DNA from: Nemertoderma westbladi
Taxonomy: Eukaryota > Animalia > Xenacoelomorpha
NCBI GenBank assembly: GCA_032718475.1
Contig: JAUCBJ010001772.1
Location: forward strand, 1-64,000
Length of the DNA stretch: 64,000 nucleotides
Reading direction: 5' to 3'
A model generated the notes under the pieces. It ran no database searches. It saw nothing but the letters and a program-made list of their open reading frames with translations, and had not been told where the DNA came from. Both the position numbers and the translations under genes were made by a program. Shown piece after piece: positions 1-64,000 of the stretch. Position 1 is the stretch's first letter. Each line of letters begins with the position of its first letter.

Positions 1-282
1 CAGGAGCCAACGGACGCGGCGACGCGTACTTTCCAATACACACACACCGGTCGGGATTCCCTCGCCAACTCGGGGATCCCGTCACACTGCAGTAATAAAA
101 TTTTTTTTTATCGCAGTAACAATATTAATAATAATAACAATATTACTGCAGTAGAAACATTTTTTTTATTATTTTTTTTTATTATTTTTTGGATGCATTT
201 TTATTGTTTCATACTAGAGTTTTTTATTACTTTTATTTTGACCCTTTAGTTAGTCAATATACCCCAAACCATACCCAGCTTG

Positions 283-1752
283 ACAGACAAAGATAGCCTA
301 GAGTTGGTCAGTCGTAAAAACTGACATCAGAAATGAAATCAGAGACCTGGAAAACCCCCATGGCGAATGTTTTTATTACATAGTATGCTTCCTTAATTTT
401 TGACAGACAGACTGACAGACACAGACACATACTGTACATCCTAGTGTTGGTCAGTTGTCGATACTGACATCAGAAATGAAATCAGCGACCTGGAAAACCC
501 CCATGGCGAATGTTTTTATGACATAATATGCTTCATTATTTTTTGACAGACAGACTGACAGACATACAGACATACATACAGACAAAGATAGCCTAGAGTT
601 GGTCAGTCCTAAAAACTGACATCAGAAATGAAATCAGAGACCTGGAAACCCCCCATGGCGAATGTTTTTATTACATAGTATGCTTCCTTATTTTTTGACA
701 GACAGACTGACTGACAAACAGACATACATACATACAGACAAAGATAGCCTAGAGTTGGTCAGTCCTAAAATCTGACATCAGAAATGAAATTAGAGACCTG
801 GAAAACCCCCATGGCGAATGTTTTTATTACATAGTATGCTTCCTTATTTTTTGACAGACAGACAAACAGACATACATACATACAGACACCAGGGACGGAT
901 TAAGGGGGGGGGGGGGGCAACAGGGGCAGCTGCCGGGGGCCCGTAAGTTGGAAGGGGCCCGCAAGTTGGGAGAAATTTACCGAACTATTATCTCACTGAT
1001 AAAACAACCTCATTTAATTATTAATTTCTGGCTGTTCAATAAATATTTATAGTAGGCCTATATCTCACATATAGCACCATTCAGCGCACAGTCCCCCAGA
1101 GATTGTTTAAATTGTTTTAAAAAAATGTTGAAAGTGTAAAGTAATGCTTAAAGGAAAACGTTAGCAAAAGGGTCGATTTAAAATAATAGTAAATTATTAC
1201 TGTATTACAATTAACACATTTAATTTCCCTTTCACTTAGATTTATCTGAAATCATTCACGAGATCAGTAGTCACAAAGCTAGGAAATTGCTTTTTTAAAG
1301 TAATTGTTGTGTGTAATTCATTGATATACCAATATAGTCGTTCCTAAATATAGAATTGATGTATTTTTGAAGGTGTAATTTTAGGAAAAAAATATTGTTA
1401 TTTAAATTATAAAGGACTATTATTCGATAAAAAAAAGTAAGCGGAAATCACCGCCTTTTTCACTGATTTTCACTTCAACTATTCTGTCCATAGTGTTTTT
1501 CATTACGTTTTTATATCGAATATATTGTTTTATTTTAAAAAAATATCACCAGCGTTACTTACTTTTACCAACGGGGGGACCAAAATTTTTTGCAATTGGT
1601 TTTCGTGGGGGGGGGTAGGGGCCCGTAAGTTGCGACTGCCGGGGGCCCGAAAATCCATAATCCGTCCTTGACAGACACAGACATCCTAGAGTTGGTCAGT
1701 CGTAAAAACTGACATCAGAAATGAAATCAGCGACCAGGAAACCCCCTAGGGA
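283..1752. repeat. Tandem ~125-150 bp units separated by (GACA)n/(CATA)n microsatellite; possibly a Helentron-associated (DINE-1-like) non-autonomous element, interrupted by a MITE
   Basis: The unit CCTAGAGTTGGTCAGTCGTAAAAACTGACATCAGAAATGAAATCAGAGACCTGGAAAACCCCC occurs 4 times in 290-810 and once at 1684-1746. A related reverse-strand copy lies at ~53225-53295. The class assignment is inference. Confidence 0.65.
890..1670. mobile_element. Non-autonomous hAT-type MITE (781 bp)
   Basis: Terminal inverted repeats CAGGGACGGATTA ... TAATCCGTCCTTG. Perfect 8-bp target-site duplication ACAGACAC at 882-889 and 1671-1678. GGGGCCCG subterminal motifs; no ORF. Confidence 0.9.
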
Positions 1753-2099
1753 TGAAAATGTAACGTATGTAGTTATACTTATTACGACATTATTATTTAA
1801 CAAATTAAGAAATTAAAAAATTGGTTTTGCTCAAATTTATTCAGGTCTGGGGGCTAAACATTAATGTAGAATCCGTACCGAAAGGGTTAATACTACTTGA
1901 AGTCCAAGTCAGGAAGTGTTCAATGCATATCGGAAGAACATTGCGGAGTACGGGGAGTACAATGTACAGATGTCGGTATCTTCAATGCATATAATTATAC
2001 ACGAAGTGGGGCCTTCGCGCAGCACGTGACTTAAATTTAATTTAAGTACTAATTCGAAAGTATTACTGTATTAGCAAATTTTAAGCAGATTTCGCCTAA

Positions 2100-2861
2100 T
2101 CACTTTTTACCTCTTTCATTTCTATTCAGACATTTCTGACTCTAGCGGTATAGTGAGAACTGAAGATGGATTAGGGTCTCCAGCCCCACAAAGACACAGC
2201 CTATGGATGAATAGTACATACGTACATCGGCCAAGTTTCATCTTGAATAATGGATAACGAAATGAGAGACGGATCTCACTTTCAGAAATTTCGTCGTATA
2301 GCGGCAGACCGATTAAATCTCCCCCCCCCCCCCCCCCCCCCCCCCACAAAGACGCAGCATGTGGTCCAGAATATATGGCAAGATTCAGCTTAAACTGATT
2401 AAAATCAATGAGATAGGAGAATCTATTCACTTTCAGGCATAAAGTAGTCCTATAGCGGGTGACTGTTGAACTGATTTTCAACAAAACAAATTTTCAACTT
2501 GGCAGCTTTAAATTCGACAAAGTGTTATAAGCATGTCAATATCATAACGACGACAACGATTTCACTTTCAGACATTTGGCCCTCTAGCGGCAGACTGGAG
2601 AACTGCAGATGGATTCGCCTCCTTTGAAAGTCACAGCTAATGGTCTAATACATATCTGCCAAGTTTCAGCTTAAACGGATTAAAAGCAAAGAAATGGGAG
2701 GGCATTTAATGTTTAGACATGTGGCCCTCTAGCGGGAGACCATTGCACTGATGGTGTCTGAAAGTCTCTCAAAAATCTCAACTTTTGCTCATATTGATAC
2801 CTACAAATTTTCAACTTGGCAGCTTTAAATCCGACAAAGTTATTAGCATGTCAAAATCGTA

Positions 2862-2892
<31 letters not shown>

Positions 2893-3015
2893 ACGACGAC
2901 GACGACGACGACGACACGACGACGACGACGACGACAACTATTTGCATAAATTGACCCACCCCCTAACAGTGTCAATTCGCTAAGGCTCCGCCAACTTCGT
3001 GGCTCGCCCCACAAA
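2100..3015. repeat. Interspersed element with diverged internal subrepeats and a (GAC)n microsatellite
   Basis: The motif TTCAGACAT..(CT)CTAGCGG recurs at ~2125, 2281, 2432, 2567 and 2714. AAATTTTCAACTTGGCAGCTTTAAAT is duplicated at ~2488 and ~2805. (GAC)n tract at ~2862-2935. Confidence 0.55.
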
Positions 3016-3539
3016 CAAAAATCTTACTCCAAAAACTGGAAGTCAGAAGGTGTCTACCAAAAGGTAAAGCCCCCACCCCCACCCACAGCACCTCCCGTTT
3101 CATTTTGCACTAGAAATTTACAGCACGTACAGGGACTGAGGGAGAGTCGTTTTTTTTAATTAAAACGAAAATTGTGTGTGTCCTTTAGTCCTTTGCAAAC
3201 GAAATTCAAAAGGCCTAGTCCAAATACAGTAGGCCTAATAGCAATAGTCCAAAGTCATTACAGCAGTAGGAGTAGACTGCCTAATGCCTATACTTTGTAC
3301 TTGACGGTGACACTGGACACCACTGCACCAGCACCATGCAGTAGCAGAGTACAGGAGTACTGGCTACCCACTGCATAGTACAGTAGTATAGTATGTATTG
3401 TATTATATTATATTATACAAATAGCGGCGCATATTTCGGTGCCGTTACATTTGCTTAAAATTAATTATATTTGTATACAAGTGTAGTGTAGTGTATACTA
3501 CACTGCTGGTATACACGTTTTGTATGCGTTTCTCACTCG

Positions 3540-3650
3540 TTTGTACTCTTTTGTACTATTTTTGCACTCTTTTGTACTATTTTTGCACTTTATTGTACTC
3601 TTTTGTACTATATTGTACTATTTTGTATTTTTTTGTACTTTTTTGTACAG
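3540..3650 (+). repeat. ~10-bp TTTTGTAC(TA) tandem array ending in a 3' splice acceptor upstream of GLMP
   Basis: About 11 copies of TTTTGTACTN; only the last reads TTTTGTACAG| (AG at 3649-3650). Confidence 0.6.
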
Positions 3651-3769
3651 ATTCGTCGGACCGCTACCGGTCAGCCGGTACCAAGGTACTGCTAACAGCT
3701 GCACCGCTTTAGTCAGTTAGTGCTTTACGCCAGTTCCAGATTCCAGTACCTGTTTGCAGGTTTATTTGT

Positions 3770-5110
3770 ATGTTTGTTGAGTTGCAGTCGGTAGTTATGA
3801 ATTTATTATTTTATGTATTGGCCCTAATTGTCGCGGTATCCTTGAATGCGGCTGAAACAAAAACAGATGAACCGGAACAGCGTAGAATACTAATAGAATA
3901 CAACCCAGAATGTAACGCGACAATAATCCCACAATGCAACAACACAACCGACGCACTAAACTTAGTCCACGTAACGGCCAGCGGGTCGAAAGACGAACTC
4001 CACTACCTTTGGAGCACAGTTGGTGCGCCAACACTGCTCATTGCGCGAACACCATTGAACGCTGAACTCACAGTTAATTGGACAGGGTTCATCAGTGGTG
4101 AACCGCGTTCTGTTTCCCTCACTCCGTATATAGTTGCTGGAGCCATCGCGATTACTAACTTATACGAGTTCAACTCAACGAATAAAACAACCGTTCGTAT
4201 AGAAAACAGCGACGCAGTGCGTAGGATACCGTTGGAGGCGTTGCATTGGGACCGCGTGCATCACCTCCACGAGGCTCGATTCAACACCAGCTCCGGACTC
4301 AACGCCGACCTCCTCGGAGACATTGGGTTCGTAGGACTCGTCGTGGAGGCCTTCGGCTCGCGTAAACGGGATCCAGACGTGCCGCACCTTCTGCACTCTC
4401 GGAACTCGTCCCAGTTCGATATCATTGTTCAGAATGTCTCGACGAGGTACGACTACCCCCGGATTGCCGTCGAGTTGGTGTTCACTGGGTCCGCGATATC
4501 CGATTATGATACAACCACATCGGGGTACGAATCTTCCAAATCGGGGTACGAATCGGCCAGATCCGGTTCCAAATCGACCGATTCCACGGACCCGCTACCG
4601 AGCTACTCAAACCCGCGCTCTATCGACGACGAATACACCCCAGGTATCTTCCGAACTGCGACAATCCGCACTCAGGACCACATCTACTACCGCTGGAAAC
4701 CGGTGAGCTACTTGCACCCACACCGCTCCCTACAGACCTCCACCGACGCGCACGTACCCGAAACTGGCCCCAAACGCACCGATAATATCCCATCGGGACT
4801 TACTACCTCGTTCGCATGGCGCGAAGCATCGCTACACTCGTCCGTTAACGTATCGCATGGACGCGATGACGACGGCTTCTATAAGGGGTACCTCGTGTGG
4901 ACTGTTGTTATGGGCTATGGGGAGCCTCTAGAGGACTCACTGTCTATATATATCCTGCTAATAGCCGGTTTGGGTATCGGTATACCCGTTGTTATTATTA
5001 TAGTCGGAGGGATTTACGCGAAATGCGTCGCCTCGCGTAGACGGGACGAGCAGCTGAAGGTTTTAGTCGAGGAGTCTGTGGATAGTCGGACCAACCCCGA
5101 TGTAAACTGA
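3770..5110 (+). CDS. GLMP: Glycosylated lysosomal membrane protein (NCU-G1 family), single coding exon; the start may be the ATG at 3797
   Basis: Signal peptide MNLLFYVLALIVAVSLNA, many N-x-S/T sequons, family motifs LHYLWSTVGAPT, PHLLH, SIDDEYTPGIF and WKPVSY, and a C-terminal transmembrane helix (IYILLIAGLGIGIPVVIIIVGGIY). Confidence 0.9.
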   Translation: MFVELQSVVMNLLFYVLALIVAVSLNAAETKTDEPEQRRILIEYNPECNATIIPQCNNTTDALNLVHVTASGSKDELHYLWSTVGAPTLLIARTPLNAELTVNWTGFISGEPRSVSLTPYIVAGAIAITNLYEFNSTNKTTVRIENSDAVRRIPLEALHWDRVHHLHEARFNTSSGLNADLLGDIGFVGLVVEAFGSRKRDPDVPHLLHSRNSSQFDIIVQNVSTRYDYPRIAVELVFTGSAISDYDTTTSGYESSKSGYESARSGSKSTDSTDPLPSYSNPRSIDDEYTPGIFRTATIRTQDHIYYRWKPVSYLHPHRSLQTSTDAHVPETGPKRTDNIPSGLTTSFAWREASLHSSVNVSHGRDDDGFYKGYLVWTVVMGYGEPLEDSLSIYILLIAGLGIGIPVVIIIVGGIYAKCVASRRRDEQLKVLVEESVDSRTNPDVN

Positions 5111-6650
5111 TCCAAGTTATGTTGTTGTAATTTAAAAAATAAATTAGTATTGGACTTAATTAATTAATAAATATGCAGATTATTAAAGTTAATTTAAGTT
5201 AAGAGGCTTGAAAATATAAATAAATTAACAGTAATATTGTAAGTAAATTAATAAATATATGGATTTTATTTAAGCGTATAAATAATAAAGTTAAATAAGA
5301 AAAAGTATGAGAAATATATATATATTATAAGATTATTAAATACTAACTATATATTTTATGAAGTAACCGGTATACGTTTTATCGTATGTTAATGTTATTT
5401 TAATTAATTAAATTAGCGTCTCTCTGTGATCATTAAACGTTGTTTGTTTATTGTTTTATTATTATTATAAAAAAAATGAAATACAGTCAGTTTTATTCCA
5501 ATAAATTTTTTAATATGATAACAAATGTTAAATATATGTTGTGGTGGTATCAATCATTGAAATAATTAATGTGAAAAGTTTGGAATTCTTTGTTTCAGTT
5601 GACCTCGATGCAGTCCACGAATACCTGAACCTGGTTTCTGCTTGTTCCGGTATTTATAATTGAAATTACTGATTGTTTTTGGTTTTAATTAATTAACCTC
5701 AGCGCCTCATATTATTTCTATCATTTATTTATTTAACATTCTAATATATTTGGTGTTTCATCCACATAATAATTAATTAAATTGTTTGATAAATTTTTAA
5801 CTATTATTTGAGTGTTCGAACGTTTTCACTGCCCGAGGCTATTTAAAGCAACATTCTGGAATGTATATTTATTTATAGTCTCTCATAGTTCTCTAATTTG
5901 TATATTATGTTCTCTAAAGTAAGTAACTACCCTACCTACAGACACCTTATATTCCCACTGGGATGTTCTGGAACCAGCTGGTATCATTTTCGTCTCAGTC
6001 GGCACGGGAAATAGTTGTGAATTTTCCAAAGGATTAATAAATCAACAGGAATCCACATTAGACTAACTTTGGTCACATTCCGTAACAATACAGCTAAGAA
6101 CAAATCATGTAGCGGGAAGGCCAATAAATCCTTCTCTTAACACTCAGTATTTTTTTTTAATTTAAAAGAATATATGATGGGATGGGGCGATCTGCGATCG
6201 TTTTATAAATAGTAATTTTTATTTACTCTGGTTCTTTCAATATATCGATATGTTTAATATTTTCTGCTATTAAATATACTAAAGTCGTTTATCATGCAAG
6301 TTAATGGATTAGAAAGTTTTCAATTTCTCTCAAAAAAATTTAACACCATGACGTATAATTATAGTTAGTTTTATGTTTTGAATATTAAAATTGGAAATAT
6401 TTTATTAATTTAGGTTGTTATAGCCATGTAAATATGACTGGTTGGGAAGATCTTTCTTTTCACACCCCATCCAGAAGTACTTCAGCTGCCCAGGAAGAGT
6501 CACATGCGTTTAACTTTGTTATTCGTATTAGTTTCATATAAGTTGGTGGTACCGGTCGAAAAATGGCCTTTTAAGTCTTCCAGTTTGGGATATTTGAATG
6601 AAATGTTTATACACTTTATCTGAGAGCGGTTTCCTATATAGGGTGTTAAT

Positions 6651-8650
6651 ATGGAACTGTTAGCAACTTACGATACTGTATTGAACGCAGATAGTGTGGA
6701 GTGTTGCCCTAGCAACGGGTATCAGGATTATATAGCCTGCGGGACCTACCAACTAGATGATACAACTCCTGGAACTCAAAAACAGACTCGTAAAGGTCAG
6801 GTTCACCTGGTCCGGTACAGAAATTCCGTCGCCGATGCGCCATATTCCGACCCCGCGAGGGTGAAAGATAACAGCCAATCGGAGAACAGATCTGTTCGAG
6901 GTGTGCTGGAATCCGTCCAATCAGTGGACAGTTCTGCTGGAGGAGTGTTAGACATGCGTTGGGTAGACCTACCCGAGCAACCCCAGTTACTAACTGCAAC
7001 TTCCGGTGGGCACTTAACTCTCTACGCATTGGCTGACACCGGTAACACAGACAGTCTGATAGAGACGGACAGTCTGTCTGTTAGCGATACCTTGCTGCTC
7101 TCCTTGTCTACTCTGGGTCGCCCAGCGACGGGCTACAGTGTAGCGACCACTGACTCCACCGGCTACCTTATTGTTGTCACGGCGACGGACTCTGGATTGG
7201 TGGTCTCCTCCCGCTGGAGGGCGCACGACATGGAGGCGTGGTCTGTTTGCGGCGGTGACCCTGACGCCAATGGCAACCAACTTGTATACAGTGGCGCAGA
7301 TGATTGCAAGTAAGTGCCACGCCCACTATTATTATATTATGACACTAATTTATACACTTTAACAACTTTAGTACCCGGATGTAGAATAAAATTCGCAACA
7401 TAAATTTCATGACAACAAAGCCACATTATTTGAAACTGAAACATTATTCGAAACCCTAATTGTATCAAGCCTGACGCGGATTTTAAATTGGAACAAATTT
7501 GTTTTCCTAAAATTCCACTTTATTCTAAGTTTAATTTTTCTAACATTCTAATCGAAAATAGAATAATTATTAATTGGCCTGTAACAAGGAAAGATAAATT
7601 AAGACGATACTTGAATTATGATAGATAATGACGAATTCGTTGTATGAATAATTATACTCATACAAACAGACATGGAAACCGCGTAAATTTGAATAATAAG
7701 TCATCTTGCCCGCCGAATATAATATTTCAGGTCTTAAATATAATAATATTTTTCTAATCACTTTATTTAAATAAATTACAGTTTTCCAGACTCGTTTTTG
7801 CGGGATTAGGCCGATTGGATTGTGTAAAAGAAACTGAAAATAAAGCGCGAGATTATTAGCCATTATCTTGTAATTTACATTATTAGTATCTATTATGTAA
7901 TTAGATAATGAATATATAACCTAGAGCCAGTTTACTGGCTCGGCGAAGTATACCGTCAGGTCTTACTAAAAACAAGTGTTACAGAAGGGCTGAATCTAAC
8001 CAAAACAATAAACGAATTAGTATCTGTACAGGTTATAAGATAGAGAGAAGAGCTTTAAAATACTTAATAATGATAAATTTAAAACAATAAAAAATCTTAA
8101 TATATAAAATTCCAATAAAAATTCGACCGAAAAGTGAAATTCTGGTATTCTTTACATGCTGGGCGAGTTTACTGTTCTAATTGGTCGGTATCTGTTCTTG
8201 ATTGTCAGGCTGAAGATTTGGGACCTTCGCATTGGTGGGTCCCACCCTGTATCAGTTATCACCTACCACAGTATGGGAGTAACCGCCATCCAGCGGCACC
8301 CAAGGGAACCCAACCTCCTGCTGAGCGGCTCCTACGATGAGACCTGCGGGCTGTGGGACCCGCGGAACTATACCGCCCCTCTCGCTGTGACGCAAACTAG
8401 CGGCGGAGTGTGGCGGTTACGATGGGAACCCGCTCATTGTGAGGTAGTAGCCGCAGCTTGTATGTACGGTGGGTGGAACGTTCTAGAACCGAGGACATCC
8501 ACTGTGTTGGGTTCAATACCACTGCGTAACGAAGGTTCTCTGGGTTATGGCGTGGACTGGATGTTTGGTAGGGAAACCGGTACCGCTATTATAGCCTGTT
8601 GTTCGTTTTATGATCATACTTTGGGCATCTGGTCATATAAATTTAACTAG
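6651..8650 (+). CDS. DPH7: Diphthine methyltransferase / WD40 protein DPH7 (WDR85); exons 6651-7309 and 8209-8650, 366 aa
   Basis: Motifs ADSVECCP, ACGTYQL, GVLDMRW, AHDMEAW, YSGADDC-K-LKIWDLR, SGSYDE, GGVWRLRW, AACMYGG and CSFYDH. The phase-2 intron AA|GTAAGT...TCAG|G restores the reading frame. Confidence 0.93.
7930..8172. mobile_element. Short MITE-like dispersed repeat (family A) in the DPH7 intron
   Basis: Shares AACCAAAACAATAAACGAATTAGTATCTGTACAG and TCGACCGAAAAGTGAAA with copies at ~11175-11412, ~48440-48680 and ~59370-59772. Confidence 0.7.
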
Positions 8651-8761
8651 AATGTATTGTTTTGAAATTATTTTAGAATTAACAAATTGACTGAAAAATA
8701 TTGATTAGAAAATTTTTATTGTTAAGAAAAATATAATATTGGAGATAAATAATATAATTAT

Positions 8762-9350
8762 TGGGACGAAAACTGAGTCGGGACAATTGCGACCCGGACA
8801 ATTGCGACCCGGACAATTGCAACCCGGACAATTGCGACCCGGACAATTGCGACCCGGACAATTGCGACCCGGACAATGGCGACCCGGACAATTGCGACCC
8901 GGACAATTGCGACCCGGACAATTGCGACCCGGACAATTGCGACCCGGACAATTGCGACCCGGACAATTGCAACCCGGGGAATTGCGACCCGGACAATGGC
9001 GACCCGGACAATTGCGACCCGGACAATTGCGACCCGGACAATTGCGACCCGGACAATTGCGACCCGGACAATTGCGACCCGGACAATTGCGACCCGGACA
9101 ATTGCGACCCGGACAATTGCGACCCGGACAATTGCGACCCGGACAATTGCGACCCGGACAATTGCGACCCTGTCAATTGCGACCCAAGCATTTTAGAAAA
9201 AATTCGACTGGGTCTCAATTCGACCGGGTCGCAATTGTCCGTCTCGGACAATTGCGTCCTGGTCGCAATTGCGTCCCAGGAGTTTCGCAATTGTCCGGGT
9301 CGCAAATTGTCCGGGTCGCAATTGTCCGGGACGCAATAAATTGTCCTAAT
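8762..9350. mobile_element. Foldback/MITE-like element: 15-bp tandem array (GACCCGGACAATTGC, ~27 copies) followed by inverted copies
   Basis: Forward array at 8780-9185; reverse-complement copies GCAATTGTCCGGGTC at ~9225-9335. The repetitive ORFs on both strands are by-products of the 15-bp unit. Confidence 0.75.
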
Positions 9351-11174
9351 TCCGACGAAAACATAGATTTTAGTGAATTTTAAGAAAAAATATAAATTTT
9401 ATTGAACTTAAAAAAACATGTATTAAATATGCAATGCACATGGAGAAAACTACTGTCAGACGTTTGAAGAATAAAGTTCAACAATATAAGTCTTTCCCAC
9501 CAAATATTTATTTTATTATATTATCTTTATATTTAATTTTTATTATATATATATATATTTCTTCTATTATTTCACCAATATTATCGAAAATTATTATTTA
9601 CAACTGCCCAATGACAAGATGTTGACAATAAATCTGCCTAGAGACCCCGAGATAAGAATATTCTAAGGGCCCTGGAAAGCATATGCGTATCTCCTGGAGT
9701 TAGATTAGGTTAGGTCAAGGTGTGGGGTAGGTCCAGAGTCCAGTTTCAATACGATGTTCCAGTATCGAGATAGGATGAATCGGTCTTAGTCTATAGGTGT
9801 TGTTGTAAAGGTTATTCAAGTCGAAAACAATAAATATGGGTTTGTTTACTATTAAATATTGAGTGACGTTTACCAGTTTGGACTGGTACCAGTGTGATTG
9901 CGGTGCTGTGGTCCATATAGCATACACCTATAGATAGATACACTATCTGTTCCAATAGATTCGATTGTCGAAGCCGTGCGCGCTTGTCTTGTCTCCTGTG
10001 TTATTACGCCGCTCAGTGGTTGATTGGGTTTAGGTTTGCTCTACTACTACGGTGCGGTTGAATCTCGCTACGTTTTAGTTCATTCAATTAAGGCTTTATA
10101 ATTGTTGAACTCATTTCCGTGATGCAGTTTCATAATAGAGACTAAATTTATTTACTTTTTCAAGTTTCGGTCGCGGATGTTGTTTTATTATATTTTTATT
10201 GAGAATGGAGGTGCAATATTATTATTAACATAAGTGATCAACTGGCGCCTCGCCTCGCCTATTATATCGAAACAATGTTGCTTTTGGAACAATAGCACCG
10301 TAGAAGTTATTCATCAACCACCAGCCCAGCCATCAGCCCTCACTGTCTGTATGGCTGTTGTAAGTAGTCATACTACATAGTCGAGTCGTATATGGCTATC
10401 TCTGGCCTTAATTACGTGTAACTTTATCTATAAATCAACCATTCAACCAACCCACATGGGATAACCAAAGCACAAAGGCCAAGTACAAGTACGTCATCTC
10501 AACATAACGTGAATCAGGGGTCTTAAAAATTGCGGATTACTTTAAGTTATATAATCTTTAATCTCTAAAAACCTCCCACACTATTGGCACTTTAACTATC
10601 TGCTCTACAGCTGGTACGACTACAGGCTAATTGCAATGAGTCAAACTTTTAATTGGATACAGAAACTCAGACATGTAATGTTGATGTAACTACGCATGTG
10701 GGCTCCTTGACTGGTTAATTCCTTGGAATAAATACTCATCTAAGCCTATACTGTAACAAAGTTTGTGATTGGTTGGTTGGCTCTGTTGGTTAGCCAACCA
10801 TTACCAGCTGGCTATTGTAAACCTTACAGCACTGCAGGTAATGAATGCCAGAGTTAACCTACACAAACTATTGGGAAGAAACTGCTATTTACTATAAAGG
10901 CTTGCCCTACCCTCTTGCTAGCACTAAAGCTAATTTGTTTATGGTAGCACTTTTACCATTATCCTGTCGCCAACTTATTAACTTTCACCTGTGAATAACT
11001 CATTTTACATTGCAGCGTTGGCCAAGTCCGTTATTTTTATTATCTTTTATATTTATTCGTAATAATATATTTATTTAGTTAGCAAGATGACTTAATATGT
11101 CAATTATATTATAAAATACAATTTATATAAGGCATCTCAGCGAACAATAATAATAATTATACCTCGGCAAGTTA

Positions 11175-11412
11175 GTTATACCGGCCCATGTGAATTAGAA
11201 TTATACCAGACTTTCTGCTGTTATTTTTCACTTTGCAGTTACCCCATGTGAAGAATACCAGGTTTTCACTAAAACCACAGGTTTCAGAAGGGATGATTCG
11301 AACCAAAACAATAAACGAATAAGTATTTATACAGGTTATAACAGTATAAGACGAAATAACGCCCATGTCGACCGAAAAGTGAAAACCTGTATTCTTCACA
11401 TGGGCGGTTATA
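11175..11412. mobile_element. MITE family A, most complete copy
   Basis: Inverted ends GCCCATGTGAA ... TTCACATGGGC. Contains 1-2 copies of the 54-bp unit that is amplified at 57752-59350. Confidence 0.75.
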
Positions 11413-12867
11413 CCCTCCCCACCCCCCCCCCCCCTCCCTCCCCCTTTTTAGGCCCTGGACATTAAATAAATTTTTAAAATTTTGCTCCTTTACTAACCAA
11501 CATTTAAAATATATTAACTATTTTTATTGTTTTGGTCCCCCAAAAACCCACCTTTATAAGAACTGTAACATTATTCTTTACTAATGTGACTACAAATGCA
11601 ATTAGTATTTATATTTTGTTGCCAATCAATTTTATATGGGGGGGGGGGGGGGGGGGGGGGATTGATCCATAAGGGGCAAGTGAGGTTCTATAGGGCCGGA
11701 TTTAGGCATAGGCAATTAGGCCTTAGCCTAGAGGGCCTCACACAAAAATAATTTTATAAGAAACATTTTATATAGGCCTATATAATATACTACTTCAATA
11801 TTGTTATGTTAATAAACCTTATTATAATAAATTTTCGGAAATATATCATCAATTCCTTACAATTAAATAGGGGCTCTGAGACCGAGGTGCCCCAAAACCC
11901 TAGCCTCACCTTAACAGAGACAAAACAAGCCATTTTATATTTGCAATACTCAATACCCAATACTAAACTAACGTTAATTATTTTTCGCTCACTTTGCTCG
12001 CGATGGTCACATTTTACTAAACATACATTTAAAGATTTTCTTTCCTACCTGTGGCTAAGTGCGATTAAATGACCAAATAATATGAACTATAACGGGCGGT
12101 GCGTGGATCGTGGAATAAGTAAACTATAAAAAAAATCATGCTACGTTGGTTTGAGCATATCTGGGTGAGACGAGACCTGAGGGAGACAAATTCACTAGAC
12201 TACCACAATATCACAACAAACTGTTGTAGGTGTAGGTAGTGTGTTGTGTATCTGGTCTGGTCCTCGTCATGTATTTATTTTTATTACTGTTTTAGATTAG
12301 TAAAAATGCTGCTTGAATCACTACCGGTTCTGTATTGAAACTTTTGTTTGTAAACCAGTCATCTTTTTTTTTATTTATATTTATTTTATACATTCACATA
12401 TCAGACATGTCATGTCCTACAGCTACAGACACATGTATGGAACAAAACTGGAACTCGTCAGACAAAGTTACTCTATGACTAATATATATAATACTTAAAT
12501 AAGCTATTACAGGATAATTCTACATTATGTCTGTCTAGGGGGCCCTGTTTTTGTATAGACCAGTTGTAGACGGCACGGGGAATAATATCATTTTAGCTTA
12601 AACTTTTCATATTACCCATCCAAACTAACTGTTCAAGGCACACAATTGAATATTGCTATTATTTGCAACTATTTTTGTTACTCGGTACAGTCCTAGTCCT
12701 ACAAATGCAATACACAGATACAGCAGCAATACAAAATACTACATTTTTATTAATTTACAAGTTTGTACAGTGAAGTTGTTGAGGCTATGGCTATGAGGAT
12801 TGTATATTATTGGTATATTTGGTTTATTACAGTATATTAGTTAGGGTTAGTTGGTCAGGCCTTAACC

Positions 12868-12980
12868 ATAATTAAAACTGTCATGTAACCCTAACCCTAA
12901 GTCATAATCTAAAAAATACCGCTAAATTTCTTATTATGACTTAGGGTGTAGGGTTAGGGTTATATGACAGTTTCAATTAG
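12868..12980. repeat. Hairpin/MITE-like inverted repeat carrying TAACCC/GGGTTA motifs
   Basis: TAATTAAAACTGTCATGTAACCCTAACCCTAAGTCATAAT pairs with ATTATGACTTAGGG...TTAGGGTTATATGACAGTTTCAATTA. Confidence 0.6.
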
Positions 12981-13590
12981 TGTTTAGTTCGCCACTACTG
13001 TAAATACGACTGTATTTTGTATTGAATTTGTAGGTTAGTAGGTACCCCCTACTCACCCCTACCCCCGTGACATTCCCTACTCTTACTTACTACTTATTAC
13101 TTATATTTCTTATTACTTATTTCTTACTTACAACTGAATACTAAAACTATATTTCATCCTCCCTTGCTATCCATTAATCGTTATTGATTGTACATATTTA
13201 CGACATTACGTCACATTACGCGCTTTCGTTACAATGAGTCACTCATTATCTTCTCATAAAACAATAAAAATACTCATATACACCCTATGCAAATACAATT
13301 GATTGAGTATTTGCAGTCTGTCACCTAACACTGTGGCACCTAATTAGTAGCTCCTTAGGCTGAGGTATTGCAGTACCGGTATTTTTACTGTTAAGTTTAA
13401 AGGATAAGGCATAAATTTACATTTCCGTCTGCGTTGCTTGTTCAGTTCAGTTCAGCAGTTTGTTACGTAATTATTGTTGGGTTTAACTTTGGTATTAATC
13501 TTTAAATTATTTGTCAATTATTTTTAAATGTATATCTAATCTTATCGTCACATATATTCGATTATTTGGGTGTTTTGTGATACTATCGCG

Positions 13591-16500
13591 ATGGGTACCG
13601 GTAATGAAGAGTGTTTGAATCTTAAGTTTCTTCTAGTTGGAGAGGAAGGTTCTGGGAAGACGGCATTGGCCTTAATGTTTACTAGTGGAAAATTCCCGGT
13701 GGTGAGTTTAATTAATATTAATAATTAGTTTATATGATGTGATAGGCTAGCCAAATACATACCGGAATGTAGCTATAATATCTTTTTATAAGTATTTACA
13801 TACTTGTGTGTAAAGTAGCACTTTACAGTGTGATGATCTGAGTTGGTTTGTTACACGAACGAACGTTAGAGAGTGAGTAAAAATAAAGCCACGAGGATCA
13901 GAACACTGTAAAGTACTTTGCAACAAGTATGTATGTAGTTTTATTCCAAAATTTTAACATTACGAAATGATTGTACATATACATTATAAGTGATAGAAAC
14001 TGTACAAATTATATTAGTTGCTGTATAAATAAATGTAAAAATGACATAAATTATGTTATAAATAAGTTAGCTTATATTCTTGGAGCCATGTTATAATAAT
14101 ATACTGTAGCTTGGCCCTACTGGTTATTAATAGCTATACCCCGCCTACCGGTAGGTAATGCAGTAGGCCTATCTGGCTGTCAGGCAATTAATTATAAATG
14201 TCACCTATTGTTTACGTGGTAACCAATGACGCCGTAACTTTACAGCTCGCCGTCATTGGTTACCACATAAACAAGGGACATTTACAACACCAATACAATA
14301 CTAAATGTACAGGCCAAATACAATGCTGTAATGTCCTCTAAAGTTGCCAAGTGCTAAATAACAACTCGCTGTTAATACTAACGGCGTTGAGTAATGTTAC
14401 AATTTTGGAATAAAATTATTTTTTGAACATCGAATAATTGTAAGTTAATTTTTTCTTTTAGGTTTACGCGCCGACAATGTTTGAAGTTTATACTCGGACA
14501 TTCCCAGTCGATAAACAATCCATTGCAATCACAGTGTGGGATAATTCAGGTAAAAATAAAACGATATAGGAAGATTTCATTCCTGGTTCATTTGTTTAAT
14601 GGCCAGAGTTGTGGTAATCGTGTTAATTTTTTTACTTGTTTTTGTGATTACATACCGGTATAGTTTTGTAATCAAAATCACATTTCTTAGTTGAGTTTAC
14701 TGACAACCTGCGTAGCTTGCAGTGCCGGATTAACCTTAAGGCATATAAGGCACGTGCCTTAGGGCCAGCCGAAAATACGGGCCATTTTTTATCAACGAGT
14801 CATTCCTAAGGCACATTCCTAACGAGTCATTTGTAGAAAACAGAGCAAGAAAGTGCATCTTTCGACTACTTTCTATCCCTAAATTTGTGATAGAAAGTGA
14901 AAATTTTGCTCAGTCGAGGGGTCAGCTGCTGTGTTATTAGTTCGAGACCTGATGGCAGGGAAATAATAAAACATTGGTAGTAAAACTTTAAAGTGCTAAT
15001 TATGAACAATGGATAATTTAATGGAATTTTTTTTTCAATTTAATTTTAATTATATTTGTCGTTATGCTCTTAAACTTTCTAGAACAACCACATAATTTTA
15101 GTTGTAGATAAAATAGTTGTTGATAAAGAAGTAACTTCTTGTTACTACTGTAATTTAATTTAACCGAAATTCAGATGTTCTGCCCTCGTGTGTATCGCAT
15201 TTTGCATTCGATGGCATTTTGGGTGCAATTCCTGCAAAACCTAAAACTCTCGGACAGCATAATTGAATTTGGGTAAATTAAAATTAGTGACAAAAAGTGC
15301 TTATTTCCAAGACTGTTATTATCTTATCGAAGAACATTACTTTCTCAGCAAGTCCAAATCTAGATCAGAAATATTATATCTTTGCACTAAGCCCACACTT
15401 TTGGTGTGTTATATTTCTCAGCAAGTCCTGTAAAGATAAGTACCCTGCGAAACCTACCCTACAGAAAATAAATAACACAGTCCCACGATCCGATCAAAAT
15501 TGTCAAATGCTACAGGGACCAGTCAGCCATAAGGGGGCCAACTATAACCCCTACAGAAATGAAATTTTCGAAAATTTACAAATTTTTTTGTAGTTTGATA
15601 GAAGGGCTTTCATAAGGTGATATCGGTTTTCAACATTGAATTATTTTTTGACCTCAAAACTGCTCTTTTCAACAACATAATATATTGCGGATATTTATGA
15701 CTCTCCGTGTAACAAACCTTTTTATCAGTTTGTCCATTTTGACTTTTTTCATTACTAAATTCCCTAACTACTATTTTCTTTTTTACTCAATTGCCATCAA
15801 ACATATACCAAAATGTTCAGCAGCTTTAGGACTACTATCGTTGGTTTTGTAAAGCATTGGCATTTGGATATTCTAGAACCGATGTTGTAACTGCTACACT
15901 TTGTCTATCACAAAATATTTGATTCCCAAAATATAGCCCGGAAATACTAAAACCCCCATAAATTTTTAAAAAACAATAATTTTGTGCTAATAAATAAAAT
16001 TGTTTTAAAGTTTTCATAGAAGATGCCTACATATCTAGGTCCATTTTACCAAAGTCTTCGGTCAAGAACTTCAATGCAGGTGGTATTATAGATCCTTAAA
16101 TATGAGCTAATTTACATAGAAATGCCTCAAAATTTAGAGAATTTTTGAAAAAAACCGACCTGCTCAAAAAGTGCCATATTTTTCGAACAAAGAGTTTATG
16201 AAGCTATCTATACTCAGTTTTCATAGTAAAACTTCACAGATCATTGTGTTAAACTTTCAGAATAGTAGCTTTATAAATAAAACAAATAGATTTGGGGCAA
16301 TGGTCCCATTAATATATTAAAAATTAAAGCCTGAAATTCTACCAAAAGCATTACACTTTTTATAGCAAAGGTTTTATAGGAATAGCATAATATCCCATTT
16401 AGTAATGTTACAATTCTTGATGAAAACTATTTTTGCAAAGTACTTATTATTAAAGTACTTATTGGCACGCAGTCATCAAACGAAAATACTTTATATTTCC

Positions 16501-19500
16501 TTCACAACATTTTCACAATTTCAGTTGTTTTCAGCAGCTTTTTCTTTTGAAAGGGTTTGCGGAAAAATATCAATTTTCGGGCCATTTTTGGAAATTACTA
16601 AAATGTGCCTTAGGGCCACCAGAGGCTTAATCCGGCACTGGTAGCTTATGAAACTTATATATTTCTTTTTATAGGTAGCCATGACTACGACTCAGTCCGT
16701 CCTTTGGCTTACCACGACACCCACGTCATTATATTATGTTATGACGTCACCCATCCGGATTCATTGGCAGCTTGTGAATATAGGGTGAGAGTCAAAATCT
16801 GTTATATATACCGTAATGGTTGGACGATGCTTTCCGAGGCGTCATGGTTACAATCGTGATTGATAAGTGCGGGAGTAAGGGTCTATGCCTCGATACCAAC
16901 AAATATAAATATTAAATTAATTATTATTTCCAATACGCATTTCGGGCGTCACATCCGTCTTCAGGGCTAATTAAAAACAAAAAAGAACAAATTTAAATAA
17001 AATAATCATAATTTACTACAATATAGTACGATTATAAACTATCTATTTTACATATTATATTGTCGTAAATCATTTTATTTAAATTTCGGGCGTGACGCCC
17101 GAAATGCGTATTGGAAATAATAATTAATTTAAAATTTATATTTTTTGGTATCGAGGCATATATAGACCCTTACTCCCGCACTTATCATTCACGATTGTTT
17201 CAAAGTTTGTTTTTGAAGATACGTGGCGCAAATAGCAAGTGAAAAATGTGTTACATATGAAATAAAGTTTCATTTGTTGCTTTGGTTAGAAAACACCGCC
17301 GCTGTAACCTGCTCTTTTCCCTTAATGATTTCATTTAAATTAATTTAAACCTCCCGAACACTTACCATTAATTAATTAATTATTTATTTGTAGTGCCAAT
17401 AAAGTCACTAATATCAAACATTTATATCACATGTTTTTTTTCAATGTAATTGAACTACTACTGGGTCGAGCGAACTCAGACATTGGAAATGAGATCCTTC
17501 CAGGCTTCCCGATTATTCGTTTCTCTCAAATGATTTCGTTTCTCTCAAGTTCAGTATCCATTTCAAGCTGGTCTATATCGGCGTTTGTCATGTGTTGTCT
17601 CCAGCTGATGTTTAGGGCTGCCCTTAGTAGTCTTGTGTAGCAACCATCAATTCGATGTTCAAGTGATTTAGTCAGTGTCCAGGTCTCACCCCCGTATAAA
17701 AATACACTTTCCACTGTGGCTCGAAAGAACTTAGTCTTCAGGTGCCTGGAGAGATCTGATTTCCAGATGGTATCCATTTTTGATAGAGCTACCCAAGCCT
17801 TTGCTTTCCTAACTTCTATGTCCTTTTTGCTACTCTCTATCCATGATCCAAGGTACTGGAAGTCGTCAACCTTCCTTAGTTGATTATTATCAATGGTTGT
17901 CAAGTTTCCATCAACATTAAAGGTCATGAATTCGGTCTTTGTAGCATTTATATGCAATCCAACGTCCTTAGCAGCCCTCTCTACTTTATTTAGTAGAAGC
18001 TGTGCATCTGCTAGCGTATTAGAGAGCAGGGCGATGTCATCCGCAAAGTCGGTGTCTGTGACTGTAGTTTCGGATATCTACTACTTCTGAGTTTTTGTAG
18101 TGTGAATCCAAGTTGTTCTCCATTTGTAGCCATCCTCATTTCATAATCTAATACGATTATGAATAGTAATGGCGCCAATGTGTCCCTTACCTTGCAATAC
18201 TCCAGCCAGGATGGAGAATAACTCAGTTTAAGTTTAAAGCAGCAATAGAAACAGTAAGTCTATAATGAACTCTAAAAACTGCATAGGACACCAAATCTCT
18301 GGATGGCACATTCACAAGAATGCTACGTCGGGTTCATTGTGTCAAGTACAATGCACACATCTCCAACCAGACACTATATAACATTGGAGGTGTCTCATTG
18401 GTTCCCCCAAGCTTGACACTAGAACAAAATCGCCTCCGCTTTGCAGGACATTGCTTTCGCCGTGAGGACCAGCCAGTGCATAATCTTGTACTTTGGCAGC
18501 CTCATGGAGTGAATAAGCATGGTGTACAGCCCATGACTTTCTTGAGACGCATCTTAAAGGACACTGGCCTTGAAAATGCGGATGATCTAGCAAATGTCAA
18601 GGGTGATAGGGAGTTGTGGCGGCGCAATTTTCACGATAAGCTGGCATCACATTCTTAATGCACGCTGCATTACTGCATGCCGATTTTGGCATTATAGTGG
18701 TGGCACAAATTTATTGTTATTCAGATAAAATTCATTTGACATTCGCAAGTTCGAGGTGATCGAATTTGTATATGTATACCCAACATTTTAATATAATATA
18801 GGCTGTCACATGTTTAAATCGTTGAAACCCCAAGTTGACAATGTTTATAAAAATATATGGAACGAAAATAGAACCACAAATCGGCCAATGTGAAGTATAC
18901 CAGGCTTTCTGGTGTTATATTTCACTTTGCAGTTTACCGGTTACCCGGTGTAATTTTATTAAATTTCGGTCGGATTTGTTTTAGTGGTACGAAGAGATTC
19001 GTCAGTATTGTCCCAATGTTCCGATAGTTCTAGTCGGTTGTAAATCAGATTTAAAATCGGACAGAAGAACAGTCGAGTCTTTGGTGAAAAACGGCCAACT
19101 GCCAACATCGGCCAGTCAGGTGAGTCGGGTGGGACCTACCATCGGTGAGGATTAGCCAATCAGGTGAGTCGGGTGGGACCTACCATCGGTGAGGATTAGC
19201 CAATCAGGTGAGACGGGTGGGACCTACCATCGGTGAGGATTAGCCAATCAGATGAGACGGGTGGGACCTACCATCGGTGAGGATTAGCCAGTCAGCATGC
19301 GGGTGTGGTGGTCAGCAGTTCTGATTCTGTGCAGGGATGGCATAACGAAACTAAAAAAATACATACAAATAAAAATAACGAAACGAAACGAAATAATAAG
19401 TGTTTCGATTCGTTTCGTGTTTCGTTAATTAAAAAAGTAATTAATCATAACGATATAAATTTATTAATATATTTAAATAATTAAAAAGTTATAAATAATA

Positions 19501-20935
19501 ATAATAATGATATTCTCCTTAATTGCTGTAATGTAAACAGAGTAAATTATTTCCTTCAATAAAGCAACCTTTATTACCAAGCAGTTTCCGTTATCATTGT
19601 AATGCAACAGTCTAGGGCGGACTACAGTAGAACTGTAATAAGGTACTAAAGGCAATACTGTACTGATAGTAAATTAGTACATACAATAAAACAACTGGTA
19701 TACCTGGCATTTCACCTGCCGGGACATTACGAATGTTACCCCTATAGTGTATGAAACTCAAAAGGGGAATACTGCAAAACGTTTGGGGAGGGGGGGGGGG
19801 GGGGTGGTCAACACCGGACCGGTTCTACATTTTACTACAATATCATGGTGTTGATAAAGGGGCGGTTATATTTAAAACTTTTATTTGATAAAATCAAAAA
19901 TTTTAGAAGAAAACGAGACGAAACGAAAAACGAATTTAAAGTCTATGAAACGAAACGAAAATTTATAGATTGATACAAAACGAAACGAGTATTTGATCGG
20001 ATTTGTAAAAACGAAACGAAATTGAAATTTCTTTCGTTTCGTTTCGTTTCGTTTTGCCATCCCTGATTCTGATTTGGTAGTCGGACAATTTAATAGTTTT
20101 GAACACTAAATATCAATCTATAGAGCATTTCACCAAATATCTGTCTGTCCGTTTCAAGGTATCTTAAGAACGGCTGAACCGATTGCCTCAATTTTTGTCA
20201 AATTGTTGTAAATTCAATGAGTCACCATCGGACCTCTGCGCCTCCGTTACCTCTGGAGTCCGTATTAACTTTCGCACTGAATGCGTTGGATGGTGACTCA
20301 TACAAAAAATACCTTGAAACGGACAGACGGACGGACAGACAGGCAGACAGACATTTGGTGAATATATTTGGCTCTATAAATTGATATTTAGTGTTCAAAA
20401 CTATTAAAATGTCCGTCTACAAAATTTCGATGTGTTTTTATAAAAATTAAAGTTTGTATAGCATTTTACATGGACGCGCACATGTTTTTTTGACAACCCA
20501 ATATTTTAATAAATTTTCAACGTCATTTTCATATTCGAACAAAATAATTATAATTATATTTATATTTATGCTTTTATTTTTCGTACACGCATGGTGTTAT
20601 TGTTTATTTTATTTCAATAGATATATTTACCGGTAAATAAATATTCTTCCATGCAGGGTATGCAGACTGGTATTCGAGTGAAGGCGACAGTGGCCCTAGA
20701 ATGTTCCGCCATGACCGACAGTGACTCAGTAGACTCGGTATTTAGATGGGCTGCCCTCTCTGCGATCGGCCAGAAACACAGTCTGAAGAACGCCGAGTGC
20801 TCATTGCCAAGACGACGCTATTCCTTGCGAAGGTCTCCCGTAGTAACAAACTATCAGGGGATTGGTGACGTCCCAAAGAGAAAAGCCGCGACCACAGAGG
20901 ACATCAAGAAGTCGTCGTCCTGTGTCCTGCAATAA
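13591..20935 (+). CDS. Rnd-like atypical Rho-family GTPase; exons 13591-13701, 14462-14549, 16675-16784, 18985-19119, 20657-20935; 240 aa
   Basis: Spliced reading frame: P-loop GEEGSGKT, effector loop YAPTMFE, G3 WDNSGS, YDSVRPLAY, G4 LVGCKSDL, G5 ECSA and C-terminal CAAX CVLQ. All introns are GT-AG with compatible phases (0,1,0,0). Confidence 0.88.
13795..14416. mobile_element. Palindromic MITE-like sequences in Rnd intron 1
   Basis: Inverted pairs: ~13797-13840 with ~13895-13937; TTTTATTCCAAAATT (~13940) with AATTTTGGAATAAAA (~14401); central palindrome ~14196-14285. Confidence 0.5.
14720..16640. mobile_element. Non-autonomous hAT-type element (1.9 kb) in Rnd intron 2
   Basis: Terminal inverted repeats CAGTGCCGGATTAA ... 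TTAATCCGGCACTG. 8-bp flanks GTAGCTTG / GTAGCTTA (7/8 identical). Subterminal GTGCCTTAGGGCC at both ends. Confidence 0.88.
16850..17197. mobile_element. Long foldback element (~100-bp arms plus inner inverted segments), possibly Penelope-terminal-derived
   Basis: ACAATCGTGA..GATAAGTGCGGGAGTAAGGGTCTAT...TTTCGGGCGTCAC pairs with GTGACGCCCGAAA...ATAGACCCTTACTCCCGCACTTATC..TCACGATTGT. Confidence 0.75.
17560..18226 (-). mobile_element. Degenerate non-LTR retrotransposon (RTE-like) reverse transcriptase fragment
   Basis: Frameshifted translation gives ILAGVLQG.DTLAPLLFIIVLD, DFADDIALLS, GLHINATKTEFM, FQYLGSWI and LYGGETWTLTK. Confidence 0.9.
18240..18658 (+). mobile_element. RTE-like LINE 3' fragment, in opposite orientation to its neighbour
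   Basis: DGTFTRMLRR...RLRFAGHCFRREDQPVHNLVLWQP...DRELWR is a typical RTE C-terminus. Confidence 0.8.
19120..19295 (+). repeat. 4 x 44-bp tandem repeat of the Rnd exon-4/intron-4 donor junction
   Basis: Unit GTGAGTCGGGTGGGACCTACCATCGGTGAGGATTAGCCAATCAG. Its 3' end copies the exon end GCCAGTCAG. Confidence 0.9.
19332..20065. mobile_element. hAT-type MITE with (ACGAA)n subterminal repeats
   Basis: Terminal inverted repeats CAGGGATGGCA ... TGCCATCCCTG. Flanks ATTCTGTG / ATTCTGAT (6/8 identical). AAACG arrays near both ends. Confidence 0.8.
20077..20420. mobile_element. Palindromic MITE with a GACA microsatellite
   Basis: TTAATAGTTTTGAACACTAAATATCAAT pairs with ATTGATATTTAGTGTTCAAAACTATTAA, and there are inner inverted segments. 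Confidence 0.75.
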
Positions 20936-21521
20936 TTCTGTACCGGTAACGGTAATAGGCCTCTATCTCAATATAAACATGTTTTAATTAATTTTTAAAT
21001 TCATTTTGTGCAAATTTTGATATGAATGTCAATAGAAAAGATTTTTTACAATAAATTCCCTGTTTCACCAACAGATTAATTATTATTAACATCCACGATC
21101 ACCGACACAACCCCGTGAGAGCGACATCTGGGAGGGAGGGGACTTTCTAGGCTCGACGCAATACAAATTTATCCCCTCCAGGGTAAAATCGACGGAAATA
21201 ACAGCTGATTACTCCCAAAAATAAAACTGTATAACCTGTTCTACATTTCCAGCCAATTTTGAATCTTACCATGGCCTACTTAAATATTTAAGTAGGCCAT
21301 GATCTTACCTTCTGCAAAATTATACTGCCTATACATTTATTTAACTTATTGCTATCAGCTTATTGTTTGATTTGATTGATTGATTGGTGAGCTCGTGTAT
21401 TTGCTTAATAATATACACCCCCCCCCCCCCCCCCCCCCCCCACCGTTGGTACACCATTTTGGTCCAAAATATGTCGAAATTATTTTTATGATCTATTATA
21501 ATGCACGATTAATCAGAAAAC

Positions 21522-21750
21522 CGCTCAATAGCTCAGTTAGTTGAGCGGCGGGCCTGCAATCTATTGGTTGTAGGTTCAGCCCCGCCAGGGTCCACTCAGC
21601 CTTTCATCAACTGGGATCGATAAAATGAGTACCAGTTAAATAACTGGGAGCAAAACTTGGGATAGGAGTAGCGCCCACCCCTACCCTCGGGTAGCAGCTA
21701 TCGAGAGAGGAGCCTTTGGGTGGCCTCCGGCTTCGGCCGACTGTTTGCTT
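21522..21750 (+). mobile_element. tRNA-derived SINE (family B)
   Basis: A box TAGCTCAGTTAG and B-box-like GGTTCAGCCCC. Central CCACTCAGCCTTTCATC..GATAAAATGAGTACCAG resembles conserved SINE central domains (recalled, not searched). The 3' tail is shared with 59398-59623. Confidence 0.8.
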
Positions 21751-22276
21751 GATATATAATGAAAGGTCGATTATCTCCAAATATTTTTTTTATGAAATTG
21801 TCAACTTCAAATCCCTACTACTTTTACAATTTTTGAGCAATTTGTCTGAAACAATCCGGTGGGTGTCTACATAGCCACCCTGCATAAAAGTAGCAGACAA
21901 CTTTTCGAAATTTTATGTTAATAAAATTTAATACTATTTATACTGTAACAAACCTTAATTTGCAGCGCCACCTAGCGGTGCCGAATTATTTTCACAAAAT
22001 TTCGCCTGATAGTTATGTTGCCCCTTCTTTGATCTATCATATAAAAAAACTTTCATGTGATTCGATTCAAAACTGTAAAAGCCTTAGGGTTTTAAGCGCA
22101 ACCAAGTTTTTTTTATTGTTAACTAGTATTAACTAATATTAAATAGCGAAAAAAAAATTTTTCTGACCTGTCATGTAGAATAGCATCTTAGGCACCTATA
22201 TTCCAAATTTTAGCCAAAACCAAACAATTTTGAAACGCTGAGAGTGATAAATCGAAGAGTTGTCCGAAAATGTTGT

Positions 22277-22312
<36 letters not shown>

Positions 22313-22693
22313 CGTACCTATTAATAATGGAACTAGACTCTACCCTTCTGTAAATCCAACTTCGCCTGGTAATCCACACTTACAAAGCATCGCTTGTGCG
22401 CATGGGAGGATCCCAAGATCAAGTATTTTGGAGAAAATACATTTAATTTAATTTATGTTGCTTTCATTATAAATATACGAACAGGTAAAAGTTTCAAACA
22501 TAGAAATTAATGACGGTTATGACACGAGTTGTTGTCTTATATTTAAATTATTATATATCTATTTTAATTATATATTTATTCTGAGTTGTAAGAGTCGATG
22601 ACGATTCGTTTACATCTGCGTTTAAATTGAACCAATTGTACTGACATATTCTAGGTTTTCGTATTTATTATGATGTAAGATTTTCAGATAGGG

Positions 22694-23446
22694 CACAGTG
22701 CGTTTTAACCAACTTTTAGTCGAAAAAAAAATACCCATCTCCAATTTTTTTTTCAAAATTATAAATTATTATAATTATATTAATAATATTATAAAACTTT
22801 AAAAAAATTACCCTACCCATTCCTAATTTTCGATTTATTTGCAGTCTGCATGATGTATTAGTTTAAATTTAGCTTGAACTAACATATTTCATCGGGCTAT
22901 TGGCCTTCAATACACAGTAAGTAAATGGCTCATATTGAAATACGTAGCCGTAAAGAGAATTATTTTACATTCCGCCTAAAATATTACTTCTAATGATCCC
23001 ACAGACTCAAACATAGTTCCATTCGAATCGCAATCATTTAGTTGGAGTAAAAACCATCAGAATAAGACTAGGGCGCTTAGTTCTCGAGATATTGTAGAAA
23101 AGGTGTACTTTAGGCTTACTATGCGCCTTTTGTACACACAACTCTATATACACCTTTTGTGAAATATCTTGAGAATTAACCGCTCTACTCTTTTTTTGGA
23201 GGTTTCTTCCGCAACTAAATCGATGATTGCGGTTCGAATGGAACTATGTTAGATTCTGTGGGATCAATAGAACATTATTACTGAAATTTATTAGTAATTT
23301 ATTTATTACTTATTTGTTACTGAAAATAATACCTACAGACTCAAAAAATTGTTTTTTCTGAAATAACTAGTGGATGTGGTTGTTATGAAAAAAAAATTGG
23401 AGATGGGTATTTTTTTTCTACTAAAAGTTGGTTAAAACGCACTGTG
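22694..23446. mobile_element. Non-autonomous DNA transposon with CACAGTG termini (Chapaev/Transib-like)
   Basis: ~55-bp terminal inverted repeats: CACAGTGCGTTTTAACCAACTTTTAGT...TACCCATCTCCAATTTTTTTTTCA. Flanks AGGG / AGGT. Large internal palindrome at ~22995-23265. Confidence 0.8.
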
Positions 23447-23454
23447 AGGTGGAA

Positions 23455-23610
23455 AACTGGACGCAATAAAAATTCATCCCTCTCCAGGGGAAATTGGACG
23501 CAAATAACAGATGATTATTCTCAAAAATAAAACTGTAACCTGTTCTATTGTGTTTAGTTTATTGGTTAAAATAACGTGTCACTGTAACCTGTTCCATTCC
23601 CTAAATTGAG
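23455..23610 (+). repeat. Dispersed repeat (family C)
   Basis: GATTACTCCCAAAAATAAAACTGTAACCTGTTCTA is shared with ~21155-21243 and ~42596-42700. Confidence 0.65.
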
Positions 23611-24088
23611 AATTTAACATTGAGGCGGGATTATTAATTCGCAAAGGCGGGTTTGGCGTCCTGTTTCACCCCCTGTTTCAAGATATTTGGGGTTCATTCT
23701 TCCTTCAAAACATCAAAGTAAACAGTTTGGCAACGATAGGCACTCAGAGACTGGCCATGACGATATTGGTTGTATCCGAAATACAGTTAGTATCCAAACT
23801 TTGAAAACTACAGTAATTAGGCCAATTTAATGTTCATGTTTACCAATAATTTTATTTTAATCAGATATAATTAGTCAATAACGCAGCACCGCAGCACTGG
23901 TAGCGACCTATTTAAAACCAAAGGACGGACACAATTAATACGGGTTATACAAAATAATGATAACAGTACAAATTAAAAGAGTTTGTAGGTAATAATAATT
24001 AATAGTTTCACATTATCTAATCAATAAAGATGTTCCTTTTTCTCTGCATCAATGATCATATTTGGTTGATAGTTTATATGGATTCCTC

Positions 24089-27000
24089 TCACATCGCGCT
24101 CACTGGTTGGTAGTGTTCCACACGGTCTAATAGTTCATCCGAATATCCAGGGGTGTAGTACCTAATTAATAAATAAATTAATATTACCAAATAAATAAAT
24201 AGTACCAAAATAAATAAATATTTACCAAAATAAATAAATAAAGTAGTACCAAAATAAATAAATAAATATTTACCGTAATATATAATAAATAGTTACCAAA
24301 ATAAACAAATATATACGTAGTACCAAAATATATAATTAAATAGTACCAAAAAAATAAATGAATTAGTCCGGAGTATTATCTAAAAAATTAATAAAAATAA
24401 ATAGTATCGAATATGGAATAATACCAACTGAACACTAGGTCTATTATCTATAAGTTCTATCTATTATTTATAAGTATACATTATCTATGGTCTATAAGCT
24501 TTATTATTAGTAATTATTTATAGCGGTGATGCACTACAACTCTACTCACTTGACTATCTCCTCTGGGTAGCAGTTATTTATAGCAGTGATGTACTACAAC
24601 TCTACTCACTTGACTATCTCCTCCGGGTAGCAGTTATTTATATCAGTGATGCACTACAACTCTACTCACTTGACTATCTCCTCCGGGTAGCAGTTATTTA
24701 TATCAGTGATGCACTACAACTCTACTCATTGACTATCTCCTCTGGGTAGCAGTTATTTATAGCAGTGATGCACTAAACTCTACTCACTTGACTATCTCCT
24801 CCGGGTAGCAGTTATTTATATCAGTGATGCACTACAACTCTACTCACTTGACTATCTCCTCTGGGTAGCAGTTATTTATATCAGTGATGCACTACAACTC
24901 TACTCACTTGACTATCTCCTCCGGGTAGCAGATATTTATATCAGTGATGCACTACAACTCTACTCACTTGACTATCTCCTCCGGGTAGCAGTTATTTATA
25001 TCAGTGATGCACTACAACTCTACTCACTTGACTATCTCCTCCGGGTAGCAGATATTTATATCAGTGATGCACTACAACTCTACTCACTTGACTATCTCCT
25101 CTGGGTAGCAGTTATTTATAGCAGTGATGCACTACAACTCTACTCACTTGACTATCTCCTCTGGGTAGCAGTTATTTATATCAGTGATGCACTACAACTC
25201 TACTCACTTGACTATCTCCTCTGGGTAGCAGTTATTTATATCAGTGATGCACTACAACTCTACTCACTTGACTATCTCCTCCGGGTAGCAGATATTTATA
25301 TCAGTGATGCACTAAACTCTACTCACTTGACTATCTCCTCCGGGTAGCAGTTATTTATATCAGTGATGCACTACAACTCTACTCACTTGACTATCTCCTC
25401 TGGGTAGCAGTTATTTATAGCAGTGATGCACTACAACTCTACTCACTTGACTATCTCCTCTGGGTAGCAGTTATTTATATCAGTGATGCACTAAACTCTA
25501 CTCACTTGACTATCTCCTCCGGGTAGCAGTTATTTATATCAGTGATGCACTACAACTCTACTCACTTGACTATCTCCTCTGGGTAGCAGTTATTTATATC
25601 AGTGATGCACTACAACTCTACTCACTTGACTATCTCCTCTCGGGTAGCAGTTATTTATAGCAGTGATGCACTACAACTCTACTCACTTGACTATCTCCTC
25701 CGGGTAGCAGATATTTATATCAGTGATGTACTACAACTCTACTCACTTGACTATCTCCTCCGGGTAGCAGTTATTTATATCAGTGATGCACTACAACTCT
25801 ACTCACTTGACTATCTCCTCCTGGGTAGCAGTTATTTATAGCAGTGATGCACTACAACTCTACTCACTTGACTATCTCCTCCGGGTAGCAGATATTTATA
25901 TCAGTGATGTACTACAACTCTACTCACTTGACTATCTCCTCTGGGTAGCAGTTATTTATAGCAGTGATGCACTACAACTCTACTCACTTGACTATCTCCT
26001 CCTGGGTAGCAGTTATTTATATCAGTGATGCACTACAACTCTACTCACTTGACTATCTCCTCCTGGGTAGCAGTTATTTATAGCAGTGATGCACTACAAC
26101 TCTACTCACTTGACTATCTCCTCTGGGTAGCAGTTATTTATATCAGTGATGCACTACAACTCTACTCACTTGACTATCTCCTCCGGGTAGCAGTTATTTA
26201 TATCAGTGATGCACTACAACTCTACTCACTTGACTATCTCCTCTGGGTAGCAGTTATTTATATCAGTGATGCACTACAACTCTACTCACTTGACTATCTC
26301 CTCCGGGTAGCAGTTATTTATATCAGTGATGCACTACAACTCTACTCACTTGACTATCTCCTCTGGGTAGCAGTTATTTATAGCAGTGATGCACTAAACT
26401 CTACTCACTTGACTATCTCCTCCGGGTAGCAGTTATTTATATCAGTGATGCACTACAACTCTACTCACTTGACTATCTCCTCTGGGTAGCAGTTATTTAT
26501 AGCAGTGATGCACTACAACTCTACTCACTTGACTATCTCCTCTGGGTAGCAGTTATTTATAGCAGTGATGCACTACAACTCTACTCACTTGACTATCTCC
26601 TCCGGGTAGCAGATATTTATATCAGTGATGTACTACAACTCTACTCACTTGACTATCTCCTCCGGGTAGCAGTTATTTATATCAGTGATGTACTACAACT
26701 CTACTCATTGACTATCTCCTCTGGGTAGCAGTTATTTATAGCAGTGATGCACTACAACTCTACTCACTTGACTATCTCCTCCGGGTAGCAGATATTTATA
26801 TCAGTGATGTACTACAACTCTACTCACTTGACTATCTCCTCCGGGTAGCAGTTATTTATATCAGTGATGTACTACAACTCTACTCACTTGACTATCTCCT
26901 CTGGGTAGCAGTTATTTATATCAGTGATGCACTAAACGCTACTCACTTGACTATCTCCTCCGGGTAGCAGTTATTTATATCAGTGATGCACTACAACTCT

Positions 27001-30000
27001 ACTCACTTGACTATCTCCTCTACTGGGTAGCAGTTATTTATAGCAGTGATGCACTACAACTCTACTCACTTGACTATCTCCTCCGGGTAGCAGATATTTA
27101 TATCAGTGATGCACTACAACTCTACTCACTTGACTATCTCCTCTACTGGGTAGCAGTTATTTATAGCAGTGATGTACTACAACTCTACTCACTTGACTAT
27201 CTCCTCTGGGTAGCAGTTATTTATAGCAGTGATGTACTACAACTCTACTCACTTGACTATCTCCTCTGGGTAGCAGTTATTTATATCAGTGATGCACTAC
27301 AACTCTACTCACTTGACTATCTCCTCTGGGTAGCAGTTATTTATAGCAGTGATGCACTAAACTCTACTCACTTGACTATCTCCTCTGGGTAGCAGTTATT
27401 TATATCAGTGATGCACTAAACGCTACTCACTTGACTATCTCCTCCGGGTAGCAGTTATTTATATCAGTGATGCACTACAACTCTACTCACTTGACTATCT
27501 CCTCTGGGTAGCAGTTATTTATAGCAGTGATGTACTACAACTCTACTCACTTGACTATCTCCTCTGGGTAGCAGTTATTTATATCAGTGATGCACTAAAC
27601 GCTACTCACTTGACTATCTCCTCCGGGTAGCAGTTATTTATATCAGTGATGCACTACAACTCTACTCACTTGACTATCTCCTCTGGGTAGCAGTTATTTA
27701 TATCAGTGATGTACTACAACTCTACTCATTGACTATCTCCTCCGGGTAGCAGTTATTTATATCAGTGATGCACTACAACTCTACTCACTTGACTATCTCC
27801 TCTACTGGGTAGCAGTTATTTATAGCAGTGATGCACTACAACTCTACTCACTTGACTATCTCCTCCGGGTAGCAGATATTTATATCAGTGATGTACTACA
27901 ACTCTACTCATTGACTATCTCCTCCGGGTAGCAGTTATTTATATCAGTGATGCACTACAACTCTACTCACTTGACTATCTCCTCTACTGGGTAGCAGTTA
28001 TTTATAGCAGTGATGCACTACAACTCTACTCACTTGACTATCTCCTCCGGGTAGCAGATATTTATATCAGTGATGTACTACAACTCTACTCACTTGACTA
28101 TCTCCTCTGGGTAGCAGTTATTTATATCAGTGATGTACTACAACTCTACTCATTGACTATCTCCTCCGGGTAGCAGTTATTTATATCAGTGATGCACTAC
28201 AACTCTACTCACTTGACTATCTCCTCTACTGGGTAGCAGTTATTTATAGCAGTGATGCACTACAACTCTACTCACTTGACTATCTCCTCCGGGTAGCAGA
28301 TATTTATATCAGTGATGTACTACAACTCTACTCACTTGACTATCTCCTCTGGGTAGCAGTTATTTATAGCAGTGATGCACTAAACTCTACTCACTTGACT
28401 ATCTCCTCTGGGTAGCAGTTATTTATATCAGTGATGTACTACAACTCTACTCATTGACTATCTCCTCCGGGTAGCAGTTATTTATATCAGTGATGCACTA
28501 CAACTCTACTCACTTGACTATCTCCTCTACTGGGTAGCAGTTATTTATAGCAGTGATGCACTACAACTCTACTCACTTGACTATCTCCTCCGGGTAGCAG
28601 ATATTTATATCAGTGATGTACTACAACTCTACTCACTTGACTATCTCCTCTGGGTAGCAGTTATTTATATCAGTGATGTACTACAACTCTACTCATTGAC
28701 TATCTCCTCCGGGTAGCAGTTATTTATATCAGTGATGCACTACAACTCTACTCACTTGACTATCTCCTCTACTGGGTAGCAGTTATTTATAGCAGTGATG
28801 CACTACAACTCTACTCACTTGACTATCTCCTCCGGGTAGCAGATATTTATATCAGTGATGTACTACAACTCTACTCACTTGACTATCTCCTCTGGGTAGC
28901 AGTTATTTATAGCAGTGATGCACTAAACTCTACTCACTTGACTATCTCCTCCGGGTAGCAGATATTTATATCAGTGATGTACTACAACTCTACTCACTTG
29001 ACTATCTCCTCTGGGTAGCAGTTATTTATAGCAGTGATGCACTACAACTCTACTCACTTGACTATCTCCTCTACTGGGTAGCAGTTATTTATAGCAGTGA
29101 TGCACTACAACTCTACTCACTTGACTATCTCCTCCGGGTAGCAGATATTTATATCAGTGATGTACTACAACTCTACTCACTTGACTATCTCCTCTGGGTA
29201 GCAGTTATTTATAGCAGTGATGCACTACAACTCTACTCACTTGACTATCTCCTCCGGGTAGCAGTTATTTATATCAGTGATGTACTACAACTCTACTCAC
29301 TTGACTATCTCCTCTGGGTAGCAGTTATTTATATCAGTGATGCACTACAACTCTACTCACTTGACTATCTCCTCTGGGTAGCAGTTATTTATAGCAGTGA
29401 TGCACTAAACTCTACTCACTTGACTATCTCCTCTGGGTAGCAGTTATTTATATCAGTGATGCACTAAACGCTACTCACTTGACTATCTCCTCCGGGTAGC
29501 AGTTATTTATATCAGTGATGCACTACAACTCTACTCACTTGACTATCTCCTCTGGGTAGCAGTTATTTATAGCAGTGATGTACTACAACTCTACTCACTT
29601 GACTATATCCTCTGGGTAGCAGATATTTATATCAGTGATGTACTAAACTCTACTCACTTGACTATATCCTCTGGGTAGCAGATATTTATATCAGTGATGT
29701 ACTACAACTCTACTCACTTGACTATCTCCTCTGGGTAGCAGTTATTTATAGCAGTGATGTACTACAACTCTACTCACTTGACTATCTCCTCTACTGGGTA
29801 GCAGTTATTTATAGCAGTGATGCACTACAACTCTACTCACTTGACTATCTCCTCCGGGTAGCAGATATTTATATCAGTGATGTACTACAACTCTACTCAC
29901 TTGACTATCTCCTCTGGGTAGCAGTTATTTATATCAGTGATGTACTACAACTCTACTCATTGACTATCTCCTCCGGGTAGCAGTTATTTATATCAGTGAT

Positions 30001-33000
30001 GCACTACAACTCTACTCACTTGACTATCTCCTCTACTGGGTAGCAGTTATTTATAGCAGTGATGCACTACAACTCTACTCACTTGACTATCTCCTCCGGG
30101 TAGCAGATATTTATATCAGTGATGTACTACAACTCTACTCACTTGACTATCTCCTCTGGGTAGCAGTTATTTATAGCAGTGATGTACTACAACTCTACTC
30201 ACTTGACTATCTCCTCTGGGTAGCAGTTATTTATATCAGTGATGCACTACAACTCTACTCACTTGACTATCTCCTCTGGGTAGCAGTTATTTATAGCAGT
30301 GATGCACTAAACTCTACTCACTTGACTATCTCCTCTGGGTAGCAGTTATTTATATCAGTGATGCACTAAACGCTACTCACTTGACTATCTCCTCCGGGTA
30401 GCAGTTATTTATATCAGTGATGCACTACAACTCTACTCACTTGACTATCTCCTCTGGGTAGCAGTTATTTATAGCAGTGATGTACTACAACTCTACTCAC
30501 TTGACTATCTCCTCTGGGTAGCAGTTATTTATATCAGTGATGCACTAAACGCTACTCACTTGACTATCTCCTCCGGGTAGCAGTTATTTATATCAGTGAT
30601 GCACTACAACTCTACTCACTTGACTATCTCCTCTGGGTAGCAGTTATTTATAGCAGTGATGTACTACAACTCTACTCACTTGACTATCTCCTCTGGGTAG
30701 CAGTTATTTATATCAGTGATGCACTAAACGCTACTCACTTGACTATCCCCTCCGGGTAGCAGTTATTTATATCAGTGATGCACTACAACTCTACTCACTT
30801 GACTATCTCCTCTGGGTAGCAGTTATTTATAGCAGTGATGCACTACAACTCTACTCACTTGACTATCTCCTCTGGGTAGCAGTTATTTATATCAGTGATG
30901 CACTACAACTCTACTCACTTGACTATCTCCTCTGGGTAGCAGTTATTTATATCAGTGATGCACTACAACTCTACTCACTTGACTATCTCCTCTGGGTAGC
31001 AGATATTTATATCAGTGATGTACTACAACTCTACTCACTTGACTATCTCCTCTGGGTAGCAGTTATTTATAGCAGTGATGCACTACAACTCTACTCACTT
31101 GACTATCTCCTCTGGGTAGCAGTTATTTATATCAGTGATGCACTACAACTCTACTCACTTGACTATCTCCTCTGGGTAGCAGTTATTTATATCAGTGATG
31201 CACTAAACTCTACTCACTTGACTATCTCCTCTGGGTAGCAGTTATTTATATCAGTGATGTACTACAACTCTACTCACTTGACTATCTCCTCTGGGTAGCA
31301 GTTATTTATATCAGTGATGCACTAAACGCTACTCACTTGACTATCTCCTCCGGGTAGCAGTTATTTATATCAGTGATGCACTACAACTCTACTCACTTGA
31401 CTATCTCCTCTGGGTAGCAGTTATTTATAGCAGTGATGCACTAAACTCTACTCACTTGACTATCTCCTCTGGGTAGCAGTTATTTATATCAGTGATGCAC
31501 TAAACGCTACTCACTTGACTATCTCCTCCGGGTAGCAGTTATTTATATCAGTGATGCACTACAACTCTACTCACTTGACTATCTCCTCTGGGTAGCAGTT
31601 ATTTATAGCAGTGATGTACTACAACTCTACTCACTTGACTATATCCTCTGGGTAGCAGATATTTATATCAGTGATGTACTAAACTCTACTCACTTGACTA
31701 TATCCTCTGGGTAGCAGATATTTATATCAGTGATGTACTACAACTCTACTCACTTGACTATCTCCTCTGGGTAGCAGTTATTTATAGCAGTGATGTACTA
31801 CAACTCTACTCACTTGACTATCTCCTCTACTGGGTAGCAGTTATTTATAGCAGTGATGCACTACAACTCTACTCACTTGACTATCTCCTCCGGGTAGCAG
31901 ATATTTATATCAGTGATGTACTACAACTCTACTCACTTGACTATCTCCTCTGGGTAGCAGTTATTTATATCAGTGATGTACTACAACTCTACTCATTGAC
32001 TATCTCCTCCGGGTAGCAGTTATTTATATCAGTGATGCACTACAACTCTACTCACTTGACTATCTCCTCTACTGGGTAGCAGTTATTTATAGCAGTGATG
32101 CACTACAACTCTACTCACTTGACTATCTCCTCCGGGTAGCAGATATTTATATCAGTGATGTACTACAACTCTACTCACTTGACTATCTCCTCTGGGTAGC
32201 AGTTATTTATAGCAGTGATGTACTACAACTCTACTCACTTGACTATCTCCTCTGGGTAGCAGTTATTTATATCAGTGATGCACTACAACTCTACTCACTT
32301 GACTATCTCCTCTGGGTAGCAGTTATTTATAGCAGTGATGCACTAAACTCTACTCACTTGACTATCTCCTCTGGGTAGCAGTTATTTATATCAGTGATGC
32401 ACTAAACGCTACTCACTTGACTATCTCCTCCGGGTAGCAGTTATTTATATCAGTGATGCACTACAACTCTACTCACTTGACTATCTCCTCTGGGTAGCAG
32501 TTATTTATAGCAGTGATGTACTACAACTCTACTCACTTGACTATCTCCTCTGGGTAGCAGTTATTTATATCAGTGATGCACTAAACGCTACTCACTTGAC
32601 TATCTCCTCCGGGTAGCAGTTATTTATATCAGTGATGCACTACAACTCTACTCACTTGACTATCTCCTCTGGGTAGCAGTTATTTATAGCAGTGATGTAC
32701 TACAACTCTACTCACTTGACTATCTCCTCTGGGTAGCAGTTATTTATATCAGTGATGCACTAAACGCTACTCACTTGACTATCCCCTCCGGGTAGCAGTT
32801 ATTTATATCAGTGATGCACTACAACTCTACTCACTTGACTATCTCCTCTGGGTAGCAGTTATTTATAGCAGTGATGCACTACAACTCTACTCACTTGACT
32901 ATCTCCTCTGGGTAGCAGTTATTTATATCAGTGATGCACTACAACTCTACTCACTTGACTATCTCCTCTGGGTAGCAGTTATTTATATCAGTGATGCACT

Positions 33001-36000
33001 ACAACTCTACTCACTTGACTATCTCCTCTGGGTAGCAGATATTTATATCAGTGATGTACTACAACTCTACTCACTTGACTATCTCCTCTGGGTAGCAGTT
33101 ATTTATAGCAGTGATGCACTACAACTCTACTCACTTGACTATCTCCTCTGGGTAGCAGTTATTTATATCAGTGATGCACTACAACTCTACTCACTTGACT
33201 ATCTCCTCTGGGTAGCAGTTATTTATATCAGTGATGCACTAAACTCTACTCACTTGACTATCTCCTCTGGGTAGCAGTTATTTATATCAGTGATGTACTA
33301 CAACTCTACTCACTTGACTATCTCCTCTGGGTAGCAGTTATTTATATCAGTGATGCACTAAACGCTACTCACTTGACTATCTCCTCCGGGTAGCAGTTAT
33401 TTATATCAGTGATGCACTACAACTCTACTCACTTGACTATCTCCTCTGGGTAGCAGTTATTTATAGCAGTGATGCACTACAACTCTACTCACTTGACTAT
33501 CTCCTCTGGGTAGCAGTTATTTATATCAGTGATGCACTACAACTCTACTCACTTGACTATCTCCTCTGGGTAGCAGTTATTTATAGCAGTGATGCACTAC
33601 AACTCTACTCACTTGACTATCTCCTCTGGGTAGCAGTTATTTATATCAGTGATGCACTACAACTCTACTCACTTGACTATCTCCTCTACTGGGTAGCAGT
33701 TATTTATAGCAGTGATGTACTACAACTCTACTCACTTGACTATCTCCTCTGGGTAGCAGTTATTTATATCAGTGATGCACTAAACTCTACTCATTGACTA
33801 TCTCCTCTGGGTAGCAGTTATTTATATCAGTGATGCACTACAACTCTACTCACTTGACTATCTCCTCTGGGTAGCAGTTATTTATAGCAGTGATGCACTA
33901 CAACTCTACTCACTTGACTATCTCCTCTGGGTAGCAGTTATTTATATCAGTGATGCACTAAACTCTACTCATTGACTATCTCCTCTGGGTAGCGATTATT
34001 TATATCAGTGATGCACTACAACTCTACTCACTTGACTATCTCCTCTGGGTAGCAGTTATTTATAGCAGTGATGCACTACAACTCTACTCACTTGACTATC
34101 TCCTCTGGGTAGCAGTTATTTATATCAGTGATGCACTACAACTCTACTCACTTGACTATCTCCTCTGGGTAGCAGTTATTTATATCAGTGATGCACTAAA
34201 CTCTACTCACTTGACTATCTCCTCTGGGTAGCAGTTATTTATATCAGTGATGCACTACAACTCTACTCACTTGACTATCTCCTCTGGGTAGCAGTTATTT
34301 ATAGCAGTGATGCACTACAACTCTACTCACTTGACTATCTCCTCTGGGTAGCAGTTATTTATATCAGTGATGCACTACAACTCTACTCACTTGACTATCT
34401 CCTCCGGGTAGCAGTTACTTATATCAGTGATGCACTACAACTCTACTCACTTGACTATCTCCTCTGGGTAGCAGTTATTTATAGCAGTGATGCACTACAA
34501 CTCTACTCACTTGACTATCTCCTCTGGGTAGCAGTTATTTATAGCAGTGATGCACTACAACTCTACTCACTTGACTATCTCCTCTGGGTAGCAGTTATTT
34601 ATATCAGTGATGCACTACAACTCTACTCACTTGACTATCTCCTCTGGGTAGCAGTTATTTATAGCAGTGATGTACTCAGCCAGAGCGCTCCCCGGCTCAG
34701 AGTTGATTTCCTGGACTTTCTTCAGACCCCCGCTGGTAACAAATAGCCGTCTCGCCTTTGGATCGTGTGGCAATACCTGCATTTATTATTATATAAGGGT
34801 GAGTTTTACATCTATAATAAATTTTTGTGAGACGAAGTTCTAGTGGGACATGGTTTCCTCGTGTTTCGCGCTGTTATGTACAGACAGACCGTTCTATATA
34901 ATGTATTGTGTGTCAGGTAATCATCTGGGGTGAGCCACGCACCTTGCTGAACTGTGCGACAACGTGTTTGAGTATATTAGGAGGGGCGTCCCGTAACAAT
35001 GGCTCCAGAGAAGGTAAGTGGACGCACTTCTGTAAAATATTCTTCAACGCCGTCTTTGACTTCTCCTATAAAACATACAAATACATATGTAGCAACAATT
35101 TAATTATTATTCTATTTTATGAACTATATTGAAAGAATAGGAATAAAATACAATTTCCATTAATTTAATTGCTCATTACTTTTCTAGGTAAAGAAAATTC
35201 GTGTTGTAACAGTTAAGGATTTTATTGAATTCATTTTAAGGGATTTTAATATTCGCTGCTTTCAAACTACTCATAAATTTACGACTGAAAATTATAGAGA
35301 TTTGATGCAAACGATTTTTTAAGCATACATAATTGCACAGCAGACAAACCCATATAAATAATACCATGTAAGGCAGCTAGTTGAGTTAAAGCAGTAAGCA
35401 TTGTCGTCAGCGAATGACAACAGATTATTCTAAAAATGGAAAATATAAAAAAAAATTAAAATAGAAAACTAACTACAGTTTCTAACAATCTGGCGCATTT
35501 TAATTAAAAAAAAAAAAAAAAAAACACGGGACGTTATAGGAACCCTGTCGTTAGAGCCTCGGTTTTTCAATCGGAAGGTGGTGATTTCGAGTCCCACCAT
35601 GGAGCAGTTAACTATAAGGAACTAGCTTCAGCCTCCCTAGCTGTGGTGGCTGGAATATGTTAGGGGAGTAAAAAATTGTTACATAATGAGAGTATTGGAC
35701 CTTGGGAGTTGGTGTGGCACCATCCCTGCCTTACAGGTATCGGCCAAGAGAGAGGAGTTTATGTGTTTCAGTTCACCAATAACTATACGTTACTGGTTGC
35801 CAAGTAACCTAGACGGGTTGCTTAGCGACCTACCTGCAGATCCTCCGATGCGTCCGCCCGTAGGTAGCACGCCAGTAACCTAGGCAACACGTTAGCGGCG
35901 GCCACGGCCTTGGCGTGTTCCGGAGTATGGCGACCGATCTGTCCGAGCCCCCAAGCGGCCGATCCCTGAACATGGTCTTCAGTCTCCTCCATTAGGGTAA

Positions 36001-39000
36001 TGGCGAGTTGTTGGACGCCCTGGAAATGATTTCACATTGCAAATAACCAAAACAATAAACACCATCGACCTTACATATTAGCAAACTTACCTTCGATAAA
36101 ATAAACTTACCTTAGATACAATAAACTAACCCTAGATACAATAAACTTACCTTAGATACAATAAACTTACCTTAGATACAATAAACTTACCATAGAATAA
36201 ATAAACTTACCTTAGATACAATAAACTTACCTTAGATACAATAAACTTACCTTAGATACAATAAACGTACCTTAGATACAATAAACTTACCTTAGATACA
36301 ATAAACTTACCTTAGATACAATAAACTTACCTTAGATACAATAAACTTACCTTAGATACAATAAACTTACCTTAGATACAATAAACTTACCTTAGATACA
36401 ATAAACTTACCTAGATACAATAAACTTACCTTAGATACAATAAACTTACCTTAGATACAATAAACTTACCGTAGATACAATAAACTTACCTTAGATACAA
36501 TAAACTTACCTTAGATACAATAAACTTACTTTAGATACAATAAACTTACCTTGGATAAAATAAACTTACCTTAGATACAATAAAGTTACCTTAGATACAA
36601 TAAACTTACCTTAGATACAATAAACTTACCTTAGATACAATAAACTTACCTTAGATACAATAAACTTACTTTAGATACAATAACCTTACCTTAGATACAA
36701 TAAACTTACCCTAGATACAATAAAGTTACCTTAGATACAATAAACTTACCTTAGATACAATAAACTTACCTTAGATACAATAAACTTACCTTAGATACAA
36801 TAAACTTACTTTAGATACAATAAACTTACCTTAGATACAATAAACTTACCTTAGATACAATAAACTTACCTTAGATACAATAAACTTACCTTAGATACAA
36901 TAAACTTACATTAGATACAATAAACTTAACTTAGATACAATAAACTTACCTTAGATACAATAACTTACCTTAGATACAATAAACTTACCTTAGATACAAT
37001 AACTTACCTTAGATACAATAAACTTACCATAGAATGAATAAACTTACCTTAGATACAATAAACTTACCTTAGATACAATAACTTACCTTAGATACAATAA
37101 ACTTACCATAGAATGAATAAACTTACCTTAGATACAATAAACTTACCTTAGATACAATAAACCTCCCATAGAATAAATAAACTTACCTTAGATACAATAA
37201 ACTTACCTTAGATACAATAAACTTACCATCGAATAAATAAACTTACCTTAGATACAATAAACTTACCATAGAATAAATAAACTTACCTTAGATACAATAA
37301 ACTTACCTTAGATACAATAAACTTACCTTAGATACAATAAACTTACCTTAGATACAATAACTTACCTTAGATACAATAAACTTACTTTAGATACAATAAA
37401 CTTACCTTAGATACAATAAACTTACCTTAGATACAATAAACTTACCTTAGATACAATAAACTTACCTTAGATACAATAAACTTACATTAGATACAATAAA
37501 CTTACCTTAGATACAATAAACTTACCTTAGATACAATAACTTACCTTAGATACAATAAACTTACCTTAGATACAATAACTTACCATAGAATCAATAAACT
37601 TACCTTAGATACAATAAACTCACCTTAGATACAATAACTTACCTTAGATACAATAAACTTACCATAGAATGAATAAACTTACCTTAGATACAATAAACTT
37701 ACCTTAGATACAATAAACTTACCATAGAATAAATAAACTTACCTTAGATACAATAAACTTACCATAGAATAAATAAACTTACCTTAGATACAATAAACTT
37801 ACCTTAGATACAATAAACTTACTTTAGATACAATAAACTTACCCTAGATACAATAAAGTTACCTTAGATACAATAAACTTACCTTAGATACAATAAACTT
37901 ACCCTAGATACAATAAAGTTACCTTAGATACAATAACTTACCTTAGATACAATAAACTTACCATAGAATGAATAAACTTACCTTAGATACAATAAACTTA
38001 CCTTAGATACAATAAACTTACCTTAGATACAATAAACGTACCTTAGATACAATAAACTTACGATAGAATAAATAAACTTACCTTAGATACAATAAACTTA
38101 CCTTAGATACAATTAACTTACCTTAGATACAATAAACTTACCTTAGAGAAAATAAACTTACCTTGATATACAATAAACTTACCTTAGATACAATAAACGT
38201 ACCTTAGATACAATAAAGTTACCTTAGATACAATAAACTTACCTTAGATACAATAAACTTACCCTAGATACAATAAAGTTACCTTAGATACAATAACTTA
38301 CCTTAGATACAATAAACTTACCATAGAATGAATAAACTTACCTTAGATACAATAAACTTACCTTAGATACAATAAACTTACCTTAGATACAATAAACGTA
38401 CCTTAGATACAATAAACTTACGATAGAATAAATAAACTTACCTTAGATACAATAAACTTACCTTAGATACAATTAACTTACCTTAGATACAATAAACTTA
38501 CCTTAGAGAAAATAAACTTACCTTGATATACAATAAACTTACCTTAGATACAATAAACGTACCTTAGATACAATAAACTTACCTTAGATACAATAAACTT
38601 ACCTTAGATACAATAAACTTACCTTAGATACAATAAACTTACCCTAGATACAATAAACTTACCTTAGATACAATAAACTTACCTTAGATACAATAAACGT
38701 ACCTTAGATACAATAAACTTACCATAGAATAAATAAACTTACCTTAGATACAATAAACTTACCTTTACAATTAACTTACCTTAGATACAATAAACGTACC
38801 TTAGATACAATAAACTTACCATAGAATAAATAAACTTACCTTAGATGCAATAAACTTACCTTAGATACAATTAACTTACCTTAGATACAATAAACTTACC
38901 TTAGAGACAATAAACTTACCTTGAGATACAATAAACTTTCCTTAGATACAATAAACTTACCATAGAATAAATAAACTTACCTTAGATACAATAAACTTAC

Positions 39001-42000
39001 CATAGAATAAATAAACTTACCTTAGATACAATAAACTTACCATAGAATAAATAAACTTACCTTAGATACAATAAACTTACCATAGAATAAATAAACTTAC
39101 CTGAGATACAATAAACTTACCTTAGATACAATAAACTTACATTAGATACAATAAACTTACCTTAGATACAATAAACTTACCATAGAATAAATAAACTTAC
39201 CTTAGATACAATAAACTTACCATAGAATAAATAAACTTACCTTAGATACAATAAACTTACCTTAGATACAATAAACTTACATTAGATACAATAAACTTAC
39301 CTTAGATACAATAAACTTACCATAGAATAAATAAACTTACCTTAGATACAATAAACTTACCATAGAATAAATAAACTTACCTTAGATACAATAAACTTAC
39401 CTTAGATACAATAAACTTACCTTAGATACAATAAACTTACCTTAGATACAATAAACTTACTTTAGATACAATAAACTTACCCTAGATACAATAAAGTTAC
39501 CTTAGATACAATAAACTTACCTTAGATACAATAAACTTACCCTAGATACAATAAAGTTACCTTAGATACAATAACTTACCTTAGATACAATAAACTTACC
39601 TTATATACAATAAACTTACCTTAGATACAATAAACGTACCTTAGATACAATTAACTTACCTTAGATACAATAAACTTACCCTAGATACAATAAAGTTACC
39701 TTAGATACAATAACTTACCTTAGATACAATAAACTTACCTTGGATACAATAAACTTACCTTTGATACAATAAACTTACCTTAGATACAATAAACTTACCA
39801 CAGAATAAATAAACTTACCACAGAATAAATAAACTTACCTTAGATACAATTAACTTACCTTAGATACAATAAACTTACCATAGAATAAATAAACTTACCT
39901 TAGATACAATAAACTTACCATAGAATAAATAAACTTACTATTAGATACAATAAACTTACCTTAGATACAATAAACTTACCTTAGATACAATTAACTTACC
40001 TTAGATACAATAAACTTACCTTAGATACAATTAACTTACCTTAGATACAATAAACTTACCATAGAATAAATAAACTTACCTTAGATACAATAAACTTACC
40101 ATAGAATAAATAAACTTACTTTTAGATACAATAAACTTACCTTAGATACAATTAACTTACCTTAGATACAATTAACTTACCTTAGATACAATAAACTTAC
40201 CTTAGAGACAATAAACTTACCTTGAGATACAATAAACTTACCTTAGATACAATAAACTTACCATAGAATAAATAAACTTACCTTAGATACAATAAACTTA
40301 CCTTAGATACAATAAACTTACCTTAGATACAATAAACTTACCTTAGATACAATAAACTTACCTTAGAATAAATAAACTTACCTTAGATACAATAAACTTA
40401 CCTTGGATACAATAAACTTACCTTTGATACAATAAACTTACCTTAGATACAATAAACTTACCACAGAATAAATAAACTTACCACAGAATAAATAAACTTA
40501 CCACAGAATAAATAAACTTACCTTAGATACAATAAACTTACCTTAGATACAATTAACTTACTTTAGATACAATAAACTTACCTTAGAGACAATAAACTTA
40601 CCTTGAGATACAATAAACTTACCTTAGATACAATAAACTTACCATAGAATAAATAAACTTACCTTAGATACAATAAACTTACCTTAGATACAATAAACTT
40701 ACCTTAGATACAATAAACTTACCTTAGATACAATAAACTTACCTTAGATACAATAAACTTACCTTAGATACAATAAACTTACCTTAGATACAATAAACTT
40801 ACCTTAGAAACAATAAACGTACCTTAGATACAATAAACTTACCATAGAATAAATAAACTTACCTTAGATACAATAAACTTACCTTAGATACAATAAACTT
40901 ACCTTAGATACAATAAACTTACCATAGAATAAATAAACTTACCTTAGATACAATAAACTTACCATAGAATAAATAAACTTACCTTAGATACAATAAACTT
41001 ACCTTAGATACAATAAACTTACCTTAGATACAATTAACTTACCTTAGATACAATAAACTTACCTTAGATACAATAAACTTACCCTAGATACAATAAAGTT
41101 ACCTTAGATACAATAAACTTACCTTAGATACAATACACTTACCATAGATACAATAAATTACCTTAGATTCAATAAACTTACTTTAGATACAATAACAGCC
41201 ATGGATAGATTCTCAGAGTGAGCGGCTACGTATCCTAGCAACATGACTCCCGGCAACCTTACGTTGCCCTTGGTGTCTCCTATGAAGTCTACGATAGCGG
41301 CCACCCCTCCCGCGTTAACGACTAGTTGGGCCAACTCCGGTGTGTGTTTAGCAATCTCTCGGATGAGCGTAGCGACGTTCTTCTTAACGTAGTCGTCCGG
41401 GTCTCTCAGACAGGTCAGTACGGCCGGGAAGATCTCGGCCTCCACCACCATCTCGGCTAGGTCTACCGAATGTTTGGCGATCTGCGACAGCGCTGAGAAA
41501 ACTTGGCGCTGAAATGGGAGACAGAAATATTAACGGATTAGAGGATATGGAGACTTAATATATTATCAACACATATGAGAGTTTCGGTGGTAAACTATTA
41601 ATTGCAATGAGTAAATTAGGACGTATTTATTAGTTATACTGTAGGTGTATAAAGTTAAAGTTCATAAATAACATAAAGTAATTTTCTTTATTGTTTGTCA
41701 ATTTATTCAGAATGTTAATTAATCAATTTCTCAAGTAAATAATATAGAAAACAAATAGCATTTTTCCTTACGATGCCTCGAAGTATAATTAACTTCGATC
41801 GTTACGCTCGCGTAGCAGAAGCTGCGGGAATATCAGCCATTCTAAGGAAAATAAGTTCCCTTTATTTCACTTCCTTCCATATATTTCTAGGAAAGTCCAA
41901 TAATACTTATTCCTGAATCATCGCTTATAAAATAATATATATTATTAATATTAATATTATAGTACGGAATAATATTATTAAGATACAACGATTAGGCCTA

Positions 42001-44081
42001 CACAGTGAAACATAATTACAAAACGCTTCTCATGAAAAAGTAATTAATTATCTTACATTAAATAAATAATCGATATTTTTTATTCATATTATTAGAATTA
42101 TTATAAGCCAACGTTTATCTTACTTCAATATTACAAATATTTGTGCAGCATCACGCCTTTACTGCGATTAAGTAGATGTACTTAGGACTAAGTTAAGTTA
42201 AATACGAAATCTGGTTAATAATATAAATTAGATTTCGTTTTTCTACTAGTTTGCCAACCTTTAGCTTTTCGTCGTTATTCAATATCATCTGGGCGAGATG
42301 GGCGACCGCGCCCGCGTCCACCACGGTCTGGGCGAGTTCGGGCGAATGTTTCGCTATATCGCTCACGCTGCTCGCTGCGATCCTCTTCAACCCCAACTCC
42401 GGTTCCTGGATACACAACACTAACAGCGGCACGGCGCCGGCGTCCACTACAGCCTGGGCCAGTTCCGCGTTGTGTCTGGAAAGAAATACAAACTCAAATA
42501 AATTTTAACAAATATTGTATTGAAACGTAATTAAATTATAGTGGAGTTATTCAATAACTATTTAATAATATCTGTTAATTAAGATTGCCTTTAAGATTGA
42601 TTACTCCCAAAAATAAAACTGTAACCTGTTCTATTGACTTCAGTTTCTAGTTTTGGATAAAATAACGTGCCACTGTAACCTGCTCCCTTCCTTCCCTATT
42701 GGTATCTAACTTTGAGACGAGAAATGAATTCGCCGAGATGGGATTTGATTGGGGGTTGATGGTAACTTAGAAACACACTACTTACCTAGCGACGTAACCT
42801 AGTAACGGACAACTTACCTAGCACGTAACCTAGTTACAGACAACTTACCTAGCGACGTAACCTAGTTACAGACAACTTATCTAGCGACGTAACCTAGTTA
42901 CAGACAACTTACCTAGCGACGTAACCTAGTAACAGACAACTTACCTAGCGACGTAACCTAGTAACAGACAACTTACCTAGCACGTAACCTAGTTACAGAC
43001 AACTTACCTAGCGACGTAACCTAGTTACAGACAACTTACCTAGCGACGTAACCCAAAGCCCATGCGGCGGACTCCTTAACCGAAGGATCGAATTCTTCCA
43101 GACATATAACCAAGGCGTCCAGAGCCCCGCAGTCCACCACTGATTGGGCCAACTCCGGACTGTGTCGCGCCACCGCGCGGAGAACAAACGCAGCCGCTTT
43201 CTTATAGAATCGCTATGAATCGAAAAAAATGAGTTACTAATAAAATAAAGCAGTACTTTATAGCACGGTAACGGGATATAAACAACAACTTTTTACAACA
43301 GTAATTATGATACTAAGTTGCGAAATTAATTAAATAAATAAAAGTTACAATATAATACGTTAACAAAAAGTAAGTTAAGTTATATAATTACACCGATTTG
43401 CAATATTTAAATCCAAATATAATAGGTATAATAGTTAAAACAAATGACTTACATTTTGTTCGGCCAACGAGTAAACTAATTGAGGTAAAATATCACCCTT
43501 GACTACAGCTTCGGCGAGATCGTCGTTGTGATTGGCTAGACGTCCCAATGCGAGGGCAGCCGTCTGCTGTATGGTTGGCACGATGTCCAATAGGAGAGGC
43601 CGAAGTAATGACATGACCCCGGCATTCTGTAGAGTTTCGATATTCTGGGGTCGGGTCGCCAATTCAGCGACCGTTTGTACGAATGTTGTCCGCGCTTTCT
43701 GGTATTCCTCAAACGCTGCGTGTTGGAAGGAATAGTATATATTGTGTTAGACCTAGGAATTTTAAATGTACTAAATAACTATTAGCATTGGATTAAAATT
43801 GAAAACAGATTAAATATAGAAAATTAGAAATTTGACTGAAACGAAAGAGAACGATTTAAATGGAAGACAGAGAAAAGAGAATAGCTGGAATTACAGTCTT
43901 AGTACGAAATAAATCAATGCTAAATCTACCAAAACAACAACAACTGGTGAACTAAATAATTACCAATCGATTTAATGACACTAATGAGGTCTGTCAGTGT
44001 AGTTAATATGTAATAATTATTACCTTTAATTATTGGTCGATCTTTCTTTTTAAGTTCAAAATCCCCCCTTGGAACTTCCAT
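24089..44081 (-). CDS. SPAG6: Sperm-associated antigen 6 (PF16, armadillo-repeat central-pair axonemal protein); exons 44024-44081, 43453-43715, 43040-43212, 42259-42475, 41182-41508, 35834-36019, 34943-35065, 34631-34776, 24089-24161; 521 aa
   Basis: Spliced translation MEVP..RPIIKAFEEYQKARTTFVQTVAELATRPQNIETLQNAGVMSLLRPLLLD...LAEQN|RFYKKAAAFVLRAV...MAVIVSK|GVQQL...CYPEEIVK|YYTPGYSDELLDRVEHYQPVSAM* is collinear with SPAG6. All introns are GT-AG and phase-compatible; the CDS totals 1566 nt. Confidence 0.96.
24162..24362 (-). repeat. Degenerate ~20-25-bp repeats resembling the SPAG6 terminal-exon acceptor junction
   Basis: Minus-strand TATTTATTTATTTTGGTA(CTAC) about 8 times, against the true acceptor TTTATTTATTAATTAG|GTACTAC. 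Confidence 0.65.
24514..34675 (-). repeat. 60-bp tandem array (~170 copies): last 44 nt of SPAG6 exon 8 plus first 16 nt of intron 8
   Basis: Minus-strand unit T(A/G)CATCACTG(C/A)TATAAATAACTGCTACCC(A/G)GAGGAGATAGTCAA|GTGAGTAGAGTTGTAG. The exonic part encodes YITAINNCYPEEIV and is continuous with the true exon. Confidence 0.97.
35540..35760 (+). mobile_element. Probable tRNA-derived SINE in SPAG6 intron 6
   Basis: GTCGTTAGAGCC...GATTTCGAGTCCCACC has A/B-box-like spacing; diverged. Confidence 0.45.
35796..35888. promoter_or_regulatory. Cluster of three RFX X-box motifs at SPAG6 exon 6/intron 6
   Basis: GTTGCC-A-AGTAAC (35796-35808), GTTGCT-T-AGCGAC (35817-35829) and GTAACC-TA-GGCAAC (35875-35888) fit GTNRCY(N1-2)RGYAAC on one strand or the other. 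Confidence 0.5.
36083..41194 (-). repeat. 20-bp tandem array (~255 copies) of the SPAG6 exon-5 donor junction
   Basis: Minus-strand unit ATTGTATCTAAG|GTAAGTTT, against the true junction ATTGTATCTAAA|GTAAGTTT. A variant unit reads ATTTATTCTATG|GTAAGTTT. Confidence 0.97.
42781..43053 (-). repeat. 32-bp tandem array (8 extra copies) of the SPAG6 exon-3 donor junction
   Basis: Minus-strand unit GGTTACGTCGCTAG|GTAAGTTGTCTGTAACTA. The exonic part encodes GYVAR. Confidence 0.95.
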
Positions 44082-44454
44082 CGTGTGAGAGGAAATTCCT
44101 GGGCTTGAGTTTTAGTAAAATGTTTGTAATTTTTGGATGGAATTGCAATTGACTTTGTATACAAGTACCGTAATGGAATCGGACGCAAACAATATCTGTT
44201 AGTAGGTCAATTAGAATAACCTAAAATACAACACATAACATTTACGTTTATTAAAAAGAAATAGCAAATAAAATCATTAAAGCATTTTTAAACCAAATCA
44301 TGCAGAAGTTAAATATAAAACTACCGTAGCAACAAACTAAACTATATTAAAGGCAAACAGTTAATATCGAAGATTTTAAGTAAAATATTTAAAGCGTCTT
44401 GGTAAATTACTCCTAAAATGTAGACTACAACGGTCGTAGATGTATAGACACGAC

Positions 44455-44540
44455 GTAGGCCCACTTCCGGCCATTGACGTTTTGCAAGCCAAAGGGCAGG
44501 AAGTCTCAACCCGCTGCTGCCGTAGTTAGGCAACCCCATG
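44455..44540 (-). promoter_or_regulatory. Candidate SPAG6 promoter elements (ETS and X-box-like motifs)
   Basis: A GC-richer patch ~400 bp upstream of the ATG contains CACTTCCGG (ETS consensus) and GTAGTTAGGCAAC (partial X-box). Confidence 0.4.
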
Positions 44541-47065
44541 TGATAATTGTTGGAATAAACACACACAAATATAGTATATTAAGAACAAACGAAAATTGGA
44601 AAAAGTAATATTAGACAAAAAGACGGCAGAACAAGCTAACCAACTACAACAGTAATAACAGTCCTGATTCATAAATAGTTGGTCAAACTTAAATTGTTGC
44701 CACAAAAAAAAAGAGTAAAGTTTTCAACGGCGGTTAGGTCAGGGTTTACGCACAAAGTCTGACAACTTATTTGCAGCGCGGTCCCCCCAGAACTATACTC
44801 CCGAGAGGAAACTTCCTTACTCATTTAGCTACTATTTAAGGATGCAAGGCGCCGCCCTGGCTAGTCCCTTTAAATCATTCCTGTCGAATCGACAACTGCC
44901 CTCACATAAGGAGATAGAACCCACGACCTCCGGAGAGATGTAAATTCAATGCAACGGATTTAATCACTACGTTTAATCGGTATTTGCATGTAATTCATTG
45001 GTATTTCAATCAACTGTCTAAATATAAGAAAATTTATCAACTGGTGACATGGCGTCAATGAGCAAATAACCGCCAATTAAAAAACAAAATAAATGCCGCT
45101 ATTTATTAAATTAAAATAAACAATTAATAAAGGCTATCAATAATTTATGTCACCCACATTACCCCGTATTTATATGCAGTATCGAAATGTTGCAACTTGG
45201 GAACAAAGAATGTATATCTTGTATTTAGATAGGTAGTGGCAGCACAGACCGTCGAAACCAAGACAATAAACAACGATTTGATTTACTACTGTATTTTAAG
45301 AAATGAGCATTCAACAGTTTCAGAAGTTGGTTTAAATCTACCTACCCGCAAATATAGTTTAATACGGAGAAACGATAGCCGAATAAACACAGAAAAATAG
45401 TGTTAAATTCCGTTGTAAAACAAAAAAAAGTACCGGTAATATTATAATGTATAAAATGTTGATATAATAAATACAAAAATGTTAGCTATTTTACGGTCCC
45501 CCTAGCTATTATGATTGCTCGCTACTATGTTTTTGTTTTACAAAATTTATCACACTACATTACGTTTACCGATAACATTGCTACTGAGATGCAACCTGCA
45601 AGGAAAATGACAATAATGGCACAGTGATTATTCATACCGTTAGGGAATATCATCAATCACAGCGGTACTTACACTGCAAAACTTGTCTGGAACTCATTCT
45701 GTTTTCACTGCGTGGTAGGAGAATCCAGTGTTATCTTATAGCAGCAATGAGTAAAAAGTATTTGATACAGTAACTTATAAGCAGGGAACCGAAATCACCT
45801 CAGACCAAAACAAATTCGTGATATGCAAAGGCAAACACAGATACCGGTAGCTACAATACTAATTACAGAAAGCTGATTGTTAGAAAATTAATAATGTTGT
45901 TTGTATTTAGTTGCTAGGTAGCACCCTTTTTAAATCTCCCGCGAGATACTCATTGGTCAAACATAGTATCAGGTATTCACGACATCCATGATGTTCCAAT
46001 AAGTAAAGCCCTGCACCCCAGTCATGTCAGGCACCCAAATACCTGAAAGTCAACTATCTGAGGTGCCTCCGGCTGTCCTTGTCTTACATCACAGCATCAC
46101 TAGGCCTCAGTTAGGCAAAACAGCAATATTGTACATTCATAAAGCAATATAAAACCAGTCAATTGGCAATTAATAAGAAATAATAATGCTTTTGAAGTAC
46201 TGCGTTACGAACTGTTATAAAATTAGAAAAGAAACACTTTGTAGAGCCACATTGCAGTATTGATTCCCCAAGCTGCTACGGGTTACAGTTTATAAACTCC
46301 GAACACATTGGCTTTATTATATACACTGCGGTGGCGGTGTGCAGTAGAATAAACGTTGACCCGAAAATTTCGCAAAGGTTCACGATTACGGCAAAGAACG
46401 GTCAAGGCAATCACCGAATGTATCCGATACCGACTCCTCCACCACAACCTCGGGGATCCGAGGGACTAAATCAAATCGGACAATGGAAATTGGTTGTCGA
46501 TGGCAGAATGACCGACATTTAACGTACATCCAGTCGTCGGACTTTATCGAAGGGGGGCGGTTGGTCTTTTAGAGATCTTTTAGATCCTTTAGAGATGACA
46601 AATATCCAAGCCCGATACGAAATGTGTGGGGTACATTTTAAAGCACATGGGCACTGGGATAATGTGAACCCTAACTGTTCTAATTTTGATAAAATTCAAA
46701 CCACTATCTCTGGACTGGACTGAGCTATTGAGATGCAGTTTTTCCTATGGTGGTTCTCCATTGTTTTATAAATACAATGAGAGTGAATTTGAGCACCGGT
46801 GCCCAAAGGCATTCCCACAAAATGTAATTAACAAAAAGTAAATTGTTGAGCACCGGTGCACAATCCGCAGTAACAAGCGGTACTGCAACATATTTATAAT
46901 ATTTAATAAATTCTATTTGGCTATAAATTATTATTAATAAGAATATTAATCACACGATTACTGTATGTGCGACCATCAAAGTTACCGTTAGATAAAGTTA
47001 GAAAGTTCGATCGATTCGTTACCAATTAAAGTTGAAATTATAAATAATGCAATATAAATAAATAA

Positions 47066-50000
47066 CTATGAATTGTTAGACCTTTTAGTGTCTCTATAAC
47101 TGAATACCCTGAGTGTTCCAGACCGATACTCGGTGACTGCAGCGCAATCTCTCGGAGTCAAACACATTCCTTGGGGCCAATGGAAACCCGAGATGGACCG
47201 CAGATGGGTCACCGGCGTGGAAACCAGGACGCCATCTAGCGGCGCGTCGCGTTTATAGATATGAACTTTATCGCCGCACATTTCGGACACGAGGACGTAC
47301 CAGTTGGGATCGGCGACGGCGGAGTACGGGATGTAGACGACGGGTTCCCCGGAAGAGAACGAGTTGTAAACCGAATCGAAGAAGAATAAAAACTCACCCG
47401 AGTCGCTGAACACTTGAACGCGTTTGAACCCGGGGTCCGCTATTATTATCTCGTTTTCGGGGCCGAGTTTTAAACTTCGAAAATTCCCGAATTTACCGAG
47501 TTCTGGACCGAATCCTCCGAAACGCGAGATCTGTTTCCCGCGGATGTCGAAGACGAAAACGGTGTTGGTGGTCCAGTAGCCGACGACTATGCGGCCCGTG
47601 GTGGTGCAGACTACACTCCCGGGACCGCGGATTGTATCCCCGTCGGACTGCGGGACCAGCGCCTTAGTAACGCGACCGTTTCTACGGACGCGGACAACGT
47701 TGGCGACCCCCGAACGGACGACTACGAACTGCTGGTTGTCGCGAGTGGCCGCCACCGACGTCACCGCTCTTCCGGCGTCGTCGTCCGACGGGAGTACCTC
47801 GTGGAGTTTCTCGCCGGTTTCTCCGTAGACCGTCGCTCTGTCGGATTCCTCGCGACAGACAATCATATTACCGGAGGAATCGACAGCGACATCTAGCGGA
47901 TGGCTGCGTATTCCTTCTGGTAGTTGGACTACCATGACTGTACGTTGGGGGGCGGTTAGGGAGCTCCTCCCGGCGCTTACTGAGGATGAGTCACGCCGGG
48001 AGGAGGAGGGGCGTCGTGGGGTTGCTATGGTATCGGGAATGCGGTTGGGGGGCGGCTGAGGAGTTAGTCTCAGAGTTGGTGCGTCTTCATTTGGATCCTA
48101 AAACATAATAATTTATAATTTACTTCACGTATCATCAGCTCCCGTCCCCCGGCCGCATATTACTGTACCAATTGGGGTGTCGTTTCAGCATATTTTTTAC
48201 ATATTAACTTAATTTTGCGAATATTTAATCTCGATATTTATTACCATTAAATATACCATTTAAAGACCTTTTAAAGGAAAGTAGCAGGTCATAATGGCAG
48301 GCTTTTCTAACCAAAATAATAAACTAAATTTAGGAACACAGTTTACAGTAAAATGTCTACTTCTAAGAAATAATTTTTCAATATTAATTTAACATTACCC
48401 CTATGGGAAGGCTGAAACGACATTCCAATTGGAAATTTACCCTCCGGCGATTGTGAGGTATACCAGACTTTGTATTTTATTTTCACTTTGCCCCCAATGT
48501 GAAGAATATCAGGTTTTACTAAAAACCAAGGTTACAGAAGAGCTGAATTTAACCAAAACAATAAACGAGTTAGTATTTCTACAGATAATAAAAAAGAAAC
48601 GAGCGATATAAAACACTTTTAAATAAGGAGAAATTAATAAAAATATAAATTGTTCATTGGGTAGACGAAAAATAGCACCTAAAGCCGGTGCCTCTCTGAT
48701 ACATCACGTGGGAACGTGATTATATAATAATAATAATAACCAGTTATTATTAGAGCGCCCTAAGTCCATGAAGTCGGGTTGGAAGGCGTTAGGAGAGGGG
48801 GAATACAGCTGAATAGTCCTGTTCCTGTTGAATAGTTCTGTTTTAGACCACGCCGGGAGGTATTGAGATCTGTAGCAGTTCTAAGGGATAGCGGTAAGCT
48901 ACTAAAAACGACAGGTGCTGAGTAAGAGAATGAGCGAGCGCCAAAGGATAGTAGGTAGTAACGGGGATTCTTTAAAGTCCATAGAAAAGTGTCACGGGTG
49001 GGATTGTTATTTGGTAAGTCGTGAAGGCATTCAGGTGCATATCCATTTAAAACCTTCCAGGCTTTAGGCTAGAAATGCAAATATTGTATTCTATGCGAAA
49101 GTAGATTGGCAGCCAGTGCAATGCATTCAGAGCGTCTGTAATATTGGCTCGACTTGGCGGTTAATAAATGAGACGAGCACATGAGTTTAGAACCATTTGT
49201 AGGCGGTTGATTTCATTTCCGTACAATAAAGAGTTATTTAGATCGAGTCTAGATATAATTAACGAATTAACTAAACGGATTGTGTTGCTTGAGTTAGATG
49301 GTGTCTGATGTTTCTACGATAGTTTACCGAGGAAACAATCTTAGAAATATGTGTACGTAGGCGAACCTCAATATTATGAAAAATAACACGGAGAGTTTTT
49401 AATGAGGATTTGGCTAAAATTTGTTTTCCTCCAATCGTAACCGAGAAGTGAGAATATAAATTCTAGAACTCCTGTCCCCTACCAATTAACAAAATGTCGG
49501 GCCTATTGTCATTTGCATTATCATTAAAGGCTATCGAGTTCAAGTTTAATTAATTGTATTAATGCAGGTTTGGATGACGATCTAAGAGCGGACACATCTA
49601 ACTCAGTTGAAGCTGAAGCTCAATGATTCTAAAACGGACATTTTATTAATTGGTAGAGGAGATCAGTTTACAGAGTTTGCATCTAGTTTTTCAGTTAATC
49701 TCGGGGGAAAAGTAATCCACGCAGACACGTCTATCAAAACACTCGGAGTGACACTTGATAGCGATCTCAGAATGAATACTCATGTTAACAACATAATTCG
49801 CATACTTAATAAATTATCACCTGAGGAACATAAGGCGCATTCGTAAACACCTTTCCACTGTAAACTCAAAGAAATTAGTAAACGCCCTTATAGCCTCACG
49901 TCTAGATGCGAACAACTGTTTATTATATGGTATTACTGAGGATAAACTTGATAGGCTTCAAGTGGTTCAAAATGCTTGCGCCAGGCTAATCTTTAACCTG

Positions 50001-53000
50001 CTCAAGTCTGCTCACATCACCGATATTACCTCAAGCTATTACATTGGCTCCCTGTGAGATCGCGGATCCAGTTATTTTTAACAGACTACCATTGGAACTA
50101 AGAACTTGCACTGACCTTAAGAAGTTCAAATCTGATCTGAAAACCGAACTATTCACCCGTCATTACCAATAACTACTTAGGAATTATGTACCGCTGTGCA
50201 TACTTTCAAAGCGCCTTTGAACCTTCTTGGTAAAGGCGCTATATAAATATATGTTTTATTATTATATAATATTATATATAATATTAATATTATATAATAA
50301 TAAAACATATATTTATATAGCGCCTTTACCAAGAAAGTTCAAAGGCGCTTTGAAAGTATGCACAGCGGTACAAATTCCTAAGTAGTTATTGGTAATGACG
50401 GGTGAATAGTTCGGTTTTCAGATCAGATTTGAACTTCTTAAGGTCAGTGCAAGTTCTTAGTTCCAATGGTAGTCTGTTAAAAATAACTGGATTAAAAAAA
50501 TAACGGGATAAAAAATCTAGGGATTCAAAGAACAAAACGTGTTGGTTGTCTAATAGCGTACGAGTATGGTAGCTGATTTGCAATACGTCGCAAGCAGCAA
50601 GCAATACAGCAGCATATCGTATGCTGCTGTATTTGCTATGTTTATACACAACATCCTTAAAACGTCTGTAAATATAATCTTTGTCACTATTTTGATTATT
50701 CTTGGTGCCGAAAAACAAATATTCCCAACCTTTAAAGTCCAATTAAACTAAACTTGGCACATATTTCAGGAAAAATGGCATAAGTTTTCAAAAATCCCGC
50801 ATTTTCAATTTCATAGGGTTGAGCTTGAGCACGCAGTGGCAGCATGTGATGGTATTGACGGATGGGAGGCGGAAAATTGGGGATATACAAGGTATCAGGT
50901 AGTATGGTAATGGTTAGAGCGTCATACTTCCGTCCCGGAGGTCGCCAGTTCGATCCCACCTGGACGTCATTGACGACTTTGCAAAGCTGTGCCCAACAAA
51001 AGTTATAATAAAATATCAGGTATTCAAGGATACCACTATGATACTTATTTTATGTAAATTTAATAATCTTGGTAAAATCTTGGCCGACTACAGTCGGGGA
51101 GGTATAGACATTCCTCCACACAGTTTTGTAATATTACCTTGGGGGTGTATTACTTATGAACAGTATGTAACGCCCTTGTCAGCTTGTGTAAAACTGAATA
51201 TTATTTAAAGCAAAATGTTGTTCAATTTTTATCAAACATACCGGTATTATTAAATAATTGGTAAAATAATAATTAAATACTGTTTCAATTAACTTCTCAC
51301 CGATAATCATGCGTTATATAATATTTGATAATTCAGCAATCAGCCCACAATAATTTCGCAGGCTAAGTCCTTGTCATGGCCTGTTATTTAGATGGTCTTG
51401 GCAGTTACCTATAAAGCACGCTATACCCTCCAAACCTTTCTTTACTCCCCTCCCCTTCTTACTGTTCTATAAAACACAATCGGATACAGTCGTAAATAAT
51501 AACAATTATATCCCACTGAGTATTAAACAGAATTTATGTGACTCACGGCTGCACCACCAGTTGGCACTGTCGAGGGATACAACCGGTGGCCCGGGCGATG
51601 GAACGGCATTCGTTCCATAGTCTGTATATACTTGTCGCTTAGCGACAGACCCTCGTTCATACCGGTGGAGCCGGCGCGTTGTCTCGCCCCTCTGTGCACC
51701 GGTGGTGCGGGTTGGTGGGACAACAACCCCCGCGGGTTGTTGTATTTCCTATCGTAATCGGATTTGCTGACGTAAACTATACCTTTTTTAGTTGCGATTC
51801 CAAACCTGCGGAAATAACATTTTAGAATTAAATAAATAAACTGGATTTTGTTGATATTATTTTTTTTTACTTTTTATTATTTTTTTCACTTTTTATTATT
51901 TTTTTTGACTTTTCATTATTTTTTTTTACTTTTTATTGTTTTACTTTTTATAATTTTTGTACTTTTTATCATTTTTTTTTACTTTTTTTTATGATTTTTT
52001 TTTTAACTTTTTTATGATTTTTTTTTTACTTTTTATTATTTTTTTCACTTTTTATGATTTTTTTTTCACTTTTTATTATTTTTTTTACTTTTTATTATTT
52101 TTTTACTTTTTATTATTTTTTTTTCCTTTTTTTTGCTAATTATTATTTTTTGTACTTTTCATTTTTTTATTTTATTATTATTTTTTTACTGGTATTTAAT
52201 TTTAATTGATAATATGATGCCTATAGAGCGTATCTATTGGCTAACACTGCGTATCTAACCCAGAATCACTCTACCCACCTTGTGGACCCATGTAACACTA
52301 TCACTGGTTTCTCTTTCCGTTTGATATCAACGCTTTTAATCGGGTCAGAAGGTTTCCTGTAAACCGTAAAGACACGTCGCCTTGACAACGCCTCCTCGTT
52401 ACCCTGGGTTAACGAGCGTTCCTTACGTTCCGTTAACGAGCGTTCCTTCTCCGCTAAGGAACGTCGTTCCCTCTCTATCAACGAGCGTTCCTCAGCATCA
52501 GTTAACGAGCGTTTAGCTCTGGGATGAGCGACAACGGTTGTCACTTTCAATGTCGATAGGCGTTGTTCAATATCAACATCATCGTGGCTGCGATTAGTAA
52601 AGATATAAACGAACTATTAATTTACATCGTACCTTAACATACTGTAGTAAGGTAAAGGTACTTGTTACCTTGCTTTCGTCACAAGGATTCTAATATGTAA
52701 CTTAATGCCGGAGTACCCCCCCCCCCCACCCCCCCTGAACACTTTTTTTAAAGGTCTACAATTTCTACTGAACTTCAAATTTCCAGTCGCCCTCTAGCGG
52801 CAATGAATGATTCGCGGTTAAAATGCTACTAGTCATTCAATTTTATGTGAAATTGTCTGAAACCAATTTTTTCGAATTACGGATGTACTCCACAAAAGTT
52901 ATCGGTTAAAATTTTTTGTTTTGCCTTTTAATTAATTAATATTTATTAATTAATTAAAAAAAAATTAATTAATAAATTTTTGGCTTTAATCTGAAAAATT

Positions 53001-55116
53001 CGCTGTAAAAACATAAATATAAACATTTCAACAGGTAACTTTTAAAGACCATCCGAAACCCTTTCGAATGAGCCAAAAATAAAGAAATTTGGTTAAAAAA
53101 TGGCGGAGTAGTATTTTGAAAAATGTCATTCCGAGATAATTGCCTTCAAAGTTTAAACCTTCCCGGGTGGTCTGGTTGGTTAATTATGAAGGAAACACAC
53201 CACCGTGCTAAAACTTTCATTGTGGGGGTTTTCGGGGTCGTGGATTAAATTTCCGATGTCAGTTTTAAATTTTGGGGCAATCTAGTCTGTCTGTCTTACA
53301 ATTTGACTGATTATTCCGACTGATTATTTGATTGATATTCCGTTATGGAATATTGTTGCCAGCTCTGGAACCCTTACCTAGTGCGTGAGATCAATGTGCT
53401 AGAGGACATTCAACGGTACTTCACAAGAAAAACTCGCTTCCTCCGAGACAAGACATACTGGGAGAGGTTCAAAATCCTAGAAATATATTCGCTCCAACGT
53501 AGGCGAGAAAGATATATAATAATTTATATCTGGAAAATCCTAGAAGGAAAAGTGCCGAACCCATTGGATAAATACAACTACCCCCGAATTAAAGTAACAG
53601 TCAATGAACGACGAGGAAAACTGTGCCTGATCCCGAGCATTGTATCCCATGGAAGGTTAGGAACATTGTCCGACAGCAGCTTCATGGTTCAAGGACCAAA
53701 ATTATTCAACGTATTACCACGAGAGATTCGGAATCTATCTGATTGCGCTATTGAGACATTCAAGAAGAAACTAGACAATTATCTCGTGTTGGTTCCCGAT
53801 CAACCTAGATGTAGCGGTTATACAGCCCAATCATTGTACCAGTCAGACTCACTGATTTATGTGATCCCCAGCTGGAAGAACGGCGATCATTAAAATTTTA
53901 ATTTTTCAAGAAACTATTCCGTTTTAAATATTTTTAAGATTTAAAGGGGGATTTGTTTTCTTCTTTCTTTATTATATTATTTTAAATTATTCATATTTTT
54001 TAGGTGAGCTCTCCGATCAAACCATCCACGCTAATTTTAAACTTAGTGCTAAAATTTTTAAATAAATAAACGACCGTCATACAGAAAAACAGCGATAACT
54101 CGAGAACTAAGAGTTTTCGCTAGGCGGTTTTCAGATTTGAAATCCTCATTAAATTCAGCTATAGGGGGTGGGTACTCCCCCCTTAAAATGTCTGAGTTTC
54201 GATTGTCTGGATTTCAAAGATTACAAGAATTATCGTTCGCTTGACTCTTGAAGCCATTTATTATATTTAAAAATTACACAATGTTCTGGAAAATTTTGTT
54301 TATGATGTGTAGCTACACAATAGAGATATAAGCATATTATAAGATATTATAAGATATAAGACCAGTCAGTGTGGCAGTGTCCGAGTGGAAACGCCGCCTG
54401 AACTGCTTACACAATAGTGTTTGGTGGCAGAGGTTCAAATCCAACTAAAAGATGTAGAAATTTCGCACTGTTGTGTCCCTAGGCAAGACACTTTAGACAT
54501 TAGTGCCTTCGCCAACCCAGTGGTAAAATGGGAACCTGGCTTTGCTGGGGTAATAATAATAATAAAAGCGCTTTGAGTATGCTGAGCGTAGAAAAGCGCT
54601 ATATAAATAACCTATATTATTATTATTATTATATTAATAATACGTTCTAGAATGTTATGTAGGCCTATTTATTACATGGAATAATAAATTGTCCTACAGC
54701 AAACGATAATTCTTGCAATCTTTGAACGCAAATACAGTATTTCCGCTGTTTCTCAACAGCGGAGATTTTAAAAAAATTAGAGGGGTGGGGGCTCCGACCC
54801 TCTAAAAACGGTTGATGTATTTATTAAGGGAGACGTGTATACTGTACGTGACGCAACATCACTGACTCATTACTTCTCTTCTACCGAACCTTCCATCAAG
54901 ATATACTGCAACAGTATGACTTAGTAAACAAATTAGTAATCATTGTAGACAAATTAGGGGGGGGGGTGGGGTTGTCATCAGAAGTAGGCGAGTCATGGTA
55001 CCGGTATACCGTATGCGTCGTGTAGAGCAGTTGACAATACCGTAGTATTATAGAGAGAGTACGTACCTGTCGTTAGATGTATTGTAAAAACACGGTGAAC
55101 TATCAGCAGCCTCCAT
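47066..55116 (-). CDS. NHL-repeat beta-propeller protein with a low-complexity N-terminal half; exons 55067-55116, 52279-52587, 51547-51805, 47066-48097; 549 aa
   Basis: NHL-like blades HPLDVAVDSSGNMIV, FGGFGPELGKF..IIIADPGFKRVQVFSDSGEFLF and FHWPQGMCLT. The upstream exons join by GT-AG with phases 2,2,0 and no stop codons. The first exon is the least certain. Confidence 0.8.
48440..48680. mobile_element. MITE family A copy
   Basis: GTATACCAGACTT..TTCACTTTGC..ATGTGAAGAATA..AACCAAAACAATAAACGAGTTAGTAT. Confidence 0.65.
48725..49600 (-). mobile_element. Degenerate L2-clade LINE 3' fragment
   Basis: The minus strand gives LVNSLIISRLDL, LQMVLNSCARL, LHWLPI and RSFSYSAP, plus a GCGCTCTAATAATAA/(TAT)n tail. 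Confidence 0.75.
49600..50265 (+). mobile_element. L2-clade LINE 3' fragment
   Basis: LKLNDSKTDILLIG, LGVTLDSDL, LVNALIASRLD, LQVVQNACARL and LHWLPV, plus a GGCGCTATATAAAT..(TAT)n tail. Confidence 0.85.
50066..50492. repeat. ~200-bp near-perfect inverted duplication of an L2 3' end (tail-to-tail)
   Basis: ATCCAGTTATTTTTAACAGACTACC...GGCGCTATATAAATATATG is mirrored by CATATATTTATATAGCGCC...GTAGTCTGTTAAAAATAACTGGAT around an AT-rich centre at ~50280. Confidence 0.9.
50898..50970 (+). mobile_element. tRNA-like SINE head
   Basis: TGGTAATGGTTAGAGCG ... AGTTCGATCCC A/B boxes; no intact cloverleaf evident. Confidence 0.45.
51846..52190. repeat. T-rich low-complexity ~20-bp repeat
   Basis: TTTTTTTTACTTTTTATTAT-like units fill most of an intron of the NHL gene. 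Confidence 0.7.
53345..53893 (+). mobile_element. CR1-clade LINE ORF2 C-terminal fragment
   Basis: EYCCQLWNPY, LEDIQRYFTR, YWERFKILEIYSLQRRRER and GPKLFNVLP...FKKKLDNYL. Confidence 0.85.
54370..54640 (+). mobile_element. tRNA-derived SINE with a CORE-like centre and an L2-like tail
   Basis: GTGTCCGAGTGG / GGTTCAAATCC boxes; TGTGTCCCTAGGCAAGACACTTT central motif; tail AAAGCGCTATATAAAT..(TAT)n resembles the L2 tail at ~50230. Confidence 0.75.
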
Positions 55117-55734
55117 AATTATAATTGCAAGATAATTAAAAACATGACGCTCTTAATTAATCAACAACACGAAGACAAAATGTATTTGCAATTACTAGGC
55201 CTACCTACTACCGGTAAGGAAGCGGTTTTTATTGTGCCTATATACGAACAAATTAGGGCCTACATTTCCAGCCCATTTATCCGCATGTTAGTGGTCAGAT
55301 TCAGATAGTACGCCATACTACCGGTATGTACTGTTAGTCTTATAAACACAGATTGTTTGCTTTACAAATAAAAAGCTGCCGTTAACGGTACAAGTTTATT
55401 TGGCAGTTGTTTCAGTTTACAGCCACATAACTTACAACTGTAGGCCCGTACAACTGTACATGTGCACAGCTTTAGGTCAATGGGTACAAAGGTCAATGGG
55501 TACAACGAGTCTAAGGGAACAAAACGAGTCAAAGGGTACAACAGGAAAGGGTGCGATGAGACAAAGGGTACAAACCAGGCGGTCAAGTGAGTATTTATTT
55601 TATTTATTTATTATTGCGGTGAGTATTTATGCCAATTTTTCTTCAATTTTTCGTAATGGTATTGTACCTTTTGGGCGTAAAAAGTGACTATTTTTTTTAA
55701 TTGGGAGAGTTAAAATCTAGATAGATTTATTTAT

Positions 55735-56640
55735 ACATTATGTAAAAACAATAACAAATACACCAAACAATGTACCGGTATAAAGGTATTGTCCAACATA
55801 ACATATAGGATTACCCCTAAAGCTTTGCAGCTTATTTCCAAGGGGGTCCTTTATGTTACTTGGTTACAAATACAATATTACACTACGCTAACCTAAAACC
55901 AATATAAAACGTAATTACATTATGTACACGTACAACTTTACCGAGAGCGTGACAATGTGTCCGACTCTACGATAAAGATGTAATGTACAAAACAATTGAA
56001 AAGAAGTCTCGCCTCAATAATAATGTACCAGTTGCCCTTCAAATTAGGTTAATATAGTGTATAATATTGTATGCCAGCACATCGAGGTACAGTATCAACT
56101 AAAATACAAGAGTGACACGTTTCTTATAGCAGTATAAGCCTACTAATCCTTACATACACAAAACAAACTTACTATATGCTTAATGAGATTATAACACATT
56201 GTGGTTAACAAGATTTGATACGCTCTGGTTGTTTTTATGGAATGATTGGGTTAACGACATCCCCTGAAATAGATGTACAGCTCAGGTCGCTGAAATTAGC
56301 CAAGAAACAATATATAGTTGATGAACTAACAATAGCATACATACTGTACATGCGGATGTTGGCACAAGTCTTATCTCTTTGTGGAGTTACATTACCAGCT
56401 TTTGTAAATAAATATAGTAATTCAACCCAGCAACAGGTGGCACTATTGTTGTTAGTTCGTTTGCTGTGTCAGTTATTATTGTGCCTAGTTAAGTATGGGT
56501 ATGGACACACACACTTGAGAATGTTCTGCTGTTTCTATTGTACTGTATCTCATAGCATTGCACTACTAATGTACTGCACTACTACTCCCACCCATTCTCC
56601 CCTTATCGTTTTGGTAAGGCAATGACTGAATGATTATCAA
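55735..56640 (-). mobile_element. Highly degraded CR1/L2-like LINE 3' fragment
   Basis: Only scattered residual motifs (e.g. VCPYPYL) and a terminal stem-loop at ~55810-55850. Confidence 0.35.
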
Positions 56641-57199
56641 TAATTTGTGCTACCTTTCCCACATCCTTGGGGTGTATTGTAGAGGTTTAATCTGTTTACT
56701 GAATTGACATATTTGATTTTGAGACCAGACGTCGTAAAATTTTACTTTTTTTATATGCGATGTACTTTTTTATTTTTAAAATTATCAAAGATTTATACTA
56801 CTTCAGTGGGAAATTCCTGATATGCCGCTAATACTACGGCTATATTATGTTCAGTAGATAAATTTTGATCAGCGTTAATATAATGACATCCCATGTCAGT
56901 GAACTTAATTTACAATCAATACGATCAAGGACTTCCAGAGTATCGTTTTTTCTAGTGTTATACTGTAGTACTTTAGAACTGTAGTACTGTAAGAACTTTA
57001 GAACTGTAGAACTTTAGTACTGTAAGTGCTTTGATAAAGGAACAACTAATCAGATTAATCATTTTCATGCCTTAAAATAATTTACACTGGTACTGGTGTT
57101 ATTATAATAAAATTCACACATTGAAAAAAAGTTAACGTAAATAGTTTTCTTCTTCTAGGTATTACACACAGGGAAATAATTATGACGACTTATTCAGTG

Positions 57200-57740
57200 C
57201 GGCCCCCCCAGAACTTTATCCCCATGGGATACTATTCGAGCTGAAACGATAACTGATCTTGCTTCAATGTGGCTTAGCTGTTCAAATAAGGTCGGAATTT
57301 ATCAATTAAATGTGGTTCATACATAGCCTTCTAATAAGTTCCATTTCGACAACAAAAGAATGGGGCCACTTTAAATTGGTTTTCCCCGCAGTTGTGTAAG
57401 TGTTTGCTCCACCTTAAATGTCCATTACGGTCTCTGACTATTTGGTTCCTGTGGAGATTAATTCGGTGTCTGAACTCCATTGTCTGACCAATATACGTTT
57501 CGGGACAGTTCCGGAAATACATTACGTATACAAAATTGGTGCTTCTGTAGGAACATTTGGATTATATGTTATCTTTTTCTTTTTGATTCGAAGTTTAGTT
57601 AAAGACGTTTTCCGAAATTTTTTGCTTTGCTTACAATTCCGCGATTGATCAGATCAGCTGGGTATTATTTTTCTCAGGTCTTCGTTTTAGCTCTGAAAAT
57701 CAAGTTTCTCTTATCCCCTTGTCATCAACAATCATTCCAA
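57200..57740 (-). mobile_element. Penelope-like element GIY-YIG endonuclease fragment
   Basis: NCPETYIGQT..FRHRINLHRNQI...SKHLHNCGENQFKVAPF, with frameshifts. Confidence 0.7.
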
Positions 57741-57751
57741 CTTGCGGGTAA

Positions 57752-59350
57752 GGTACCAGACTTACTGTTGTTATATTTCACTTTGCAGTTTACCCCCATG
57801 TGAAGTATACCAGTCTTACTGCTGTTATATTTCACTTTGCAGTTTACCCCCATGTGAAATATACAGGTACAAGACTTTCTGCTATTACATTTCACTTTGC
57901 AGTTTAGAGTTTACCCCCATGTGAAGTATACCAGACTTACTGCTGTTATATTTCACTTTGCAGTTTACCCCCATGTGAAATATACAGGTACCAGACTTTC
58001 TGCTATTACATTTCACTTTGCAGTTTAGAGTTTACCCCCATGTGAAGTATACCAGACTTACTGCTGTTAAATTTCACTTTGCAGTTTACCCCCATGTGAA
58101 GTATACCAGACTTTCTGCCGTTATATTTCACTTTGCAGTTTACCCCCATGTGAAGTATACCAGACTTACTGCTGTTATATTTCACTTTGCAGTTTACTCC
58201 CATGTGAAGTATACCAGAATTACTGCTGTTATATTTTACTTTACAGTTTAGAGTTTACCCCCATGTGAAGTATACCAGACTTACTGCTGTTATATTTCAC
58301 TTTGCAGTTTACCCCCATGTGAAGTATACCAGACTTACTGCTGTTATATTTCACTTTGCAGTTTACCCCCATGTGAAGTATACCAGAATTACTGCTGTTA
58401 TATTTTACTTTGCAGTTTACCCCCATGTGAAGTATACCAGTCTTACTGCTGTTATATTTCACTTTGCAGTTTACCCCCATGTGAAGTATACCAGAATTAC
58501 TGCTGTTATATTTTACTTTGCAGTTTACCCCCATGTGAAGAATACCAGACTTTCTGCCGTTATATTTCACTTTGCAGTTTACCCCCATGTGAAGTATACC
58601 AGACTTTATGCTGTTATATTTCACTTTGCAGTTACCCCCATCTGAAGTATACCAGACTTTATGCTGTTATATTTCACTTTGCAGTTTACCCCCATGTGAA
58701 GTATACCAGACTTACTGCTGTTATATTTCACTTTGCAGTTTACTCCCATGTGAAGTATACCAGCATTAATGCTGTTATATTTTACTTTGCAGTTTAGAGT
58801 TTACCCCCATGTGAAGTATACCAGACTTAACTGCTGTTATATTTCACTTTGCAGTTTACCCCCATGTGAAGTATACCAGACTTACTGCTGTTATATTTCA
58901 CTTTGCTGTTTACCCCCATGTGAAGTATACCAGACTTACTGCTGTTATATTTCACTTTGCAGTTTACTCCCATGTGAAGTATACCAGAATTACTGCTGTT
59001 ATATTTTACTTTGCAGTTTAGAGTTTACCCCCATGTGAAGTATACCAGACTTAACTGCTGTTATATTTCACTTTGCAGTTTACCCCCATGTGAAGTATAC
59101 CAGACTTACTGCTGTTATATTTCACTTTGCAGTTTACCCCCATGTGAAGTATACCAGACTTAACTGCTGTTATATTTCACTTTGCAGTTTAGAGTTTACC
59201 CCCCATGTGAAGTATACCAGACTCCCTGCTGTTATATTTCACTTTGCAGTTTACCCACATGTGAAGTATACAAGACTTACTGCTGTTATATTTCACTTTG
59301 CAGTTTAGAGTTTACCCCCATGTGAAGTATACCAGACTTACTGCTGTTAT
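57752..59350. repeat. 54-bp minisatellite (~29 copies) expanded inside a family A MITE
   Basis: Unit CCCCCATGTGAAGTATACCAGACTTACTGCTGTTATATTTCACTTTGCAGTTTA, followed by the MITE body (to ~59772). Confidence 0.92.
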
Positions 59351-59397
59351 GATTCCACCTTTCCGGGTTACGGAAAGGTTAAATCTAACCAAAACAA

Positions 59398-59623
59398 GGC
59401 GGGGTTGCTCAGTTGGTTCACCATCGGGCCTTCAATACTGTTGATTGGTTGTTGGTTCTGCCCCGCCAGGGTCCAGTCGTTGAAATGACAACCAGTTACT
59501 GTAAATTTCTGGAGAAAAGCAATAGAAAGGAGTATTGAGCTAGTAGCGGGTTGTACTGTAGTAGCTATCGGAAGAGGAGCCTTTGGGTCGCATCCGGCAT
59601 CGCCCGACTGTTTGCTTTTTTTT
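59398..59623 (+). mobile_element. SINE family B insertion with a 16-bp target-site duplication, nested in MITE A
   Basis: AATCTAACCAAAACAA at 59382-59397 and 59624-59639. Head GCTCAGTTGG...GGTTCTGCCCCGCCAGGGTCC and tail GAGGAGCCTTTGGGT...CCGACTGTTTGCTT match 21522-21750. Confidence 0.85.
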
Positions 59624-60001
59624 AATCTAACCAAAACAATAAACGAATTAGTATCTGTACAGATTATAAAATAGTAATAAGCGCTATGAAACACTTAATA
59701 AGGAGAAATTAAAAAAATACAAATTCTTGATATATACAATTTCAAATTAATTTCGACCGGAAAGTGAAAATTTGCACGGGGGGGGGGGGAAGGTTGGCAA
59801 AGGCCAAATTTTTGCCCCCTTTGCCCCCTTTGCTAATACAACACCCTCCTCCCCACCTAACAAATAAATAAAATGTAATATATCAAAATTTGGATAATTT
59901 GGGTGATAATTGAAAAGTGTCGAATTTACTTTCGGTCAAGGAGTGTAGCCTAGGATAAACCATGAGGGTGAAAGTGTATAAACTTTAAAAATGACGTTGA
60001 A

Positions 60002-63000
60002 AGACACAACGGTGTGGCAGGGCTACATATGAAAGCAGATGATATGAAGGAGGAGGAGGGAGACACAACGGTGTGGCAGGGCTACATATGAAAGCAGATG
60101 ATATGAAGGAGGAGGAGGGAGACACAACGGTGTGGCAGGGCTACATATGAAAGCAGATGATATGAAGGAGGAGGAGGGAGACACAACGGTGTGGCAGGGC
60201 TACATATGAAAGCAGATGATATGAAGGAGGAGGAGGGAGACACAACGGTGTGGCAGGGCTACATATGAAAGCAGATGATATGAAGGAGGAGGAGGGAGAC
60301 ACAACGGTGTGGCAGGGCTACATATGAAAGCAGATGATATGAAGGAGGAGGAGGGAGACACAACGGTGTGGCAGGGCTACATATGAAAGCAGATGATATG
60401 AAGGAGGAGGAGGGAGACACAACGGTGTGGCAGGGCTACATATGAAAGCAGATGATATGAAGGAGGAGGAGGGAGACACAACGGTGTGGCAGGGCTACAT
60501 ATGAAAGCAGATGATATGAAGGAGGAGGAGGGAGACACAACGGTGTGGCAGGGCTACATATGAAAGCAGATGATATGAAGGAGGAGGAGGGAGACACAAC
60601 GGTGTGGCAGGGCTACATATGAAAGCAGATGATATGAAGGAGGGGGAGGGAGACACAACGGTGTGGCAGGGCTACATATGAAAGCAGATGATATGAAGGA
60701 GGAGGAGGGAGACACAACGGTGTGGCAGGGCTACATATGAAGCAGATGATATGAAGGAGGGGGAGGGAGACACAACGGTGTGGCAGGGCTACATATGAAA
60801 GCAGATGATATGAAGGAGGAGGAGGGAGACACAACGGTGTGGCAGGGCTACATATGAAAGCAGATGATATGAAGGAGGAGGAGGGAGACACAACGGTGTG
60901 GCAGGGCTACATATGAAAGCAGATGATATGAAGGAGGGGGAGGGAGACACAACGGTGTGGCAGGGCTACATATGAAAGCAGATGATATGAAGGAGGGGGA
61001 GGGAGACACAACGGTGTGGCAGGGCTACATATGAAAGCAGATGATATGAAGGAGGGGGAGGGAGACACAACGGTATGGCAGGGCTACATATGAAAGCAGA
61101 TGATATGAAGGAGGAGGAGGGAGACACAACGGTGTGGCAGGGCTACATATGAAAGCAGATGATATGAAGGAGGGGGAGGGAGACACAACGGTGTGGCAGG
61201 GCTACATATGAAAGCAGATGATATGAAGGAGGGGGAGGGAGACACAACGGTGTGGCAGGGCTACATATGAAAGCAGATGATATGAAGGAGGAGGAGGGAG
61301 ACACAACGGTGTGGCAGGGCTACATATGAAAGCAGATGATATGAAGGAGGGGGAGGGAGACACAACGGTGTGGCAGGGCTACATATGAAAGCAGATGATA
61401 TGAAGGAGGGGGAGGGAGACACAACGGTGTGGCAGGGCTACATATGAAAGCAGATGATATGAAGGAGGGGGAGGGAGACACAACGGTGTGGCAGGGCTAC
61501 ATATGAAAGCAGATGATATGAAGGAGGGGGAGGGAGACACAACGGTGTGGCAGGGCTACATATGAAAGCAGATGATATGAAGGAGGGGGAGGGAGACACA
61601 ACGGTGTGGCAGGGCTACATATGAAAGCAGATGATATGAAGGAGGAGGAGGGAGACACAACGGTGTGGCAGGGCTACATATGAAAGCAGATGATATGAAG
61701 GAGGAGGAGGGAGACACAACGGTGTGGCAGGGCTACATATGAAAGCAGATGATATGAAGGAGGGGGAGGGAGACACAACGGTGTGGCAGGGCTACATATG
61801 AAAGCAGATGATATGAAGGAGGAGGAGGGAGACACAACGGTGTGGCAGGGCTACATATGAAAGCAGATGATATGAAGGAGGAGGAGGGAGACACAACGGT
61901 GTGGCAGGGCTACATATGAAAGCAGATGATATGAAGGAGGGGGAGGGAGACACAACGGTGTGGCAGGGCTACATATGAAAGCAGATGATATGAAGGAGGA
62001 GGAGGGAGACACAACGGTGTGGCAGGGCTACATATGAAAGCAGATGATATGAAGGAGGGGGAGGGAGACACAACGGTGTGGCAGGGCTACATATGAAAGC
62101 AGATGATATGAAGGAGGAGGAGGGAGACACAACGGTGTGGCAGGGCTACATATGAAAGCAGATGATATGAAGGAGGAGGAGGGAGACACAACGGTGTGGC
62201 AGGGCTACATATGAAAGCAGATGATATGAAGGAGGGGGAGGGAGACACAACGGTGTGGCAGGGCTACATATGAAAGCAGATGATATGAAGGAGGAGGAGG
62301 GAGACACAACGGTGTGGCAGGGCTACATATGAAAGCAGATGATATGAAGGAGGGGGAGGGAGACACAACGGTGTGGCAGGGCTACATATGAAAGCAGATG
62401 ATATGAAGGAGGAGGAGGGAGACACAACGGTGTGGCAGGGCTACATATGAAAGCAGATGATATGAAGGAGGAGGAGGGAGACACAACGGTGTGGCAGGGC
62501 TACATATGAAAGCAGATGATATGAAGGAGGGGGAGGGAGACACAACGGTGTGGCAGGGCTACATATGAAAGCAGATGATATGAAGGAGGGGGAGGGAGAC
62601 ACAACGGTGTGGCAGGGCTACATATGAAAGCAGATGATATGAAGGAGGGGGAGGGAGACACAACGGTGTGGCAGGGCTACATATGAAAGCAGATGATATG
62701 AAGGAGGGGGAGGGAGACACAACGGTGTGGCAGGGCTACATATGAAAGCAGATGATATGAAGGAGGAGGAGGGAGACACAACGGTGTGGCAGGGCTACAT
62801 ATGAAAGCAGATGATATGAAGGAGGGGGAGGGAGACACAACGGTGTGGCAGGGCTACATATGAAAGCAGATGATATGAAGGAGGGGGAGGGAGACACAAC
62901 GGTGTGGCAGGGCTACATATGAAAGCAGATGATATGAAGGAGGGGGAGGGAGACACAACGGTGTGGCAGGGCTACATATGAAAGCAGATGATATGAAGGA

Positions 63001-64000
63001 GGGGGAGGGAGACACAACGGTGTGGCAGGGCTACATATGAAAGCAGATGATATGAAGGAGGAGGAGGGAGACACAACGGTGTGGCAGGGCTACATATGAA
63101 AGCAGATGATATGAAGGAGGAGGAGGGAGACACAACGGTGTGGCAGGGCTACATATGAAAGCAGATGATATGAAGGAGGGGGAGGGAGACACAACGGTGT
63201 GGCAGGGCTACATATGAAAGCAGATGATATGAAGGAGGGGGAGGGAGACACAACGGTGTGGCAGGGCTACATATGAAAGCAGATGATATGAAGGAGGGGG
63301 AGGGAGACACAACGGTGTGGCAGGGCTACATATGAAAGCAGATGATATGAAGGAGGAGGAGGGAGACACAACGGTGTGGCAGGGCTACATATGAAAGCAG
63401 ATGATATGAAGGAGGGGGAGGGAGACACAACGGTGTGGCAGGGCTACATATGAAAGCAGATGATATGAAGGAGGGGGAGGGAGACACAACGGTGTGGCAG
63501 GGCTACATATGAAAGCAGATGATATGAAGGAGGGGGAGGGAGACACAACGGTGTGGCAGGGCTACATATGAAAGCAGATGATATGAAGGAGGGGGAGGGA
63601 GACACAACGGTGTGGCAGGGCTACATATGAAAGCAGATGATATGAAGGAGGAGGAGGGAGACACAACGGTGTGGCAGGGCTACATATGAAAGCAGATGAT
63701 ATGAAGGAGGGGGAGGGAGACACAACGGTGTGGCAGGGCTACATATGAAAGCAGATGATATGAAGGAGGGGGAGGGAGACACAACGGTGTGGCAGGGCTA
63801 CATATGAAAGCAGATGATATGAAGGAGGAGGAGGGAGACACAACGGTGTGGCAGGGCTACATATGAAAGCAGATGATATGAAGGAGGAGGAGGGAGACAC
63901 AACGGTGTGGCAGGGCTACATATGAAAGCAGATGATATGAAGGAGGGGGAGGGAGACACAACGGTGTGGCAGGGCTACATATGAAAGCAGATGATATGAA
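60002..64000. repeat. 59-bp homogeneous tandem array (at least 67 copies, running off the window)
   Basis: Unit AGACACAACGGTGTGGCAGGGCTACATATGAAAGCAGATGATATGAAGGAGG(A/G)GGAGGG, with essentially one dimorphic site. Confidence 0.97.

Follow-up and report, generated by a model that had tools for sequence, protein, structure and literature searches.

Minisatellites that repeat the boundary between an exon and an intron in tandem, whether at a donor or at an acceptor, are known in lancelets as 'mirages' and have been described in Adh3, the globins BflGb6 and BflGb9, troponin C and PGBD5 (PMC3087553, PMC3902484). According to the cited sections of these papers, units of the Adh3 mirage measure 10-72 bp, PGBD5 carries two arrays in one gene, the splice signal is present in many but not all copies, splicing is normal, and edge units escape homogenisation (PMC3087553, PMC3902484); the origin of mirages is described there as unclear (PMC3087553). 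Donor-spanning VNTRs occur in human F7 IVS7 (37 bp x 5-9), CBS IVS13 (15-20), 6-16 (25 pseudo-sites), LMNB2 (100 bp x 10-15) and PDGF intron 4 (81 bp x 16-18). The cited part of that report gives the most upstream donor as the one selected in F7, LMNB2 and PDGF, with the next two sites used too in CBS and 6-16, and perfect-consensus pseudo-sites in F7 drawing splicing in part (PMC1557585). Human segmental duplications likewise contain internal tandem repeats at exon-intron boundaries, as summarized in the cited portion of De Grassi and Ciccarelli 2009 (PMC2812944). The cited portion of a report on splicing QTL repeats (PMC10078293) holds no count of donor-spanning arrays, and full-text searches of an open-access library turned up no genome-wide count of mirages.

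Donor-spanning arrays in SPAG6 and a GTPase gene

The arrays analysed here, from an invertebrate other than a lancelet, are of this known kind, while their size and density are unusual. Tandem arrays were called with TRF over the window, the whole 64,000-nt stretch of DNA under analysis, and four of them span a true donor.

19111..19295, plus strand: 44 bp x 4.2 array, spanning the exon-4 donor (after 19119) of a Ras/Rho-family GTPase gene
24514..34676, minus strand: 60 bp x 169.4 array, spanning the SPAG6 exon-8 donor (after 34631)
36083..41195, minus strand: 20 bp x 256.1 array, spanning the SPAG6 exon-5 donor (after 41182)
42762..43053, minus strand: 32 bp x 9.2 array, spanning the SPAG6 exon-3 donor (after 43040)

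The two host genes have the following structure.

24089..45697, minus strand: SPAG6 coding span, 21,609 bp including exon 1; 501 aa from exons 2-9
45697-45673, 43715-43453, 43212-43040, minus strand: SPAG6 exons 1-3
42475-42259, 41508-41182, 36019-35834, minus strand: SPAG6 exons 4-6
35065-34943, 34776-34631, 24161-24089, minus strand: SPAG6 exons 7-9
13591..20935, plus strand: Ras/Rho-family GTPase gene, 240 aa, Pfam Ras
13591-13701, 14462-14549, 16675-16784, 18985-19119, 20657-20935, plus strand: GTPase exons 1-5

Joining SPAG6 exons 2-9 at the array donors gives a 501-aa product whose alignment to named SPAG6 proteins is gap-free, at 88%. Identity is 87-89% to many invertebrate phyla, and tree position is unreliable. 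Exon 1 was placed solely by likeness to the N-termini of homologues. The exon 3/4 and 4/5 junctions of the GTPase gene are present in spliced contigs. The window also holds a single-exon lysosomal membrane protein with matches of just 23-29%.

The arrays cover three of the eight SPAG6 donors and amount to 15,568 bp, which is 72% of the coding span once exon 1 is included, a density unlike that in lancelets. A reading of the sequence alone had put about 15.5 kb of array DNA in a 20-kb SPAG6 gene; the first figure held and the second proved too small. It had also counted four affected donors among 16 coding donors, and the four stand while a recount gives 13 secure and two unconfirmed coding donors.

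Each array contains one true donor (4/4), so that the unit spans the exon-intron boundary as in lancelet mirages; the 44-mer unit, for instance, comprises 9 nt of exon end and 35 nt of intron. All four begin 9-46 nt inside the exon, and the earlier description of arrays at donors was therefore correct except in having them begin exactly at the donor. A blastn comparison finds none of the four units anywhere else in the window, in keeping with their description as unrelated sequences. An intact GTGAGT stands at the unit start in 158/169 units of the 60-mer array and 2/4 of the 44-mer array, and an intact GTAAGT in 230/256 of the 20-mer array and 7/8 of the 32-mer array, the true donor being counted in every case. 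This bears out the claim that nearly all SPAG6 copies keep the donor hexamer, and partial retention of the signal is again a feature shared with lancelet mirages. When either purine is allowed, GTRAGT is kept in 231/256 units of the 20-mer array. The 20-, 32- and 44-mer units contain AG|GT, which is found in no unit of the 60-mer array. AG|GTRAGT occurs 169 times in the 20-mer array, where 168 later copies read MAG|GTRAGT and the true donor reads AAA|GTAAGT. Sense AATAAA is absent from all unit consensuses; on the opposite strand it occurs 230 times in the 20-mer array.

The arrays resemble lancelet mirages also in signs of concerted evolution that spares edge units. The last unit is diverged in the 20-mer and 32-mer arrays, and an internal variant is shared among units of the 44-mer array. 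The long arrays carry block duplications: the 60-mer array contains an exact internal duplication of 34 units (~2 kb; shuffled maximum 5), and an exact 17-unit duplication is also present (shuffled maximum 11). Distinct unit variants, 33 and 43 in number, recur in ordered patterns. Copy number differs greatly, with 2-7 in the cited lancelet examples (BflGb6, 3 and 6; PGBD5, 2-7) compared with 169 and 256 here. The human VNTRs, as far as the cited text describes them, likewise start with a unit that crosses the donor and carry repeats of that donor into the intron, and F7, LMNB2 and PDGF are spliced at the most upstream site; they differ in having one array per gene and about tenfold fewer copies.

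Array lengths were taken from the assembly. At least two 32-mer units are backed by DNA contigs from runs X1 and X2, which belong to two studies, the two-unit contig coming from X2. At the 44-mer and 20-mer arrays, X1/X2 contigs run out within the first units, and one X1 contig stops within the far end of the 60-mer array. Positions 42766-42939 are without cover in X2 contigs, a gap that was not counted as evidence.

Splicing at the first donor

Contigs from X4 and X5 (run label 'DNA?') were taken as RNA-derived solely because they cover exons joined at GT..AG. In these assembled spliced contigs, the donor copy used at the junction is the first one in 4/4 arrays. For the 32-mer array, the joint 42475/43040 is present in an X4 contig, and for the 44-mer array the joint 19116/20654 (GT..AG at cut +3) is present in both X4 and X5 contigs. 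A 2266-nt X4 record has position 41508 at letter 1174 and 24161 at letter 1956, a gap of 782 (327+186+123+146), and a 1315-nt X5 record has 24161 at letter 426 and 41200 at letter 900, a gap of 474 (146+123+186+19). Since both gaps equal the summed exon segments, the assembled transcripts contain no additional 20-mer or 60-mer. Contigs lose rare variants, so the first-donor result covers assembled transcripts and may be compatible with minor use of later donors.

Normal splicing was thus undisturbed by the arrays in assembled transcripts (4/4), as in lancelets. This differs from F7, where the cited text reports partial use of pseudo-sites; here the first donor was assembled despite the 168 perfect MAG|GTRAGT copies. 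It differs also from the segmental-duplication repeats, which are similarly minisatellite-sized and overlap exon-intron boundaries but, in the cited account, change the structure of genes and can give rise to introns, whereas mRNA and protein are unchanged here. In all four arrays, each of the later donors that were tested leads to a premature stop, at aa 145, 333 or 341, and 478 of 501 in SPAG6 and at aa 159 of 240 in the GTPase, which rules out an in-frame ladder of isoforms.

Excess of arrays at donors

Eight clean arrays (period >=15, about three or more copies, >=85% matches) were hand-picked from 52 TRF rows. Rows that overlapped one another, microsatellites and degenerate AT-rich arrays, among them the one at 24164-24363, stayed out of the count. 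The count was made with sets of 12 donors (exon 1 not yet found), 16 donors and 25 junctions. Four of the eight arrays cover a donor, compared with ~0.12-0.16 expected; P was 2e-6 with 12 donors, 7e-6 with 16 and up to 4e-5, all within a single window that was selected post hoc for looking odd. Inside genes, 4/4 clean arrays cover a donor. The remaining four (440-888, 8781-9185, 57754-59358, 60002-64000) lie at no splice site found in the window. A 54-mer array considered as a donor copy was rejected, as it is a fragment of a dispersed repeat.

Candidate remnants at other junctions

Two further SPAG6 junctions carry candidate traces of the same kind of repeat.

24164..24363, minus strand: decayed AT-rich array of eight copies 18-27 nt apart, upstream of the last SPAG6 acceptor
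35790..35833, minus strand: beginning of the intron that follows SPAG6 exon 6, resembling the exon end over 13-14 nt

The decayed array at the last SPAG6 acceptor is new here: its copies bear the junction letters G|GTA(CTA), and AG is kept in 0/8. The AG-free run at this acceptor is 216 nt, whereas the other 12 acceptors have runs of 15-50 nt. For this single case, the chance of the junction letters being present is 0.06 (7-mer) to 0.008 (8-mer). The array is likely an old acceptor mirage.

A search for decayed duplications covered 12 donors and 14 acceptor positions, one of them misplaced, in an NHL gene. Values of p<0.01 were obtained for the donors of the 32-, 20- and 60-mer arrays and for the SPAG6 exon-6 donor; the 44-mer donor, with just 9 nt of exon, gave p 0.34. 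None of the 14 acceptor positions reached p<0.01 (last SPAG6 acceptor, p 0.39), and decayed duplications were not detected at three additional donors. The exon-6 likeness has a shuffle p of 0.007, uncorrected, and 1/210 cross pairs scored equally high, which weakly suggests a possible decayed donor mirage. Inverted repeats indicative of template switching gave no signal at donors below p 0.08.

Proposed origin and upkeep

Units match the following exon over 4-7 nt at most. The units are therefore not mRNA-derived, and an mRNA-templated origin is ruled out. Direct repeats flank the arrays, of 9 nt (44-mer), ~5 nt (32-mer) and ~20 nt (60-mer); the last exceeds what chance microhomology would supply and calls for either an earlier duplication or later trimming.

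We propose, with a probability of roughly 0.7 for the explanation as a whole, that a 20-60 bp genomic piece spanning a real 5' splice site was duplicated in tandem, seeding likely having occurred where short direct repeats allowed slippage or break repair, and growth likely through unequal exchange. With splicing at the first donor, all additional copies would remain intronic and the exon intact, and the copies would drift as neutral minisatellite DNA. Survival of junction duplications would then likely be filtered by splicing: donor copies after the first are passed over and can retain their GT, while earlier acceptor copies would be chosen by the splicing machinery and could survive only without AG. 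Such a filter alone fails to explain donors in all four clean genic arrays, so seeding was probably biased to exon ends in this lineage, the bias being itself deduced from the pattern. The arrays are likely tolerated repeats.

A junction-targeted mutational process, as suggested by the sequence-only reading, is thus supported in part, by the donor excess of this one post hoc window (4/8, P ~2-7e-6), by plain genomic duplication and by the block duplications; an R-loop or a paused polymerase, as named in that reading, would be a candidate trigger. The mutational reading is favoured over functional ones because of this excess, of genomic-type units without next-exon sequence, and of block duplications in the long arrays. 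More tentatively, and at less than even odds, a splicing-coupled process could seed exon-end duplications in germline-expressed genes genome-wide, with amplification as a main driver of intron length and an asymmetric filter by which donor GT is kept and acceptor AG lost.

Alternative explanations

Duplications might instead arise anywhere, with only units that carry a U1 site able to reach kilobases in transcribed introns. U1 protects long introns; its binding would shield a long repeat from early termination or silencing, and donors would be the readiest source of such units. This agrees with the presence of donors in all clean genic arrays, with GTRAGT in 158/169 and 231/256 units and with the lack of sense AATAAA in the unit consensuses, and weak selection on single units would evade a test of conservation. 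However, the small arrays (4 and 9 copies) are likewise at donors, where protection would be unnecessary, and 11 copies carry donor-killing variants. We consider such a filter on growth unlikely.

A selected function in a ciliary/sperm gene, for which the arrays would bind U1 as landing pads, time transcription, provide steps of recursive splicing or serve as an NMD dial, could draw on the three arrays within one gene and on the 169 AG|GTRAGT motifs of the 20-mer array. Fly sperm genes have long satellite-filled introns. The donor letters, however, vary as freely as other unit positions: pooled over the arrays, there are 15 distinct variant alleles at +1..+6 (13.4 expected) and 6 at GT (4.5 expected), in a test of low power with 56 alleles in total and non-independent copies. 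G+1 is deleted in the 11 copies of the 60-mer array and changed in one copy each of the 20-, 32- and 44-mer arrays, and the donor 6-mer is the least variable window in 0/4 arrays. Pointing the other way, variation at +1..+6, when weighted by copies, is about half the level at the remaining unit positions of the two long arrays (0.011 vs 0.026; 0.025 vs 0.045), and just 2/20 rotations of the 20-mer unit are less variable than the donor window. Free variation at +1..+6, together with copies in which G+1 is lost or changed, argues against function. So do the four unrelated units of very different size, the location of one array in an unrelated GTPase gene, the premature stops from later donors and the use of the first donor in assembled transcripts. 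The functional readings offered from sequence (U1 arrays, delay, recursive splicing, NMD tuning) are not supported, and we regard a selected function as quite improbable.

Just as improbable is a chance cluster, in which donor-spanning arrays of a minisatellite-rich genome are merely tolerated and the window is an extreme draw. The four clean arrays away from splice sites and the origin of the window in a very large scan fit this view; the within-window P values of 2e-6 to 4e-5 do not, nor do the acceptor remnant and possible donor remnant, which are also in SPAG6. Least probable by our estimate is that the arrays, or much of their length, stem from mis-joined long reads: the exact 34-unit duplication could be a mis-join, but the unit variants recur in ordered patterns and short-read DNA contigs from two studies hold two 32-mer units or end in first units.

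Implications

Arrays of this sort can lead gene prediction astray and interrupt assemblies made from short reads. The 20-mer array provides a stringent natural test of the rule that the first donor wins, as a weaker true donor was assembled ahead of 168 perfect copies over 5 kb. With three donor arrays and an acceptor remnant in one gene, this genome may be one that allows a direct measurement of junction-biased seeding. If a splicing-coupled process does seed exon-end duplications genome-wide, this genome would allow the origin of mirages, so far unexplained, to be mapped and tested at scale.

Tandem arrays at four donor sites

TRF recovered all four arrays that a sequence-only reading had reported (units of 44, 60, 20 and 32 bp), at the positions it had given them:

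19111-19295, plus strand: 44 bp x 4.2 array (44-mer), exon-4 donor (after 19119) of a GTPase gene
24514-34676, minus strand: 60 bp x 169.4 array (60-mer), SPAG6 exon-8 donor
36083-41195, minus strand: 20 bp x 256.1 array (20-mer), SPAG6 exon-5 donor
42762-43053, minus strand: 32 bp x 9.2 array (32-mer), SPAG6 exon-3 donor

Each array had been said to begin exactly at a true donor; the donor is crossed in all four, but the start lies 9-46 nt inside the exon. The three minus-strand arrays lie in SPAG6, as exon 5 matches named SPAG6 proteins and exons 2-9 encode 501 aa that align to them without gaps at 88% identity. Coding exon 1 was tentatively located at 45697-45673 from its similarity to the N-termini of homologues. 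The three arrays sum to 15,568 bp, or 72% of the 21,609-bp coding span, and without them the affected introns would measure about 350, 60 and 290 nt. On the opposite (plus) strand, the 20-mer array (36083-41195) carries 230 AATAAA hexamers. The 44-mer array sits within a Ras-family GTPase gene of five exons, presumably of the Rho/Rnd type. The 44-mer unit (19120-19163) has an inner 22-bp period (TRF, 56% matches) that brings in another donor-like word and may record an earlier duplication at that donor.

Origin of the arrays

The units lack next-exon sequence (longest match 4-7 nt) and are therefore genomic duplications. Slippage or microhomology repair would leave short direct repeats at the array ends, and such repeats of 9, about 5 and about 20 nt are present at both ends of three arrays; the 20-nt repeat would require an additional step. 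Blocks of 34 and of 17 units recur exactly (shuffled maxima 5 and 11) and the end units have diverged, a combination that would fit unequal exchange with edge exclusion. We infer that both kinds of event were steps of array formation, and we favour the mutational reading, tandem duplication of junction DNA, with a probability of about 0.7.

Donor choice and possible decayed arrays

Contigs of two runs labelled 'DNA?' (X4 and X5) are confined to exons and joined at GT..AG, and were therefore taken as RNA-derived. The first donor is used in the 32-mer array (X4 joint from 43040 to 42475) and in the 44-mer array (X4 and X5 joint at the GTPase exon end, 19119). For the long arrays, donor use was read from record coordinates, with records of equal length and depth taken as identical. 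In the X4 record 41508 is letter 1174 and 24161 is letter 1956, 782 apart and exactly the sum of exons 5, 6, 7 and 8; in the X5 record 24161 is letter 426 and 41200 is letter 900, 474 apart and again an exact fit. The transcript therefore holds zero extra 20-mer or 60-mer units, although contigs drop rare forms, and minor use of later donors may have gone unseen. Any later donor, in all four arrays, gives a premature stop. In the 20-mer array the first donor is chosen in the assembled transcript even though 158 of 255 later copies outscore the true donor (AAA/GTAAGT) against U1 and 168 match MAG/GTRAGT. The copy nearest the true donor is weakened, and the first perfect copy lies 59 nt downstream.

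A permissive U1 filter on array growth is an improbable alternative that still carries some weight. The first of two candidate remnants in SPAG6 would be consistent with a filter set by splicing itself, under which later donor copies would be harmless and earlier AGs would not:

24164-24363, minus strand: decayed AT-rich array before the last SPAG6 acceptor, 8 copies of junction letters
35790-35833, minus strand: intron start after the exon-6 donor, resembling the exon end over 13-14 nt

At 24164-24363 the junction letters G/GTA occur in 8 copies spaced 18-27 nt, 4 of which reach 7 junction letters and 2 reach 8. The acceptor A is replaced by T or C in 8/8, leaving every copy without AG; the stretch free of AG extends over 216 nt, against 15-50 nt for the 12 other acceptors. 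By chance, the junction letters would turn up at least once with a probability of 0.06 (7-mer) or 0.008 (8-mer); in the control, a 7-mer was found in 0/156 cross pairs, but one of the 12 other acceptors has its own by chance. A local-alignment test for decayed duplications did not flag the last SPAG6 acceptor. We read this as likely an old acceptor mirage (a minisatellite whose unit spans an exon-intron boundary). The exon-6 likeness (p 0.007 uncorrected, about 0.07 over 11 non-array donors) is fainter and marks a possible decayed donor mirage; this segment also has short words in common with the 32-mer unit.

Variation at the donor letters

Selected function, proposed earlier as a U1 array, timing, recursive splicing or NMD, is unlikely. 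The proposal came with its own conservation test, which gives no support: donor positions +1 to +6 are not less variable than the rest of the unit (15 distinct variant alleles, 13.4 expected), nor is GT itself (6 against 4.5). G+1 is deleted in 11 copies of the 60-mer array and changed in one copy each of the 20-mer, 32-mer and 44-mer arrays, and the donor 6-mer is the least variable window in none of the four. In both long arrays, however, the donor shows about half the copy-weighted variation of the other positions, which counts against a neutral reading, and the allele test of donor conservation is weak.

Excess at donors and other repeats

Chance clustering is comparably doubtful. Eight clean arrays were hand-picked from 52 TRF rows and each was collapsed to one unit; 24164-24363 was left out as AT-rich. 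A donor is covered by four of the eight and an acceptor by none, against 0.12-0.16 donor-covering arrays expected (P = 2e-6 with 12 donors to 7e-6 with 16; 4e-5 over 25 junctions), and every one of the 4 arrays within genes covers a donor. The count concerns a single window, picked for looking odd; a genome-wide bias does not follow from it.

Elsewhere, a 59-bp array at 60002-64000 (99% matches, at least 68 copies) continues past the window end; neither an exon nor a dispersed relative was found for it. Read on the minus strand, its unit contains a pyrimidine-rich stretch that closes with TAG, and the array may therefore mark the acceptor of a gene that lies beyond the window. The unit of a 54-bp x 28 array (57754-59358) belongs to a dispersed repeat that recurs at 11198-11245 and 18891-18938. 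A 15-bp x 27 array directly past a WD40 gene, with its unit repeated in inverted orientation behind it (8781-9337), looks transposon-associated. An NHL-repeat gene (47069-48097, minus) has two candidate upstream exons (51547-51805 and 52279-52586), one containing a short coding repeat. A single-exon gene at 3770-5110 (plus) encodes a glycosylated lysosomal membrane protein of 446 aa whose nearest matches are 23-29% identical.

Arrays in DNA contigs

Two studies supplied short-read DNA contigs (runs X1, a possible source of the assembly, and X2), which were compared with regions 41200-43800 and 18700-24400. X1 contigs reach into the 32-mer array from each side, with depth rising from 40-45 to 62-156 within it, and a 62-nt X2 contig holds two units without mismatch. 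At the 44-mer, an X1 contig spans the first two units and an X2 contig ends within the first. X1 and X2 contigs end 33 and 94 letters past 41200, within the first 20-mer units. The far end of the 60-mer array is entered by one X1 contig, which stops after about 40 nt. Unit variants (33 and 43 distinct units) recur in ordered patterns. Because DNA contigs enter them and unit variants recur in order, the arrays are taken to exist; the 5 and 10 kb of the two long ones are putative lengths, as assembled. An assembly artefact is very improbable, although the exact 34-unit duplication inside the 60-mer array could reflect either biology or a mis-join. A dispersed element of very high copy number lies at 42598-42691, 21100-21200 and 23460-23630, with a summed contig depth above 100,000 at 42592-42678 and 23475-23665 in DNA runs.

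Relation to known minisatellites

The arrays are real, were correctly described by the sequence-only reading and belong to an already known kind, the mirages of lancelet (PMC3087553, PMC3902484), of which each defining feature examined is present. PMC1557585 describes donor-spanning minisatellites in human F7, CBS, 6-16, LMNB2 and PDGF, and F7 minigenes in which the most upstream donor wins. In size and density the present arrays exceed the published cases compared. The Nemertoderma westbladi genome could make the cause of the junction bias testable.

Follow-up and report, generated by a model that had tools for sequence, protein, structure and literature searches.

A donor-spanning minisatellite fills intron 5 of SPAG6 in Nemertoderma westbladi, and its first donor is used in assembled mRNA

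The fifth intron of the cilia gene SPAG6 in Nemertoderma westbladi is filled by a 20-nt tandem array whose unit spans the splice donor. The main mRNA is normal and uses the authentic donor, the most upstream of the series, in two samples from two studies. The array was analyzed in a stretch of 64,000 nucleotides (GCA_032718475.1 JAUCBJ010001772.1:1-64000), hereafter the window, the features of which are collected in Table 1. We hold with good confidence that this is a splice-donor-spanning minisatellite of the "mirage" type, whose first donor is used in assembled mRNA, likely through commitment of the spliceosome to the most upstream usable site. An initial annotation of the window had described the copies as decoys that lose to the first site. 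This description is supported: the assembled mRNA is spliced from the first site, the copies after it are decoys, and use of a decoy would truncate the protein.

The gene is intact. Modeled as nine exons, each intron running from a GT donor to an AG acceptor, it translates without internal stops into a protein of 510 amino acids, 87.9% identical to SPAG6 of Pomacea and 87.0% identical to that of Ptychodera, with no gaps, and Pfam identifies Arm in the predicted protein. Judged by homology, the locus is a full-length armadillo-repeat SPAG6/PF16 orthologue (proteins named SPAG6 have about 508 aa). The product of exon 5 returned 780 SPAG6/PF16 matches among 1107 candidates, with identity to SPAG6 of at most 88% among the best 120 of the 780 matches. 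A quick tree of 42 rows (41 of the best 120 matches and the window) gave no supported group. A GLMP gene also lies in the window, and its matches are 27%–32% identical.

Intron 5 extends from 41181 to 36020 on the minus strand (5162 nt). The array unit consists of the final 12 nt of exon 5 followed by the initial 8 nt of the intron and is repeated head to tail; homology and spliced contigs place the first unit across the real exon 5/intron 5 boundary. Tandem Repeats Finder reports a period of 20, 256.1 copies, and 91% matches. GT is kept at 251 of the 255 donor-equivalent positions and GTAAGT at 228 of them. As described in the initial annotation, the true site in the window reads AAA/GTAAGT, and the copies are mostly AAG/GTAAGT (165/255); 31 copies carry ATG/GTAAGT and 8 carry AAA/GTAAGT. 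Identical units number 131 of 255, and the 43 unit types form an ordered structure, with unique types at the edges (the first three and the last two units) and a block of 17 units that is present twice, at units 131 and 149. The array shows concerted turnover in its interior and divergent units at its edges. The 71 nt left behind the last copy had been calculated correctly; that they may approach the ancestral intron size, with an expansion of about 70-fold, was a suggestion of the initial annotation. An interpretation of this remainder as decayed repeat was not accepted (shuffle p = 0.26). The five SPAG6 introns that lack a donor array measure 166–1957 nt.

Table 1. Positions of the SPAG6 gene, its splice-junction arrays, and neighboring features in the window
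Feature	Position	Strand	Basis
Coding span of SPAG6/PF16; 510 aa in 9 exons, free of internal stops	24089..45697	-	homology, splice signals, spliced contigs
SPAG6 exon 1	45697-45673	-	homology and splice signals
SPAG6 exon 2	43715-43453	-	homology and splice signals
SPAG6 exon 3	43212-43040	-	homology and splice signals
SPAG6 exon 4	42475-42259	-	junction in spliced contigs
SPAG6 exon 5, 327 nt; last base 41182	41182..41508	-	homology and spliced contigs
SPAG6 exon 6	35834..36019	-	homology and spliced contigs
SPAG6 exon 7	35065-34943	-	junction in spliced contigs
SPAG6 exon 8	34776-34631	-	junction in spliced contigs
SPAG6 exon 9	24161-24089	-	junction in spliced contigs
Authentic donor AAA/GTAAGTTT; cut 41182/41181	41174..41184	-	spliced contigs X4, X5
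20-nt minisatellite, about 256 units, 255 decoy donor positions	36083..41195	-	Tandem Repeats Finder and unit analysis
First decoy, degraded, AAG/GTAATT, +5 G lost; cut 41162/41161	41156..41164	-	sequence
Stretch between last decoy GT and acceptor AG, 71 nt	36020..36090	-	arithmetic
Second array across a donor (exon 3), unit of 32 nt x9; GT in 7 of 8 decoys	42762..43053	-	sequence only
Third donor-spanning array, 60-nt unit x169, exon 8 donor	24514..34676	-	sequence and spliced contigs
Degenerate 20-27-nt repeat resembling exon 9 acceptor and exon start	24164..24363	-	sequence
Fourth donor-spanning array, 44-nt unit x4.2, neighboring gene	19111..19295	+	sequence; inferred exon
Rho-like GTPase exon of neighboring gene, inferred	18985-19119	+	sequence; Pfam Ras

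The strength of the donors was measured as matches to the U1-complementary 11-mer and as U1 duplex energies. By the number of matches, 146 of the 251 GT decoys lie above the true site of the window, 98 are equal to it, and 7 lie below. Duplex energy ranks 238 as stronger than the true site, 9 as its equals, and 4 as weaker, a typical decoy reaching -10.6 kcal/mol versus -5.6 kcal/mol for the true site. The earlier estimate of about 255 better-matching decoys needs correction, as some copies do not surpass the true site. Six copies in the array are identical to the AAA site of the window from -12 to +8; for the AAG form, 124 copies would equal the real site over the same positions, given the same intron side in the sample of run X4. 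Use of the first decoy would shift the frame and yield a product of 350 aa instead of 510 aa, and each of the remaining 250 GT decoys would lead into VSLLNLR and a stop (342 aa), both in agreement with the initial annotation. These routes meet their stop at codon 343 or 351, with further junctions lying downstream of it. Since every decoy route ends in a premature stop, minor use of decoys could be hidden.

The stretch is contained in five of the six sequencing runs listed, and the contigs of four runs were compared over two stretches at the array's edges: X1 (sample S1), X2 (sample S2), X4 (sample S3, study P3), and X5 (sample S2, study P2). X4 and X5 are on record as "DNA?", and no run that contains the stretch is recorded as RNA; the two are treated as RNA because of their spliced pattern, in which coverage is restricted to exons and introns 4, 6, and 7 are skipped at canonical ends. 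Across intron 5, bases 41182 and 36019 occupy consecutive positions in the contig records (1500/1501 in X4 and 882/881 in X5), which indicates that no decoy letters are inserted. Together with loose contig ends that carry true exon 5 sequence, these consecutive positions show that the first donor was used. Sequence comparison agrees with this junction, homologues continuing SK-G from exon 5 into exon 6. No contig was found on the array bin 41110–41164 in X4, where the exon depth is 435, or in X5. The possibility that SPAG6 mRNA from this locus is mostly mis-spliced or absent, raised at the outset, is contradicted by the spliced contigs of both studies. Rare forms are lost in contigs, and decoy products are likely degraded, so that only the main steady-state form is seen; the choice of the first site is supported at steady state and not at the moment of splicing.

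The last base of exon 5 is A in the window and in X5 and G in X4, a synonymous change between the lysine codons AAA and AAG, and the G is the sole difference between X4 and the window in the 999 exonic bases compared. The exon end in X4 matches the array consensus, and the description of the real donor as intrinsically weaker than its copies is not supported by this observation. X5 carries the weaker AAA site, and the first donor is still used; the DNA of X2, from the same sample S2, carries both ends of the array. The weak true donor is not fixed, and AAA and AAG most likely represent an allele difference, the G form being kept in, or supplied by, the array, which on the simplest view retains the founder base; A-to-I editing may be the source of the G in X4. 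Three exonic differences were found among the four runs (41182, 41409, and 42395), one of them within the 12-nt seed. The presence of both the AAA and the AAG form in the array weakly suggests that sequence may be exchanged between array and exon. The puzzle of a weaker true site applies to one allele, and that allele still gives correctly joined mRNA.

A different reading of the same observations is leaky donor choice, in which decoys would take a considerable part of the transcripts, more so in AAA alleles, and these would be lost to nonsense-mediated decay, so that array length and the -1 base tune the output of SPAG6. We consider this unlikely. The stronger pairing of 238 of 251 GT decoys with U1 would favor it, and yet the AAA allele yields a full, correctly joined contig in X5. 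All decoy products would end before further junctions (stop at codon 343 or 351), as such a loss would have it, and two nearby copies are used in the human interferon-inducible gene 6-16 and CBS (PMC1557585); X4, however, contributes no array-bearing contig at an exon depth of 435, the decoy next to the true site is a degraded one in the window, and copies in F7 with consensus values of up to 91 were not used (PMC1557585). A short predicted hairpin over 41182, the base that editing may affect, pairs the true donor with the upstream exon and would also fit leaky choice, but the region folds no better than shuffled sequences (z 0.33). A weakening of the nearest decoys in general was not accepted (two of the first four lack GTAAGT versus 27 of 255 overall, p = 0.057); edge units diverge anyway.

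The preferred reading, a mirage-type array spliced from its first donor, would begin with a short tandem duplication across the exon 5 junction. The exon would have stayed whole in the first copy, and for this reason the duplicated donor would have been tolerated. The array may then have been enlarged by slippage and unequal exchange, as the doubled block of 17 units and the scatter of variant units suggest. The spliceosome would take the most upstream usable donor, the other copies leaving with the intron, and by analogy with human F7 the donor would be picked by position rather than by its match to U1. Rare decoy products would probably be cleared by nonsense-mediated decay. Masking of decoys by RNA structure was rejected; the fold of the array has a z of -2.0, with 7 of 200 shuffles as good, and its centroid is fully unpaired. 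The array is most likely neutral. Neutrality leaves unexplained why all four tandem arrays in the SPAG6 span sit at splice junctions.

These four are the complete set that Tandem Repeats Finder identifies within the SPAG6 coding span, and a rough post hoc estimate of chance is 1e-4 for three donors and 5e-5 for four junctions. In its entry on the intron 5 array, the initial annotation did not mention those at the other junctions. Arrays are borne by three of the eight donors of SPAG6, five being without one, and by one donor of the neighboring gene, whose Rho-like exon matches Pfam Ras with an E value of 0.006, below the curated cut-off. In the 60-nt array, CAA/GTGAGT is found in 152 of 163 scored copies, as in the true site, and both X4 and X5 splice from the first donor (34631 to 24161). 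Use of a decoy in the 32-nt or the 60-nt array would lead to an immediate stop. On the acceptor side of exon 9, AG is replaced by TG or CG in all eight upstream copies of the pyrimidine tract and exon start. The run free of AG before this acceptor is 216 nt versus 15–48 nt at the other seven acceptors, and the 7-mer at the start of exon 9 is present four times, when even one occurrence is seen in 0.3% of 20,000 shuffles. About 36% of the window lies within the tallied tandem arrays, so that expansions in general seem to be favored in this genome. A 54-nt array at 57754–59358 contains donor-like words; its unit recurs at 11, 18, and 48 kb, and it was therefore treated as a dispersed repeat rather than a junction array. 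Strict loss of AG from acceptor copies fits the window and, as a rule, is contradicted by BflGb6 of amphioxus (PMC3087553). It is possible, if rather doubtful, that the lineage has a genome-wide mutational process that seeds arrays at junctions, that arrays feed sequence into the exon, that the switch between AAA and AAG was copied from the array, and that the acceptor array survived only through a founder that lost its AG.

The initial annotation had pointed to a divergent variant unit (TTCTATG/GTAAGT) that keeps the donor hexamer, as if for a reason. Among units with a length of 20 nt (233 of 255), the hexamer shows 8 of its 18 possible substitution alleles and the rest of the unit 20 of 42 (p = 1). 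Changes are as frequent in the hexamer as elsewhere; the idea is not supported, and selection for the hexamer was rejected. The same result weighs on the proposal that selection keeps the arrays as landing pads for U1, either for definition of the upstream exon or to guard a long AT-rich intron from premature cleavage. Although GTAAGT is kept in 228 of 255 copies and arrays occur at three of eight SPAG6 donors and at one donor of the next gene, five SPAG6 donors do without, no AATAAA to guard against occurs on the sense strand in any of SPAG6's three donor arrays, and deletion or addition of monomers in F7 was without effect (PMC1557585). Such a function is very improbable.

The array itself is present in DNA contigs of two samples, so that the other reservation of the initial annotation, an array missing from the raw reads, does not apply. 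In the genomic runs X1 and X2, single-copy contigs enter the array from both ends. Summed contig depth, which points to many copies but does not give copy number, is 7883 in the array bin versus 39.8 in the flank for X1 and 17116 versus 30.7 for X2, and the array-to-flank ratios of the two runs are unlike. X1 may be the source of the window. Over the second stretch, X2 differs from the window by 10 listed substitutions and two indels, and thus does not represent the window's own haplotype; its single-copy contig ceases to match at 41170. No contig of the four runs bridges the full array, and the number of 255 copies is that of the window alone. That the allele is decaying or the array an assembly artefact is hardly credible even with no spanning contig, given the intact frame, the correctly spliced contigs in two studies, the entry of single-copy contigs at both ends with the array-bin depths above, the second haplotype in X2, and the ordered structure of 43 unit types.

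Arrays of this kind are known. In intron 7 of human F7, the first unit of a 37-bp VNTR lies across the exon-intron boundary (Borensztajn et al., 2006; PMC1557585). In minigenes of this gene, the most upstream donor was chosen with 1 to 12 monomers, copy number being without effect, and stronger copies with consensus values of up to 91 did not compete. Copies with a perfect consensus took about 70%–90% of splicing, and once the first site was inactivated, splicing shifted to the next upstream copy. The molecular determinant of the upstream choice is stated there as open, but the use of the first site is not the untouched question that the initial annotation took it to be, the F7 minigenes already showing upstream choice over stronger copies (PMC1557585). 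The same report gives 25 pseudo-sites for 6-16, 15–20 for CBS intron 13, 10–15 for LMNB2, and 16–18 for PDGF intron 4. In amphioxus, "mirage" minisatellites have been described in the globin genes BflGb6 and BflGb9 (Ebner et al., 2010; PMC3087553), in PGBD5 and troponin C (PMC3902484), and in Adh3 (Canestro et al., 2002, as cited in PMC3087553 and PMC3902484). These are tandemly duplicated exon-intron boundaries, at donors and acceptors, with units of 10–160 bp; they are reported to be harmless to splicing, their edge copies escape homogenization, and their origin is stated as unclear (PMC3087553; PMC3902484).

SPAG6 and F7 have in common a first unit over the boundary, a donor repeated into the intron, and splicing from the most upstream site in mRNA (PMC1557585). 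The SPAG6 array has 255 copies, whereas the human cases described in that report have 5–25, and its unit of 20 nt is shorter than those of F7 (37 nt), PDGF (81 nt), and LMNB2 (100 nt) (PMC1557585). It also differs from the human cases in that it belongs to an invertebrate, that several junctions of one gene are involved, and that one of its alleles has a real site naturally weaker than most copies. As a model, F7 is mammalian and was tested with at most 12 copies, against 255 in SPAG6 (PMC1557585). Analogous to the amphioxus mirages, the arrays are found on donor and acceptor sides and in several genes of one invertebrate (PMC3087553; PMC3902484). BflGb6, in contrast, has 3–6 units versus 255 and 169 in SPAG6, and many amphioxus copies keep their splice signals whereas the acceptor-side copies in SPAG6 are all without AG (PMC3087553). 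Our literature search, which covered few subscription journals, returned no case with hundreds of copies and no genome-wide survey in invertebrates.

The SPAG6 array is thus a known type of repeat that is unusually large, and it stands out by its scale and density, with about 10 times the copies of the human cases in PMC1557585. Together with the 60-nt array, it extends first-donor use in an invertebrate to series of 255 and 169 copies, at least as regards mRNA at steady state. If the five arrays in two adjacent genes reflect junction-targeted mutation, they would bear on the origin of mirages, described as unclear (PMC3087553), and conversion of a coding exon by an array, if true, would raise their importance. 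The AAA and AAG forms are a natural pair for weighing position against U1 strength. If sequence does feed back into the exon, these two natural alleles would test whether position alone prevails over more than 200 stronger U1 sites.

Tandem units made of exon end and intron start also cross the donors of two other SPAG6 exons, 8 and 3 (see table). In the exon 8 array, which is twice as long as the 20-nt array at the exon 5 donor, each unit consists of 43 nt of exon and 17 nt of intron, and the first donor is the site used in the spliced contigs. At exon 3, one copy of the 32-nt unit carries AT in place of GT. The acceptor-like repeat ahead of exon 9 is degenerate: the AG is missing from all eight upstream copies, and the AG-free run extends over 216 nt.

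At the exon 5 donor itself, the last base of the exon (position 41182) is G in the transcript of X4 (spliced contigs from sample S3, treated as RNA) but A in the window and in X5, the corresponding contigs from S2. The difference is synonymous and alters donor strength. At position 42395, the genomic contigs of sample S1 (X1) depart from the window and X4 matches it; with the X1 base, codon 181 of SPAG6 would read Ser instead of Leu. On the plus strand of the 20-nt array (36083-41195), opposite to SPAG6 sense, AATAAA occurs 230 times, and on the sense strand it does not occur.

Features of the window, with strand where assigned
Feature	Positions	Strand	Remarks
GLMP/NCU-G1-like gene (glycosylated lysosomal membrane protein)	3797-5110	+	no introns
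Two open frames	6642-7313, 8138-8650	+	
Open-frame remnants	17526-18658, 49586-50057, 53336-53893		
Array across donor of putative Rho-like GTPase exon (18985-19119)	19111-19295	+	44 nt x 4.2
Acceptor-like repeat ahead of SPAG6 exon 9	24164-24363	-	degenerate
Array across SPAG6 exon 8 donor	24514-34676	-	60 nt x 169
Array across SPAG6 exon 3 donor	42762-43053	-	32 nt x 9
One long open frame	47066-48097	-	343 aa stop to stop; NHL / beta-propeller Pfam matches
54-nt tandem array	57754-59358		
59-nt array	60002-64000		at least 68 units; copies 99% identical

A further exon of the Rho-like GTPase gene lies near 16675-16790. The NHL / beta-propeller frame shares the strand of SPAG6 and lies ~1.4 kb upstream of that gene's start codon. 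The GLMP/NCU-G1-like gene shows only 27-32% identity to its matches, and the two plus-strand frames resemble a WD40 protein, putatively of the DPH7/WDR85 type.

The 59-nt array continues past the window end, and within the window no association of it with a splice site was found. The three open-frame remnants we take, from likeness judged by eye, to resemble the C-termini of LINE reverse transcriptases. Because its unit is also dispersed, with copies near 11, 18 and 48 kb, the 54-nt array is probably part of a mobile element.
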